This document shows positions 1 to 59,807 of a DNA stretch of 59,807 nucleotides, piece by piece; the first letter of the stretch is position 1, and each line of letters begins with the position of its first letter. The position numbers were made by a program, and so were the translations under genes. The notes below the pieces were generated by a model. The model made no database searches, was not told the origin of the DNA, and was given only the letters and a program-made list of their open reading frames with translations. Origin of the DNA: a virus (Duplodnaviria > Caudoviricetes); IMG/VR virus record IMGVR_UViG_3300028883_000009, positions 1 through 59,807 of that record; one strand, written 5' to 3'.

Positions 1-127
1 GTTCCTGGTCTGCTTGTATTTTGTCGGCAAAGTCAGGCCATGTGGTTCTCGCCTCCCGTAACGGCATGGGGTAGAAATGCAGGTTAACTTCCGCATCCTG
101 TACGTCATGCACATTGACAGGCCATGT
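1..127. repeat. Terminal direct repeat (assembly overlap) identical to 59681-59807; contig is circular
   Basis: First 127 nt match the last 127 nt; 127 is a common assembler k-mer; the portal frame runs through the junction. Confidence 0.97.
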
Positions 128-643
128 CCCGAAATGAAACGGGTCAACCCTCGTATTGACGACTTCCCCGATCCCGTATTCCTTCTCGGAATCAAACTCA
201 ATCTTGCGAATAACACATGAATACGTTTCGCCGTCTGTCACTCCGTCTGTCAGGCATGTCTGCTGCTCAGTCTCCATCCACCAGTACTTAGTCATTGAGT
301 GAATGGTGTCTGTCACACCCTCATATTCGGGGTTTTCAAGCAACTGTGCAACGTTGAATGTCGGGTTGTTGTCCGTTAGCTGGTTGACCGTCTGCATCCT
401 GTGCCGGTATATCAGGTTGGCTGAAGCAAGCGGTACTTTCTTCGAGTCGTTGTTGTTGAAATGCTTGTTTCGGCACAACTCGTAGTTCCTGTTCCACTTT
501 GCGTGAAGCCCTAAATCCTGCTTGTCCTGCACGACTTCGTTTAAAATGGATACAACGGTAGTACCGACATCCTTGTCGCCTTCAGGCGGCAATATGCAGT
601 CGGGATTGAAGTCTTTTAAATCTACTGTCTGCTGTTCTGCCAT
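1..643 (-). CDS. Portal protein, N-terminal part (continues across the junction into 59680..58005; ~772 aa total)
   Basis: ATG at 643 (MAEQQTVDLKDFNPD...) is in frame with the 58005-59792 ORF once the overlap is removed; lies downstream of terminase. Confidence 0.85.
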   Translation of the reverse strand, partial: MAEQQTVDLKDFNPDCILPPEGDKDVGTTVVSILNEVVQDKQDLGLHAKWNRNYELCRNKHFNNNDSKKVPLASANLIYRHRMQTVNQLTDNNPTFNVAQLLENPEYEGVTDTIHSMTKYWWMETEQQTCLTDGVTDGETYSCVIRKIEFDSEKEYGIGEVVNTRVDPFHFGTWPVNVHDVQDAEVNLHFYPMPLREARTTWPDFADKIQADQE

Positions 644-883
644 CTATTTAATCGCCCTTAATTCCTCTACCAATCGCTCTAATCCCTTTATCAGAACGGT
701 CAGCAGACTCACTTCTTTCGGTTGCAATGTGTCACATTCCCGGTACATCTTGCGCAACATTGCGTTTGTTGACCCGATTCCACGGTGTAGCGCAACTTTG
801 ATTTGCTTTTCATTCTTCGTCATTGGCACTCGCACATACGAGACATTCGGGGTTGTCACACCTTTCGTGGAACCATTCGCCAC
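644..883 (-). CDS. Hypothetical protein
   Basis: ORF abutting the portal start in the late operon. Confidence 0.5.
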   Translation of the reverse strand: MANGSTKGVTTPNVSYVRVPMTKNEKQIKVALHRGIGSTNAMLRKMYRECDTLQPKEVSLLTVLIKGLERLVEELRAIK

Positions 884-1058
884 ACCATGTATCGTCAGTC
901 ACCTGCGGGAACCTCGCCTTAACCTGCGGGGGTTGGCACACAGGGGGGAACCTCAAACATTCCCCCTTGTGACCTGTCTTGTGCTCGTAATAGTCACAGT
1001 TCCAACAGCCGTTTTCCCTGTCAAGCTCGCCGGGTTGGTTCAGGGGTTCTTCAAGCAT
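810..1058 (-). CDS. Small Cys-rich protein (CxxC...GECLRFPP...WCGEW phage family)
   Basis: Cys pattern seen in small phage metal-binding proteins. Confidence 0.65.
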   Translation of the reverse strand: MLEEPLNQPGELDRENGCWNCDYYEHKTGHKGECLRFPPVCQPPQVKARFPQVTDDTWCGEWFHERCDNPECLVCASANDEE

Positions 1059-1229
1059 CGTCTTCCTTCGGCTCGAAACACCCGCACCACCCGTTTACCT
1101 TGACAATCGGGAAGATTGCCATGTGCCGGTTGAGCGGTAACGGTGGGTTGGCTCGACACATGCCTTCCCCTTCCTGTTTCGGAAAGGATGCATCGAAAAA
1201 CACACAGTCTTTGCACTTTACCTCTGACA

Positions 1230-1529
1230 TTACCTTCTCCTTCTCTTTCTACTCCTGCGCCTTCGGGCTGCTGCCCTTCTCTTTGCCGCCCTTTTCCTTG
1301 CCGCTGCCCTTTTCTTCGCCGCCGCTGCCCTGCGCCTTGCAGACTGCGATGCGGATGTTGCCCGACCACCGGACTTGTTGACACCCTTCTTGATCTCACG
1401 GGTAGATGCCACCGCTGCGCCCAATCCGCTTTTTGTCTGCTGCTTCTTTGCGTTCAGAGGGTTTGATGACCCACCACCGCTTCCACCTTGCGCTCCACCA
1501 CTACCGCTGCGTGTGCCTCTTCTTGCCAT
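1230..1529 (-). CDS. Extremely basic protamine/histone-H1-like protein
   Basis: AGGAG RBS upstream; C-terminus RRRAAAAKKRAAARKRAAKRRAAARRRRSRKRRRR. Confidence 0.75.
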   Translation of the reverse strand: MARRGTRSGSGGAQGGSGGGSSNPLNAKKQQTKSGLGAAVASTREIKKGVNKSGGRATSASQSARRRAAAAKKRAAARKRAAKRRAAARRRRSRKRRRR

Positions 1530-1533
1530 TGTT

Positions 1534-1887
1534 TTAACTCTCCTTTCGTCTGTGTACGTTCATGTGACCTGCCAGTGCTTGTGGAGAGCCAAACTCTCGG
1601 CTACAAATGGCGCATATGTATTTTTTGTCTATGTTAAGTTCATCCCTGCTCTTGTCGGGAACGAACATTCTTCCCTTGTCGGTTAGTATCTGGTTGTGCT
1701 CGTAACACACCCGTTTCTTACAGTACGGGCATATCAGTTCACGCCATTCTGATTGCTCACGAAACGTAGGCCAGTTTCGCTCCGGTTTAAGACTCTTGAA
1801 CATCAAGCCTTTAAGCGGGGTCTTTAGACTGTCCTCGTCTATGACGGCCAAAGGTTGTTTGCAGACTTCGCAGTGTAGGATGCTCAT
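1534..1887 (-). CDS. Zinc-ribbon plus C-terminal C2H2 zinc-finger protein
   Basis: CEVC...CPYC ribbon and CAIC-x12-HMNVH finger. Confidence 0.75.
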   Translation of the reverse strand: MSILHCEVCKQPLAVIDEDSLKTPLKGLMFKSLKPERNWPTFREQSEWRELICPYCKKRVCYEHNQILTDKGRMFVPDKSRDELNIDKKYICAICSREFGSPQALAGHMNVHRRKES

Positions 1888-2105
1888 ATTTTCCCCTGTT
1901 TATGTTCACCGGTAGTTATTTCATATCCAGTGTCACCACCCGCACAGGTAATAGAAACGTATCTGTCGTATGGAGGAATGTCTAAATACCCGATTCTGAA
2001 ATGAGGACACCAATCACCGCAATTCCTGTCTGCAAAAATACACCGTCTTTGAACACCACCCATCTTGATACCGTAATACTTGCCCTTTGTAAGCTCACAT
2101 TCCAT
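1884..2105 (-). CDS. Small Cys-rich hypothetical protein
   Basis: ORF overlapping its neighbour by 4 nt. Confidence 0.55.
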   Translation of the reverse strand: MECELTKGKYYGIKMGGVQRRCIFADRNCGDWCPHFRIGYLDIPPYDRYVSITCAGGDTGYEITTGEHKQGKI

Positions 2106-2170
2106 ACAAAACCACCATCGCTATCGTCATGTTAATGACGAATGTTGACACGTATATGAACCGTATTATG

Positions 2171-2383
2171 CTATTCAACCGTGCTTACCCTTTCTTCTTC
2201 CGGTTCCATGTCAAACGCCCTGTTCAGCGGGTCATTCTCGTATTCATCGTCTGCCACCACGCTCGTGTCTGCCTTCTTCGGCGTACCGTAAGCCGGGGGC
2301 AGTAGATACCGTTTCTGCCCCATATAAAAGCCCACGACCAGGAACACAAACGCTGTTATGAGATGTGATATTACGTCAGTCAT
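2171..2383 (-). CDS. Small membrane-anchored protein
   Basis: N-terminal hydrophobic helix, acidic tail. Confidence 0.6.
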   Translation of the reverse strand: MTDVISHLITAFVFLVVGFYMGQKRYLLPPAYGTPKKADTSVVADDEYENDPLNRAFDMEPEEERVSTVE

Positions 2384-2621
2384 TTGACACTAACCGTTCA
2401 ATGTCTTCGCACGGTATACAGAAATCATCCTTTTTGATTATTTCAGCAACTTGAACACCAACCCGATACGCCTTCCTAACTTTTTCCTCAACAAAATCAA
2501 GTAGTGTGACAAACCCCTCATCACTGTTTGGTTTTCCCCAATAAAGGCCACCTAACTCTCGCTTCTCTTGAACCGAAAGCTCAACTTCAAGGCGTAAATC
2601 CATAGTGCCCCTGCCTACCAT
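2376..2621 (-). CDS. Hypothetical protein
   Basis: ORF in operon after terL. Confidence 0.55.
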   Translation of the reverse strand: MVGRGTMDLRLEVELSVQEKRELGGLYWGKPNSDEGFVTLLDFVEEKVRKAYRVGVQVAEIIKKDDFCIPCEDIERLVSND

Positions 2622-2630
2622 AAAATCACC

Positions 2631-4157
2631 TCAATCATAGTTCGCTACCGTACTTACCCACCCGTCCATGTCCTCGGCATCCTCAATACCTTCCTCATTC
2701 CACAACCCGAAATCCCTGTCAGACTCGATCAGGTCTTGCTCAAGCGACGTATCCCTGCCCTCACCGTACAGTTTGCGTATCCTTGCCTCTGTTTCTGGTA
2801 TGATAAGCGGGGGTTTCTCGCCTTCCGGTGTAATGGGGCGTGCCATGCAGATTTGGCAAATTGAGTCATAGCAATGGTCTTCCCCTGTTGAATCCACATC
2901 CTCTACGTTTAGGGTGGACATCTGTAGTTGCGGTATCGTGCGTATCGTGTGCTCACAGTTGCTATACACCTGCAACATGGGGGCTTCTTTTTCCCATATC
3001 CTCAACCGTTCCCTGAATTGCCGTATCTTTAACTCACGGTTCGGGTCTGCCGGGGAGAGATAAAGTTTATACTCGGCAAATACCTCTGCCGTGCTCTTTC
3101 CCTGTCCACCACCCTTGTAATCGGGCTTCCTGTTCCATGAATCATGACCTGCTAACCGGATTATCTTCTTGTCAGCAATGCCCATCGTCTTTTCACGCTC
3201 GATTATGCCCTCTGCTATCTCGGAATCGGTCAGTCTCATGCCCTGATCCTTCTCGCCATTCCACCCGTACCATTCAGCGAACATGAACACCCTGCCGTCT
3301 GAATCAACCCAGTACCAGTGCTGTGAGAACGGTTTGCCGAATCCCCAGTCAAACGTGGAATACAACGGAGCACCCTCTGGAATGGGGATTGGGTCGATTA
3401 CGTGATGTTTCCGACTGAAATTAAATGCCTGCCCCATGAATATATCCCAGTCACCGTCCCTGTAGGCCGTCCTGTAGGGTTCCGGCAGGGCATCGAGCCT
3501 ATGCTTGTAGTTCGGGTCAGTCTGCATCAGTATCAGGTTATCTTCCAACAGACCGGGGATATACTGCCGCAGCATACCACCTTCTTTGTCCGGCGCCTTC
3601 TTCACCTCGTACTGATCACCGAAATCAACCCATCGTTCCTTCACAAATTCATGCCCGATACCACCGGGGTTGCTCGCACACACTATTCCCGGTATCTTGT
3701 GCCGGTATTTCTCTGGCACATCCAGGGTGCAACGCACACGACCACGTAGATAATCGTACATAAATTCGTTGAATGTGGTAAGCTCGTCCATCACCAGTAA
3801 ATGAATCTCGGCACCCTGATAGTTGAAAACATCGCTCTCGTGCTGGCAATGGCTGAAATGTATCATTGACCCGTTGTGGAATACCCATCGCCTTTTCTGC
3901 TCCAGATACGTGCCTAGTCTGCCAGGGAACTCCTCACGGGAGGGTAATATGTGGTTCTTCTCAAGCTCAGGGAATGTCCTGCGGAACAGATATACCTGCA
4001 ATCCCGGTACCCTCATACACCATGCAAGTGCCTCATGTCTCAGGGCATGGCTCTTACCTGGACCAGCACTTCCCCCGTACAATATCTCATTTGCCGGTGA
4101 TTTGTGCAGTAGAGCCTGCTTGGGTTGCGGTATATATCGTGTTGTCACTGTGTCCAT
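2631..4157 (-). CDS. terL: Terminase large subunit
   Basis: Q-motif (PQPKQ), Walker A GGSAGPGKS, Walker B LLVMDE, ASNPGGIGH coupling motif, RNase H nuclease FDWGF...EDHCYD. Confidence 0.95.
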   Translation of the reverse strand: MDTVTTRYIPQPKQALLHKSPANEILYGGSAGPGKSHALRHEALAWCMRVPGLQVYLFRRTFPELEKNHILPSREEFPGRLGTYLEQKRRWVFHNGSMIHFSHCQHESDVFNYQGAEIHLLVMDELTTFNEFMYDYLRGRVRCTLDVPEKYRHKIPGIVCASNPGGIGHEFVKERWVDFGDQYEVKKAPDKEGGMLRQYIPGLLEDNLILMQTDPNYKHRLDALPEPYRTAYRDGDWDIFMGQAFNFSRKHHVIDPIPIPEGAPLYSTFDWGFGKPFSQHWYWVDSDGRVFMFAEWYGWNGEKDQGMRLTDSEIAEGIIEREKTMGIADKKIIRLAGHDSWNRKPDYKGGGQGKSTAEVFAEYKLYLSPADPNRELKIRQFRERLRIWEKEAPMLQVYSNCEHTIRTIPQLQMSTLNVEDVDSTGEDHCYDSICQICMARPITPEGEKPPLIIPETEARIRKLYGEGRDTSLEQDLIESDRDFGLWNEEGIEDAEDMDGWVSTVANYD

Positions 4158-4287
4158 ATGTTGTGTGTGCCGGTTTGTGGTCTGTATGTTGTGTGTACTC
4201 TAGTACAGAGCATTTTAGACTTTTTGTGCTATTTATAACAAAACATCATCGAAATCTTGCGCCACCGTCTGATAATTCATCTTTATG

Positions 4288-4587
4288 TCAACCTTTTTCA
4301 GGCGGTTTATCAGGCTCGGGTATTGCACTCTTGAATATCACCGTCATTTTACCGGACAGATCACCCTCAACCTTATTAGGCAACATCTTGGCTATCATCT
4401 GGTAAAAATCTTTCCGGTTCTTCTTTTCCTGCGCCCAGTCAATCATGGCCTCGGTGCCGCCGATGCCTTCAAATGCCTGTAAAAACGAGTCTTTCAGGGA
4501 CGTGAACTTGTCCTTGCTTCCCTTCGGTCTGCCAGTACGTTTCTTAATTTTCTTGAGATTCTCTTTTGATGCTTCGGGACTTGGCAT
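4288..4587 (-). CDS. terS: Terminase small subunit
   Basis: GRPKGSKDK motif, KVEGDLSG C-terminus, directly upstream of terL. Confidence 0.75.
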   Translation of the reverse strand: MPSPEASKENLKKIKKRTGRPKGSKDKFTSLKDSFLQAFEGIGGTEAMIDWAQEKKNRKDFYQMIAKMLPNKVEGDLSGKMTVIFKSAIPEPDKPPEKG

Positions 4588-4744
4588 GTTAGATTTCTAT
4601 AGATTTGTTTTGTCTAATCGTTCCTGTTTCGGTGTCATGCTGCCTGATTTTTAACCCCTGCAACTGTATGTGGAAAAGTAAAATCTATTTCGGTTTGTTT
4701 ACCCCGCCACCCACGCATTTTGTATCGTTTACCGACTTTTTTTA

Positions 4745-5020
4745 TCACGCCCACACCCTCTGCTGTAGTTTGCCTTTGGTTTCACGTTCTGCGTAGCGTT
4801 CTGCGATGTATGAGTTGAGTGTATCGACCTCGGACATTTTCGCCATTAAAAACTCCAGAAAGTTGCGTGTTTCGGCGTTTTCTTCTTCTAACGCCCTGAT
4901 TCTGTTTAGCAGTTCAGATGTTTCTGTGTAGGTTTGGTGCATTTTTTTCACAGGATTATGTATTGTTACTATTACCGCATCTATGAGTATCAACCATTGT
5001 TTACGGTAATATCTTTTCAT
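4745..5020 (-). CDS. Hypothetical coiled-coil protein (start uncertain)
   Basis: ORF on the late-gene strand. Confidence 0.4.
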   Translation of the reverse strand: MKRYYRKQWLILIDAVIVTIHNPVKKMHQTYTETSELLNRIRALEEENAETRNFLEFLMAKMSEVDTLNSYIAERYAERETKGKLQQRVWA

Positions 5021-5690
5021 CGGCCCAGATACATATCGTCACGGCTGCCGCTATCAACGCCAGGGTCACGTACCACCGCATCTGTTCCTCGGGATACACC
5101 GTTTTCCAGTAAACGTATTTCGTCAGAAGTTTTTCGATTATCTGCGTTATCGGGCCTTGTTTCATTTTTGTATGCGTGTATTGAGTCTTTGAATTTTGAT
5201 GTCGAACACACTGTCTCCCCGGGTTTTTCTCACTGGCATCCCCGGCCTCCCTTTACTTCAGCAATCCTTAAAAAATGGTTTCGGACGTGCCTTGTCCGGT
5301 ATTCCCGGCTCTGGTCTGCGCGTTTCACAGGTCTATTGCGCTAATCACATCCTCAAAAACATCCAAGGTTCGTTCATTGCGTCTTCTCCTATTGTTGCCG
5401 TTGTGGTGCGCACCGTGCGGCATGGCAACCTGTGGGTGTGCAGGGTTGCCGAAATTTTGGGGGCTTTTTTGTAACCAAGCCAGCGCCCGCCCCCGAACTG
5501 GCATTATAAAGAATCGTATTCGTCAAGGTTTGGGTGTCTACCGTGTTCGACAAGACAGCCATGTTCAAGTACCGCCTTGTCTTCCCACTTATCACCAAGT
5601 CTTTCCCTTGCACTTGGTTCTGTGAAATACCCATCCAACATCTTTTGCTGTTCTTTTGATTTTACTTCTGCTGTTTCCCATGCCATTTTT

Positions 5691-6143
5691 TTAGGCATCT
5701 TTTTCTCCTTTGGGGTTTGCTTCCCCTCTACTATTAGCAAAAGCGGAAGTTGTTTTTGTTTCCGCAGAACGTAGAAGTTGTCTAACCCATCGTTCAGACT
5801 TGTTTATTTTTTTTGCAATTATTTTTTGACTGTGATTTTTTACATAGTAGAGTCGTAGGCATATCTTTTCTTCTGGGGTAAGACCAGCACGGGTAAGGTA
5901 TCCACTTATCTTACTGTTCCATACCGGTTTTATTTGGTCATGCTTCCTGACCATGAAAGGCCAATCCCATAAGCTGATTTTGTCAAAAAGATATTCTAGT
6001 GGTGGGTCTAGGTTGTTGCTTTCTGGAATGGGTGAATAGGTTGTTTCCCTTTGACTTTTCCGTTCACTGTTTACATACGCCTCAACTTCGTCACACAACT
6101 CTGTACACGTTCCCCGCTTCTCACACTCTTTGCACGACTTCAT
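5691..6143 (-). CDS. Sigma-70 region-4-like HTH regulator (putative late transcription activator)
   Basis: LTPEEKICLRLYYVKNHSQKIIAKKINKSERWVRQLL; N-terminal CxxC...CxxxC; upstream of packaging genes. Confidence 0.75.
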   Translation of the reverse strand: MKSCKECEKRGTCTELCDEVEAYVNSERKSQRETTYSPIPESNNLDPPLEYLFDKISLWDWPFMVRKHDQIKPVWNSKISGYLTRAGLTPEEKICLRLYYVKNHSQKIIAKKINKSERWVRQLLRSAETKTTSAFANSRGEANPKGEKDA

Positions 6144-6187
6144 AAAAAAACCCTCCCTGCTACGAAATGAATCGTTAACAGGAAGGG
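6144..6187 (-). terminator. Terminator-like hairpin directly before the regulator ATG
   Basis: CCCTTCCTG...CAGGGAGGG followed by a T run on the minus strand. Confidence 0.6.
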
Positions 6188-6539
6188 CCGTTGTGGAACT
6201 TCCTCTTATTCAGCCGGGGCCGTTATGGAACCGGGTAGAACGTGACTATTCTATTGTTTTGTTTCTTCTTCTTTTACGGTTTCTATTCTCCCGGCCGCAC
6301 TTCTAATCGACTGCAACAGTTCGTCAACAAGGCGGGCTTGGCGAATCATTACATCAGATACCGTTTTTTGAAGTTCTTTCAGTTCTTCTTTGGTTGCGTA
6401 TGCCACAGATGCACTCGTTTTGGTTTAAGGTTATCGAGTTTTCTTATCTGCTCGTTCTCCTGCCGGTTTATCTCAGACTGCCGATCCTGCTCGGCAATTA
6501 CGTCCCGTATGCGATCAATAACCACCTGTATGGTTTCCA

Positions 6540-6884
6540 TCACACACCCCCGTCCTCGGCTATCCGGCCAATCTCACGATCAACATAAAACCGTGCTTTC
6601 TTCAGGTCTTCCACCGGATTACCCTTGTCTTTGTGTCGCCACAGGTACTTAATGGCGTTGCCCACATTGAAGTTGAAATGCTCTGTAACCTGTATGCACT
6701 CCACCCCTGACGGATGCTGTGTGTAGTGGGAGGGATGTTCAACAGGGTCGTCTTTCGGTTCTTGTTCGGAGAATGGGGTGTAACAGATAGGGCATCGGTT
6801 TCTCTTTTTTACATATACCATCTCTCTACATGGAGCATCATCAGTTAACCCCCACCCACACTTCTTGCACTCATATTGTGTCAT
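6540..6884 (-). CDS. DUF3310 (T7 gp1.7-like) protein with N-terminal zinc ribbon
   Basis: DPVEHPSHY...ECI...GNAIKYLWR...EDLKKARFY signature. Confidence 0.85.
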   Translation of the reverse strand: MTQYECKKCGWGLTDDAPCREMVYVKKRNRCPICYTPFSEQEPKDDPVEHPSHYTQHPSGVECIQVTEHFNFNVGNAIKYLWRHKDKGNPVEDLKKARFYVDREIGRIAEDGGV

Positions 6885-7795
6885 GCTGCGTCCTCCCCAA
6901 AACTGTTGTCCATTAACAGTTTCTTGTAAAATTCAGGAAACCCTTTTACCGCACTTCCCATAATGCTTTTCTTTGCGTAGCCGTACAGCTTACCCTTGAT
7001 GTATTCAATTTCCTCTGCTTCGATGTCCTGTTGAATTTCCCTGATGAGCGGCCCGATGTCTTTGGGTTCGTGCACCAGTTCCCCCGCCTCTTTCAAGTGC
7101 TGTATCGCTTTCATCCACCGCCCCTCAGAGCGCATTTCTTCGCACAGCAACCCGATTATGTCTTTCGTGGCCGGGTTTGATTTTCCCCATTCTTTCTGGT
7201 GTTTCTCCTTGAACTTCTCAGATACGTATTTACCAACATAATATTTGGCATCTTGAGTGAACCGTTTGTAATTTTTAAATACGATTCCCTCGATTTTCGG
7301 GCCACCGAGCACGGATTCTAACTCAAGTAGGTTCAGCACATCGTCAACCGTTTCAATTCTGCCGGAAAAAAGAAGCGGTACGGTTTCTAAACCCATAGCA
7401 TTAGCGATTTCCTCCTTGTGCAACCACGAATCAACCGGACATAAGCCGTCCTCAACGTCATAAACAATCAGATGGTTTTTCGGTATCCTGTTATATGACA
7501 GTGTGTTGTGCTTCGGTTTTTGCAAATATTCACAACGAACGGTTCTGTCTTCCGGTAGTTTACCCTGGTTAAATATTTCAAATGCTGCGTCAAAAGCCTG
7601 TTGAAACAGTTTTTGCACGTTATACGGTTGAATCTGCTGCCCCCGACTCCGGCATACAAACTCCCCGCCAATATTGCCAAACGAAAATTGACTGCCGTCT
7701 ATCTTTTCTTCAGCGATTACGTCCTCCTTGAAAATGTCTGTAATCTGTGGGTGTCCTATTGCGAACACCTTTGCATATGATGATAAATGTTTCAT
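6881..7795 (-). CDS. ATP-dependent RNA ligase, Rnl2-like
   Basis: Motif I EKIDGSQ, motif IV EGIVFK, motif V KYVSEKFKE; no DNA-ligase OB domain evident. Confidence 0.8.
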   Translation of the reverse strand: MKHLSSYAKVFAIGHPQITDIFKEDVIAEEKIDGSQFSFGNIGGEFVCRSRGQQIQPYNVQKLFQQAFDAAFEIFNQGKLPEDRTVRCEYLQKPKHNTLSYNRIPKNHLIVYDVEDGLCPVDSWLHKEEIANAMGLETVPLLFSGRIETVDDVLNLLELESVLGGPKIEGIVFKNYKRFTQDAKYYVGKYVSEKFKEKHQKEWGKSNPATKDIIGLLCEEMRSEGRWMKAIQHLKEAGELVHEPKDIGPLIREIQQDIEAEEIEYIKGKLYGYAKKSIMGSAVKGFPEFYKKLLMDNSFGEDAA

Positions 7796-8112
7796 GCCGC
7801 ATCCTCAGGTATTCTGCCAAACCACAGGGCAACCATGTCTAACGCATGGTCGGCTCGTATGACAAGTAACGACTCCCTGTGGTCGGCTGTTATGAATAAT
7901 CCCCTGTTTTTCCCTAGCCATTTATAGATTTCCCTAAACCCGTCTTTCCGGTGCTTGCACTCGTAAGGGAATCCTTCAATTTCTAAATCGCCTTTGTAAT
8001 CTGCACCGGCACCACTTGACGGTATTTTCTTCACCGTTAATCCCTTTGACCGTGCCAGGTCACGCATTTTGTATTCAAAGCGGTTGCCCTTTTCTTTCTG
8101 TCGGTTCGGCAT
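7792..8112 (-). CDS. Hjc-like Holliday junction resolvase (PD-(D/E)XK)
   Basis: KGNRFE...SGAG...GDL...ECK motif. Confidence 0.85.
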   Translation of the reverse strand: MPNRQKEKGNRFEYKMRDLARSKGLTVKKIPSSGAGADYKGDLEIEGFPYECKHRKDGFREIYKWLGKNRGLFITADHRESLLVIRADHALDMVALWFGRIPEDAA

Positions 8113-8460
8113 TTACGACCTCTCAAATTCTGCCCTACGAAATGAGTAGAGCGACCTCTGTTTATCATGCTTTTTTTTGAGCAGTTCAATACGCTCCTTA
8201 CACGCCTTTTCCCTGCCCTCTGCTATCTGCCACAGATACCGCTTTTCTGCCACCTTGGGGTCGCCTTCAGCGTAATCACCAATCAGCGTTGCCCGTATGC
8301 CGTCCATCTCCAACTTCTTCTTAACAACAGCCTTTTCTTGTTTGTAGAGCCGTTCCGTTTCGGCTGATTCCCTGTGACAGTTTTCCCACTCATCTATGGT
8401 TGCAGACAGTTCGTCCTCTATTTCCTGCATTTGCTGTTCGATAAGACCGGGGTTGCTCAT
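8113..8460 (-). CDS. Helical coiled-coil hypothetical protein
   Basis: ATG at 8460 after GGAGG. Confidence 0.6.
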   Translation of the reverse strand: MSNPGLIEQQMQEIEDELSATIDEWENCHRESAETERLYKQEKAVVKKKLEMDGIRATLIGDYAEGDPKVAEKRYLWQIAEGREKACKERIELLKKKHDKQRSLYSFRRAEFERS

Positions 8461-8774
8461 GCTACCCTCCTCCCATGCTCTATGGCGTGGCACCTGTGGC
8501 ACCGGGTTTCTGCCTCGCTAATAATGTGTTTTCGGTATCCCTTCCGGTCAACGTGGTGTACCTCCAACCCCTCGCCCGTCTTGTTCTGATACCCGCACCG
8601 CACACACTTGTAATTGTCACGCTCTAAAACTTTCTGCCGAAACCTTGCATACAGTTCGTTGAAGCATTTGTGACATACCCTCTGCTGCCCGTCTTCGTCA
8701 CGCCACCACATGACGGACTTTTTACCGCACACGGTGCAGTGTCGGTGCTTCGGGGGTTTGGGTGCGGGAATCAT
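8457..8774 (-). CDS. HNH endonuclease
   Basis: VLERDNYKCVRCG...LEVHH...CHRCHAIEH. Confidence 0.85.
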   Translation of the reverse strand: MIPAPKPPKHRHCTVCGKKSVMWWRDEDGQQRVCHKCFNELYARFRQKVLERDNYKCVRCGYQNKTGEGLEVHHVDRKGYRKHIISEAETRCHRCHAIEHGRRVA

Positions 8775-9102
8775 CTTAAATTTTTCCCAATATCCACTTC
8801 GCACCTGCGTAAAGGATATACGCTATGGCAAGTGCCGTTGGTGTCCAAATGATGTTGCTAATTTGGTCGTCAATAAGTTTGTAAAATAAATATTTCTTTG
8901 CTACGTTTTCAGCGTGTTCTGATGTCAGGTTAATATCAAGCGACTTTACAACTTTTGAGATTTCTTTTATTTTTTCTGTGTCCATCTTTTTCCCCTGTAA
9001 ATTCAATATAAATTACCATTGCCACAAACCCGATGAACAGGCAGACCGTTATCGGGATAAACAGGATTATCTTTGTGGCGATTAGGATAGTTTCTTTCAT
9101 CA

Positions 9103-9378
9103 TTAACCCTTGTTGTTTTTTAGTGCTTGCCGAATCCCATACCACTCATCCATTGTAAGTATCATTGCTTCGTCACGAGTAAACCCGTGTTCTTCAAACC
9201 GCTTTATCATGTCAACCCGCCTGTCAACTATTCCCTTCGCCAAATCAGAAAACAGGGATGCTATTTCCGGTTTAAATACCCCGACTGCCGACACAATCTG
9301 CTGTGCAACCGGCTTAAATGTTTCTGCCTGACCAACAATTTCCAGTAATGATGCAATGTCTTCTTTGTCGAATTTCAT
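9103..9378 (-). CDS. Hypothetical protein
   Basis: AGGAGG RBS; GFTRDEAM motif. Confidence 0.65.
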   Translation of the reverse strand: MKFDKEDIASLLEIVGQAETFKPVAQQIVSAVGVFKPEIASLFSDLAKGIVDRRVDMIKRFEEHGFTRDEAMILTMDEWYGIRQALKNNKG

Positions 9379-9511
9379 TTTTCCTCCTATCGCTTCGTTT
9401 CCGATATTGGTTTAGGCTCTGCCGGTGCGTCAATCACGTCTGCACGGGCATACACCCACAAGATTGTTGCCGTGATGATGATTGCCGTTACTGCTACTGT
9501 GATAAGTTTTT

Positions 9512-9754
9512 TCATACGTTCTCCTCCTCTATGTAAAATTCAAATCCATGGCAGAGGGTGCTTTCAATACAATCCCTGCGTGTTTTGTGGTATCCAGTAG
9601 CACCACACCCACCCCCAACTTTGACAATCCACTCATCGCCCTCTCTTACGACCATTCCCACCAACGCCCCGTCTTTTTTAGCAAAAATCGCCTTATTCTC
9701 ACCAACGTCACCTAGACGTATTTCACAGGTATCGCCTATAATGATTTTTTTCAT
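9512..9754 (-). CDS. Hypothetical protein
   Basis: AGGAG RBS, operon context. Confidence 0.6.
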   Translation of the reverse strand: MKKIIIGDTCEIRLGDVGENKAIFAKKDGALVGMVVREGDEWIVKVGGGCGATGYHKTRRDCIESTLCHGFEFYIEEENV

Positions 9755-9756
9755 GG

Positions 9757-10086
9757 TTACTCCTTCCTCCTTAAAACGTTGTTTGCTTCACGGTTTCTGT
9801 CCTTCAGTTCACCGAGCTTACCCTTGTTCCAGCTCGATATTTTTGTAAAGTAGCCTGTGATACGGGTCATGCCCTCGACCAGTAGCCCCCGGTTGATCTC
9901 ACGTTCAAGTTCTTCGGGTGTCATTTCGTCAAGCTTGGCATACGTTACCGCCGTTGCACTGTCTGGATGGTTTTGATACCACGCAAGCTTTTCATTGCGG
10001 AACAGGATGCGCTCGTTTTCTGTTTCCACAAGATGGGAAATGTGATGGTTTGCCTCTAGGTAGTTTTCAAGTTCGAGAATTGTCAT
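9757..10086 (-). CDS. Stand-alone NrdD-like C-terminal glycyl-radical domain protein
   Basis: TRITGYFTKISSWNKGKLGELKDR matches the class III RNR C-terminal motif; only 109 aa. Confidence 0.8.
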   Translation of the reverse strand: MTILELENYLEANHHISHLVETENERILFRNEKLAWYQNHPDSATAVTYAKLDEMTPEELEREINRGLLVEGMTRITGYFTKISSWNKGKLGELKDRNREANNVLRRKE

Positions 10087-10988
10087 TGTTTCACCGCTTC
10101 CTCAATTTGTTTCATGTAATCGCTATTTGCGTTTTTTAATGCCTGCTTTTCTGCCATATGTGCCTGTTCGACACGTTTCTGACCCTGCTCGTTCCACCGA
10201 CTGCGAGCTACAGCCTTGACATAACCCGTGGGGTCACGGTTCTTAAAATCGAAATATTCCTTCTTTAAAACGGCATCTATCCCGGCAAGCATGTTCTGCT
10301 CCCCGAATTTCTCTGAAATGTTCATTAGGGAGTCAAGCGTGTTCGCCACCCTTGATTCTGCCAGACAACCCGTCTTGTTGTTCAACCTCATACGCTCTAT
10401 AAACGTGATGATTGGTGTCATTTTTGAAATAGAAATTTTTTCTTTTATGAAAACAGCTAAAGTTTCTTTAGCGCAGAGTTTCGGCGTATTTATTGTTATA
10501 TTACTATTATTACTATTGATAGGTTTCACATCTGAAACCAGATATGTTTCACATATGAAACCAGATGATTTCACATTTGAAACCTGCCCCCCCTCGCCAT
10601 CTTGTTTCAAATCTGAAACCTTATTTTTTTTTGAGGTTTCATTTTTGAAACCAGATTCCCATGTGTCATAAAACTTGTTGAACAAGTATCTGTTTGTCGA
10701 TTTTTTGTTGTGTTCGACTTGAATAATATGCATATCTTCTAACTTCTTGATAGCCCTCCAAATGGTTGCTTTTGACATACAGGTTTCTCCCATCATTTGT
10801 GACCATGATATATAATCATGTTTCTTGTTGTATCCCCATGTTTTATCTATAATGAGTAAAACGAGTTTAAATTCGGCACCACCAATATCAATACGCACAA
10901 GCTCTCGCAGTATTTCCGTATTTATTCTTCTATGACCGTCTTCTTTCTGTGGGTTGATTTTCGACTTTCCCCTAAACTCGTTTTTCAT
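10083..10988 (-). CDS. Replication initiator (lambda O-like N-terminal wHTH)
   Basis: IIDKTWGYNKKHDYIS...SKATIWRAIKKLE; internal iterons. Confidence 0.85.
   Translation of the reverse strand: MKNEFRGKSKINPQKEDGHRRINTEILRELVRIDIGGAEFKLVLLIIDKTWGYNKKHDYISWSQMMGETCMSKATIWRAIKKLEDMHIIQVEHNKKSTNRYLFNKFYDTWESGFKNETSKKNKVSDLKQDGEGGQVSNVKSSGFICETYLVSDVKPINSNNSNITINTPKLCAKETLAVFIKEKISISKMTPIITFIERMRLNNKTGCLAESRVANTLDSLMNISEKFGEQNMLAGIDAVLKKEYFDFKNRDPTGYVKAVARSRWNEQGQKRVEQAHMAEKQALKNANSDYMKQIEEAVKQ
10487..10652. promoter_or_regulatory. Replication origin: five 18-bp palindromic iterons plus AT-rich tract
   Basis: TTTCA-N4-TGAAACC at 10522, 10545, 10567, 10603, 10635; AT-rich 10487-10520. Confidence 0.8.
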
Positions 10989-12252
10989 TGACTTCCTCAT
11001 ACCTGTTGTATTTTGAGTTCCACGTAACCTCTATTTTCGGTATGGTCTGCCCGTGCCTGTTCTTGGCAAGTTCAATATAGTCGGGGTCAACGTGCTGTAC
11101 CGCTTCGTCTTTATCCCTGCTAAAAAGGGATGGACGGTTGATAAAAACTATGTAATCAGCATCGTGGCCTATCGCTTCGGACTCACGCAAATCACCCATA
11201 CGGATAATACCACCCCTGTTTTCCGGTTCCTTATTTAACTGCGACAGGGCAACAATGGCAATATTGAGTTGCATGGCAAGGCGTTTCAGGGATCGACTCA
11301 CACCGGCAACCTGTACGTGTCGTGATTCACCTTTAACGGTGTTTTCTATTAGTTGGATATAATCGACCACAACGAACCGTATTTTCTTCTGGATAACAAA
11401 TGACCGGATTTTAAGGAGGATGTCAGACAAGGTGTTTGCCGTATCGACAAAACTAAACGGATATTTACGATACATGTCCAATGCCCCGACCATTTCTATT
11501 TCCTCTGTTTCGTTGAGCATCCCGGTTTTTACGGTTAGTGGCTGTAGTCCGGTCTTTTTCTGTAATAGATACAGGTAAACTTCTGGTGATTGTGATTCCA
11601 GGGACACATATAACGATGGAACACCACATGAACCGACATTGTGGAAGAAATCAAGGGCGAGGGTGCTTTTCCCGTGTGATGACCGACCCCCGATTATTGT
11701 AAGCGTTCCAGCTTGAAAACCGCCTGTAACAAGGTCGAGTTTCTTGAAACCGGACGGTATTTCATACTGCGGCACACCATCTTTTCTTTTTGCCTTCTGT
11801 GCCTTGTATTGTTTCCAGACGGTTCTACCCACATCTTCCCTGTTTTCGTCCGTGCGAGAGGTTATATTGAATATCCCCGTGGTGAGTTCTTCTATCGTGG
11901 TATTGATGTTGTCGGGGTCTTTCTTGATCTCTGTCTGTGCTTTCTTGAGAGCAATGTCAAGATTCTTTTTTATGCCGTTCTGTTGCAGGACTTCAATGTA
12001 ATAAGAGATATTACCGTACAAGTGGAAGTAGTTCCCGATAAAAGAATGGTCAAGCTGTGTCTTTGCAATGGTTTTGACTGTAACAAAATCTACGGGCTTG
12101 TTTTCGGTGAATAGTTTTTGAATGGTGCGGAATGTTTCAGCATTGCCGGTGTCGTTGAAATCGTGCGGTGACAGTTCATCCACCACCCGTGGCAACACTT
12201 CGGGTTCGTTAATACAGCAGTCAATTACAACCCGTTCTGCTTCAATGGTCAT
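10972..12252 (-). CDS. dnaB: Replicative DNA helicase
   Basis: Walker A GGRSSHGKST, VVDYIQL, LSQLN, DLRES, KNRHG. Confidence 0.95.
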   Translation of the reverse strand: MTIEAERVVIDCCINEPEVLPRVVDELSPHDFNDTGNAETFRTIQKLFTENKPVDFVTVKTIAKTQLDHSFIGNYFHLYGNISYYIEVLQQNGIKKNLDIALKKAQTEIKKDPDNINTTIEELTTGIFNITSRTDENREDVGRTVWKQYKAQKAKRKDGVPQYEIPSGFKKLDLVTGGFQAGTLTIIGGRSSHGKSTLALDFFHNVGSCGVPSLYVSLESQSPEVYLYLLQKKTGLQPLTVKTGMLNETEEIEMVGALDMYRKYPFSFVDTANTLSDILLKIRSFVIQKKIRFVVVDYIQLIENTVKGESRHVQVAGVSRSLKRLAMQLNIAIVALSQLNKEPENRGGIIRMGDLRESEAIGHDADYIVFINRPSLFSRDKDEAVQHVDPDYIELAKNRHGQTIPKIEVTWNSKYNRYEEVNEKRV

Positions 12253-12447
12253 ACAAAAACCCTTCTGAGATAATGCAAAGCACCCGCATAGTTGCGGTCA
12301 TACTTCAGCACCACGTAAACGCATTGGAGCATTACCGTGCGTTTACACCCGATTACTTTTTTAAGGATTTTCCAAAACATAGGATTCACCCGCAAACTTT
12401 GTTGGCATGTTATTTTTTTTGTAGTTATGTGTATACATTTGCCTACA

Positions 12448-12666
12448 CTAATCCACTTGCAATTTATCACCGTTTGACCCATTATTTATGACATGATCAA
12501 CAGCAGAGGGGCCGAAATGTTCAAAGGTATCAACACCGGCTTCAAGGAGATAACGAATGGTATCAGCATATGATCGGCGGGTTTTAGAGGCAATGAGTTG
12601 TATTTTTTCTCTAAGGTCAAAAGGAAGGCGTAAAGTGTCAGGGTTTGCTTTTTTACAGTCAGACAT
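12448..12666 (-). CDS. Arc/ribbon-helix-helix regulator (Cro position)
   Basis: TLRLPFDLREKIQLIA...RSYADTIRYLLE; divergent from the repressor. Confidence 0.75.
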   Translation of the reverse strand: MSDCKKANPDTLRLPFDLREKIQLIASKTRRSYADTIRYLLEAGVDTFEHFGPSAVDHVINNGSNGDKLQVD

Positions 12667-12778
12667 ATACAATCTCCTTATCAGGAATTATTTGCATGTG
12701 TAGAAAAAATATGTCATAAAATAGTGTTGCCTGCTCGTCTATTACAAGATGTGGTACTATTTATTTTAAATTGTGCTT

Positions 12779-12808
12779 ACAATAACACACATATAGTGTA
12801 CGTGTCAA
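12779..12808 (-). promoter_or_regulatory. Sigma70-type leftward early promoter
   Basis: TTGACA-18 nt-TATTGT with extended TGn. Confidence 0.6.
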
Positions 12809-12826
12809 GAACTTTATGGAGGTAGA

Positions 12827-13372
12827 ATGAAAAAAAACGAAATAAAAACCCCAACAGAACTCCTTGACCTGTTGTGTCATCATTACGGCCTCGGTGATGA
12901 CACAGAACGGGCAAGGGCCATTGGGAAAACAAGACCAACGTATAACAGGAAAAAGACCGGCGCACTCTCCGTTGTTATAGATGATTTAGTTGCCCTTGCT
13001 AAAACCTCACGGCAAAACCTGGGGGAAATGTTGATAGATGTGTTCGGGACTGAACCCGTTACATTGTCAGAGACAGAGCAAAAACTTATCGCCTCATATA
13101 AAACCGACCGCAACTTCCAACGACTCTTTACAAACTATCAAAAATTTCGGGGGCTGTCTGAACATAGTCAAGACGTTTTTACAACGCTGTTGAAGGATTT
13201 GTTCGGCTTATTCCGAGAAACGGGCGATATAATTGAAATATCTGTCACGCCGGGAAACAGGAAGTATTTTGAGATGTTTTTGTCTTTGCCGGAAGATTGC
13301 CGGGAAAGGGTGTTCAGGTTGATCCAGTTTGAAGATAAAAAGCAAAATAAGCGTAAAATATCGAAAAAATAG
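12827..13372 (+). CDS. Putative CI-like repressor (N-terminal HTH, no S24 domain)
   Basis: ARAIGKTRPTYNRKKTG HTH; GGAGG RBS; divergent switch position. Confidence 0.7.
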   Translation: MKKNEIKTPTELLDLLCHHYGLGDDTERARAIGKTRPTYNRKKTGALSVVIDDLVALAKTSRQNLGEMLIDVFGTEPVTLSETEQKLIASYKTDRNFQRLFTNYQKFRGLSEHSQDVFTTLLKDLFGLFRETGDIIEISVTPGNRKYFEMFLSLPEDCRERVFRLIQFEDKKQNKRKISKK

Positions 13373-13572
13373 GGGTTTCACCCCATAAAGTTTCTGGCAG
13401 TTTTGCCGATAGGATAGATTGACATCTACCAACCAACCCAAAAAACACCTATATTATCTAAGGGGGGGTATGACACTTTCGGCAATGCGGCTGCTAAGGC
13501 AACTAAAACTGGACGAAATTATAGACGTGTGTGAATACATTAAATTCATCATTTACATTAGGGAGGACGAAA

Positions 13573-13893
13573 ATGAAGGGGATATTTGTTGTACTGGTAA
13601 TGTTGTTAACCTTTGGGACAACTGCAAACGCAGGACTTAACATTTTTAGCAGCAACAATGAGCAGTACGGGATCATGGCGATTTACACGCTACAAGCAGC
13701 CGACTACGCACAGAACCGGGCAGCTATGCTTGCTATGTATGGACAGTATGAGGATGCCACAGACTTGCTTGAGGCCGCAAACGAGCTTTCTGAAAAATCA
13801 ACGGAATACTTTGAGTCTATCTGGTGGGATATATCCACATCTGATTATGAGGGTTTTCGGGTCATACAGCAGCAGATTATTGACTTGCCGTAA
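13573..13893 (+). CDS. Secreted protein in the immunity region (possible superinfection exclusion)
   Basis: GGAGG RBS; signal peptide MKGIFVVLVMLLTFGTTANA; followed by a terminator. Confidence 0.65.
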   Translation: MKGIFVVLVMLLTFGTTANAGLNIFSSNNEQYGIMAIYTLQAADYAQNRAAMLAMYGQYEDATDLLEAANELSEKSTEYFESIWWDISTSDYEGFRVIQQQIIDLP

Positions 13894-13900
13894 AGCCACA

Positions 13901-13934
13901 GGGTCATGTTTTTTTTTACATGACCCCTTTTTTT
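13901..13934 (+). terminator. Rho-independent terminator
   Basis: GGGTCATGT...ACATGACCC stem plus T run. Confidence 0.75.
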
Positions 13935-13948
13935 GTCTAAAAAAGTAC

Positions 13949-13978
13949 TTGACAAGAACATCTAGGCTGTGCTATATA
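13949..13978 (+). promoter_or_regulatory. Sigma70-type rightward early promoter
   Basis: TTGACA-18 nt-TATATA with extended TGn and A-tract upstream. Confidence 0.65.
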
Positions 13979-14096
13979 CGTATTTAAAGACAAAAAATTG
14001 CCCCTCCCCGCCGACCAAGCAAAGAAGGGGCAAAAGAGCGAAACCCCAAAGAAGGGGATTCAATGTCAAACGTAGCACACAACTATAAAATTAGCA

Positions 14097-14150
14097 ACCC
14101 CGTCTACGGTCTGTCCCTTGCGTCCAGTCCCGTGGGCGGGGTTTTTTTTT
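14097..14150 (+). terminator. Leader terminator/attenuator
   Basis: AACCCCGTCTACGG...CCGTGGGCGGGGTT stem plus T run, before the first early gene. Confidence 0.65.
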
Positions 14151-14171
14151 AATAACAGATAGGGGGTAGGT

Positions 14172-15065
14172 ATGAAAGGTTATAAGGTTTTTGGTTCGGA
14201 TTGGACATGTCAGGATTTCCAATACGAAGTAGGGCAGACATACGAGATGGACGGCAATATTGAACTGTGTTGCCGGGGTTTCCACTTTTGCAAAAACCCC
14301 ACCGACTGTTTTAATTATTATTCCTTCAATCCAAAAAACAAGGTTGCTGAAGTAGAAGCACTCGGCAATGTGCTGATCGAAAACGAAGGCAATTCGAAGT
14401 GTTGTACAAATAAAATCCACATCGTCAAAAAAATACCGTGGGACGAGGTTTTGAAAATAGTCAATACGGGTAATTACAACACTGGTTGTGGTAACTCCGG
14501 GGACAGTAACTCCGGGTACAGTAACTCCGGGGACAGTAACTCCGGGTACAGGAACTCTGGGGGCAGGAACTCCGGGGACAGTAACTCCGGGGACAGTAAC
14601 TCCGGGTACAGTAACTCCGGGTACAGTAACTCCGGGGACAGTAACTCCGGGGACAGGAACTCCGGGGACAGGAACTCCGGGGACAGGAACTCCGGGGACA
14701 GTAACTCCGGGGATTGCAATGCCTGTAACAATTCGTCTGGCGTTTTCAACTCCAAAGAACAGTCTATTTATATCTTCAACAGAAAATCCCAACTTACCCT
14801 TAATGAATGGCGAAAAAGCGAAGCATATAGCATTGTGTGCAGAATGACCACAACTGTCTGGGTTTGGGAAAGCGACATGTCAGACGAAGAAATGGAAGCG
14901 AACCCAAAACACGAAACATTGGGCGGGTATTTAAAGGTCTTTAAATATAAAGAGGCGTGGAAAATCTGGTGGGACAAGCTGGACAGCGAAGAAAAAGACA
15001 CTATTCGTGCAATACCGAATTTCAACAAAAAAGTTTTTAAGGAGATAACAGGTATAGACGCCTGA
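14172..15065 (+). CDS. Phage protein with xxNSG pentapeptide repeats
   Basis: GYKVF...GFHFC N-terminal domain, 15 xxNSG units, C-terminal IPNF..FKEITGID; common phage family. Confidence 0.85.
   Translation: MKGYKVFGSDWTCQDFQYEVGQTYEMDGNIELCCRGFHFCKNPTDCFNYYSFNPKNKVAEVEALGNVLIENEGNSKCCTNKIHIVKKIPWDEVLKIVNTGNYNTGCGNSGDSNSGYSNSGDSNSGYRNSGGRNSGDSNSGDSNSGYSNSGYSNSGDSNSGDRNSGDRNSGDRNSGDSNSGDCNACNNSSGVFNSKEQSIYIFNRKSQLTLNEWRKSEAYSIVCRMTTTVWVWESDMSDEEMEANPKHETLGGYLKVFKYKEAWKIWWDKLDSEEKDTIRAIPNFNKKVFKEITGIDA
14493..14711 (+). repeat. 15-bp coding tandem repeat, 15 copies (AACTCCGGGKACAGK)
   Basis: Directly visible with period 15. Confidence 0.95.
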
Positions 15066-15515
15066 CCCGACCGACACGCACGGCGGGAACGGGTGCAATA
15101 TTTCCCCGGCCCAACAGTCCCATGCCACGCAGACCACAGGTAGCCACAGAGCACCAGGTCAGGCAATGGAGCAGCCGGGGGAGCGGCAGGAACCCAAAAT
15201 ATACGAAAGCAGGTTAACAGAGAAAGGTGGTGGTTATATGGCTGTGCGAAACAAAACCGAATAAAACCATTATATAACCGGGAAAGCAAATTTTGATAAA
15301 AGTGTGTAGCCCCCGCTCTGACGGTGGGTGGGGGTATTTTTAAAGGAGATAAGTAATGTGCTCAATAACCCCATGTCCTGACAATAACCCCATCCGGTGC
15401 GACAACTGCCAAGGTTACGTTGACGGCGAGTGTCGGTGCGGGTTGAGCAGGCACAGGGGGAAGGCACGGGAAGCGGGGCAATACTGCGAGTTTATTGCAT
15501 ATAAGGAGGACAACC

Positions 15516-15788
15516 ATGTATCAACAGACGTCAATGCAGGCGTTTATAGACGTGTACCCAAAACTGCCGACAAAGAGGTTGCGGGTGATGTGTGAGATAC
15601 AACGGGGTGGCATTAAGGGGCGTACCAATGAAGAAATATCACGCAATCTGGGCCTTTCCATTAACTCCGTTACGCCACGGGTAAACGAGCTTGTCAAACT
15701 TCGCCTGGTCGCTGATTCCGGTATACACCGCAAGAACAAGTCGGGCGTAAAAGCTATTGTATGGATTTCAACGGAGCACGTATCATGA
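15516..15788 (+). CDS. Winged-HTH DNA-binding protein
   Basis: TNEEISRNLGLSINSVTPRVNELVK; AAGGAGG RBS. Confidence 0.8.
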   Translation: MYQQTSMQAFIDVYPKLPTKRLRVMCEIQRGGIKGRTNEEISRNLGLSINSVTPRVNELVKLRLVADSGIHRKNKSGVKAIVWISTEHVS

Positions 15789-16520
15789 ATGGCACACCAA
15801 CAGTTGATATAACACCCAAGACCCTGTTACTTGCGATCGTGCTTAGTCTGTGTATCGCAGCGGGTAGTTTTTGCGTGTTACAGGGTTTGTTCTGGTGCTG
15901 TGAAAATATCTGGAAAGAGGACGGGGCGAGGGTGGCACAGCCCGAAAAGTATACATACGTTTACAAATATAGGGGGTAATATGTGGGCAAAATTCTACAC
16001 ATTTCTGAAAGACCTGACAACTGTGGTACTGCTTTTCGGTTCTCTGTTTGCGTTGCTGTGGATAGGCTACGGGTACGACAACTGCCACAAATGGGAAGCA
16101 ATCGCACGGCAACAGGCACAGGAAATGGCGTGTTACAAGGTTGAGGCCGACCTACAGCGTAATCTAAGGTTATATGAAAGGAAACAACAACATGGATATA
16201 ACAATGCAGGATGTATCGGGATTGGTGGGGATAACCACACCGTCATCCGTTAAAGAAGATAGACCTTTGCTGTGCAAGCTCGCAGCCTGTCCTTACAGGC
16301 GTGTACGGGAGAACTACCCGCACAACCACCCCGAATATGAGTCGGCCTGTAAGCACACGGGCAACGACTGCGGCATGTGGGTGGACGTAAAAACATGCCC
16401 GATGTTTGAGCGTGTTCCGATGAAGTGTGTTGAGTGCGGGGCAGACGATAACTGGTTCCACATGGAGGAACATTTCACGTTCTGCCGAAACTGTGGGTAT
16501 GAAGACGATTTGGAGGCGAC

Positions 16521-17510
16521 ATGATTGCTGACGTAATCCACAAGGTAGCCCAAATTGAGGGCAACCAGAACGAAAGCAAGTATCATCCCCGTCCGTCACT
16601 TGCCGACCCTGAGAAGTGCATACGGCAACTTGACTACTTCCGCCAGGGATACGAGAAGACCCCGCTTCCTGGTCGGACATATATCGTCTTTGATGACGGG
16701 AATTGGCACGAAGAACTGACTATTGAATGGATCAACAAGACGGCGTTTAAACTCCATTCACAGCAGATGAAAATCGAATCCCACGGACTGAATGGCAGTA
16801 TTGACGGCATCCTGACAGACATTCTCGGCGTTGACAGGTTGTTTGAGCATAAGGCAATCAATCACTTCACATTTGAACGGTTCTGGTCTGGAACACTTCC
16901 GCTTGGTTATTTCACGCAGATGGCAATCTATCTTGACGGACTCCAACAGGACAACCCCGACATACAGGAAGGTATCTTATTAATAAAGAATAAGAACACG
17001 GGGCAGTACCTTGAGTTCTTGGTTCACTACGCAGACGATACCGCAATCGTCACCAAATGCACCCACTCTGCCGAAGGCGAAACCAAGGAGTTGTTCGTCT
17101 ACATGCCGGGAATCGTGAGTCGTGCCGTACAGAGGTTTGAAGAAATCGAACAGTACGCCCGTGAAGGCAAGTTGCATGACCGACCCTACTTTCTCGGTGA
17201 GGATTGGCAGTGCGATTACTGCCAGTATGCGGAAACGTGTTGGGACGGATACATTGCAGAGGTTGACCACCGGAGCGAAAAAGGGGTCATAGAGGGCGAC
17301 ATTGCCCATGTGTGCCACGAAAGGGTTGGGGTTGCGGAACTCGAAAAGGAATTTAAAAAGAACAAGGAAAACCTCAACCACACAATCAAGGAGTGGCTCC
17401 GTGACCACAACTATAAAAAAGCAGTCGGTGACGGGTTTTCCGTCACCCTGAACGTAAAGGAAAAGGCTGGGAAACAGTCTGAAACCCTGTATGTCAGGAG
17501 GGTAAAATGA
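16521..17510 (+). CDS. PD-(D/E)XK Cas4/RecB-like exonuclease
   Basis: GSIDGIL...EHK, QMAIY, N-terminal Cys and CDYCQY...C cluster. Confidence 0.85.
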   Translation: MIADVIHKVAQIEGNQNESKYHPRPSLADPEKCIRQLDYFRQGYEKTPLPGRTYIVFDDGNWHEELTIEWINKTAFKLHSQQMKIESHGLNGSIDGILTDILGVDRLFEHKAINHFTFERFWSGTLPLGYFTQMAIYLDGLQQDNPDIQEGILLIKNKNTGQYLEFLVHYADDTAIVTKCTHSAEGETKELFVYMPGIVSRAVQRFEEIEQYAREGKLHDRPYFLGEDWQCDYCQYAETCWDGYIAEVDHRSEKGVIEGDIAHVCHERVGVAELEKEFKKNKENLNHTIKEWLRDHNYKKAVGDGFSVTLNVKEKAGKQSETLYVRRVK

Positions 17511-18430
17511 ACTCATTTGTTCCAAGGGTATCACAGATAAAAGGTGTTTCCCATGTAAGGCGGTTGCCACGACTCGGCAAGATTCGACTCGGCCTAAAGG
17601 TCAAAAATAATGGCAAAGAGTTTCCCACAGAAACAGATTACTTTGTCTGCCCACCGGAGGTACAGGCGGTTTTCGGGGAGAAACCGAAAGAACTGAAAAT
17701 CATGTTCCCCCTGAACGACCCGCTTGCCGTGTTCCCGCAGGCGTACACGTATTACGGCAAGAGCAAGGGTATTAAGTGCAAGGGCAATGGTGAAACAGCC
17801 TATGTGCACAACAGCGTGTGTAAGGGTGGATGCAGAAATCACGACACGGACGATATATGGCATGAACGGAACTGCCCGTGTAAACTGCTTGAAACAAAAC
17901 AATGCTCTATGGTGGCGCACCTTCTGTTTATGATCCCCGATGTGTCAATAGGGGGCGTGTATCAGCTTGACACGGGTTCATATCACAGCATCGTAGACGT
18001 GAACAGCGGGATTGACTATGTACGGGCGGTTATGATGGATGCAACGGGGCATGACAAGTTTTCCCAAATCCCGCTTATCCTATCCAGGGAACCCCGTAAG
18101 ACGGGTGGGGGTGAAACGGGCGTACAGCAGACACACTACACGCTCAACCTGAGAATACCCCCAGACACGACCATTGCGGAACTTGCCGAGCACAACAAGA
18201 AACTGGGGTTGACGACAGCACAGAACCTTGCACTTCCTGAACCGGAAGAACACAACCCAGAATATGACAAACCGGACGTTGTTGAAAACGACAACGAAGA
18301 TGAAACCACCGAAACCGTAAAATGTCCGAACCTTATGGACAGGGAAATACCCACAACAGAATGTGAGAACTGCCCTAACAGGTGTATAGACGGTGTTGAC
18401 TGCCCCGCATGGCAGAAGGGGGTGGCATGA
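17507..18430 (+). CDS. Putative recombination protein (recombination directionality factor/Gp3-like family)
   Basis: RLPRLGKIRLG...YFV...CKGNGE...GGVYQLDTGS; paired with the exonuclease. Confidence 0.7.
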   Translation: MNSFVPRVSQIKGVSHVRRLPRLGKIRLGLKVKNNGKEFPTETDYFVCPPEVQAVFGEKPKELKIMFPLNDPLAVFPQAYTYYGKSKGIKCKGNGETAYVHNSVCKGGCRNHDTDDIWHERNCPCKLLETKQCSMVAHLLFMIPDVSIGGVYQLDTGSYHSIVDVNSGIDYVRAVMMDATGHDKFSQIPLILSREPRKTGGGETGVQQTHYTLNLRIPPDTTIAELAEHNKKLGLTTAQNLALPEPEEHNPEYDKPDVVENDNEDETTETVKCPNLMDREIPTTECENCPNRCIDGVDCPAWQKGVA

Positions 18431-18608
18431 GCAACGACATCCCTATTGAGACAAAATGTGGTTATTACGAAGCACAGTTTAGTTACCTCCAAAGGATTAT
18501 AGAATGTGTCGCAGAAGCGGAAACCCTGCAAGAAGCAAAAAGTTATGTTCGCACAGCACAAGACATACTCAAAAAGGTAACGCTTGAACGCATTGCGGAG
18601 AAAGTGGC

Positions 18609-18941
18609 ATGAGCAAAACAGAACAGAAGGTCGCTGCGGCAATGGCTCTGCATGACAACGGCATGACGATAAATCAGATCAAAAAGCTCCTAAAGATTGA
18701 TTCACGCACTCTGTTTAAATATTCGCCCCCCGACTATGAATGGAACAGGCACCGGGGATATAAACACAGGATCGGTGGCGAAACCGTTACGTTTAACGGG
18801 TGTACCCTTAAAAACGCCAGAGAGGGAACACGGTGCGATAAGTGGGATACGTGTCCACACGCATATGAGTGCCTTGGTTATATCGCAAGGGAGAAACCAA
18901 ACTGGCAAGGCATGGAGAGGGTAACAACCCCGGCACAATAA
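18609..18941 (+). CDS. HTH plus Cys-rich hypothetical protein
   Basis: GMTINQIKKLLKIDSRTL. Confidence 0.55.
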   Translation: MSKTEQKVAAAMALHDNGMTINQIKKLLKIDSRTLFKYSPPDYEWNRHRGYKHRIGGETVTFNGCTLKNAREGTRCDKWDTCPHAYECLGYIAREKPNWQGMERVTTPAQ

Positions 18942-19672
18942 TAACGTTCACTCCGTTTTGTGTTGCCGGGAAATAGAGCCGGGGGGCGTGGTGCTCCCCG
19001 GCATATCAAAGGAGATGGCATGGAAGCATGGATTGAAAAACTTGCAGAGGAATGTGGGACGTATAAGGTGAAATACCAAATACTGCTTGACCACATTAAA
19101 ATACTTGTCAACATGAACGACCCCGAATTTTCCCAAAAACAGTTGCGAGAAATTGTTACGAAACAAGAGGTAGAAAATGCATAAATACGACCCCGTAACG
19201 GGTGAAATACTTGTTAACGGCAAGTGGTACGATGCCGGGTCAGACGAACTGCGGGAAGCACTTGAACGTGAGGAATACGAGCTTGAACGCAAGGCAGACG
19301 CAAGAAGGGAGGAGGAAGCATGACGATAGTTGATATGGGGAAAAATGTTGACCACGAACCAATACTTGAGGAACCCGAAACGGGAGACTTCCAAGAAGGG
19401 CAACTTGTGAAAATCAACAACGGTGAAAGACTGAGTTTCGGCAGAATACTCAAGATTGATTGGTCGGTCATACCGCCCACGGCAATCATAGAGTTGAGGG
19501 TGTAGGGGGTGGGCAGACTGTCTCAAATTATATGGTTGTTTAATCGGGATGAATTGCCAGATAAATACACACGGGCAACCCGATACACACATATACGTGT
19601 AACTGATGAAATGAAGAAAGATAGGCGTAAGTATCGCAGGGAAATGAAAAAACAACAAAAGGAGAAAACACA

Positions 19673-19888
19673 ATGCCAGACAAAGATATGACGGGAGTGC
19701 TGTTCAACAACAACCGCAAGGAAAAGGAAAATCAACCCGACTTCACCGGCAACGTTATCGTAAACGATGTTGAATACCGTCTTGCCGGGTGGAAAAGAAA
19801 GTCAAAGAAGGGAATGGATTATCTCAGTCTTGCCGTATCGGAGCCGAGGGAAGAAAGACAGGAACCGGACGAAGAAGTACCATTTTAG
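19673..19888 (+). CDS. Small SSB-like protein (DUF736-like)
   Basis: QPDFTG...LAGWKR...YLSLAV and acidic EEVPF tail. Confidence 0.75.
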   Translation: MPDKDMTGVLFNNNRKEKENQPDFTGNVIVNDVEYRLAGWKRKSKKGMDYLSLAVSEPREERQEPDEEVPF

Positions 19889-19992
19889 GCAACAAGGGGG
19901 ATAAACAACCATCTTACCCCTCGGGGCAACCTCTCCAGGGGGAAGGGAGCAACCATGAGAGAAGTCACCGGCAACATATACGAGGAGGAGAG

Positions 19993-20403
19993 ATGATAAA
20001 AGTGTTCATAGCAGGTCCGTACAGCGGGGATAATATAATAACCATACTCGATAATATCAGACGGGGGCAACGGTTGGCGAAAACATTGATGTACCGGGGG
20101 TATGCACCATACTGCCCTTTTCTTGACTATCAGCTTGCCCTTCAACTTGATGAGGATGAAACCATGCCGGTTGATTATTATCAGAAGGTGAGTATTGCAT
20201 TTCTCAAAGACTGTGATGCAATGATACTGCTTCCCGGGTGGCAAAATTCGGGTGGCACATTAAACGAAATTAACATTTCTCTTGAGCGTGGCATAGAAAT
20301 ATACAGCAGTTTAGATGCGTTTGAATTGCTATATCCCAAAACAGAATATGACCTACACCAAGAGATAGTCAAAACAGTGTATGCAAAACAACAAGGAGGG
20401 TGA
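19993..20403 (+). CDS. DUF4406/DUF1937 nucleoside deoxyribosyltransferase-fold protein
   Basis: KVFIAGPYS...CDAMILLPGWQNSGGT..E. Confidence 0.8.
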   Translation: MIKVFIAGPYSGDNIITILDNIRRGQRLAKTLMYRGYAPYCPFLDYQLALQLDEDETMPVDYYQKVSIAFLKDCDAMILLPGWQNSGGTLNEINISLERGIEIYSSLDAFELLYPKTEYDLHQEIVKTVYAKQQGG

Positions 20404-20404
20404 T

Positions 20405-20596
20405 GTGGAAGGCTTAAAAACAGAGCAAGAGATAGACATGATTCGTGGCAAAATGCTTGTTAATGCTGCCACACAAAAAGAGTTGCACGACTTTCTTTGG
20501 TACGTGAACGAGATTGAGGCATTGGTTGATGAGGCCGACCTAGAGGACTTTTTCGGTACCGAGGGTTGGCGACATAGACTTGGATGGGCATCATAA
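20405..20596 (+). CDS. Hypothetical protein (DFFGTEGWRH family)
   Basis: AAGGAGG RBS with GTG start. Confidence 0.6.
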   Translation: MEGLKTEQEIDMIRGKMLVNAATQKELHDFLWYVNEIEALVDEADLEDFFGTEGWRHRLGWAS

Positions 20597-20619
20597 CCAC
20601 AACGAAGGAGGGTGATGTA

Positions 20620-20802
20620 ATGAGTGATGAAAGATACGAAGATTACAGATATAGTCGGGAAGCACACGAACATGATCTAAAAATTATCTGGAAATGTGAC
20701 AAGTGCGGTGTTGAAAGGAGAGATTACCCAGGTTGGAACGAGGGGGGACAATGCCGGTGCGGTGGCACATTTTATGAGTCTGGAGAAAGTTATACGAGTT
20801 AA
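20620..20802 (+). CDS. Small zinc-ribbon protein
   Basis: CDKC...CRCG. Confidence 0.6.
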   Translation: MSDERYEDYRYSREAHEHDLKIIWKCDKCGVERRDYPGWNEGGQCRCGGTFYESGESYTS

Positions 20803-20820
20803 CCCCAACGACAGGCTAAA

Positions 20821-21051
20821 ATGATGTTTTTAACAACAAAAGAGCTACACAAAATGACCGGCCGTAAACGAAAGCAGCCCTGCATCCGGTGGTTGACACA
20901 AAACGGGTTCCGGTTTACCGTATCTGCTGACGGGTGGCCCAACGTGCTCAGAAGTGAGGCGATTGAACGGCACAGCCGGGGGAAAGAGACATTGGGGAAG
21001 GCACCCAGGGTGAACTTAGAACCGTTTATGGAGGGCAGTCATGGGGCGTAG
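20821..21051 (+). CDS. DUF4224 family excisionase-like protein
   Basis: FLTTKELHKMTGRKR...WL...G..F...DGWPNVLR. Confidence 0.8.
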   Translation: MMFLTTKELHKMTGRKRKQPCIRWLTQNGFRFTVSADGWPNVLRSEAIERHSRGKETLGKAPRVNLEPFMEGSHGA

Positions 21052-21100
21052 AAGAAAAACAAACAAGCACCTGCCGGACCGGGTGCCAGGGACAAAATGA
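21041..21100 (+). pseudogene. Truncated N-terminus of a former integrase (MGRRRKTNKHLPDRV...)
   Basis: GGAGG RBS, overlaps the DUF4224 stop, resembles N-termini of DUF4224-linked integrases; stops after 19 codons. Confidence 0.55.
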
Positions 21101-21128
21101 AAAACTTGCAAAATTCCAGCAAAGAATA

Positions 21129-21452
21129 ATGGATATTTTAACGCCAAACGAAGTCGCAAAAATGTTGAAATGCTCTGAATCCTGGGTGTATACTCATGCC
21201 GACACCTTGCGGGGCACTAAAATCGCAGGGCTTTTAAGATTCCGGCAGGAGTATATAGACAAAGTATTGATGGAAGGTGAGCAAAATGTCACAGTACAAA
21301 GACAAAAAGACGGGGTTGTGGCGTTACGACTTTCAGTACAGGGGCGAGAGATGGACCGGCAGCGGCTACAAAACCAAAAAAGCAGCCGCAACCGCAGAAA
21401 GGGAAAGAAAGCGACTGTTACAGAGATCGCCGACAGACATAACCTTTGGTGA
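21129..21452 (+). CDS. HTH_17/MerR-like excisionase
   Basis: ILTPNEVAKMLKCSESWVY...LLRFRQ; overlaps the integrase 5' end. Confidence 0.8.
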   Translation: MDILTPNEVAKMLKCSESWVYTHADTLRGTKIAGLLRFRQEYIDKVLMEGEQNVTVQRQKDGVVALRLSVQGREMDRQRLQNQKSSRNRRKGKKATVTEIADRHNLW

Positions 21453-22311
21453 GTTGTGCCTGGAATATCTCGACAGCGCAAAGGCCAGAAACGGTGGGGA
21501 TTGGTATAAAATCAAACGGTGGAAGATGGGCAAGTTTTTAAAGAAGTGGAAGGATAGGGCGTTGGAAACCATAACACAGCAGGACATTGAAAAGCACATG
21601 ATTGCACGGAGCAATAGTGTTTCTGCCGGTGCCGCCAACGACGATTATCAGGACATTATACGCCCCATATTCAACTTTGCCAAAAACCACAAGTATATCA
21701 AGGAAAGTCCGTGTGTCGGAGTCAAGTTGATGCCAATGAAAGACAGAAAAAAGAAATACATTCCCCCGAAAGAGGACGTGGCGAAAGTGTTTCTTATGAT
21801 GCCGGGACACCTCAGGGATGCAATGGTCCTGATGGAACATCTTCTTGCCCGGTCCAAAGAGATATGGCGGTTAAGGATTGAAGACGTGGACCTTGACAAA
21901 AAGACGGTCACGCTCTACACACACAAAGACCGTAACGGCAATCTGCGAACTCAGGTAAAACCGCTAAACAACACGGCCCGTGAAATCCTGTTTCGGCACA
22001 TAAAGAACGCAGGGAAGGGGCAGGTCTATGTAATTGAGAATCCCCGCACAAAAAGCCATTACCGGGACCGGCACATCCTCCTATGGTACATCCGCAAATA
22101 CAATAAATGGGCAAAGGAACACGGAGAACCTGAAATAAAAGAGTTCGGGACCCACGCTTTCAGGCATTACTCGGCAAGCAAGTTGAAAGCGTTAAACGTA
22201 CCGACAATACAAATCCAGCATGGCCTTGGTCATAAGAACCCAAGCACGACAGAGCGTTATCTGCAACTTCTTGACTATGACATATCTGGTATCGTGGAGA
22301 TGTTAGAATAA
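21286..22311 (+). CDS. int: Tyrosine recombinase / phage integrase
   Basis: Catalytic R (ARSKEI), K, HAFRH, LGH...TERY. Confidence 0.93.
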   Translation: MSQYKDKKTGLWRYDFQYRGERWTGSGYKTKKAAATAERERKRLLQRSPTDITFGELCLEYLDSAKARNGGDWYKIKRWKMGKFLKKWKDRALETITQQDIEKHMIARSNSVSAGAANDDYQDIIRPIFNFAKNHKYIKESPCVGVKLMPMKDRKKKYIPPKEDVAKVFLMMPGHLRDAMVLMEHLLARSKEIWRLRIEDVDLDKKTVTLYTHKDRNGNLRTQVKPLNNTAREILFRHIKNAGKGQVYVIENPRTKSHYRDRHILLWYIRKYNKWAKEHGEPEIKEFGTHAFRHYSASKLKALNVPTIQIQHGLGHKNPSTTERYLQLLDYDISGIVEMLE

Positions 22312-22499
22312 AATGAGTGTAACGGTTATTTCCTACTTATATGAGCTATTCACACGATATTTTTGTTGTGAGACTTATTGTGAGACTTTGCAAAAAATAT
22401 ATGCAATAAATGAGGGATATGCGACTATAAAGAAATCTGAAAAGCAAGGAAATACGGTAACATATCGAAAAGGCATGAGTTTTGCAATACCGACCCACA

Positions 22500-22557
22500 A
22501 GGTTCAGGACCTAGTGCTGGCAACAGTGTGCGAGTTCGAATCTCGCCTTCGGCACCA
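22500..22557 (+). other. attP core: 3' portion of tRNA-Leu(CAG), anticodon loop to CCA
   Basis: AGG-TTCAGGA-CCT anticodon arm, long variable arm, GCGAG-TTCGAAT-CTCGC T-arm, ...CTTCGGCACCA; no 5' half; downstream of int. Confidence 0.88.
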
Positions 22558-22573
22558 TTTGATTTTCCTTACG

Positions 22574-22611
22574 AAAACCCGTTTTCAGCATGTTCTGGAA
22601 GCGGGTTTTTT
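22574..22611 (+). terminator. Terminator after the tRNA fragment
   Basis: AAAACCCGTTTTCAG...CTGGAAGCGGGTTTTTT. Confidence 0.75.
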
Positions 22612-22700
22612 GCGTTTGTGTTGTGAGACTTTTTGTGAGACTTTTTTCGCAAGCAACAGACTATTAAGCGTTCATGGCGTGAACACATGGGGTTGTATGA

Positions 22701-23240
22701 ATGGGTAAGAGAAGAATACACAACAGAGATTTGCCAGAAAAAATGTATTACAAACACGGTGGATATTTTTTTGTTGAAGGTAAGGGTAATAAATGGATTC
22801 CACTTGGAAGGCACAAAACAATCGCACTATATTCATATGCAGAAATTGTAGGGAAACCATATAAAGAAATTGTTGGCAATATAAAAGTTGCCCCGATTGA
22901 TCACGACAACAATTGGGACGGTGTTTTATATTCTAGGGCAAAAACAACGTCAATTAAAAGGGGTATAGGTTTTACCTTAACCAGAAAAGAATTTGATGAT
23001 CTTGTTGCTGAGGCAGATGGCAGGTGTATGTTGACCGGGATAAAATTCCAATGGGAATTTGCCGAAGATCAAAGGAAAAGACCATATATCCCAAGTCTAG
23101 ACAGGATAGACTCTGCCCTTGGTTATCATTACGATAATTGTAGAATTGTATGTGCTTGTGTTAATTATGCCCTTCATGAGTGGGGTGTTGGCGTTTTAAT
23201 AAACATTGCAAAACATTTAAGAAGAAAGAGGTTGGCGTAA
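22701..23240 (+). CDS. Fusion of an integrase-arm-like N-terminus and an HNH-type nuclease domain
   Basis: MGKRR...LPEKMY.KHG.Y...KWIPLG N-terminus; CMLTG...PSLDRIDSALGYHYDNCRIVC..VN C-terminus. Confidence 0.7.
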   Translation: MGKRRIHNRDLPEKMYYKHGGYFFVEGKGNKWIPLGRHKTIALYSYAEIVGKPYKEIVGNIKVAPIDHDNNWDGVLYSRAKTTSIKRGIGFTLTRKEFDDLVAEADGRCMLTGIKFQWEFAEDQRKRPYIPSLDRIDSALGYHYDNCRIVCACVNYALHEWGVGVLINIAKHLRRKRLA

Positions 23241-23313
23241 TAAAATGGCGATAATTGCAAAGAACGGCAACAAAAGGCACATTAACAGGCACTTGTATTA
23301 GACAGGTAAAAAG

Positions 23314-23550
23314 ATGATCATATCAGCAAAAGTAATACAGAACCCACGAACAAACCGCCATTGTGAGGGGTATAGGCATGAGGGTTTTCTAATGGGGGGT
23401 GGTGAACCACGCATAAGGGTTTATGGTTCTGCCTATTACGGTGATCCCCCCTATGTCATATATCTTTGCATGAGATGTGCAAGGGAATCAAAAGAACAAA
23501 AAATTAAAGATGCACTATCGGCATATGACAACAAGAGTAGTAAACCATAA
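23314..23550 (+). CDS. Small Cys-containing accessory protein
   Basis: ORF ending in the TAACCGCCC junction motif. Confidence 0.6.
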   Translation: MIISAKVIQNPRTNRHCEGYRHEGFLMGGGEPRIRVYGSAYYGDPPYVIYLCMRCARESKEQKIKDALSAYDNKSSKP

Positions 23551-23577
23551 CCGCCCACGGGCAGGGAGGGATATAAA

Positions 23578-23805
23578 ATGGGGGATATGGCTGATTATTC
23601 ACTTTCAACTATGGACTTTGCTGCCGGACATTCCACACGCATCAGAAGATATAAATGCAACCGTTGTGGGATGGGTGGGCTTGTGTGGTTAAAGACAAAG
23701 GAAGGTTGGAGGCTCTTTGAAGTAATAGTTGTTGATGATGGTGTTACTTTTAAGAAGGAAACTTACAAACAACACGTTTGTGAACAGAGAAACGATGGAA
23801 AATAA
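23578..23805 (+). CDS. Accessory protein (MGDMAD N-terminus, CNRC)
   Basis: GGGAGG RBS inside the junction motif. Confidence 0.65.
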   Translation: MGDMADYSLSTMDFAAGHSTRIRRYKCNRCGMGGLVWLKTKEGWRLFEVIVVDDGVTFKKETYKQHVCEQRNDGK

Positions 23806-24005
23806 ATTTGTTGTCACAGAAAAAGACATTGCTAACCTGTCAGCTATGGTTGATATGTACCGCAAAATAGCCGACACAAAAAGAAAACAGGGCTGGTTGG
23901 GAAAAATGCGTGAAGCAGAACTCATGGCTAAGGTCTGGCAAGAAGCCATTGATTATATAGTTGCATGCAAAAGGTGATTATATGACCACGGGCAGGGAGG
24001 GAAGT

Positions 24006-24239
24006 ATGAAAACATGCGACATATGCGGAGTAAAGATCGAAAAGGCAAGCGACCTAAATCCTCTTTCCGACATGTACCGGACAGACGATGTGCAAGAGGT
24101 TTGCAACGGCTGCTTGAACGAACTGAATGAACATATCCGAAGCGTTAATGATGTTTTGGACAAGATACAGTTTAAAAAGAAGCTGACTTTCTGGCAGAAA
24201 TTTATCGCAAGAATGAAGCACGAGAAGGTAAGGACATAA
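24006..24239 (+). CDS. Zinc-finger accessory protein
   Basis: CDIC...CNGC; RBS inside the junction motif. Confidence 0.65.
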   Translation: MKTCDICGVKIEKASDLNPLSDMYRTDDVQEVCNGCLNELNEHIRSVNDVLDKIQFKKKLTFWQKFIARMKHEKVRT

Positions 24240-24261
24240 CCGCCCGTCAGGGCAGGGGGGG

Positions 24262-24534
24262 ATGATGAAACTAATACTAGCAAAAAACAAGCGTGATGAT
24301 GAAACGATAGACATTTGTAAAGATCGGGGAAAGGGAAGGGTAACTGTATGGGGAAGTGTTCACATTGACACTTTTCATGATGGTGGTAGAAAAGAAATAT
24401 ATAACATGCTCCTTGAGCAAGATGAAGTTGTTGTTGAATTGCAAATAGTATATCCAAACAATGGACCAAAATGCGCCATGTGCGGATGCAACATAGACTC
24501 TGAAAGCGTACTCTGCTCAGAGTGCAAACCATAA
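24262..24534 (+). CDS. Accessory protein with C-terminal CxxC-CxxC
   Basis: Flanked by junction motifs on both sides. Confidence 0.65.
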   Translation: MMKLILAKNKRDDETIDICKDRGKGRVTVWGSVHIDTFHDGGRKEIYNMLLEQDEVVVELQIVYPNNGPKCAMCGCNIDSESVLCSECKP

Positions 24535-24600
24535 CCGCCCACGGGAGGTATGATGAACATAGATAACCACACGCTTATTAACGGATAACGAGAATACAAT

Positions 24601-24867
24601 ATGCAAAAAATACTTTATATCTCAGCCTGCCGTGAGTGTCCGTATTACAAAGCAGAATGGTGCTGTCATCCCGGCGGCGATCAGGATGTTGAAAACGAAA
24701 ACGTGATACCGAAATGGTGTCCGTTGGATGCGCCCGTAGAACGGTTATCAGACATACACGACATCTGCATCGGCTACGACGGGTACAATACTGTAGAGGG
24801 GTTGAAGTCCTTGATAGATGAAATTAGAGAGATGACTAAACCACGCACGGGCGATAGAGACGGCTAA
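24601..24867 (+). CDS. Cys-rich accessory protein
   Basis: CRECPY...IPKWCPL. Confidence 0.6.
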   Translation: MQKILYISACRECPYYKAEWCCHPGGDQDVENENVIPKWCPLDAPVERLSDIHDICIGYDGYNTVEGLKSLIDEIREMTKPRTGDRDG

Positions 24868-25011
24868 CCACCGACCCCACCGTGTGGGGGAATACAACAC
24901 CCAGAAAAGGGGGTCAAGCAGCTCCCCAAGGGATGACGACGCTAGACCTTAAACCTGGGCACGGGTGTGTGGTTTTATTTAATGTTCACAAATCGTGAAC
25001 GGGAGAGAAGG

Positions 25012-25200
25012 ATGAACGAGCTTAAAAAATGTCCGTTTTGCGGAAGCACTGCAAGAGTGACGAAAGACCCTGCCGTATGGGACGATGATGTATGGAGTGT
25101 GTATTGCGGTGGGAAGAAGTGCTCTGCAAGGCTTCTCTGTTTTAAGTCAGAACAAGACGCTATAGATGCGTGGAACAGGAGGGCAAGTGACAATACTTAA
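25012..25200 (+). CDS. Lar-family (restriction alleviation) zinc-ribbon protein
   Basis: ELKKCPFCG...AIDAWNRRA signature. Confidence 0.8.
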   Translation: MNELKKCPFCGSTARVTKDPAVWDDDVWSVYCGGKKCSARLLCFKSEQDAIDAWNRRASDNT

Positions 25201-25341
25201 AATAGGTAATCTGTTAAGCAGGTTTCTGTTCAGAATTTACATCTATAATCCTCTGCCAAAACTATTTTATTACCGCAGGGTAGGCAGATTAAGATTTTTT
25301 ACACTATTTCATTGTGTAAAAATTGCGTGGAGGATAAAATC

Positions 25342-25821
25342 ATGACCCCAATCCTAACCACCGACCAAGTCCTCGCCTACCACTCCGGCAAAGAGGCTGT
25401 GGCGTATGTGCCGATAGAGGGAGTGCCGAAGGGGTATTTTTTAGCGGGTGAGGAAATAATACCAAACAAAAAGCATAACGCTGTTTTTATACACCAAGAC
25501 AAAGACGGTGATATTACCATCCCCTGCCCCTTCACCCCTGGCAAGCCTGTGAAGTGTCGGGAGGAGTGGAGGGTAGTGCGCTATTCCTTTTCCTACCTTT
25601 TACCCTGTCCATATGTGGTATTGATAGAATACAAAGAGGGACAAAGAAGGAGATTCTCACTCAAGATGAATGAGGTAAATTATCTCTGGTTTGACTCTTG
25701 TAATTGGCAACCCCCTCACACCATGCCAGAAGCGTTTTGCAGGGAGTATATGGTGAAGGAGGTGGGGGTGGAGGAAAGGGAAGGTAAACATTTTTGGAGG
25801 GTGGGGATTGAAACACTTTAA
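25342..25821 (+). CDS. Phage protein, possibly ASCH/PUA-like
   Basis: CPF.PG....REEW...WQPPHTMP motifs; GGAGG RBS. Confidence 0.55.
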   Translation: MTPILTTDQVLAYHSGKEAVAYVPIEGVPKGYFLAGEEIIPNKKHNAVFIHQDKDGDITIPCPFTPGKPVKCREEWRVVRYSFSYLLPCPYVVLIEYKEGQRRRFSLKMNEVNYLWFDSCNWQPPHTMPEAFCREYMVKEVGVEEREGKHFWRVGIETL

Positions 25822-26197
25822 AATTTATGAACCAACATATCATACCAACATCATTCTTGTGGTAGACTGTACTCATGAACAATTTCTACAATATTTGAAT
25901 AAAAAACAAAATTTCGACGTCTCGGCAGAACCAAATAACTCGTTGGGTGGACAAACAATAAAGGGTGTTACAGATAGCGGGAGCATAATGTTTGTAATAT
26001 GGATAAGATATATGCCGAATACCCCCTATTATTTAGGTAGTCTTATGCACGAGGTTATTCATGTAGGCATAAAGAACATGGAAGACCTTGGCATCCCAAT
26101 AAGTGATAATGTTTCTGAACCATTTACTTATTTTTGTGAGTGGTTATTTACTGAGTGTTGTGAAAAACTAAAATTAAAAGTGAGGATTAAGAAATGA
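25808..26197 (+). CDS. Zincin-like HExxH protein
   Basis: LMHEVIH with downstream SEPFTY. Confidence 0.65.
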   Translation: MKHFKIYEPTYHTNIILVVDCTHEQFLQYLNKKQNFDVSAEPNNSLGGQTIKGVTDSGSIMFVIWIRYMPNTPYYLGSLMHEVIHVGIKNMEDLGIPISDNVSEPFTYFCEWLFTECCEKLKLKVRIKK

Positions 26198-26406
26198 ACC
26201 GCAGGACATTCCTTAAACTTCAGCGTAAAATCTTTTGCTGTGACGGTAACGAACAAACCAAGTGGTTTCGTATATTCGGTTATGGTATAATGGTTACCAA
26301 AAGGGAACCGCTTTTCTCTGAACGGTACGGGTATGAAAAGTTTTACTCGTTAATGTTCGGGTGGCGAATAAAGTTTATTTACCCGCCACCTCCATTACCT
26401 TTCTAA
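26194..26406 (+). CDS. Hypothetical protein (WFRIFGYG...LFSERYG family)
   Basis: ORF overlapping the previous gene by 4 nt. Confidence 0.6.
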   Translation: MNRRTFLKLQRKIFCCDGNEQTKWFRIFGYGIMVTKREPLFSERYGYEKFYSLMFGWRIKFIYPPPPLPF

Positions 26407-26581
26407 CCCCACACAGGAGCAGTGACATGATAAAGGCAAACGGTACAGATGAGCCGGTAAAATTCAAGCAGAGTGTTTGGACAAGGTTAAAATATATGTT
26501 CAGCAAAAAACCTAAGAAAAGATTTGTGACAAAATATAGGGCAAGGATAAAACCCACTAACCCCACACGGGACAAATAGAG

Positions 26582-26803
26582 TCACCGCTTCACCCGCACC
26601 CGCCTAAACCCCAATTTTTCTACGGCATCCCTGTAATCATTTAGCCTGTTTTCCATATTCTGCCCCGCTTCCCGTGCCTGAACGGTCAGTTTCAGCATAC
26701 GGCGTAGTTTCTGTATGGACTTCCCCTTGACCATCGGCATGACATCGCCAATAAGTTCTTCTATCTCATCGTGAATAAAGCAGATTGGTCGCTTTTTCGG
26801 CAT
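26582..26803 (-). CDS. Hypothetical protein, last gene of the late strand
   Basis: GAGG RBS plus ATG (MPKKRPIC...). Confidence 0.55.
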   Translation of the reverse strand: MPKKRPICFIHDEIEELIGDVMPMVKGKSIQKLRRMLKLTVQAREAGQNMENRLNDYRDAVEKLGFRRVRVKR

Positions 26804-26896
26804 CCGTGACCTCTGAAAAACGTGCAATATGCCCCCCTGTTTTGCCCGATTTTTGCCCTGTGGTTGACGATCCTGGAGAAAGTGTATCTGAGTGCC

Positions 26897-27133
26897 CTAA
26901 ATATAATACACGCCATTTTTTTGGGATTTTAGGGGGGCATCACAGATTCTTTCAAATCCCACTTTTGCGTCTTTTAAGGAGTAGTATTTCAACCTGTAAA
27001 TCCACAGCGGGCAGTTGATTCCGTTGTCACACAAAACCGCTTCATTCCGTCTTTTCAGTTTTTTGTGGATTTCGGGGTTTTCTGTCTGTATGCGGTAGTA
27101 ATTGCCACCCTCTCGCCAAAATACTGTTTTCAT
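26897..27133 (-). CDS. Hypothetical protein
   Basis: ORF abutting the phosphoesterase stop. Confidence 0.6.
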   Translation of the reverse strand: MKTVFWREGGNYYRIQTENPEIHKKLKRRNEAVLCDNGINCPLWIYRLKYYSLKDAKVGFERICDAPLKSQKNGVYYI

Positions 27134-27135
27134 AT

Positions 27136-27885
27136 TTATAACCTTAAACTTACATCACCCCACAAGATTTCCCTGTCAACAATGGGGATTAATGTTGCGG
27201 TGAAATGGTTGGAGTTTTCTCTGAACGTGACTAGCGACAACCCCTGTTGCCAATCGGCGGTTCCCTCTATGTATTCGGGGTTCAGGTCACAGAGGCAACC
27301 CGATTCAAGCCAAGTGTAAAACCCGCCACGTTTCCGCACATAATGCTGTCCGAGTCTGTGACTGTGACCCGATGCCCCCGACATACCCTCTTTGTCGAAC
27401 TCCCCCTTTGCCGTGTAGGATGCGAATTTCCGCACCAGGTCGCCGTGTTTAAACAGGTAATGCTCATAGACGAAATGTGGCATAAACTCTATCTGGTGTT
27501 TTTCAAGTTCAAGAAGTGTGTCTATTTTCAGGGATCGCAGACACGCAAGGGCGGGTGCCTGCCGTGAAAGGTATTTCCGCAATCTGTCGAGGTGGTTGCT
27601 GTTTAACAGGATAATCCGTGATTTCGGGCATAGTTTCCGCAACTGTTTGAAGTATTGCGATACCCCGTCAATCTCGTCTTGCAAGTTGTCCTGTCTGGTC
27701 GGGTCTTTGTCGAATTTGCTGAGTTGGTAGAAGTCGTGTGCTTCGTGGATAATGATAATATCGGGTTTCGTGTAGGAGCAGAAGGCAAAGACAAGCTGTA
27801 GAGCTTCGGGGTCTTCAAACGGTACGTGCCAATCCGTCAGGCTGACAATTTTGAATCCTCTGACCTTGGTTCTTTTGACCTTAAT
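27136..27885 (-). CDS. Calcineurin-like metallophosphoesterase (249 aa; probable ATT start)
   Basis: In-frame extension of the tracked ORF supplies the DxH motif (SLTDWHVP); then HD, SNH, KHG, GHSH; AAGGAGG 7 nt before ATT. Confidence 0.85.
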   Translation of the reverse strand: MKVKRTKVRGFKIVSLTDWHVPFEDPEALQLVFAFCSYTKPDIIIIHEAHDFYQLSKFDKDPTRQDNLQDEIDGVSQYFKQLRKLCPKSRIILLNSNHLDRLRKYLSRQAPALACLRSLKIDTLLELEKHQIEFMPHFVYEHYLFKHGDLVRKFASYTAKGEFDKEGMSGASGHSHRLGQHYVRKRGGFYTWLESGCLCDLNPEYIEGTADWQQGLSLVTFRENSNHFTATLIPIVDREILWGDVSLRL

Positions 27886-28136
27886 GGTTCTTCCTCCTTC
27901 TCTTGATTACACACAGGGCAACCCAAATCCTTGCCGTCTGTGGTGTCGTAAAATCCGTGTTTACGTATTCGGCATCGGTTTTGGATGACTCTGTATTTCT
28001 CACATTTCGGGTTTGTGCAATGGCGTATATTGCCGTCTTTCTTTTTTACCGCCCCCTTCGGTGCTCTTGATGCGTGTTTCACAACACCGACTACATACAG
28101 CATGGTATCTTCGTGACAGTGCGGGCATTTAAGCAT
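27837..28136 (-). CDS. Zinc-finger protein
   Basis: CPHC, CTNPKC, CPVC. Confidence 0.6.
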   Translation of the reverse strand: MLKCPHCHEDTMLYVVGVVKHASRAPKGAVKKKDGNIRHCTNPKCEKYRVIQNRCRIRKHGFYDTTDGKDLGCPVCNQEKEEEPLRSKEPRSEDSKLSA

Positions 28137-28527
28137 CTATGCTTCCCTTCCCGAATCGTTTTATGTGGTCTGGTTTGAATACTGTTTCCTGTAAAATGGC
28201 AATCAGTTCATGTACGTGTTTCCGTGCTTCCTTTTTCCGCTTTTTTGCTGCACAGTCCTCAATCGGGGCGAACATTCCTTCAAGCGTTTCGTGGAACGCA
28301 CATTCACGGAGTTTGTAGTTGGTCGGTTTTTCCTCTCCCCAGTCGGTAGCAAGGGCAACGGCTGCGTTCTTCGCTTCATCGTCATAATACACGCACGACA
28401 AACAGGCAACATCGGTAAGACAAAACGTCCAAAACAGGTGTTTCAGTCCGAAATGCTCAATCCAGTACTCGCACTCTTTCTTGAATATCTTGAGATGCTT
28501 GTTGGTACAGGTGTATTCTCTGCTCAT
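28129..28527 (-). CDS. Zincin-like protein
   Basis: CAFHETLE and HVHE motifs. Confidence 0.55.
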   Translation of the reverse strand: MSREYTCTNKHLKIFKKECEYWIEHFGLKHLFWTFCLTDVACLSCVYYDDEAKNAAVALATDWGEEKPTNYKLRECAFHETLEGMFAPIEDCAAKKRKKEARKHVHELIAILQETVFKPDHIKRFGKGSIDA

Positions 28528-28844
28528 TCTTCTGCCGGTAATACAGTTGTTTGTTTTGTGTCTGACGGGTTTATCTCGTACTGAAGTGCTCCCGATGTGG
28601 CTACTTCCTTCCCTAGTCCAAAGACAGTTTTGAGGAAATCCGTAATCGAAAAAGGTTTGGTCGTGTCGTTTATGGTGCTTACGCCCGATACCGTACCGTT
28701 GTCAAACGTCATGTCAAAGCGGGTTCCGGTACCCTGAAACTGTACGGGTCTGTTCATGGAATCGTACTGTACATGAACCGTGAACTTCGGCGCACAAGAT
28801 ACAAAGACCGCCAGTAATACACATATGGTGAGGGTTTTATACAT
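28524..28844 (-). CDS. Lipoprotein (lysis region; possible spanin-like)
   Basis: Signal peptide with lipobox FVSC. Confidence 0.65.
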   Translation of the reverse strand: MYKTLTICVLLAVFVSCAPKFTVHVQYDSMNRPVQFQGTGTRFDMTFDNGTVSGVSTINDTTKPFSITDFLKTVFGLGKEVATSGALQYEINPSDTKQTTVLPAEE

Positions 28845-28867
28845 GGTTGCTCCTGTAGGTAAGAAAT

Positions 28868-29401
28868 TTACGGGGTGACAACGCTCTGAATGAACATCTC
28901 GGTGTCCATCATTATAATGTGTGTGCTGCCCAGTCGTCTTGCCCAGTCGTCACCGTCCATATCGGTCATAGAGCCGTTACTCCACATAACGTTGTCAAGG
29001 TCACGGTACACGAAATGCCACTTGGTCTTATAATTTTGCATCTGCCCATTTCGTAACTGCACGAAATCGTAGATGTCACCACCACGGATTATCTCGTAAA
29101 GCAGCAGACAGAAGTCTTCGCAGTCCCCGTACCCCTCGATTATCATCACCCACGGGGGTTTGGCGTGGTCAACTTTTTCCGAACGGTACTTGATACCCCC
29201 CAGGGCGTTTTCAAGAGCCTTTGCCCCGTGATTAATATATGTCTGTCGTAGGATTGCGAGTTTTTCAAGGGCTTCTTGTTTGCGGGACTGATATTTAATG
29301 CCGTAGTACATCTCGTAGGCACTGGTGATGTTTCGCCATGCCTGAAAAATAGCGGCAAGGGCAAGCTCGTTTGGGTCAAGCAGGTTTATGTTGTCTCGCA
29401 T
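28868..29401 (-). CDS. Transglutaminase-like Cys-protease-fold protein
   Basis: GDCEDFC nucleophile motif and downstream WHFV. Confidence 0.65.
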   Translation of the reverse strand: MRDNINLLDPNELALAAIFQAWRNITSAYEMYYGIKYQSRKQEALEKLAILRQTYINHGAKALENALGGIKYRSEKVDHAKPPWVMIIEGYGDCEDFCLLLYEIIRGGDIYDFVQLRNGQMQNYKTKWHFVYRDLDNVMWSNGSMTDMDGDDWARRLGSTHIIMMDTEMFIQSVVTP

Positions 29402-29437
29402 ATTTATCCTTTACTTTTAAGCGGGTTTGGGTTGAAA

Positions 29438-29965
29438 TTACCTTTGCTTTTGCACAATAATTTGCGTTAACTCCCCACCCAACCATTCGGGCAAATCACC
29501 GGGGCGTGGTGTCTTCTTGCGGGGTCTGACATATCCGCAAAGTATCATCTCGTCAAAGACAAATTCAGAGCAGATGTAGTTTGACGCATCGTGGTTGATG
29601 CGACCGAGCATGTTGAGGAAAAGACCCTTGTAGTCATATCCTTTTGTGATGGAGCATTTGTGAAGGGCATCGGCAAGGATTATGGTTCTCTGTGCGTGGG
29701 AAAGCGGAACAGACAAATGAAAGACATTGCCTTTATATCCCCTGCTTCGTTCAGAAAGTGCCGTGAGTTTCAGACCGTGTGTCAGGGCTTCTATGAGGTA
29801 CACCCTTTCGGCAAGTGCCTTGTCGTGGAACCGCACTACCAACGAGGCGTGACTGTATTTCGACCACAGCCTGATTGCCCTGCTGATAATGCCACTTCCC
29901 TGCCACAAAATGCAGTCACCCGTCTGAATGGTGGGGCGTAGTTCATTGTACGTTTTTTTGGTCAC
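29438..29965 (-). CDS. Permuted papain-like NlpC/P60 (YiiX/YebB-like) protein
   Basis: GDCIL...SHAS...IEA...YD...ICSEFV...PGDL. Confidence 0.85.
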   Translation of the reverse strand: MTKKTYNELRPTIQTGDCILWQGSGIISRAIRLWSKYSHASLVVRFHDKALAERVYLIEALTHGLKLTALSERSRGYKGNVFHLSVPLSHAQRTIILADALHKCSITKGYDYKGLFLNMLGRINHDASNYICSEFVFDEMILCGYVRPRKKTPRPGDLPEWLGGELTQIIVQKQR

Positions 29966-30163
29966 TTATCTTCAACCTGTACGTGTTTCGTATCTTGTCG
30001 ATTTCGCCGGGGTAGCGTTCGTGGATGGTGATTTCAAGGTCAACGTCTAGGTATTGCGTGTCTTCACAGTTCTTCTCTGCCAACCTGTCAAGCTCGTTAA
30101 GCGTAGCGTCATAGGCTTTTTGTGCAAGTCTGCCTGTCAATTCGGGGAGTCTGTCAAAAATAC

Positions 30164-30442
30164 TCATTTTTCTATCTTGTCTATCTCTCGCTGGCAGTCG
30201 AGTTTAACGTCTTTCATAGCGGCAAGGATTTCACGTTTCATGTTTTGTATTTCCGCCTTGAACTGCCTTACATCTTCTCGGTATTCTTTTTGGTCAACCT
30301 TGCTGATTTCTTGAGCCGCTATTGCCTCGTCCTGCGACCTGTTCCACGACACCATATAGAGAAGCACCGTGAAAATAACCGCTATTATCGCCGCAGTACC
30401 ACCGATTTTTCTCCACCCGTTGCCGTTCGTCCCGTTTGCCAT
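30164..30442 (-). CDS. Single-TM coiled-coil membrane protein (holin/lysis candidate)
   Basis: One hydrophobic helix, next to the endolysin. Confidence 0.55.
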   Translation of the reverse strand: MANGTNGNGWRKIGGTAAIIAVIFTVLLYMVSWNRSQDEAIAAQEISKVDQKEYREDVRQFKAEIQNMKREILAAMKDVKLDCQREIDKIEK

Positions 30443-30444
30443 TT

Positions 30445-30705
30445 TTATCCCCTTCCCGGTTGAACGTGCAGGTGGTCGCCTTCGTCAAGACACGTTAACC
30501 CTAATCTCGTACACCAGTTTTGAGCGTTTACCTTGTCCTCCTCGGTGTCCCACACAAGGTCAACCGCCATGCCGATTTGATGGAGTGAAAGCGGAACACC
30601 CCCGACTTTCTCGTTGCGTTTCTTGCTGCGAATCCAAGACGTGACACTTACATTACAGTGAATAGCGATACAGCTTATACATTGTAAAAATTCAGTCTGT
30701 TTCAT
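30445..30705 (-). CDS. Peptidase M15A-type endolysin
   Basis: SWIR...N..VGG...SLH..GMAVD...HLHV. Confidence 0.85.
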   Translation of the reverse strand: MKQTEFLQCISCIAIHCNVSVTSWIRSKKRNEKVGGVPLSLHQIGMAVDLVWDTEEDKVNAQNWCTRLGLTCLDEGDHLHVQPGRG

Positions 30706-30867
30706 TTTTTAATTCCCCTAACCATTCTTCCAAATCTTCCCACGTTGCCCTCAACTGCCCACGGGAATAGTCGCTTATCCCCTTCTTGTGGCAACGGTTG
30801 CAGTAATACATCTGCTTCAGGATGATATTTCTGATTTTGTGCTCAATCATGTTTAATTCATCTGATG

Positions 30868-31338
30868 TCATATGTGTGCATCATAAAGCCGTGTGTACGG
30901 CGTGTTACCATCGTTTATCTTTACCACCCCATCGGTGCAGAGACAGAAGCAAAACTCATGCGCCCATCCTGGTGCCATTCCCCGAATCGTGCAAACAGCG
31001 CAACCTGGAACCGCTGCTTCCAATTTGCTCCTGTACCACCTTGTACTTCGGTTGCAGTCGAAAACGGACTGAGCGTTGTATTTCGGGAGTTGTGGCGGGG
31101 GGCAGTTTGCCTTGATCTCTGCCAACTTCCACTCGACTTCCGCTTGCGGATAGGTAAGGTAAAACGTATCTGCCCTGCCCATTGCCCATTCCACACCCTC
31201 ACTCCACTGAGAAAACACGTACCATTCGCACCAGTATTTTGCCTCTGCCGATGTGATTGACTGAGCGTTGTCATACGTCAGCGGTACGGGTTCAAGAAGG
31301 ACTCGGCCCTTGTGGAATAATGCTTTCCAAAGGTTCAT
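30868..31338 (-). CDS. Transglutaminase/papain-fold-like protein
   Basis: FDC...HEFC...IND putative triad. Confidence 0.5.
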   Translation of the reverse strand: MNLWKALFHKGRVLLEPVPLTYDNAQSITSAEAKYWCEWYVFSQWSEGVEWAMGRADTFYLTYPQAEVEWKLAEIKANCPPPQLPKYNAQSVFDCNRSTRWYRSKLEAAVPGCAVCTIRGMAPGWAHEFCFCLCTDGVVKINDGNTPYTRLYDAHI

Positions 31339-32714
31339 TTTTCAACCACCTTTGGCGTACATTCACAGTTTTCAAGTGCTCCAACTCTGCCTATCAGATC
31401 ATTTATCTGCTGTTGCTGAGTTAGGTTCTGATTGAGTAGGGCTGTTTTGTCGGCTTGAAGTTGATCAACTTTGTCTGATAACTGTTGAACAGCTTTAAAA
31501 AGGACTGGAACAAGTTCTGCCTTCGCTATACCATAGTATGTTTCATTATCATTATTGACTGTTTCGAACATTCGTTTAGGGATAAATGTTGATATTGCTT
31601 TGGGGTAAAATTCCAAAACATCTTGTGCCACAAACCCTGTGCGATTATCTGTACCGGCTTCTGTATAATCGGACACTTTTATTTTCTTAACTAAATCAAG
31701 CCCATCAATCCCTGTATCTCGGATGTTATCTTTTAACCTTTCATCCGATGAATCAACAAGTTGAAAAGTACCACCATTATTTTCGATGTATCCCACAGAG
31801 TTTCCATCACCATCAAATGCATAAAAATACAATGTTTGACCACTTCCATTATCAGCCCCCGCTTGTACCTCAATGCCGTAACGATTAGCATTGTTGCCAT
31901 CATTAAAAAACCTACCAACATAATCAGATTCAGCGTTGTCAACTACATCTAGTGCATTTCCTGGACTCGCAGTACCTATGCCTACGTTGCCAGTATCGCC
32001 TTCAACAACAAGTTTACTAGTATCCACCGTGAAATCATCCCCGGCATCACTCCCCAAATCAACATTCACACTCGTGTCAGCGTCACTCGCAATCGTGGCA
32101 AGGGAAATCTTTCGCACATCTACAATATCCTTGTCGTTTATGTCTATGCCATCGTTGAAGGTCTGTGTGACGGTGAAGGCATTAGCCACATCGTTCTTTG
32201 TGGTGTCGGCATCGTAGGCTTGAACCGTTACACCAAGATCGGCATTTTCCAGCACCATTGAGGTGGTGGCACTTATCATGTCAAGGTTGTCTGTGCTAAC
32301 ATCTGAAGCACCAAGAACCTTGCCCGTGCTGTCAATGTATGCCACGGTGTTGGTGTTTGCACCGGTTAGGGTGACGCCTACGTGGGTGGGTGAATCCGTG
32401 GTTGCCATTCCCTGATCTTGCCCGTCAAGATGTGCAAGTTCTGCTGAAGAAACCGCCGTTCCTGTTATCTTGCCGGTAGCATCTGTAATGAGGGCAGAAC
32501 CCTTTGTGAGATATGTCATGCTCGGCTGTACCTGAAACGTCCATGCCCCCGTTACCGATTCATCTTGTGACAGGTTCCCGTACTGTGTGTGGTCATCATC
32601 GGTCAATCCGTCAAGCGCACCGTGATCCGTCTTGCCGACAGGTTTCACCCGCACAGCATCGGCAGTTGACACCATGAAAAGCAGGATTAGAAATGCGTAT
32701 AATATCTTTTTCAT
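31335..32714 (-). CDS. Tail fibre with C-terminal S74 intramolecular chaperone and an N-terminal signal peptide
   Basis: GNVGIGTASP repeat, SSDERLKDNI cleavage motif, GFVAQD, coiled coil; starts MKKILYAFLILLFMVSTADA. Confidence 0.85.
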   Translation of the reverse strand: MKKILYAFLILLFMVSTADAVRVKPVGKTDHGALDGLTDDDHTQYGNLSQDESVTGAWTFQVQPSMTYLTKGSALITDATGKITGTAVSSAELAHLDGQDQGMATTDSPTHVGVTLTGANTNTVAYIDSTGKVLGASDVSTDNLDMISATTSMVLENADLGVTVQAYDADTTKNDVANAFTVTQTFNDGIDINDKDIVDVRKISLATIASDADTSVNVDLGSDAGDDFTVDTSKLVVEGDTGNVGIGTASPGNALDVVDNAESDYVGRFFNDGNNANRYGIEVQAGADNGSGQTLYFYAFDGDGNSVGYIENNGGTFQLVDSSDERLKDNIRDTGIDGLDLVKKIKVSDYTEAGTDNRTGFVAQDVLEFYPKAISTFIPKRMFETVNNDNETYYGIAKAELVPVLFKAVQQLSDKVDQLQADKTALLNQNLTQQQQINDLIGRVGALENCECTPKVVEK

Positions 32715-32724
32715 GTTTTCCCCC

Positions 32725-33201
32725 TTACTGCACCGCATGGATTATCATTTCAAGCAGCATTACGCCGGTGTTGGTGTTCGTGTCGTCATTCTTAATCTTC
32801 ACACCAATATCGTCTGTTGTGCTGTTGTCACGGTTCATGTAAATCAGGTTCAGGTCGTTGTCAGACATGGAACGGTTAATGCCGTCATAGTCATATATCT
32901 CGTACACACTGCCCTCGTAACTGCCCGATGTTTTGGTATAGATGCTCAAATCATAATCATCGGAATATGAAGACGTGGGACAGGCAATGGAGATGTAGTC
33001 AATCATGCCCTTCTGAAACGGCAAATCAATTGTCTGTAAATCACCCGTTGTGTTTGACTGAACAGAGGGGATGTAGGTCTGAATAACGTACACCTTGTCA
33101 AGCACCCTTAGTATGTCTGTGTCTGCCGGTGTTAACGTTCCCCCGAAACACACGCCGCACATGAACAGAAAAACCGTTATGCTGATTAGTAACTTCTTCA
33201 T
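32725..33201 (-). CDS. Signal-peptide-bearing beta-rich protein in the tail module
   Basis: MKKLLISITVFLFMCGVCFG; GGGAGG RBS. Confidence 0.7.
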   Translation of the reverse strand: MKKLLISITVFLFMCGVCFGGTLTPADTDILRVLDKVYVIQTYIPSVQSNTTGDLQTIDLPFQKGMIDYISIACPTSSYSDDYDLSIYTKTSGSYEGSVYEIYDYDGINRSMSDNDLNLIYMNRDNSTTDDIGVKIKNDDTNTNTGVMLLEMIIHAVQ

Positions 33202-33221
33202 TTATCTTCCTCCCTTTGCTT

Positions 33222-33292
33222 AAAATAAAAAGACCACGCCTATTGAAAGACGTGGCCTTAATGCGTGGTCTAGCTAAATTATATTTAATTTT
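33222..33292 (-). terminator. Terminator with an alternative pairing arm
   Basis: GGCCACGTC...GGCGTGGTC plus T run; upstream GACCACGC is also complementary to the 3' arm. Confidence 0.65.
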
Positions 33293-33295
33293 GTG

Positions 33296-36200
33296 TTATG
33301 CTATGTTGCCGAGTAATGTATTGCCCCTGTATCCGTATCGTGGTCGTTTGGGTCTGGCACGGGGTCTGACACGACCACGGGACTTTTTCTTCTTCTTTTG
33401 AGATTCCTTTAGAAGTTCATAAAAAGATTCCTTTTCACCACCCTTAATCTTTTCAAATGAAACACTAGCGGCATCATCTTTGCTTTTTATGTATTGCTCT
33501 GCCAGGTCAAAGGCGTGTTTCATTTCTTCTTCACTAAGTTTGTTTTCAACTTGTTTTTTTAGGTTCTCAACCCTTGTCTTAAATTCACTTGAAAGCTCGA
33601 TATATCTATCTAAATCCTTTGGTGAACTTGCCCGTAACGATTTGGTGAAATCAGACTTTAGAGATTGAAGTTTATATATCACCCTTCTTTCAACGGGGTT
33701 TCTCTGATACATAAAGACAAAAGGCCATATGGCAAAATCCCATATCTTATCAGAATTTTTATAAAGAGCCTTTGCCGCTTCCTTTTGTGTCGTTTCCGGT
33801 TCGTCAACAAGAGGTTTGGTTATCTTGACTATTTCGCCAAAAGCATAACGGGAGAAGTCCAACAACTGTATTGGCAATGGGTTAAACGGGTTTGTGATCT
33901 GCCCCCCGCCCGTTCTTTCGTTCTTGGCTATATTGATAGCAATTTTATAGACAGGGTGCATTAAATAAGATAAACCCTTAAACTCCTGTTCCCCGATTGA
34001 CATATCATCCCGCTTTTTAAGAAACCAGTAGTAGTATTTCAGGGGAAGGTTCGCCGGGTGTGAGAAGGTAACAACAACTTCCTTTTCCCCATCGTCTGTC
34101 TGCACTCGCTTTACATACTTTCTGCCCCACTGGTCATCATCCCATCCGTTCATTTTCATTAACAGGTCAACACCTATATTAATCCCGGCAGTTGTCAGTA
34201 GAGCACCGGCATAGGCAAGGTGTTTTCTATCAACGTTAGTCATTCTGCCGGTAAACGCTTTGCCTAATGTTTTGGGCAGTTTGAAAGCACTTTCAAGCAT
34301 TTTCCCGTAAAACTTGCCCATACAAATTTGAAATGTGGGGGTGAAAAACAGTTTATTGAGAATCTTTCTCGTTTTGGGTGGAACACTTGCATAGTCTGCG
34401 TGTGCCTGTGCCGCTACTTGTGCTGCATCCCTTGCGCTATACCCCTTGTCTCTGAGATATTCGTATGTTGTAAACCTAACATATTTATCTCCCTCCCACG
34501 CAAAATGCCATGACAGGTTGTAGACGTCTTTTATAAGATTTGTCGGGTTGTACCATTTCCCCACATGGTTCTTTATAACACCAACAAGATTTTTGCTTTC
34601 CTTAACGTCTGCCAACTGGTTTTTGAAATGGTTTAACGGGTTGTCGTACGGGGTTGAAAGCAGTCCGTTTTCAATCGCTTCATAATATCTCTTGCCCCGC
34701 TGATTTACGGTCTTTATGCCACGGTAAATATCTTTTCCCACCTTGTATGGGTTGAGCGTTCTCAATCCCCTTATCATCACACCCTGAACAACGTCATACA
34801 TGGGCATAATAACGGGGTTGTAAAACTGAAACATCTTTGCCGTGCTCATAAACACACCAATAACGTTTTCTTCACCCTTGAGCATTGACATATAATCTTG
34901 CAGGTATTTGTATGCTACCGGCTGTATGCGGTATTTTCTAAGTGTTGGAAATTCATCACCGGCCTCCACCCAGTCGGGGTGTGTCGGGTTTTCTTTTATT
35001 TTCTCAACCAACCCGTCTTTTATCATGGCATCTTTAATGTCTTTAAATGCCTTCTGTCTGAACACGTACCGGGTTACATACCCAACAGAGTCAATTATAT
35101 TGAACCGTTGTTCTGCTTCTTCAAGCGTTTTACCGGTTGCTTTTGATATGGTTTCAACAAGGTCGTAGGGGTCAATGGTTTCACGTCCTTTAATTTGACT
35201 AAAACCACCCTGTAAAAGAACCTGTTTGTATGCTTTCGGGTCTGTTCTTTTTAACTCATCAAAGATTGCGCCAAGCGGGATATGTGCATATTCAAGTTGC
35301 CTTAACCGTACAATATCGCCCTTGAGTTTTGATATTTGACTATAGAGTTTATTCTTATCAACTGTTAAGAGTTTTTCATCACGCAGTCTTTCCTTGTGTT
35401 GCTCTATGGTCTGTTCAATTCGTCTGATGTGGCTCCAGGGCCAGAGGTTTTCAAGTACCTCCCATTCCTTTAGGAGTGCTCCCATTTGGTCAAAATATGC
35501 CCGTATCGGTTTTGCCTGCTCCTGTAATTGGTCGAATTTGCCGGGGTGTTTCTTTTTAAACTTCTGTGAATTTGAAGCCACAAAGAGAAGTGCTATCTGA
35601 TCATCTTTCGGCAGTTTTGAATATTCTTTAACAGCGTCTAATGCCCGTTCATCGGCAAGCTGCTTCTTGCTTACCATCGTTTTAAGGGTAAACCCCGTAT
35701 CTTCGGCATCAAGTTTCCTAAACGGTGCTTCAACACTGAATGTTGCCTTTAGTCTGTCAAGCAGGGTTTCTTCATCGGGTATTATCCTGTTTAGGGTTTC
35801 CCGTACTTCTTCTTTTGGTGTTGAATCGTCTTTTAATTGTTGTATGAGCTTCTTTCTTGCCCCTTCAATGGTATCGTCCTTTACACCAAGACTCTCAACC
35901 TTTCCACGTTTTTTATCTATTCTTACAGCCTTAAATCTTGCTTTCTGGTATGGACTGCCACCCTTGTCAGGTATAAACCTGACATTTTCCATATTTCTCA
36001 TTTCCCGGTATGCCTCCACCGCCTTATTAGCGTTTGCCGTGGCAAGACCAACGTTGTCTTTGTACTGTGCCTTCCTGAGAAGGTGGTTTTTCATGTGCTC
36101 TTTAAATTCAACGCCCTTCTTCACCGCTTCTGCTTCAAGTTTTGCCATGAGTTCGAGGAAGGCGTTGTTTTGTGGTGAGTCAACCGCTTCTTTCGTGCTG

Positions 36201-39200
36201 AAACTCGTACCCCCCTCATACGTGACAATCGCATCTTCAACAGGTATGTTTTCGCTTGAGTAGGGTGGTGTCTTTGCCCGTTCTTCTGCGGTCATGTCTG
36301 CACGGGCGGCGGTGTCACGGGCCTCTATTTCACCGGCAAGACGGCGGTAATAAGAATAGGGGTCCATAATATCAGGGTCATTTTCAAGGTCTTTTACAGT
36401 CTGGACAAGAGCATCATATTGCCTTTGCATTTCTTCGTATTCTTTTTGTGTTTCGGCATTGTTTATTCTTTTTCTTGCCTCTCTTAGACCGTTTCTCTTT
36501 ATGTCTTTAAGTGTTTTTTGTTTTACAAGGTCTTTAAAATATATCTTCGGATTAGGACTCCCACCCCTTGCGAACCCCTCTCTCTCCTGTATGGCGTGTT
36601 GGATTTCGTGGAGAAGAATTGTACGCAATTCATCATAGTTTTTTGCTACAACCTTTATGGTTTTACCGTTATATTCGCCGCCACGTTCTTTGCCGAAAAA
36701 CTTATCAATCTCATCACGTATTTTTATACCAACCGGGATTTCTGCTGCTTCGGGATATTGTTTATATAATTCTGGATGGTTTAAAATATGTTTCAGTTTT
36801 ACTCCGGTTTTGCTTGAATCAAGGATTACTTCGCCCGATTTATCAAGATATTCTTTTGCTTCATCTGCTATCTTCGCCTTACTATCATCAATCTCAAACC
36901 GTTCCTTCTTGTCATACTTGCCTTCAAATACCTTCCCGCCCTTCTTTGCTTCTTCAAACGTGGTTGCCTTGCCACCCACAAGCATACCGTGTTCGTTGGA
37001 AATGGCGTTCTTGGCAGACAGGTACAACTGACGTGCGATTCTGCGTACCCTCTCCCACGCCTTGCCGAGTGCTTCGTGCATTGCCTTGTACCACTCGCTG
37101 TACTTTGTCTTGCCGGACTCGTACACATGCCGAGCGAGGGTGTTGAGGTCGTCACCTAGTTCTTCCAACGTCTTCTGAAGGGGTGCTCCTTCAACGTCCA
37201 TTGAAAGACCGATGTGGGGTCGCTCTTTGTAGTAATTGTCTATATCGTTAAGTATTTTACGGGGTGATGTTCCAATATCATATTGGTGCGATTCTGTGTT
37301 TGCAGCATACATATAATCGTCTTTTTCTTTTTGTATCCCACTTGAAAGGTCTAAATAAACCTCACCATTTAAAGACGATATAAGTTGTTGCAGTACCCTT
37401 CTCTGTGCTTGGTTTGGGGCGTTTAAAAGATGGATAGACCCACTATTACCGTCAATCCTTATATTCCCAAGTTGCATAAACTCATACATGTGCAGATCGG
37501 TTGGGGATGATACCTCCCTGTGGTCAAGACTTCTTCTTGATGTGCCACTACCCTGATTTTTCCCCGAAAGGTCAAGCATGGTGCCACGGGGTGTTATATA
37601 TCCGGCAGATTCAAACGACTTTGTTAAACCAAAATATCTTGCTGCTTTCCGCTGTATAGAATCAACTTGTCTTTGAGTATCACTTTTTTGATGTTCACCA
37701 AGTTCAAGAACCTCTTTAAGCGTTTCTCCGTGTTCATCTCCCCAACCATTTTTGCGATGGTCATTGGTTTCCTTAAAAAACTTTTCCCACCTAAAACCAG
37801 AATCTTCACCACCAAAACCCTTCCGCTTCATGCGTGTGGCGATTTTCTTCCACTCCCGTTTTGTAATTCCACCTATGTCTGTTATAACAACATTGCCAGC
37901 ATCGTTTATGTGTGCTTTTTCAGGTTTACTGCTAGGCGGTTCAATCCTCTTACCTTGCTCGTCAACGTACTTTATCGTCAGACCGCCCTTGTCTTTGGAG
38001 TAGTCAATAACAGCGTCTTTCAGCTTGTCAAAGTTGGAGGCGATGCGGGAGGTGGTGGCGGGGATGTTGGGTGTTGCTTTTACTTGTAACTCATCAAATA
38101 TTGGTTTTTGGCCAGTTTTCCGTTCTATCAAGTCTGCCGCTGCATCAAGGTCGCTTGATATGTCATCTTGATATTTTTTAACCCTTCTTGTGATTGCCGC
38201 ATTACTTGACGCTTCTCTGATAACAACACCGTCAAGCCTTTTTTGTTCTTCCGCAACAATGCCCTTGGTTATTTCAGCAAGTTTATCATATAACTGCTTT
38301 GCGTTTTTGTCTGTTATTGCCGTTTCATAACGACCGTATCCAACATGCATCCTTTTAGAGTAGGCGTTCCAAAGCTGTTTCCTTGCACTTATTACTTGTG
38401 TAAGCAGATTACGGTTAATGTCCCATATCTGTTCTTTGGCAATGCGTTCGCCACTCTTGCCCTCTGCAAAATGTGTAACACACTCACTACCAACAGCCAT
38501 TGTCCATTTTTTGTTGTCATTCTGTAACCAATAGTATTTCTTAATGCGATGACCACATAGTTGGCACGTTTCTTCGCCTTGGAACAACGATGGTGCGTTT
38601 TTGTATCCACTCGGAAAATCAAAACTTGGCATCATGGTCATACCACCACCGTCTGTTTCAACAGCTGTTTCACCGCTAACGGGTATAGCTGACCATTCGC
38701 TAATATCCGTTCCCATGTGTTTCATGTTTTCGGATACAGCTTTATCGTAGGACATTCCTATGGGTTTTTCTTTGGTATCAATAGACAACTGTTCTTTCGG
38801 TACGGGTTTCTCAAACTCAAAATCTTCCCCGCCCGTTATGCCTTCTTCCGGCATTTCAGACTGAACAGTTAGGAGGTCTTGCTGTGTGGGTTTCTTCTTT
38901 TGCTTCTTAGCTGATTGCTGCTTTAGGGTAAGGGGTTCTCCTTGGGATTCTTTTTCTATTGCTTCAGCTTCACGTTTCCATTTTGTTTCATCAGAACGAA
39001 ATTCGTCTAATTCTTCGGCCTGGTCGTTGAGCCAATCTCCGAGTTCGTTGACTGTTTCTGAGACTTCTTCTTCGGTAAGAATCCCATTTGCCACGCTTTC
39101 TGCATTAACTTCGCTCTGTACAGATTTTTCATGTGTTCTCGCAGTTTCGTCAACTGCTGTGGCGTTAATTTGTCCTTCATTTATTAACTCCTGCTTGACA

Positions 39201-42200
39201 TAATATTCATATTCCTGCTCTTGAATATCGGCTTCTAAATTATACCCATAAGTATCTTGATTGTCAATAGAAAAAACACCCTCTTTACCTTCTATTGACT
39301 CACGCATTTTCTCCATAAAGTCGTTTAGACTAGCAGACTCAGGTAGATACCCCGCCTCAACAAGAGCTTCACGCATATAATCAAGACTCATTCCCTTACC
39401 GTCTTTTCGCAAAACCCTTGTATATCCAATCTGTGTGTTTTTTTGCTTGTCTTTGGCTAAGTCCGATATGGTCGGCCCCCACTTCCCGTGAACTTGGTCA
39501 TAATCAAGACCACCCCTTTTGGCTATCCATGTGAGCATTTCATCTTTTGTGCTGTCTGGCTTGCGGCGTTCCTTTGCCCGTTTCTGCGCCTCTAAACTGC
39601 GTAATGCTTTTTGCTCTGCGACATCCTCTGTTACTTGCTCCCCTTGCTTATCAATTAACCTGTGTGCTTCCTCTATCGCTTTTTGTTTTGCACCCTTACC
39701 TTTAAAATAACTAGTTTCAATGCGGTTTTCACCATAGTTGAAAGCACGGATTCCCCGTTTTGTTTGCTGTGTAAAAAAGGCAACACCCTTGTATGGTTCT
39801 ACCTCTTTCATCCCAACATTTCTTGCTACGCCAATCTCACCACTTTTGCCAACACTTACGCCAGTTACCTTCCTTACACCCTCCCGGTCAAGGGGTTTGG
39901 CTGGCACCGCCCCTTCAGACGGTGCCTCGACTCCTTGTAAGCTTGGTACCTGAGCCGTTTGAGCCGTTTGTGACCCATTAGTCATCTCCGCAGGCTTCAC
40001 TTCGGGGGCGGGGGCGGGTTTGGGGGCGGGTTCAGTACCACTAGCACGTTGTACCGATTCTAAATATTCTTCCCTTGCACTTTCGTAATCGGGAAATTCT
40101 TTTATTCCAACAACTTCGTTTGAGTCTGCGTCAAATATCCTTATAACGCTACTTGTGTCTTTACGATTACCAGAAGCATAAAGTTCATAATCAACACCAT
40201 CTATCCTTTGTGCATCAACGACAACACGCTTTTTCCCCATTACTTTTTGTTCGCTACCAACTCTTTTCTTTTCACCCCCCACCGGCTTTTCAACGGGTGC
40301 TGAAACTTCGGGGGCGGGGGCGGGTTTGGGGGCGGGGGAAAGGTCATCCCTTGCTTTCTTATAATATCCAAGGGCGTTTTCAATGTCTTTTTGTTTAAGC
40401 GGGTCTTTCTCTTTGGCAAGATTATCTTCTTCTTCACGAATAAGCCTGTTGATGCGTGTTAATTCATCCTCTTTTTTTTCTGTTTTCTGCTCACCACCGA
40501 AAAAGGATTCAATCTCGTTCAGCTTTTCTTCTTCCGTCTGCTCCCCCACCGGCTTTTCAACGGGTGCTGAAACTTCCGCTTTGGGTGATGCTTCGGGGGC
40601 AACACCCCCCTCTCCAACGGGAGTAGCGGCACGGGGAGGCTCAATTTCCAGTTCTTTAGGGGTCGCTATGTCTGGCCGGTCTTTCTGTAATTCTGGCCTT
40701 TTCAGCTTTTCGGGTATGCCCTCTATGACCAATCTCTGCGTGTCTTCGTCAACTCCCGCTTCCTGCATGGCAACTTTCAGCTTTTCAACGCTTCTCTCAG
40801 GGGGCGTGTAGTCTTTGGATTGCGGGACTTTCCCCACATCTTCGGGTCTGATAGTCTTGGGTGCTTCTTTCTCCGCTTCTAAAATGGTGGAAACAATGTC
40901 GTCTTCAACGCCGTAGTCGGGCTTGTCAAGGTCGGCGGCTTCCTTTTCGATGATGTCACGGTTGATTTCGTCAGGGGTTTTGGCACGAACATTCTGTACA
41001 AGGTTTTGAAAATATGGGGAGTCTGTACCATATCGCCTACCAACCTCTCTTGCTATTTGCCCTTCAGTCATACCTTGATTGCGGAAACCTTCAGCAACCT
41101 GTTCAACGTCTTGCCTTACAAGACCCTTTTCTCTTACAGATAAGCGATACCACCAATCGGGGGGTTGCATATCTTTTATGTCTTTGCCCTTACCACCCAT
41201 AAGACCAAAGATACCGAGAACAGCAGCACCCTTGGCAATTTCACGGGCATCACCACCAGAAACAGCGGCATCTACACCACCAACCGCAGCAAGACCAGGG
41301 ATTCGTATAGGAAGGTTGAACTTGTTGGCAACGTGAAGAAGTTTCCCCAAAATAGTACGGTGTGCGATTGCCTTCGCCGTATCAGCAACACCACCACCCT
41401 CGCTCATTGCCTTTAACCCCGCATACATGGGGCCAGCACCAAACTCTATAACACCAGTTGGAGCACCACCAACAACAGCACCGACAATTTCCGTATCAAG
41501 TGCCCCCTTGTTCTTTATCATGCCCTCTATTGCTTCTGCATTATCGTTGTAATACTGCTCAACACGGTCAACAAGGTTCTTGGTCGGTTCCTCAAGCGGG
41601 TGTCCACTCCCCTCCATTGCCCTGTGTGCAAGTTTGGGGAAAGTGTTTGCAACACTACCCATACCCCTGTTGAGTTCGGCAACGCTTTGTAATCCATAAT
41701 CCTTTGCCTTGTCAACCACCGCTTCGGCAACGGGTTTGCTTGCCTGTGCCTGGTCTATATATGACTGCCCCCATCGTGAGTACCAAGAGGGTTCTTGTGG
41801 TTCGCCGTTTGAAATCTGTCGCCATGTGTCATATGACTCTAATACCTTTTTCATTTCCTCAAAGGGGAGGTTGTTTTCAATAGACCAATCAATAGCATCG
41901 GCAACGGGGGAACCTTGCCACATATTTTTTAGATGTTGTAAGCGTTTACTTTTAGGTATCTTGGCATATCTATAATAGTCATCCTTTGCATGTTCGGCGT
42001 TTTCCCATCTTCCACCTTGAGCATCCTTCTCAAGTTGAAGCATATATTGTTCGCCATCATTTGTGACAAACAAGTGCCTTTGGTATGGGGTGCCTCCGGT
42101 TTGGGAGGGGTGGTTAAAATCAAACCTCCCCGGTTTGCCACGGACAACAACCTCGGGACTATAGCCACCCTGTAGACGTGGGGTGACTAATTCTGATTCG

Positions 42201-42349
42201 GCAGACGCAACTTGACTGTCGTCTACAGGGTGCTCCTGTGACATTCTGAACTTGTCAAAAGCATCTGGTTCTTGGGTTTGGTAAAACCTGTCAAATGCAT
42301 CTGGTTCAGATTCTTGCTGAGATAATTCAAATTTCTCAAAAGCGTCCAT
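33296..42349 (-). CDS. Giant internal virion/ejection polyvalent protein (3017 aa) with an LPD23-like zincin domain
   Basis: Position after ejection genes; RFEIDD...LLHEIQHAIQEREGFARGG...YRRLAGEIEARD; additional inserted domains. Confidence 0.8.
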   Translation of the reverse strand: MDAFEKFELSQQESEPDAFDRFYQTQEPDAFDKFRMSQEHPVDDSQVASAESELVTPRLQGGYSPEVVVRGKPGRFDFNHPSQTGGTPYQRHLFVTNDGEQYMLQLEKDAQGGRWENAEHAKDDYYRYAKIPKSKRLQHLKNMWQGSPVADAIDWSIENNLPFEEMKKVLESYDTWRQISNGEPQEPSWYSRWGQSYIDQAQASKPVAEAVVDKAKDYGLQSVAELNRGMGSVANTFPKLAHRAMEGSGHPLEEPTKNLVDRVEQYYNDNAEAIEGMIKNKGALDTEIVGAVVGGAPTGVIEFGAGPMYAGLKAMSEGGGVADTAKAIAHRTILGKLLHVANKFNLPIRIPGLAAVGGVDAAVSGGDAREIAKGAAVLGIFGLMGGKGKDIKDMQPPDWWYRLSVREKGLVRQDVEQVAEGFRNQGMTEGQIAREVGRRYGTDSPYFQNLVQNVRAKTPDEINRDIIEKEAADLDKPDYGVEDDIVSTILEAEKEAPKTIRPEDVGKVPQSKDYTPPERSVEKLKVAMQEAGVDEDTQRLVIEGIPEKLKRPELQKDRPDIATPKELEIEPPRAATPVGEGGVAPEASPKAEVSAPVEKPVGEQTEEEKLNEIESFFGGEQKTEKKEDELTRINRLIREEEDNLAKEKDPLKQKDIENALGYYKKARDDLSPAPKPAPAPEVSAPVEKPVGGEKKRVGSEQKVMGKKRVVVDAQRIDGVDYELYASGNRKDTSSVIRIFDADSNEVVGIKEFPDYESAREEYLESVQRASGTEPAPKPAPAPEVKPAEMTNGSQTAQTAQVPSLQGVEAPSEGAVPAKPLDREGVRKVTGVSVGKSGEIGVARNVGMKEVEPYKGVAFFTQQTKRGIRAFNYGENRIETSYFKGKGAKQKAIEEAHRLIDKQGEQVTEDVAEQKALRSLEAQKRAKERRKPDSTKDEMLTWIAKRGGLDYDQVHGKWGPTISDLAKDKQKNTQIGYTRVLRKDGKGMSLDYMREALVEAGYLPESASLNDFMEKMRESIEGKEGVFSIDNQDTYGYNLEADIQEQEYEYYVKQELINEGQINATAVDETARTHEKSVQSEVNAESVANGILTEEEVSETVNELGDWLNDQAEELDEFRSDETKWKREAEAIEKESQGEPLTLKQQSAKKQKKKPTQQDLLTVQSEMPEEGITGGEDFEFEKPVPKEQLSIDTKEKPIGMSYDKAVSENMKHMGTDISEWSAIPVSGETAVETDGGGMTMMPSFDFPSGYKNAPSLFQGEETCQLCGHRIKKYYWLQNDNKKWTMAVGSECVTHFAEGKSGERIAKEQIWDINRNLLTQVISARKQLWNAYSKRMHVGYGRYETAITDKNAKQLYDKLAEITKGIVAEEQKRLDGVVIREASSNAAITRRVKKYQDDISSDLDAAADLIERKTGQKPIFDELQVKATPNIPATTSRIASNFDKLKDAVIDYSKDKGGLTIKYVDEQGKRIEPPSSKPEKAHINDAGNVVITDIGGITKREWKKIATRMKRKGFGGEDSGFRWEKFFKETNDHRKNGWGDEHGETLKEVLELGEHQKSDTQRQVDSIQRKAARYFGLTKSFESAGYITPRGTMLDLSGKNQGSGTSRRSLDHREVSSPTDLHMYEFMQLGNIRIDGNSGSIHLLNAPNQAQRRVLQQLISSLNGEVYLDLSSGIQKEKDDYMYAANTESHQYDIGTSPRKILNDIDNYYKERPHIGLSMDVEGAPLQKTLEELGDDLNTLARHVYESGKTKYSEWYKAMHEALGKAWERVRRIARQLYLSAKNAISNEHGMLVGGKATTFEEAKKGGKVFEGKYDKKERFEIDDSKAKIADEAKEYLDKSGEVILDSSKTGVKLKHILNHPELYKQYPEAAEIPVGIKIRDEIDKFFGKERGGEYNGKTIKVVAKNYDELRTILLHEIQHAIQEREGFARGGSPNPKIYFKDLVKQKTLKDIKRNGLREARKRINNAETQKEYEEMQRQYDALVQTVKDLENDPDIMDPYSYYRRLAGEIEARDTAARADMTAEERAKTPPYSSENIPVEDAIVTYEGGTSFSTKEAVDSPQNNAFLELMAKLEAEAVKKGVEFKEHMKNHLLRKAQYKDNVGLATANANKAVEAYREMRNMENVRFIPDKGGSPYQKARFKAVRIDKKRGKVESLGVKDDTIEGARKKLIQQLKDDSTPKEEVRETLNRIIPDEETLLDRLKATFSVEAPFRKLDAEDTGFTLKTMVSKKQLADERALDAVKEYSKLPKDDQIALLFVASNSQKFKKKHPGKFDQLQEQAKPIRAYFDQMGALLKEWEVLENLWPWSHIRRIEQTIEQHKERLRDEKLLTVDKNKLYSQISKLKGDIVRLRQLEYAHIPLGAIFDELKRTDPKAYKQVLLQGGFSQIKGRETIDPYDLVETISKATGKTLEEAEQRFNIIDSVGYVTRYVFRQKAFKDIKDAMIKDGLVEKIKENPTHPDWVEAGDEFPTLRKYRIQPVAYKYLQDYMSMLKGEENVIGVFMSTAKMFQFYNPVIMPMYDVVQGVMIRGLRTLNPYKVGKDIYRGIKTVNQRGKRYYEAIENGLLSTPYDNPLNHFKNQLADVKESKNLVGVIKNHVGKWYNPTNLIKDVYNLSWHFAWEGDKYVRFTTYEYLRDKGYSARDAAQVAAQAHADYASVPPKTRKILNKLFFTPTFQICMGKFYGKMLESAFKLPKTLGKAFTGRMTNVDRKHLAYAGALLTTAGINIGVDLLMKMNGWDDDQWGRKYVKRVQTDDGEKEVVVTFSHPANLPLKYYYWFLKKRDDMSIGEQEFKGLSYLMHPVYKIAINIAKNERTGGGQITNPFNPLPIQLLDFSRYAFGEIVKITKPLVDEPETTQKEAAKALYKNSDKIWDFAIWPFVFMYQRNPVERRVIYKLQSLKSDFTKSLRASSPKDLDRYIELSSEFKTRVENLKKQVENKLSEEEMKHAFDLAEQYIKSKDDAASVSFEKIKGGEKESFYELLKESQKKKKKSRGRVRPRARPKRPRYGYRGNTLLGNIA

Positions 42350-42350
42350 A

Positions 42351-43589
42351 TTACCTGCGCTGTTTTAATTGTTTGTATATTTGCTGAACCTGCTTCATAA
42401 GAGCGGGGTTTTTGCTGAGTTGTGCAATTATGGCGTTGGTATCCCCACCCGCCTTCTCAACGGCAATTATCTGCTGTGCCATTTCCTCTGGCTTTTTCAG
42501 TGCCGTCTGGTCAATGCCTGCCGGTCTTTGCTGTGCCATTTGGTTTTGCACGGGTGCTGTCGTGGTTGTGGTAGTTGTACCCTTCTGTATCGGGTCAATC
42601 ATCCTTTTCCCGGTGGGGGGTATTGCCCTGTTTTGTGGCGGTTGCCCTCCACCTAAAAGGGTTCTCCCTGCCGTCTTCACGCTGTTTATCGGATGTGCAA
42701 GCATCTGCCCTGCCGTGCCTAGTATACTGCTCCCAACCCCAGGGGGTGTCTTTGCTGCGGGTACTGGTGTTTTTTGGGGTGCGCCCGGTCGTGGCGGTTT
42801 CTTAATCGGCAGGTCTGCCGGGGTAATAACAACCCCTTTGCTCTTACCGTACTCTATAAGCTGTTGCGCCTGCTGTGGGGTGTATCCTCCCTTTGGGGGT
42901 TCCCCTGCGTATTCCGTTTCAATACCTTTTATAGCATTGAAATGCCCGATTATTGCTTGTATTTCTTTTATGGATGCGGGTTTGGGGTTGTCCTTCTTCT
43001 CCGGTTTCAGACTTGCCTTGTAATCTTCCTTCTCTTTGAAGGTTTTTAAATCCCTTTCCTCTTTGGCAAGTTCACCCTGCTCGTCTGTGTACCCCTCCAT
43101 CTTGCCGAGTTGTGTGCTGAGATAGGTGTTCAGACTTGTAATAGCTGAAAGGTCGTCAAGGTTCGGGTTCTGCTTCTTCATTCCACCGATAAGTGTTTCA
43201 ATCGCACCCGTGTAGTCAAGACCAGTTGAACCTGTGAGTGCTTCCTTCAAGTCGGGATGAATGTTCAAACCCGCCTTCTCAAGCGATTCGGGGGATATTG
43301 ACATGAACTTGGAAATGTTCTCAGACAGTTGGCTTTTTGCCTTGGCAATGGCTTCCTGTCGCTTGTTGTTGGCGGTCAGGCGGTTTTGCGATGCCTTGTC
43401 TATCATGTTCATTCTCTGCTTCTGTATGGCGGCTTTATCCTCCATACCTTGCAGGTCTTTCCAACCCTGTATCTTCTGCCTTTCCCGTTCCGCTTTTGCC
43501 TTTTCCTCTTGGTCGAGAAGGCGGCTCCGACTGAAATGGTCGCCAGCCCCCTTGAGAAAACCACCTAATATCTTTCTTCCACTTCCCAT
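42351..43589 (-). CDS. Putative ejection/internal virion protein
   Basis: Gly-rich amphipathic N-terminus, coiled coils, podovirus synteny. Confidence 0.65.
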   Translation of the reverse strand: MGSGRKILGGFLKGAGDHFSRSRLLDQEEKAKAERERQKIQGWKDLQGMEDKAAIQKQRMNMIDKASQNRLTANNKRQEAIAKAKSQLSENISKFMSISPESLEKAGLNIHPDLKEALTGSTGLDYTGAIETLIGGMKKQNPNLDDLSAITSLNTYLSTQLGKMEGYTDEQGELAKEERDLKTFKEKEDYKASLKPEKKDNPKPASIKEIQAIIGHFNAIKGIETEYAGEPPKGGYTPQQAQQLIEYGKSKGVVITPADLPIKKPPRPGAPQKTPVPAAKTPPGVGSSILGTAGQMLAHPINSVKTAGRTLLGGGQPPQNRAIPPTGKRMIDPIQKGTTTTTTTAPVQNQMAQQRPAGIDQTALKKPEEMAQQIIAVEKAGGDTNAIIAQLSKNPALMKQVQQIYKQLKQRR

Positions 43590-43593
43590 TTAT

Positions 43594-45627
43594 TTATCCC
43601 CCAAACATTGCACCACCGATGGTGCTTGCCAACCAACTTGTGCCACCTGTAATCATGTCGATAATACCGGCAAAGGTCTGTGCGTCCATCTGCGTTTCCC
43701 ATTGCTCCATCGTGTCATCCCATTTTTCCTGATCCCATCCCATCTGCTGTTTGAACATCTCAAACTGCTGTGTCAGTCCCATTTCCTCAAGTGCGGCATC
43801 AAGGGAAACCTCACCGGCCTTTATCGCAAGTGCCTTGTCGTTCAGTTCCGTGTTCGCTTGCTCGTTGCTCATGTTCCTGTCGCCGATGATGTAGTCAAGC
43901 ACATTCTGATTCGCCGCAACGCTCGTTTCGTCTGCTCCCTGTGCAAGTGCCACGCCGGTCTGCCCTGCGTCTATCCTCTGCCCCTGCTGTGTGTTGTAGA
44001 AGTCTGAAGCCTGTTCGGTCTGAGACTTGGCAAGGTCTGCCAGAAGTCCCTGCTTATTGGCAAGCGTTTGACCAACTGCACCACTTACATCTCTACTGAA
44101 ATTCGTGCCGCCAAGACCACGGGAGTTTGAATATTCCATCTTTAAATCCCGCATCATTTCGTCCATTTCCCTGTCCATCAACTCGCTTTGGGCGTTGTAG
44201 TAGTTGGCATTTGGGCCGGTCAACTCACCGCTTACCGCCTGATTATACATATCATTAAGTCCGGTTCCGAGTGGTGTTTCTTCTGTGAGCACATCCACAA
44301 CATCACCCATTGTGCCGATATTACCATCTGTTACCCCTTCGGAATCGCCTGATTCGGTAAGGTTGGTGACAGAACTGTATTCTGCCGGTTGCAGGGCATC
44401 GTCTGCTTCAGAACCAGTAAATACCGTACCCCCTCCCGGTGTGGTAGCTGTTTCGCCGGGAGAACCACCTTCTGTCGTTTGGGTGTTACCGTCTGTGTTA
44501 ACGGTGCCGTCTGCGTTTGTCGTTTCCCCCTCGCCGTTCATAATATCGGTCATTATGTTGTGAATATCGGTCTGCGTTTCGTCAATAGCACCCCCGGGGG
44601 TGGTCACATCATAGGTATTGCCCTCTTGACCGGGGGGCGGGTTTTCGGTTGGCAACATATTGTCTTCTGCACCTGTCCCTGTTCCCGTACCTGTCCCTGT
44701 CCCTGTATCGCTAGTCTGACCATATGCCTCGGCAGCGTCATAATCCCAAAACGGGTCTTTGCCACGCATGAAAGCAGCATAATCCTCTCCGTGTTGCAAG
44801 GCACCGCCACCAAGTTCATTCAATCCTTCAAAGAAATTACCAATCCCTTGCCCGACACCACCAAGAAAACCATACTGGTCTATTGCGTTCTGATAATTAT
44901 CTCTCGCCTGCTGTTCCCACGTATTCCACGCATCTTCACCAACCGCCCCCGCTTCTGTGTAGAACCTGCCCATATTATCAAGGTTCTGGTCAAAGTTCGC
45001 CTGCGTAGCATCTTGGTCGCCCCATACAAACCAGTCCTGATTAAAACCGGCGTTAGGGTCGGCATAACCATAATCGTTTGTATATTGGTCTTGCGTTCCC
45101 ACACCACCGTTAAGTTGTTCCTGGTCTTGCAACATTTGATCGGAAACACTATTAGGGGTATATCCCTTGTCTGCAACACGGTCTTGTGCGCCGGGAGTAA
45201 CCTGCTGTACACCCTGCCCGTAATTACCAACCGCAACACCACCACCTGCGCCGGGGGAAGTAACTATCTGATCAAAACCCCCACCACCTGTCGGGCCACC
45301 ATATGGGGATGCACCACCTCCACCTGTCGGCATTGCCTGTTGTTCACCGGGTTGCGGGTTCATGCCACCACCGGGTTGCTGTGGAGGGTTCGGTGTGCCG
45401 GGAGGGAAAACTGGTTTTGCCTGCGTGGCCTGTCCACCCGGTTGTGAAGTTACCCCGCCAGGTTGCTGTGGGGGACGTGCCATGTCGGGAAATGCCGGTT
45501 TGGGGATTTGCATCTCTCCACTCATAATTTGACCCATTACCTGTTTGCCCTGTTCGCTGTTTGGGTCAATACCCTGCTGTTGTAAATATTTTGTTGCTTC
45601 AAGCACTCTAGGGTCTACAAGACTCAT
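43594..45627 (-). CDS. Putative ejection/DNA-transfer protein
   Basis: Low-complexity G/Q/P/T regions, hydrophobic Gly-rich C-terminus. Confidence 0.65.
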   Translation of the reverse strand: MSLVDPRVLEATKYLQQQGIDPNSEQGKQVMGQIMSGEMQIPKPAFPDMARPPQQPGGVTSQPGGQATQAKPVFPPGTPNPPQQPGGGMNPQPGEQQAMPTGGGGASPYGGPTGGGGFDQIVTSPGAGGGVAVGNYGQGVQQVTPGAQDRVADKGYTPNSVSDQMLQDQEQLNGGVGTQDQYTNDYGYADPNAGFNQDWFVWGDQDATQANFDQNLDNMGRFYTEAGAVGEDAWNTWEQQARDNYQNAIDQYGFLGGVGQGIGNFFEGLNELGGGALQHGEDYAAFMRGKDPFWDYDAAEAYGQTSDTGTGTGTGTGTGAEDNMLPTENPPPGQEGNTYDVTTPGGAIDETQTDIHNIMTDIMNGEGETTNADGTVNTDGNTQTTEGGSPGETATTPGGGTVFTGSEADDALQPAEYSSVTNLTESGDSEGVTDGNIGTMGDVVDVLTEETPLGTGLNDMYNQAVSGELTGPNANYYNAQSELMDREMDEMMRDLKMEYSNSRGLGGTNFSRDVSGAVGQTLANKQGLLADLAKSQTEQASDFYNTQQGQRIDAGQTGVALAQGADETSVAANQNVLDYIIGDRNMSNEQANTELNDKALAIKAGEVSLDAALEEMGLTQQFEMFKQQMGWDQEKWDDTMEQWETQMDAQTFAGIIDMITGGTSWLASTIGGAMFGG

Positions 45628-46163
45628 GTTTCTGCCCCCCCACTGTCAAGAAGTCCACGCCTGTTCAAAAACCTCTCCCCCGCTTTCAGGGCGTAAGGCA
45701 TAAGCATTAACCCAACCAACCCACTCAACCAACTTTGCTTGAGTGCCGTTGCGTTCTGGTTCATCTCAACCTGCGCTTGTGAAGGGGTGGGAACAACGGC
45801 GTGCATGAATTCTTCCCATTCGGGTTCCTTGCCTTTAAGCCCCTGGTCAACGAGATAGGCAACGCCACCGCCGACTGGCCCGAAATAGGCGTTTGCCGAC
45901 ATTTCATCGGGAACGGCACTTCCTGTTTTGGTCATGCGCTGATATTTCAGTTCTTCTTCTGCAAGTTTCCTCTGCGCCCGTTCCCCTTCGCTTTCATCGT
46001 CCATCAAAGAAGCACCAATCCCGGCAACCCCGCTTGCAACACTTCCAATAGGGTCGCCACCCATGAAAGACGCTATCATCTGGTCGGATATACCGGGTTT
46101 GCTGCTGCTCTGAACGGGTTGCCCGTTTCTCGTCCACGGGTCTGTATAACCCCATCGTGCCAT
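45624..46163 (-). CDS. Putative small ejection protein
   Basis: IGSVASGVAGIGASL-type segment; synteny. Confidence 0.55.
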   Translation of the reverse strand: MARWGYTDPWTRNGQPVQSSSKPGISDQMIASFMGGDPIGSVASGVAGIGASLMDDESEGERAQRKLAEEELKYQRMTKTGSAVPDEMSANAYFGPVGGGVAYLVDQGLKGKEPEWEEFMHAVVPTPSQAQVEMNQNATALKQSWLSGLVGLMLMPYALKAGERFLNRRGLLDSGGAET

Positions 46164-46176
46164 CGTACCTACCCCC

Positions 46177-47937
46177 TTATCTGTATGTATGCGGTTTGTA
46201 AAGCATACTTAACTTGTAAATAGTGAATGGTTTTGTGGAGTTCTCCCGCACCATTACGGCAGAGTATTTTCCACGTTCATCTATATCAATCTCGCCTGTT
46301 CCATCAGCGGCAAGCGTTATTTCCCCTTGATATTTCCAATCGGCCCCGGCGTCAGGTGCGTCACAGAAACAGGTGTATATCTTGTACGGACCGGGGTTTT
46401 GCGTGTAATTTGCCTGCATTAAAACCTTGAATCCCCTGTCGTGCCGGGTCGGGTCGCCCATAGGGTCAAGGCGGGTCTGAACAATGCTTTCAATCGGGTC
46501 ATCGTCATCGTCTGCAAAATGGTTCTGTATGATGAGTTTTGACGTGCCGAGTTTGAGTATCGGGTCTGAAATTATATCTTCTTCGGCAACACTTAAAGCC
46601 TTGTGCTTGTTCGGAACGCCAACCCAAGACTGCGCCGCCGTTCCCGGCACCCTTGTGTTGCCGAGAATCTTCACCGTGTCCGAAAACTGGTGCATTTCCC
46701 ATGCTCCTGTTGTCGGGATGTATTTAAAAAGATATTCCCCTGTCGTAAAATATATATGCCCGTTGTATATGTTCTCTGCCGTGGCAACGTCCCACGTTCC
46801 AGGGTCGGCAGAGGCAAACAGGTCATGTATCGGTTCGCTTATCCATGTTTCTTCAGGGTCTAGTATTCTGCCCTTATCGTTAAAGAAAAACTGCTTTGCG
46901 CCACTCATACCGCCGTGATTTGACGGGCCGACCGTATCTTTCACACGGGCAAAGTTGCTGAAGGGGGCAATCGCCCACAACTGGTTTTCCTTGTCGTTCC
47001 CGCCTTTTCCGAGATAGAGAATATCGTTTCTCTTTTTAAGACCCGTAATAACAAGCCCGTCTTCCGGTCTTCGCTGGTTCCCTGCAACGGAACTGCCAAC
47101 AGCCGTAAAGTCGGTTGCATCGTCAACGTCTGTCCACATCACACCGTATGAATCTGCCGTTCCATACCCGTCATCTGCGATATAAGCAAGCCATATCCGG
47201 TCATAAAAAGAGGCGAGGTATTTCCCGATAGGCCCGTCTGTAACCGCCGTGTTGCCGCCTATTGTGCAGATATTGTTTGTACCGGTAATGTCGAGGTTTT
47301 CCGCTTCAAACGTGCCGGTCTGGTCTTTCACGTAAAGCGTACCGGCAGCGTCACCACCCGCCCACGTCCCGCTTGTTTTATTTACATATGTAACCGTTGC
47401 CGTTGCCCCGCCGGTTGCACCTGTTATATCATCTCCAACGGCAAGTTCCGTTGTGCCGCCACTTGTAAACGCTACGCTTCGCTCTGCACTCAACTGCGAG
47501 ATGGTCTGTGTCGAATGACTGTAATACTGAATAGGGTCTGAATTGTTGGACAGTACCGTGCATTGTCCAACCGTGCGGTCGTAATGGTCGGTAAACGTCC
47601 ATGTATTTGACTTGTGAAGGCTCGTTTTCTTGGATGTAATTGTCGGGGATGACTGCGTACTTTCTGTGTCCCACTCGTAAATCACACCGGAATCGTCAAC
47701 GGAGGATTTCCCGACACATACCAGCATGTACTGCGAGTTTCCCCTGTGCGCCGACAATATCTCATTACCGGCTAAATAGTCCTCAAAGTCCTTTATCGTG
47801 GTCGTTCCCAACCGCTTGCGCCACACACCGTTATCAAACCATATATTCACCGCATACGGCGTTTCGTGCGGTTGCAGTTCATGCCACGGTTTAACGCTGT
47901 TAAGTGTAGTTGCAAGGGGATAGTGATATAGTTCCAT
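46177..47937 (-). CDS. Tail nozzle/stabilisation protein (P22 gp10-like beta-propeller)
   Basis: N-terminal N.WFDNG..RKRLG motif, beta-rich, size and synteny. Confidence 0.75.
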   Translation of the reverse strand: MELYHYPLATTLNSVKPWHELQPHETPYAVNIWFDNGVWRKRLGTTTIKDFEDYLAGNEILSAHRGNSQYMLVCVGKSSVDDSGVIYEWDTESTQSSPTITSKKTSLHKSNTWTFTDHYDRTVGQCTVLSNNSDPIQYYSHSTQTISQLSAERSVAFTSGGTTELAVGDDITGATGGATATVTYVNKTSGTWAGGDAAGTLYVKDQTGTFEAENLDITGTNNICTIGGNTAVTDGPIGKYLASFYDRIWLAYIADDGYGTADSYGVMWTDVDDATDFTAVGSSVAGNQRRPEDGLVITGLKKRNDILYLGKGGNDKENQLWAIAPFSNFARVKDTVGPSNHGGMSGAKQFFFNDKGRILDPEETWISEPIHDLFASADPGTWDVATAENIYNGHIYFTTGEYLFKYIPTTGAWEMHQFSDTVKILGNTRVPGTAAQSWVGVPNKHKALSVAEEDIISDPILKLGTSKLIIQNHFADDDDDPIESIVQTRLDPMGDPTRHDRGFKVLMQANYTQNPGPYKIYTCFCDAPDAGADWKYQGEITLAADGTGEIDIDERGKYSAVMVRENSTKPFTIYKLSMLYKPHTYR

Positions 47938-48654
47938 TTAGTGCCTGAAAATCATGTGTAATATGTTAAAAACAACCGATGCGTTATCGCTTGAATCGTC
48001 ATGGTCACGGTAAACGCACCACATAACCTCATCACCGTAACTGAACGTGTCAGTCGGCATTTCAAGGGTGACGACACTCGTTGCCGATATGGGATTACCG
48101 CTTGAATAGGCAGTCCACCCTGTTAAATCCGTTGTCGTGCTGATAGTCGTACTTGCAGCATCTGCGTCCATTATAAACGCTTCCATCACAACATTATCCG
48201 TGCAGGTAGATTCGATAAACCCCGCCATATCGAGATAAAACTTCCTGTTCGGGTCGTACCAGTAAGGAATTTTGTACTTGAAATTAACGGCATCTGTCGT
48301 TGCGTAATTGAACTGCATCGCCCACACCCCGTTTGTGTCACCACCAAAAAACGTGCGGGTTGGTGTGTTTGTATCGGCGTTCCCCACCGTCCACAGGTTT
48401 TCATGTATCGGACACCACGAACAGTCAGTGTCAAAGGTCGGGCTTACCTGATTCGTCCCGTCCCATCCGCTAACCGTTACGCTTCCCTTTGTGTAAGAAA
48501 TGAAATCAGCAAAAACGTCAGACAGGTAGATGTAATTGCCCTTCATCTTGTCAACGTTCTTAGACCACGCAGTACCGTCTTTAGGATAGCCGTCAGTCCA
48601 CCGAGCACCGACAAGACAGAGAAAACAACATATAAGAAGTAAAATCTTTTTCAT
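47938..48654 (-). CDS. Signal-peptide-bearing virion-module protein (paralog of 49427-50146)
   Basis: MKK plus hydrophobic core; shared W.DG.P, SGWD.T, FFG.DTNG, AVNF, YR..DDS.DNAS. Confidence 0.7.
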   Translation of the reverse strand: MKKILLLICCFLCLVGARWTDGYPKDGTAWSKNVDKMKGNYIYLSDVFADFISYTKGSVTVSGWDGTNQVSPTFDTDCSWCPIHENLWTVGNADTNTPTRTFFGGDTNGVWAMQFNYATTDAVNFKYKIPYWYDPNRKFYLDMAGFIESTCTDNVVMEAFIMDADAASTTISTTTDLTGWTAYSSGNPISATSVVTLEMPTDTFSYGDEVMWCVYRDHDDSSDNASVVFNILHMIFRH

Positions 48655-49430
48655 TCAAGATTACCGAGATAAACCTGATAAATGTCATCTGCCGATAATG
48701 CGCTTAACCAGTAACATGCGTCATCCACATACCCTGAGAAATATGACTTTGCGTTCCAACTACTCCTGTCTGCCCCTATGTCGAAATCATCACCAATCGT
48801 ACCGTTCCATGTTGCGTCATCTGCCGTGGCTGTTGTTGCAACGGCAACCCCGTCTACATACAGGGCCGTGCTGTCCAAATCCTTCGGGTTCACGTCCGGC
48901 GAACTTGGAAGTGATGTTTCATAAGACACCGCAACGTGATGCCATGCACCGTCCCTTATGTCGGTTTCCGTAGCGTCAAGTTGCAGATATTTCCCCGCAG
49001 TCGGTTCACCAAAGAGAAACCCTAAGTACCCGCTTGCGCTGAAATAGAACTTCCAGCAGTCACCACCGATATTTTCTGTTCGCCCTGCAATTATGCCGTC
49101 TGTCGCAACGCTTGTCTTAACCCACGCTGTAAATGTCATACTGCCGTCACTTGCCGAGAAATTCATTGAACTGGGGTTTGATGCGTACAGGTAATTAGGA
49201 GAACCACCCAGTTGTACGCTTGTCCCGAATTGCCCCGACTTGTTGAACGTAGCAGACCCGCTAACCGACAAATTCACACTCCCCCAACTGTCTGTTGCCG
49301 GGGCAGAGGAATCGTCCATCTTCCACCGTGCGACACCAGACGAAACGGTTGTCCCTGTATACAGAACCGTGGCCCCCGCAAAGTCTGCAAACAAAAAAAT
49401 CAACAGTGCTGTTAAACAAATCTTCTTCAT
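48651..49430 (-). CDS. LamG/concanavalin-like domain protein with signal peptide
   Basis: WKMDD, TFTAWVK, DGAWHHVAVSY, LYVDG, IGA, FSGYVDD..W..ALS. Confidence 0.85.
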   Translation of the reverse strand: MKKICLTALLIFLFADFAGATVLYTGTTVSSGVARWKMDDSSAPATDSWGSVNLSVSGSATFNKSGQFGTSVQLGGSPNYLYASNPSSMNFSASDGSMTFTAWVKTSVATDGIIAGRTENIGGDCWKFYFSASGYLGFLFGEPTAGKYLQLDATETDIRDGAWHHVAVSYETSLPSSPDVNPKDLDSTALYVDGVAVATTATADDATWNGTIGDDFDIGADRSSWNAKSYFSGYVDDACYWLSALSADDIYQVYLGNLE

Positions 49431-50146
49431 TGCGTCTGATCCAGTAAATAGTCAAGCACACAGAACCGAATTGATGCGTTATCGGTCGAATCATCGGGAA
49501 CCCGGTACACACTCCACGATACCCAGTCGTCATCTGCAAAGGTAGCGGTTGGAACAAGGATGTTCACATTGCTTGTATACGTTACGGGGTTCTGTGATGC
49601 ACTTGCCGTAAAACCCGAAAGTGCCTGCGTGGTCGTTACCGTTGCCGAATTACCGGAAGATGTAACAGCGGTAAACCCCATAACCGCCCTGTCGGTTGAC
49701 GTTGTAGTGATGAAAGAGACAAGGGTAAGCGTAATGCTTGATGTAACGTCAAAAGCGGAATCAACATGATGCACGAAATTAACCGCCTGCTGCGTGGTCG
49801 GACTAAAAGACCACCCTCTCGCCCCGTTTGTATCTGCCCCGAAAAACTGCCACACCGCCCCGTTTGTGCTTGCCGCATCCACGTCTTGAATATGAAGCGG
49901 GATAGCACAAGACGTGCAATCGTTGAAATATGCGTTTGAATAGTCGGTATCGTCCCACCCGCTTGCTTTCGTCCCGCTATAATCGTGGGCAATGAGGGAA
50001 TAGAACAGGTCGTGCAGAAAAATAAAATTGTCCTGGGAATCGTCTATTACCTCATCCTGCGAATCGGTCTTTTCCGGTTTGCCGTCTTGCCATGTCGCAG
50101 CAAAAAGAAAAATACAGCTTATAAATAATATCAGTAACTTTTTCAA
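49427..50146 (-). CDS. Signal-peptide-bearing virion-module protein (paralog of 47938-48654)
   Basis: MKKLLILFISCIFLFAA; shared motifs with its paralog. Confidence 0.7.
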   Translation of the reverse strand: MKKLLILFISCIFLFAATWQDGKPEKTDSQDEVIDDSQDNFIFLHDLFYSLIAHDYSGTKASGWDDTDYSNAYFNDCTSCAIPLHIQDVDAASTNGAVWQFFGADTNGARGWSFSPTTQQAVNFVHHVDSAFDVTSSITLTLVSFITTTSTDRAVMGFTAVTSSGNSATVTTTQALSGFTASASQNPVTYTSNVNILVPTATFADDDWVSWSVYRVPDDSTDNASIRFCVLDYLLDQTQ

Positions 50147-50442
50147 CCCTCTCCCCCTTCGCCTGCGGCAAGAAAGTACGTTGTTATCGCCGTTGCCGCT
50201 GCCGGTTGTGCGCCGTCACTTATCTTCACGGCTTTTACCTTGAAATCGTCCCTGTCGTATCGCAAAAGGTGTGTTCCGTCCGACTCTATCTCCACCCAGT
50301 AAAGTTCTTTGAATTTCCTTTCAAGTTCCCGAAACTCGTCACCATCTGTCGTGTAGGCAATGGTAAGCGTACCGGCGATGAACCCCATGTTGCGGGTCGC
50401 TTTTTCCGCTTTCTCGGTCTTGAACTTTACCAAAAGTGACAT
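50143..50442 (-). CDS. Small virion beta protein, similar to the termini of 52045-53259
   Basis: YTTDG...YD....KVKA...A.G pattern. Confidence 0.55.
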   Translation of the reverse strand: MSLLVKFKTEKAEKATRNMGFIAGTLTIAYTTDGDEFRELERKFKELYWVEIESDGTHLLRYDRDDFKVKAVKISDGAQPAAATAITTYFLAAGEGGEG

Positions 50443-50443
50443 A

Positions 50444-51079
50444 TCAACCCTGCGGTAGCGGGTGCCGTGATGTCCACGACTCCCCGGTAAACGGCATGTT
50501 TTCTTCCATTTCCTTCATCGCCTGCCAGAATTTACCGTATGCCTGCTCTGCTTTTGCCGGTTCCTCAACATATTGCCAGAACTTGTAAACCGCCCCGGTG
50601 ATGATGGGGTCGTCCCGCCATGCGATAGAAATCTCGGAATGGGTGCTGCCTGAAATGTCTGACAACTGCTTGTAAAAACCATACGTCACGGCATAGGCAT
50701 CATCTGCCGTGGGATACCCGATATACACTCTCGGCAGACCACCAGACACACCGGCAAGGCAGTAGTATTTCGGCACCCCGGTCGTAGACGGCGGGTTTAG
50801 GACAATATCTTCTGATATGCCGGGGATAAGCTCGTACACGGTTGACCCGTCATTTATATAGAACTTGTGTGGGTGTAGAAAATCGGTGTCCAGGGAGTAG
50901 ACTTTCGTCCCGGCAACCGTGTTAAAACCCGTTCCTTCATCGAAAAGGAAATCCCACTTGACGGAATTAATCTCTACCTGCGCCCAGTTAATCGCCCGTG
51001 ACTTTCTGGTTGAATATGCGCTGCCACCGATGCCGGTAAATTCTTCCAGCATAGTTTCAAGTACAGTAAAACTACTCAT
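50444..51079 (-). CDS. Head-tail adaptor protein
   Basis: AINWAQ...WDFL...AGTKVYSL..DF...GVPKYY...YPTAD. Confidence 0.75.
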   Translation of the reverse strand: MSSFTVLETMLEEFTGIGGSAYSTRKSRAINWAQVEINSVKWDFLFDEGTGFNTVAGTKVYSLDTDFLHPHKFYINDGSTVYELIPGISEDIVLNPPSTTGVPKYYCLAGVSGGLPRVYIGYPTADDAYAVTYGFYKQLSDISGSTHSEISIAWRDDPIITGAVYKFWQYVEEPAKAEQAYGKFWQAMKEMEENMPFTGESWTSRHPLPQG

Positions 51080-51998
51080 AATAATCGTTCACCACGTCAT
51101 TTGGTTCTATTGGTTCGTGGGCATACGGCCCGATAAACCGTGACAGTTCCCACAACGCCCGTTTAAATTCCTCGTTGTAAAACATGAAATTCGGTTTCTG
51201 CGGTTGTTTCATTTCCTTCAACCGCCATATCTCACGCAGACAGTAGCTTTTCAGAACAGGGACTTGGAGATGTGATTCAATGGCAGATGGTGTATCGCCA
51301 ACGCCAAGGTCGGCACTTGCAATCGGGTCTTTGAAATAGTGAAGATACAGCGTTTCCCGTGAAGTCGGGATGTTCAGGTAATAGAGATTACTTCCCACCA
51401 CGCAGCACCACCACACGGCACCAAGCTGGTCAAGACCCGAATCCTTTGTCAGAAGCACGTCAAGGCTTGGCAGTATCTTTATGCTCCTGTTGTTGGTATC
51501 AGAATGAACGGACAGCAGCTTTTTCTGGTAATCTGTCGGCATGGACGTGTAGGCAACGGGATTGGTTGAATCAGCCGCTATTGTGGCAACGTCTGAATCA
51601 CTGTCAACGGTCAGCGTTTCGGATTCAAATGTTCCGCTTTGCCCGGTGTGGTATATCGTACCGGCTGCGTCACCCCCGGCCCACGACCCCGAATCAAGCG
51701 TTACAGATGTAACTGTTGAAGTCGCTTCGCTTGTATTGCCCTCAATTTCATCGTCTGCTTCAATCTCTGTCGTACCACCGCTGGTGAAAGCAAGTGTGTA
51801 AGACGCTGTGTAAACGCTTGTCCGTGTTTCAAGTGACGGCAGGCATATTTCCGGTATTTCGGGATATTCGGGGAACATCCCGGCTGCCACGGTCTGGTAG
51901 CCACGGTTTATAAGACGGTGAATCCTGCCCGGCCCCCAATCGTGAAAATCAGCCTCGTCTTTTATTTCCTGAGTAATAGTTTCAATAGTCGGCATATG
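51072..51998 (-). CDS. Second adaptor-like protein with an inserted 60-aa domain
   Basis: LINRG...MPTDY...IP...LHYFKDP...IESHL; ATG at 51998. Confidence 0.7.
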   Translation of the reverse strand, partial: HMPTIETITQEIKDEADFHDWGPGRIHRLINRGYQTVAAGMFPEYPEIPEICLPSLETRTSVYTASYTLAFTSGGTTEIEADDEIEGNTSEATSTVTSVTLDSGSWAGGDAAGTIYHTGQSGTFESETLTVDSDSDVATIAADSTNPVAYTSMPTDYQKKLLSVHSDTNNRSIKILPSLDVLLTKDSGLDQLGAVWWCCVVGSNLYYLNIPTSRETLYLHYFKDPIASADLGVGDTPSAIESHLQVPVLKSYCLREIWRLKEMKQPQKPNFMFYNEEFKRALWELSRFIGPYAHEPIEPNDVVNDYYE

Positions 51999-52044
51999 CC
52001 ACCCCAAAAAGTAGGGGGCGGGTGTGACCCCACCCCCAAACAGG

Positions 52045-53259
52045 TTATCTACCGATTATGGTCGCTTTTACCGTGAGAGTGGAAAGGTCGGTTCCGTATG
52101 CAACGTCAATGGGAACGCACTCAATTTCAGACGGATGTGCGTCTATCCACGCCGGGAACATGTCATCGTCCGTATCGGCTTGCAGCGTCATAATAGGTGC
52201 AGCACCAACGGTACACCCTTTGTAAAACGGGTGTGTCGTCCAGTGTGCTTCAGTAGCTGCCAGAGTATCGGCAACGGCAATCAGGTAGGCTTTCTTGTCG
52301 CTCGTTTCCATCGGCATCTGTCCACAATGACCGTACAGGTTCGGTATTCCAGTAAACGTATGGGTGTCGGAAGAATCGGTTATCTCGGCATTGGTGAACC
52401 GCTCATGCAAGAATGTTCCGGTGCCGGGGTCTTTGATGTAGACGTACCGTACAATATCGCCAGAGGTGTCAACGGCATCGGCAGCAAGAGTGTTAACCTC
52501 TGCGTATGTGCTTCCCTTCTGAAAGTCAATTTCTGTTTCAAGGGTAGCTGCGGGAGCACCACCGTCTTTCAACAGTTCGGGAACCTTGATAGTCCCCGCA
52601 TCGCCGCCGTCTGACCATGTAATGCTAGTCATAGCGACAATGTCTGTACCAAGTTTAACCACATCAGGGGTGCCTGCGGTAAAGGTCAGGCCGTCACCGT
52701 AGGTTTCGGCACCACTTGTCATCTTCGCCATGCTCATGTTGTCGGTTACGTCTTTCCACGCCTGCGTTGCGTAACTTACCCAACAGTGAGTGATGGCATC
52801 GGTTGCGTTAAAGGTAAGTGTTGTCGCCTGTCCTTTTGTGTGAACGCCTGTGGTGTCGTCATACCCCAAATCAACGGCAACTTGGCCCTGGGCCGGGGAT
52901 ACGCCACCGGCAATGGGGATTGTAAGGACATAGGCAGAGGCAGAATGTGCGGCAACATAGTCGATATGTGCGGCGGGCCATTTCAGGTAGCCGACATTGC
53001 TTGATACCGTTACATATTCCTCAAACACAACAGGAGGGGCCGGTGCGAAAACCTTGATTTTCTCGTTGGTGTGGTCGTAGTCGAATACATATCCGTCTTT
53101 GCCTTCGATGATTACACGGTCAATTTTGCTCAACCGCACGTCACCGGCTACAAACGACTCACCACCTGTGATATAAGAGGAATCAAACGTAACGTCACAC
53201 ATCTGCATACGTTTACTTCCAATATTGGAATTTGTAAGATTACTGATTGTTAAAGCCAT
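52045..53259 (-). CDS. Virion structural protein (small beta domain with large insertion)
   Basis: Follows the capsid genes; SYITGGE...YD....KIKVF N-terminus and GTDLS...IIGR C-terminus. Confidence 0.65.
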   Translation of the reverse strand: MALTISNLTNSNIGSKRMQMCDVTFDSSYITGGESFVAGDVRLSKIDRVIIEGKDGYVFDYDHTNEKIKVFAPAPPVVFEEYVTVSSNVGYLKWPAAHIDYVAAHSASAYVLTIPIAGGVSPAQGQVAVDLGYDDTTGVHTKGQATTLTFNATDAITHCWVSYATQAWKDVTDNMSMAKMTSGAETYGDGLTFTAGTPDVVKLGTDIVAMTSITWSDGGDAGTIKVPELLKDGGAPAATLETEIDFQKGSTYAEVNTLAADAVDTSGDIVRYVYIKDPGTGTFLHERFTNAEITDSSDTHTFTGIPNLYGHCGQMPMETSDKKAYLIAVADTLAATEAHWTTHPFYKGCTVGAAPIMTLQADTDDDMFPAWIDAHPSEIECVPIDVAYGTDLSTLTVKATIIGR

Positions 53260-53290
53260 TTGTTAATTCCCTTCATTATGGTGGTATAGG

Positions 53291-53313
53291 AGGGGGTGCC
53301 GAAACACCCCCCC
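53291..53313 (-). terminator. GC hairpin after the capsid decoration gene
   Basis: GGGGGTG-CCGAAA-CACCCCC. Confidence 0.5.
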
Positions 53314-53323
53314 CCGGTTTACG

Positions 53324-54079
53324 TCAGTCAATGGTTAGAAATATAGGGCAGTATTCGGTCTGCACCCATACCCGTGAGTAAACAACACCGACCCAGGGTA
53401 CATCAATGTCAAGGGTGCTATTGATTGCCCTGACCGAACCGGCTGTTTGATCAGCGCATACCATACTACCAACTACAGCACTATCGCCGTTTGCGCCGAC
53501 AAGCACGTTGGCAACACCACCCGTCTGCGCCCAATAGTAGTAATCACCAGTTACAGCAACAAGCGGGATACCGGCAGGTACAGCTTCCTCAGTCGCACTT
53601 TCGGTTACTCCACTAAACCCGCCCGGAGGGGGGATAATAGAGATTTCGGAAGACGTAGTAAGGGCAACCTGGATGCCCTCTGCCAGCGTAATGGTAATGC
53701 TGGTTGATGCGGCTTTAACTTCAGTTGAGTTGTCAATCGGGTAGGAATATCCCTGCCCGGTTCCATCGTTCACCATAAAGAACCCGCCACGGAAAGCATC
53801 TTCATCACACGCATTGTCGCCACTTGCCGCAATGGTCTGGGTGATTTCCTTCGTGCCGATTGCGGCTGCCGTGGTGAGGGCAATGTTCAGAAACCCCGCT
53901 GCCGGAACGGTTGCAAGACCCAACTTACCGGCTGAAAGGGCAGAACTCCCTGCCTGGCAATACCGGAATTTCCGGCCAAAATTGTCGATACGCAGAGTGC
54001 CGAGTTGTTCCTTCGCCGTGGAGGAAATCTCGTAAAGGCCCTGCGACCAACCGCTTTTTTTCATATCAGATAAAGGCAT
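53324..54079 (-). CDS. Capsid decoration/cement protein
   Basis: LGT......GRKFRYCQA...YYWAQTGG pattern; directly after the MCP. Confidence 0.7.
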   Translation of the reverse strand: MPLSDMKKSGWSQGLYEISSTAKEQLGTLRIDNFGRKFRYCQAGSSALSAGKLGLATVPAAGFLNIALTTAAAIGTKEITQTIAASGDNACDEDAFRGGFFMVNDGTGQGYSYPIDNSTEVKAASTSITITLAEGIQVALTTSSEISIIPPPGGFSGVTESATEEAVPAGIPLVAVTGDYYYWAQTGGVANVLVGANGDSAVVGSMVCADQTAGSVRAINSTLDIDVPWVGVVYSRVWVQTEYCPIFLTID

Positions 54080-54102
54080 CTGTTATCTCCTTTGATTAAT
54101 GG

Positions 54103-55077
54103 TTATGAAAGGTTGCTGTGAGCGATGATTGACTTCCGGTTGCTCACGACCTGATTGCCGTCAAAGTAAATCTTCAGAGACTTGTCTTCAGGCGAATCAG
54201 GAATCACTTTCCATTTCGTGCGCATGAAAAGACCGTCCTCATGTACGGCAAAACCCCAGTAGTTTGTGTTGATGCCAAAGGCATAACCAGACGGGCAGTA
54301 GTCGTCTGCGACAACTTTCTTACCCTCGAAAATCAGCCCGGTGAAACCGGCATCTGCAACTTCAGTCGCTTCTTTGAACCGCTGCTGAACTTCGAGCAGG
54401 TCGGCAACTTCGTTCCAAAGCGTTTCAGTGGTTACGATAATGTCCGGTTTCCCACCTTTTCCGCTGCGAATCTTTGCGTTTGACGCAAGGGTTCTCAGCA
54501 CGGCGAGGGAAATTGACTCGCTTGTGGTTGTGGTCTTCCCTTCCCACGGTTTCGTACCGTCTGCGGCAACAAGGTCGTCCTCTGCGATGTTCCCGTATTT
54601 CTGTGAAGTGGTTTCGCTGCAACACGCCTGTAGACCGTCAAGGCGGTTGGAATTGCCGGTATAGGCATCGTACAGGGAAGAAGCAATCAGCTTGGTGATG
54701 GTTTTCTGAGCACCGGCAACACGCTGAGTGATCAGCTTAACCTCTGCGTAGTCACCGGAGTTCTTCAACTCGTCAATCCTGCGAATAGTGGCATTGCCGT
54801 AACAGTGCCGCCAGTTGAAGTACGCAGCGTTGACGGATTCCCGGTCATCACTGGAAATCGTGTCACCACGCACGTACCACCCGCTTACCTGCTCGTCATA
54901 TTCAAGCGGGATGCGGATTTTCTCGCCACCGTCAGGGCGTTCCCATATGCCCTTCTTCTGGTCGATGCCGTATGTCATAAGCCATGAATCATCAAAATAG
55001 ATGTCCACAGCCTTTCCACCGTCTGCCATAAAATAATCGTTCGTGACGGATTCTCTTTCTGCATATGTCAAACTCAT
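54103..55077 (-). CDS. Major capsid protein (HK97 fold)
   Basis: GGEKIRIPLEY, LDGL, PDIIVTT, GFTGLIFEGKKVVADDYCP; after scaffold; AGGAGG RBS. Confidence 0.9.
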   Translation of the reverse strand: MSLTYAERESVTNDYFMADGGKAVDIYFDDSWLMTYGIDQKKGIWERPDGGEKIRIPLEYDEQVSGWYVRGDTISSDDRESVNAAYFNWRHCYGNATIRRIDELKNSGDYAEVKLITQRVAGAQKTITKLIASSLYDAYTGNSNRLDGLQACCSETTSQKYGNIAEDDLVAADGTKPWEGKTTTTSESISLAVLRTLASNAKIRSGKGGKPDIIVTTETLWNEVADLLEVQQRFKEATEVADAGFTGLIFEGKKVVADDYCPSGYAFGINTNYWGFAVHEDGLFMRTKWKVIPDSPEDKSLKIYFDGNQVVSNRKSIIAHSNLS

Positions 55078-55101
55078 GCGTTTATCCTCCTATCGGGAAG
55101 C

Positions 55102-56133
55102 CTATCCTGAACCCTTGCGCTTGCTTAAAAGCCTTTGATAAAGTGTCCTGTCACGGCCCCCGGTTGTTTTAGTGTCTTTCAGTTCATTGTCGTCATTGCC
55201 GCTTCTGCGGGCGGGAGATGCCTTGGTCGATTTCAAACTCTTTTTCGCCCTGAAATTTTCCTCCGCTTTCTGCCGACCCTTTTCTTCTGCGTTTTTCACT
55301 TCCTTTTCCAGTTTCGATTCTAGGTCTTTGATTTTCTTTTCAAGACTTGCTTTCGCTTCCGCTTCCTTCTTCTCGCCTGTGAGCAGTTTGTGTGCTGAAA
55401 TGAGGTTAAGGCCCATGTGCCTGTTGGCGTTGATGAACTTTTGCAGTTCACCCTTCTCGTACAGGGGAACAAAGTCATCATTGCCTTTGGCGTAGTCGCT
55501 GAGAATTTGCTTCGTCTGCTGCTTGCGTTCCTTTTCCGAAAAGTTCTTGTTGATCTCGCCTGAGATTTCGTGATGAATCTGCTGTGCAAGGTTCTGTAAA
55601 AACGCTTTCGGACTCTCATTCATCATGTCAACAAGTTCACCGTCTTCCATGTCCATGAGATTTGAGTAGGTCGGCCCGGTGTCCTGCCGCCGCTGTACGG
55701 GTCGTTGAACGCTTTGTTTCAGCGTGTCGATTTCCCGTTTCAGGTTGGCAAACTCTCTTTCAGCTTTCTCAGCCCTCTCCTTTGCCTCGTTTTTCTGCGC
55801 TATGACCTCTTTGAATCTCGGATGCTGGTCAAGTCGCTTTTCTTCCTGCTCACCTTCTGCGTCACCTGCCGGTTCGGTATCTTCTTCACCCTCGCCGTCT
55901 TTTTCGGTGTCGCCTTCGGCTCCCTCGTCATCGTCTGCATCCTCCTTGATGGTGGGAACCGTACCCTCTTGCGTTTCATCCTCTTTTTCGATGGTTTTCG
56001 CCCCATCGGTGGCGGGTTTGGATGTATCGCCTTTTTCGGGTGCGTCTGTTTCTGTGGCTGACGAATCCACAGGGGTCGATGCTATTTCACCCGGTACTGT
56101 GGGCATTAAGCCCTCATTAGCGTCATTTGGCAT
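55102..56133 (-). CDS. Scaffolding protein
   Basis: Acidic disordered N-terminus, HPRFKEVIAQKN, coiled coils; upstream of the MCP. Confidence 0.8.
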   Translation of the reverse strand: MPNDANEGLMPTVPGEIASTPVDSSATETDAPEKGDTSKPATDGAKTIEKEDETQEGTVPTIKEDADDDEGAEGDTEKDGEGEEDTEPAGDAEGEQEEKRLDQHPRFKEVIAQKNEAKERAEKAEREFANLKREIDTLKQSVQRPVQRRQDTGPTYSNLMDMEDGELVDMMNESPKAFLQNLAQQIHHEISGEINKNFSEKERKQQTKQILSDYAKGNDDFVPLYEKGELQKFINANRHMGLNLISAHKLLTGEKKEAEAKASLEKKIKDLESKLEKEVKNAEEKGRQKAEENFRAKKSLKSTKASPARRSGNDDNELKDTKTTGGRDRTLYQRLLSKRKGSG

Positions 56134-56187
56134 GTTGAACTCCTTTGATTAATTTGGATTTATGGCTGTTTAGCGTCTTGCCTTAGA

Positions 56188-56226
56188 CGAAAAAAACCCA
56201 CCTTGAATAATTCCAAAGTGGGTTTG
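56188..56226 (-). terminator. Terminator-like hairpin upstream of the scaffold gene
   Basis: AAACCCACTTTG...CAAGGTGGGTTT plus T run. Confidence 0.65.
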
Positions 56227-56424
56227 TATTACCGTGTTTGGTGGAGATTATTTAATTGTCAAAGAACGGGTGTTACTATTTCTTTGTCAAAATATTTATG
56301 AGCAATTTTTTCAATTCTTCAGCTTGTAGGTCTTCTATCTTTTTCCTTAAACACCTTGTACATATAATTTCTTCAGGCATCATAACATTGTCACACTCGC
56401 TGCAATAAATCTGTATGTCTGTTT

Positions 56425-56649
56425 TTACGCCAACCATGTTCTCCCCATTGGGTTCATAAGACAGTATTTCCCCTGTCGGTTAAAGAAAAACACTTCTCCA
56501 TCTTTTACTGTTACGAAAACCCCCTGTGGTACACCCAAAACCCTGTCAACGTCCTTGTTTAGTTTTCTTCCGTAATAACACCTAGCAGGGTCACGACCCT
56601 TGAAAAGATCATCAAAACTCCGATCTATTTCGTCACCAGTGAGTGACAT
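56425..56649 (-). CDS. Hypothetical protein
   Basis: GAGG RBS, operon context. Confidence 0.55.
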   Translation of the reverse strand: MSLTGDEIDRSFDDLFKGRDPARCYYGRKLNKDVDRVLGVPQGVFVTVKDGEVFFFNRQGKYCLMNPMGRTWLA

Positions 56650-56651
56650 GC

Positions 56652-56843
56652 TTACCTCTCACAAAAATTACATATATATCTGTCGCTGTTCGCTATCTTC
56701 TTCAATGTCACGCCCCTGTACCCTGTCGGGACACCGCACCGGGAACAGCAAACAACGCCACCTTTAAGGTAGTCCTTTATCTTTGCCTTTACACTGTTTC
56801 GCAGGTCTTTGCGGATTTTGAAGATGTCAACGTTTGGGGTCAT
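56652..56843 (-). CDS. Small zinc-finger protein
   Basis: CSRC...CNFC. Confidence 0.6.
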   Translation of the reverse strand: MTPNVDIFKIRKDLRNSVKAKIKDYLKGGVVCCSRCGVPTGYRGVTLKKIANSDRYICNFCER

Positions 56844-57184
56844 AAAACATTACCCCGTGCCGCTATTTCACCGTAATGGTTGATGACGATTACTTCTTTC
56901 GTGTTTTTATTCACTATTGCCTGACAATCACCATGCATTTCAAGATATTCATCCTGTGTGCCTGTATGACCGTTGCCATTTCTGTCATAAAATGTAAGAA
57001 CACAGGGGGTTCCACCCCTATACAGTTCCCACTCGTCTGACATAACGTTTAGTGAAATAAAGACACAGGGCGGATAAGATGGTTTATGATCTCGCTCTTT
57101 CAAAGACTTCGCAAATTTGCGAATCTTGTCCATGCTAATCTCTTTACTCTCTGCGTCACTTTCCCAAACACTTACGGTGTTCAT
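56840..57184 (-). CDS. Hypothetical protein
   Basis: Overlaps both neighbours by 4 nt. Confidence 0.55.
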   Translation of the reverse strand: MNTVSVWESDAESKEISMDKIRKFAKSLKERDHKPSYPPCVFISLNVMSDEWELYRGGTPCVLTFYDRNGNGHTGTQDEYLEMHGDCQAIVNKNTKEVIVINHYGEIAARGNVL

Positions 57185-57561
57185 ATCTCAATCCTGTGCC
57201 TTGCCTGCCGAGCTTCCCAAACCTTCTCGGCATGACGGTCAACGTTAAAATCCTTCTTCTGCCTTCTCTCCCCACCTTCAGCGGGGCGTATCCCTTCACC
57301 CTTCATCCACGCCTTGTAATTCGTGCGGGTAGGGTTCTTGCGAAATTCCACAACGTGCGGGGCGGTTGAATCCTTGTCAACTACCTCTAAGACAGAACGA
57401 ATCCAGGGTGCGTCATCGTTGGCACAGTTCACGCCGGATACACTGATTTTCCTCTCGGCGGTACCTCCACAGTGAGAACAGTCAATGTTTCTTTCGTCAA
57501 GTTTGCCGATTCGTTCCTCTACGTTCCCGCAGTCGGGGCAGTGGTATTCGTAAAGTGGCAT
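57181..57561 (-). CDS. FmdB-family zinc-ribbon protein
   Basis: MPLYEYHCPDCG...CSHCGG.AERKIS; AAGGAGG RBS. Confidence 0.85.
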   Translation of the reverse strand: MPLYEYHCPDCGNVEERIGKLDERNIDCSHCGGTAERKISVSGVNCANDDAPWIRSVLEVVDKDSTAPHVVEFRKNPTRTNYKAWMKGEGIRPAEGGERRQKKDFNVDRHAEKVWEARQARHRIEI

Positions 57562-57759
57562 TACACCGCCTCCTTCGGGGGTAGTATCCTCACCCCAAAC
57601 CACACGTCAGGCACTATGCCGGTATGCCATTTCAGGGAGTCGTATTCTTCCTTGTTCATCTGGTATTCAGACATGCCGTACATGGGGTCAACTCTGCCGC
57701 CTTCGTTTAAATACTTCTTTATGTTCTTCTTGATTTGCGCTGTTGATAGCATAAAGCAC

Positions 57760-58008
57760 CTATACGTTGTTGCTTCTTCCTTTACACGTTGGTAAAGAAT
57801 CTTCTTTCCAAAGATTCCATCCCTTGCTTTTTTTGCCGCAGTTGGCACACACATAAGATGCCGAGTAATAATCCCCGTTCCTATAAATCCAATGGTGCCT
57901 TATCCCCGTTTCTTCCTCTGGTTTGTACCACGGCGAAAATTCATCCCTTATAACGGGTGGGTCTTGTGCCGTCTGCCAAACCCTAAATGCTTTCTCATAT
58001 GGTGTCAT
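57760..58008 (-). CDS. Small zinc-ribbon protein downstream of the portal
   Basis: CANC...C; overlaps the portal stop. Confidence 0.55.
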   Translation of the reverse strand: MTPYEKAFRVWQTAQDPPVIRDEFSPWYKPEEETGIRHHWIYRNGDYYSASYVCANCGKKSKGWNLWKEDSLPTCKGRSNNV

Positions 58009-59680
58009 ACGTTGTTGCTCTTTAATCCCCGCTCGTTGTAGCCGGGTTTGTTCTCTGAAATCTTCGTGATTGCCTCATCGTGCCGTTTCTTTATATCGTT
58101 TACAAGTTGCGCCCTCTCAATCTTCAGCTTTTCTTCGTCAAATCCAACACCGGCAATCTTCACCTGCTGTTCAAGTCGCTCTGTGGCAATCTGCTCTAAC
58201 GTCAATGCCTTCTTCGCCTGTATTTCCTCAATCTCTGCCTGTACTTTCTGCGCTTCTACCGTGGTCTTGGATGCCTTGGCGTTCTTCTCGTTGACTTCCG
58301 CTTCCTTTACCTTCGCCTCTGCCTGCGCCTCGATGGTCTTCGGGTCGGGCTTGCCTTGCATCTGCATAAGTATCTGCTGAAAGTTGGGTAACTGCCCCTT
58401 CATCTTCAACTGCTGCATAATCTTCGGGTCAAGTTGAGAAACCTTCTGCATGAACTGAATAATCGGTTTAGGCACACCACATTCGCCCAGTTTCTTGAAC
58501 AAATCGCCAAACACACCTTTCTGCATCTTCTTGACGATTTCTTTGCGCCCGTCAAATTCAAGAGCGTCAAGCAAAATCTCCGTTGCGGTAGGGGAACCGG
58601 GAGCACCGAAAGCCCTCATCTTGAACAGACTTATTGATTCTTCCCGTTGCTGTACCTTGGAAACAGGTAGGGTAGACCCTGAAACAACGGTCAACTTACA
58701 CGGTACGATTAAATCTTCACCCCTGATACCGACCTGCTTCGTTTCCCCGTCTTTCTCCATCGGGATTTGCCGCTTCTCCGTGTACCAGTTCTGTGCAAGC
58801 GACACGTACATACGCCCTGTTTCACGTATCAAACGGTAGTAATTGCGAATCTTGCCACGCATCATACGGGCAACCTGCTCGATTAAAGCGGCAATGGCTT
58901 TGTAGGCAAGTTTGTCACTACCGGCAACCTGTGCGTTTTCTAACTCAAATGAACCGCTTACTAAGAAGAATAGACCCTTTATCAACTCGGCAAGACCGAC
59001 CAGATCATCAGGAAGCACCCTCGGCTGGTCTAAAAACTTAATCGCCTGCGCTTCAAAACTATTAGTCGGGTTGATAATGCCGACCTGATTGGTGAACTGG
59101 CTGTTATCCACCCCGCTTGTCAGGGGATTGACCAGTTTCGTCCTTACTGCCTTGTCCCTTACGGCAAGCATCCTTGAAAGGGTCTTGTCATACTCGATAT
59201 TCAACCGTTCAAGCTGCTCTAAATCACTCATGCCCCACGGGTCGGACGTGTCACGCACGGAAACTTCACGGATAAACGGGAACTTGTCAAACAGATACGT
59301 TTCTTTCTGCTTCTCAAACGGCAGAACGGGGTTGATTGACGGGTTCGGCTTGTCCTTCAAGACAAGACCACCGGCGTTGCACACGATTACACGCCTGATA
59401 TGACCGGGATATTTCGGACGGGTGACTTCCACTTCTTCCATGACAGCCATCCCCGTTTCGGGGTCAACCGCCTGCTGCCCGACCATCTCCGTTATCTTGG
59501 TGCGGTCTTTTACCCACGCCTCGCAAATAAGAACTTCCTGGGAATCACCAGAAATACCGGCTGAATTGCTGTTTAGCAGCGTCTTTACCGTGCTGCCAAA
59601 CGATGTCATTATGCCCTTCAGTCCCTTCTGCTGCTGCCCACCTGCCATTTCACGGCGTTCATCACCCAGTTCCTTCAGAA
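58005..59680 (-). CDS. Portal protein (P22-like), C-terminal part
   Basis: Large ORF between terminase and scaffold/capsid; PFxxxxxxxxxxxxWGxSD-type portal segment; Gln/Glu-rich coiled-coil C-terminal barrel. Confidence 0.85.
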
Positions 59681-59807
59681 GTTCCTGGTCTGCTTGTATT
59701 TTGTCGGCAAAGTCAGGCCATGTGGTTCTCGCCTCCCGTAACGGCATGGGGTAGAAATGCAGGTTAACTTCCGCATCCTGTACGTCATGCACATTGACAG
59801 GCCATGT
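59681..59807. repeat. Second copy of the terminal overlap (=1-127)
   Basis: Identical to 1-127. Confidence 0.97.

Follow-up and report, generated by a model that had tools for sequence, protein, structure and literature searches.

How a tailed phage comes to carry what resemble bacterial export signals on parts of its tail is the question raised by the 59.8-kb stretch of DNA analysed here (the window). The window spans the entire genome of an uncultured podophage, bounded by direct terminal repeats, and since terminase, portal and an HK97-type capsid are all encoded in it, it represents a tailed phage. The original prediction singled out five ORFs of the tail module as starting with Sec-type signal peptides. 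All five were found, on the minus strand and with starts at 32714, 33201, 48654, 49430 and 50146, and are given here with the surrounding features by descending coordinate:

51072-52007, minus strand: adaptor-like paralogue, 311 aa, signal-less, head-proximal in gene order
50444-51079, minus strand: SU10-type tail adaptor, 211 aa, signal-less (SU10_adaptor PF24175, E 5.2e-13)
50143-50442, minus strand: 99-aa protein encoded after the adaptor, ahead of the first gene with a signal, 83/99 identical and kept in relatives L007 and L008
49427-50146, minus strand: 239-aa protein, TTG start, putative signal of ~17 aa, mature part with a conserved motif at its N-terminus and a beta-sandwich domain at the C-terminus
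48651-49430, minus strand: 259-aa LamG lectin-like protein, signal-like N-terminus of ~20 aa, start overlapping the upstream stop
47938-48654, minus strand: 238-aa paralogue, signal-like N-terminus of ~17 aa
46177-47937, minus strand: 586-aa protein at the nozzle position of an SU10-like gene order, candidate only
33296-42349, minus strand: 3017-aa presumed internal/ejection protein, separating both groups of signal-bearing genes
33230-33259, minus strand: terminator-like hairpin (12-bp stem and T-run) that parts the giant gene from the 158-aa gene
32725-33201, minus strand: 158-aa protein, signal-like N-terminus of ~20 aa, strong Shine-Dalgarno site
31335-32714, minus strand: 459-aa tail fibre, signal-like N-terminus of 20 aa, C-terminal S74 intramolecular-chaperone domain
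30868-31338, minus strand: 156-aa cysteine-rich protein (8 Cys), directly after the fibre gene
28524-28844: other signal-like ORF, lipoprotein-like
2171-2383: other signal-like ORF

The term “signal peptide” denotes a call made by a hydropathy/charge heuristic built for this analysis, backed by conservation and not by a trained predictor, and the small-residue cleavage ends were picked by eye from the sequences, without a weight matrix. On this basis, an N-terminal signal-like segment is present in 7 of the 72 ORFs in the window gene list, and five of the seven fall within the tail module, which comprises 13 ORFs (hypergeometric P 0.0016). Each of the five proteins has lysines at positions 2 and 3, then a hydrophobic stretch, 12-16 residues long and free of charges, and the N-terminus provides its sole transmembrane-like segment. 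Small-residue ends are evident in four (ADA, CFG, VGA, AGA); the end in the 239-aa protein is ambiguous (FAA or AAT). The proposed anatomy of MKK, hydrophobic core and small-residue end is thus confirmed in outline, except that the gene starting at 50146 opens with TTG rather than ATG and the motif reads M/L-K-K. Hydrophobic runs of this length are probably short for a stable anchor, and the lysines predict an N-in orientation. None of the five has a fitting lipobox ([LVI][ASTVI][GAS]C) where the hydrophobic run ends. The relative P0122 harbours LIGC at residues 8-11, nearer the N-terminus than in a normal lipoprotein signal.

The possibility that the true starts lie downstream of the hydrophobic segments was checked, and the assigned starts are upheld by Shine-Dalgarno sites and gene overlaps. 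A strong site, AAGGGGGAGAGGG, precedes the TTG start at 50146, start and site being identical in relative L008, and codons 2-50 of this gene include no ATG, GTG or TTG. The longest frame of the fibre gene begins at 32738, but the Shine-Dalgarno site AAGGGGGA stands before the ATG at 32714 and hence supports the MKK start. The start at 33201 likewise follows a strong site, and the starts at 49430 and 48654 are coupled through stop/start overlaps. No in-frame start after the signals of the five window ORFs is backed by a Shine-Dalgarno site or otherwise credible. All five genes resemble their neighbours in GC content; the 47.9-50.1 kb trio forms a coupled part of the operon, and no promoter- or terminator-like sites setting it off were seen. 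Judged by sequence, the five segments resemble export signals of bacteria, and there is good indirect support for export.

The description of two of the five as an S74 tail fibre and a LamG lectin is borne out by Pfam matches above the gathering score. The 459-aa protein matches Peptidase_S74 (PF13884, residues 323-373, E 2.4e-8, 34.6 bits against a cut-off of 22) and PHROG tail-fibre families (phrog_5481 tail fiber, E 2.2e-16), and the 259-aa protein matches Laminin_G_3 (PF13385, residues 91-250, E 4.7e-18, 66.2 bits against a gathering score of 27.6). The 459-aa protein thereby resembles the S74 intramolecular-chaperone fibres and spikes of the endosialidase type, yet it bears a signal-like peptide where the tail-attachment domain would be. 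ESM Atlas models predict a CBM-like beta-sandwich for the C-terminal domain (~76-238) of the 238-aa protein, which is a paralogue of the 239-aa protein (37% identity), and a small beta-sandwich for the 158-aa protein, whose nearest clusters are viral. The cysteine-rich 156-aa protein is related (pairwise E 2e-5) to a 163-aa gene following the fibre P0002 in L002, and may be a weakly conserved partner of signal-bearing fibres.

The gene order of the window invites comparison with Escherichia phage SU10 (Kuravirus), where, according to the available part of PMC9509320, the long and short tail fibre genes stand between adaptor gp11 and nozzle gp17, the tail carries long fibres (gp12/gp13) and a short fibre (gp16), and the adaptor provides fibre docks. 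The window adaptor matches PF24175 with 50.3 bits (threshold 27) over profile positions 25-182 of 194. The 311-aa protein itself has no direct match in Pfam; its C-terminal half is 32.5% identical to an ORF of G002:C6, which matches PF24175 (E 1.4e-15). As far as the accessible SU10 text reaches, the window shares the order of adaptor, small fibre-type genes, large protein and presumed ejection proteins, and the three signal-bearing genes following the PF24175 adaptor occupy the SU10 tail-fibre slot. The claim that these three lie between adaptor and nozzle genes therefore holds on the adaptor side; the nozzle label lacks backing, since the 586-aa protein has no family or PDB sequence match. 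Residues ~139-240 of this protein form a domain common to many proteins of ~690 aa. No family above the cut-off was found for the 3017-aa protein, whose presumed internal/ejection role is inferred from its position in a T7/SU10-like gene order. The window differs from SU10 in having two adaptor-like genes in tandem, in fibre-slot genes without detectable sequence similarity to known fibres, and in the signals on these genes, which the part of PMC9509320 at hand does not mention for SU10.

Whether homologues keep the peptides was asked in close and distant relatives, and in both they do. In relative L007, 13/17 residues of the signal are identical as against 201/222 of the mature part, and the signal of its LamG protein is shorter and diverged, with the mature start TVLYTGTTVS conserved; selection thus appears to keep the form of the signal, not its sequence. 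A profile search with the 238/239-aa family yielded 8 non-self relatives, and the signal is present in 4/4 distant homologues having the N-terminal part. Signal-like N-termini occur in about one fifth of the complete homologues in the fibre family (21/111). Among the delimitable fibre ORFs from IMG/VR, a set that includes the near-duplicates L070 and L071, the count is 7/38, or 9 if downstream Met starts are counted, compared with 16/623 for other ORFs (Fisher p 1.5e-4 versus the IMG/VR fibre ORFs). Extra signal-bearing ORFs adjoin the fibres in L018, L019, L064, L068, L069 and L070.

In other uncultured phages the signal extends to the adaptor. The signal-bearing 228-aa adaptor of L069 matches PF24175 (E 4e-14, 54 bits), its start is backed by a Shine-Dalgarno site, and no alternative start occurs before codon 48; the 232-aa protein of L070 matches the same family (30.6 bits), and the adaptor signal is kept in L075 and L076 at 50% identity. 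Overall, 21/22 clusters of homologues bear the signal, the segment is missing in homologue P0256, and signal-less adaptors start ~9 residues ahead of the shared motif. Small-residue ends recur (AYGA, GYAA, SFGA, ADA, AGA). In phages with a signal-bearing adaptor, the preceding gene is signal-less and the following genes are signal-bearing, and in L077 and L079 signal-less adaptors are followed by proteins of 581-589 aa. Because the adaptor is a core tail part, a decoy or adhesin role cannot account for these signals. The window adaptor is itself signal-less, and the argument thus reaches this phage only by analogy.

The reading we favour, at a likelihood slightly short of even, is that the Sec pathway exports the fibres, which become attached to the particle at lysis. 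The five segments would be cleavable Sec-type signal peptides processed by signal peptidase I. Late in infection, the 238/239-aa paralogues, the LamG protein, the 158-aa beta-sandwich protein and the S74 tail fibre would cross the cytoplasmic membrane, then fold and oligomerise outside the cytoplasm, while head, portal, both adaptor-like proteins, the nozzle candidate and the ejection proteins would be assembled within it. Docking at the adaptor/nozzle region would occur only once lysis merges the compartments, and the adsorption apparatus would thus be added last, in a step gated by lysis. We infer that the proteins are translocated and cleaved, where and when they dock, and that the host is diderm. 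The original suggestion that virion parts are finished in this manner gains from the adaptor signals in other phages and from the fibre-slot order, as far as the SU10 source describes it; its alternative, secretion as adhesins or decoys, may still apply to this phage.

Each element of this route has a partial counterpart. The long fibres of T4, and the P22 tailspike in vitro, are added as a last, separable step, and adsorption organelles can thus attach, outside an intact cell, to particles complete in all other respects, which is the capability that docking at lysis would need. This late addition is normally cytoplasmic and involves signal-less proteins, unlike the signal-bearing window proteins. 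T5 Llp, phi80/N15 Cor and lambda Lom/Bor are exported accessory proteins encoded among or after tail genes, which act at the cell envelope on the phage’s own receptor or the host surface. They share with the window the export signals on genes so placed, yet they bear no relation to fibres, being small lipoproteins or proteins of the outer membrane, whereas the window signals, fitting no lipobox, are on a fibre and a lectin (and on the adaptor in relatives). The virion proteins of filamentous phages (Ff), including the receptor-binding one, are Sec precursors that meet the genome only at the envelope. Sec signals on Ff coat and receptor-binding proteins and assembly at the membrane are described in the available part of PMC4823517; Ff belong to another virus realm and assemble by extrusion, while the window represents a tailed phage.

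Several observations count against docking at lysis, and some of them favour export of proteins that never become virion-bound, an explanation that we consider less likely, though a strong rival. The five would then be lectins expressed late, either soluble or bound to a surface, and akin to receptor-binding proteins, with possible roles in masking or modifying receptors on the infected cell and debris, and hence in superinfection exclusion and progeny protection, or as adhesins or decoys. Each of the five is a binding module of beta-sandwich/lectin-like or fibre-like type, and T5 Llp and phi80 Cor provide precedents. The fibre seemingly lacks a classical N-terminal tail-attachment domain, because a motif found ~70 residues into the signal-less homologue P0008 lies ~10 residues past the predicted cleavage site. 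The strong terminator-like hairpin before the 158-aa/fibre pair would suit a cassette under separate regulation; the pair adjoins genes of lysis type, where accessory genes are commonly located, and no promoter-like site was seen between hairpin and pair. The same fibre cassette follows large signal-less tail/tail-tip proteins in the siphovirus-like contig G001, where it could be accessory. Also counting against docking, hhalign detected no similarity (probability <1%) between the mature N-terminal motif of the 238/239-aa proteins and the N-termini of signal-less fibres. Moreover, the only genome-embedded relative found, a distant one in a Desulfovibrionaceae MAG (portal 44%, major capsid protein 52%, GC 65% vs 47%), has no signal-like tail ORFs. 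In the parts at hand of PMC10367356, on P. gingivalis phages, and of bioRxiv 10.64898/2026.10.24.761521, on huge phages, phage genes with signal peptides are taken to modify the host surface. However, no signal-less fibre or other receptor-binding candidate was recognised elsewhere in the complete genome, and the phage would thus be left without an identifiable adsorption protein, unless the 586-aa protein serves. Three translationally coupled genes in the SU10 fibre slot (as partially documented), the conserved adaptor signals of other phages, the lack of a lipobox fit in the five and of a PADLOC match are likewise at odds with export away from the virion.

More improbable still, the hydrophobic N-termini may serve not translocation but the usual assembly, as cleavable or buried elements of proteins that stay cytoplasmic; membrane tethering of tail parts or hydrophobic tail plugs may be examples. 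In P22 and T7, the tail assembles sequentially on the portal, and an exported adaptor is hard to square with such a process, yet the segment occurs in 21 of the 22 clusters. The available part of PMC10367356 reports predicted “signal peptides” on major capsid proteins, ascribes their cleavage to prohead proteases, and so illustrates that a virion protein can show predictor-type features without being exported. Folds as unrelated as fibre, LamG, beta-sandwich and adaptor share one generic n-h-c form, however, and this form therefore fits a targeting signal better than a structure-specific contact; the recurrent small-residue ends and, presumably, the N-in lysines and short hydrophobic runs argue in the same direction. 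That mis-called starts or chance hydrophobic N-termini account for the pattern seems very improbable. A home-made heuristic underlies the calls, the segment is absent from the adaptor homologue P0256 and gene calling on metagenomes can go wrong, but the starts are backed by Shine-Dalgarno sites and coupling, the segments cluster in the tail module, and they are conserved over independent contigs and collections.

If exported fibres do dock at lysis, the proposal may be widened, with less confidence, to a widespread group of uncultured SU10-adaptor podophages that would build part of the tail outside the cytoplasm. The exported part would be the fibres only in some lineages, as in the window, and everything distal to the first, signal-less adaptor-like protein in others. 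DNA-filled heads would be plugged in the cytoplasm, and Sec-exported tail parts would join them at lysis. If true, this would constitute a two-compartment assembly route, undescribed so far for tailed phages. Speculatively, its benefits may include the extracytoplasmic folding of lectin-type binders and the hiding of tail proteins from cytoplasmic sensors.

After the initiator, each of the five tail-module proteins carries two lysines, then an uncharged, hydrophobic stretch of 12-16 amino acids that closes with small residues, at the positions from which Sec-type signal peptides had been predicted. A second transmembrane-like stretch is found in none of them. The genes concerned and the landmarks of the genome are the following:

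49427-50146, minus strand, 239-aa protein
48651-49430, minus strand, 259-aa LamG protein
47938-48654, minus strand, 238-aa protein
32725-33201, minus strand, 158-aa protein
31335-32714, minus strand, 459-aa tail fibre
46177-47937, minus strand, 586-aa nozzle candidate
50444-51079, minus strand, SU10-type tail adaptor (PF24175, E 5.2e-13)
51072-52007, minus strand, 311-aa adaptor-like protein
54103-55077, major capsid protein (phrog_9953)
58005-59792, portal (phrog_156)
2631-4157, large terminase

The MKK starts of the original prediction hold for all ORFs except the one beginning at 50146, which uses a TTG start preceded by a strong ribosome-binding site. Although the longest frame of the fibre gene runs from 32738, the ribosome-binding site is placed for the ATG at 32714. 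Stop/start overlaps at 49430 and 48654 show that these two genes are translationally coupled to the ones before. The signals would be illusory if the true starts lay downstream, yet no Shine-Dalgarno-backed in-frame start occurs behind any of the five hydrophobic segments, and codons 2-50 of the 239-aa gene lack any ATG, GTG or TTG. An internal start yielding a cytoplasmic isoform was rejected for want of such a Shine-Dalgarno-backed site. Shine-Dalgarno-like sites precede 40 of the 67 gene starts examined in the window, which implies that the host uses them.

According to a simple, purpose-written rule based on charge and hydropathy, 7 of the 72 listed window ORFs have signal-like N-termini, and five of these seven fall among the 13 tail-module ORFs (P = 0.0016); the background of the rule is 16 positives among 623 other ORFs of viral loci. 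The simplest reading of the five segments, judged from their sequences, is that they probably direct Sec targeting and cleavage by signal peptidase I, since a generic segment with n-, h- and c-regions stands on unrelated folds and is kept by selection. A lipoprotein-like signal with a cysteine at position 17 opens a 106-aa ORF (28524-28844, minus strand; MYKTLTICVLLAVFVSC), which is located after the fibre and lysis-type genes, matches no family and may encode either part of a spanin or a lipoprotein that acts in exclusion.

All five proteins look like binding modules. The 459-aa protein is indeed a tail fibre (phrog_5481, E 2.2e-16) and has an S74 chaperone domain at its C-terminus (PF13884, E 2.4e-8), and a Laminin_G_3 match (E 4.7e-18) in the 259-aa protein bears out its lectin assignment. 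The 238- and 239-aa proteins, paralogues at 37% identity, have viral nearest clusters in the ESM Atlas; over their C-terminal 160 residues they can be superposed on proteins of viruses and on a CBM_4_9 protein (TM 0.52, ESM Atlas), a modelled likeness to be taken as no more than a lead. The 158-aa protein is likewise modelled there as a small beta-sandwich, and its neighbours are viral. Searches with the five proteins against NCBIfam and PADLOC gave no matches, and PDB sequence searches with the adaptor and the fibre returned nothing usable. An oxidative-folding rationale for export found no specific support, as the exported set is unremarkable in both cysteine content and GC.

The C-terminal ~40 residues of the fibre (31335-31460) are almost identical to those of the homologous fibre P0002 (locus L002, 10001-11785), while the remainder of the two proteins is 43% identical; by sequence, this looks like a recent exchange of the chaperone end. 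Downstream of the fibre, a 156-aa protein (30868-31338, minus strand) contains eight cysteines (5%), including a C-x-C-x-C motif, and is weakly similar to the gene after P0002 in L002. The adjacent stretch (30445-30871, minus strand) holds an 86-aa ORF with the pattern S-x-H-x-x-G-x-A-x-D ... D-x-x-H, which is seen in M15-type cell-wall peptidases; its start is overlapped by a 59-aa ORF read in a different frame, and the 86-aa ORF may represent a short endolysin or a split gene.

The observation on the five ORFs is confirmed and is part of a wider pattern, as homologues keep the peptides in two metagenome contigs (L007 and L008), in distant relatives of the 238/239-aa pair and in a subset of fibres. 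In the two contigs, the 239-aa gene has the same TTG start and ribosome-binding site as in the window, with 13 of 17 signal residues and 201 of 222 mature residues identical, and the hydrophobic segment that opens the next gene is shorter and has diverged, before an unchanged mature TVLYTGTTVS. Signals that change faster yet keep their form behave as signal peptides typically do. With the 238/239-aa family as query, a profile search of 1.84 billion representatives retrieved 10 proteins (E up to 1e-3), including two of the window's own family. Among the eight non-self relatives, the four that share the N-terminal part are all signal-like, with a W-x-x-G-x-P ... D-N-F-I-F-L type motif thereafter; the other four (P0126-P0128 and P0130) possess the C-terminal domain only and carry no signal. 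The idea that the mature N-terminal motif of the 238/239-aa proteins equals the N-terminus of signal-less fibres was dropped (hhalign probability under 1%).

Signal-like N-termini occur in 21 of 111 complete fibre homologues (out of 119 non-self matches listed). A motif scan of IMG/VR yielded 54 fibre loci, of which 16 were left out since the ORF extended past the contig end or the ORF caller did not delimit it. Seven of the 38 delimitable fibres are signal-like, or nine if starts at a Met 7-13 codons further downstream are allowed, L070 and L071 being near-duplicates. Signal-bearing fibres have further signal-bearing neighbours, namely proteins of 768 and 175 aa in L018, 286 aa in L019, 185 aa in L064, 992 and 350 aa in L068, 228 and 1030 aa in L069 and 1219 aa in L070. 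The L018/L002 contig is siphovirus-like and includes a 1234-aa gene of tape-measure size, indicating that the fibre cassette moves between tail types.

The 228-aa neighbour in L069 matches SU10_adaptor (E 4e-14); its start follows a GAGGTGG site, and the next possible start codon comes no earlier than codon 48. In two viral contigs (L075 and L076) the adaptor is 50% identical to that of L069, and signals are present on a 771-aa fibre, absent from a 295-aa gene and present again on the 225-aa adaptor and the following 1490-aa gene. Across a collection of 5.8 billion proteins, the L069-type adaptor bears a signal in 21 of 22 homologue clusters, which span 42-100% identity and include 19 with precomputed PF24175; the start of the 22nd looks truncated. 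The adaptor signals vary in sequence and show recurring ends such as AYGA, GYAA or SFGA. Distant signal-less adaptors (L077-L080) begin about nine residues before the V-R-S-L-I-N-E ... S-F-W-T-D motif that they share with the others, and hence the signal extends a conserved protein at its N-terminus. Neither of the two adaptor-like proteins of the window carries a signal. Its 311-aa protein aligns with an ORF matching PF24175 in G002, a metagenome-assembled genome (MAG) titled Desulfovibrionaceae, and belongs to the first, signal-less adaptor-like type. A family search detected PF24175 in 26 of 401 genomes of this MAG's phylum versus none of 14 control genomes; of the 28 matches, a single one is signal-like (L097, a prophage in genome G244 of the same phylum), again behind a signal-less 317-aa adaptor-like gene.

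The virus record comprises 59,807 bp with direct terminal repeats and a completeness rating of 100%. No tRNA genes were found in the window, and none of 50,697 phage records matches its tail and head region at the DNA level. The minus strand carries genes from about 26.5 to 59.8 kb. The adaptor is followed by a 99-aa gene, the three signal-bearing genes, the 586-aa gene, genes for 179, 677, 412 and 3017 aa, the 158-aa protein and finally the fibre. In phage SU10, the adaptor gp11 has docks for the long fibres gp12 and gp13, the nozzle gp17 binds the short fibres gp16, and needle and ejection proteins come next (PMC9509320). Comparison of the two orders places the window's three signal-bearing genes (239, 259 and 238 aa) in the SU10 fibre slot. 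The 586-aa nozzle candidate has no family match and no PDB sequence match; its residues about 139-240 form a domain seen also in the window's 311-aa protein and, at 50-60% identity and in some cases as two copies, in many metagenomic proteins of ~690 aa.

Several further features of the genome were recorded. The domain common to the 311-aa protein (residues 64-147) and the 586-aa protein (residues 147-230) spans ~85 aa and is 50% identical between them. Between the 404-aa and 311-aa genes, a strong GC-rich terminator-like hairpin (52014-52037, minus strand; 9 pairs, 8 of them G-C) divides head from tail genes. Over its first 71 residues, the 404-aa protein (52045-53259, minus strand) is 41% identical to a 107-aa protein (L070, 6069-6392) that occupies the same place in L070 and L071; judged by this alignment, the window protein looks like a module of that type plus a 330-aa extension. 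The 3017-aa protein (33296-42349, minus strand) opens with short repeats of the type P-D-A-F-D-K/R-F, and a 515-aa ORF at the matching position in L072 (genome G403) starts with D-P-F-A-Y-L-F-E-D-G-P repeats. Directly after the terminase gene, a 70-aa ORF (2171-2383, minus strand) with one N-terminal transmembrane-like segment and an acidic tail is a holin-like candidate, remote from other lysis-type genes. A 344-aa ORF (21277-22311) looks like a tyrosine integrase, as based on its N-terminal sequence and BLAST matches to ORFs in other viral loci.

Export of the signal-bearing proteins is likely: fibre-type proteins would pass through Sec and be cleaved by signal peptidase I. The exported tail parts may then join the particle at lysis. 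Such joining is mechanistically conceivable, because in classical in vitro assembly fibres or spikes are added in a last step that can be separated from the rest, and because lysis breaches the cytoplasmic membrane first. That the exported proteins are virion parts competes with a role as secreted accessories. The former is favoured by their position in the fibre slot, by translational coupling inside a structural operon and by the lack of any other recognisable fibre in the complete window genome; by analogy, moreover, the signal-bearing adaptors elsewhere would make no sense as decoys. The latter accords with a fibre that has almost nothing between its predicted cleavage site and a motif located ~70 residues into a signal-less homologue, with the strong terminator-like hairpin preceding the 158-aa/fibre pair, with the accessory-looking fibre cassette in genome G001 and with the distant prophage relative in G002, which is devoid of signal-like tail ORFs. 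An exported adaptor is awkward, and this lends some weight to the alternative that the hydrophobic N-termini act inside the cytoplasm. Assembly at lysis is the best supported reading, albeit unproven.

No cultured relative was found by tblastn against phages: the 238-aa protein and its homologue P0123 had no match, P0127 had one weak partial match and the fibre had one, in Pelagibacter phage HTVC106P. Related-locus searches with the 586-aa protein and with P0123 found none. The large terminase was uninformative as a host indicator, since it matches phages of many hosts at about 39% identity. A portal scan of GTDB genomes identified one distant prophage, in the Desulfovibrionaceae MAG, and among 401 genomes of that phylum just 2 have the major capsid protein, at about 50% identity; the contig of G321 was set aside as too short. 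Even the prophage in the MAG, the nearest relative embedded in a genome, is remote (portal 44%, major capsid protein 52%, GC 65% against 47%). Its head module (G002:C6 1-14000, L011) lies beside bacterial sensor-kinase-like and chemotaxis-like genes and is likely an integrated prophage. Together with L097, the MAG relative hints at diderm hosts.

In textbook accounts, the morphogenesis of tailed phages is wholly cytoplasmic. The protein families described here are known; the conserved export signal on them is a new feature. A full-text search of the main texts of non-subscription literature found no description of signal peptides on tailed-phage fibres or adaptors. In published work, a missing signal peptide is taken as a sign that a fibre-like protein belongs to a phage rather than to a cell surface (PMC6199706), signal-bearing phage genes are treated as host-surface modifiers (PMC10367356), and sortase substrates and outer-membrane proteins are reported for huge phages (bioRxiv 10.64898/2026.10.24.761521).

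If the signals work as they look, either a final step of assembly occurs outside the cytoplasm, or the secretion of binding-protein copies is routine in phages. Either outcome would alter the prediction and expression of receptor-binding proteins and the annotation of signal-bearing fibre-like genes in bacterial genomes, and would also affect host-range engineering, since recombinant fibres might need periplasmic expression.
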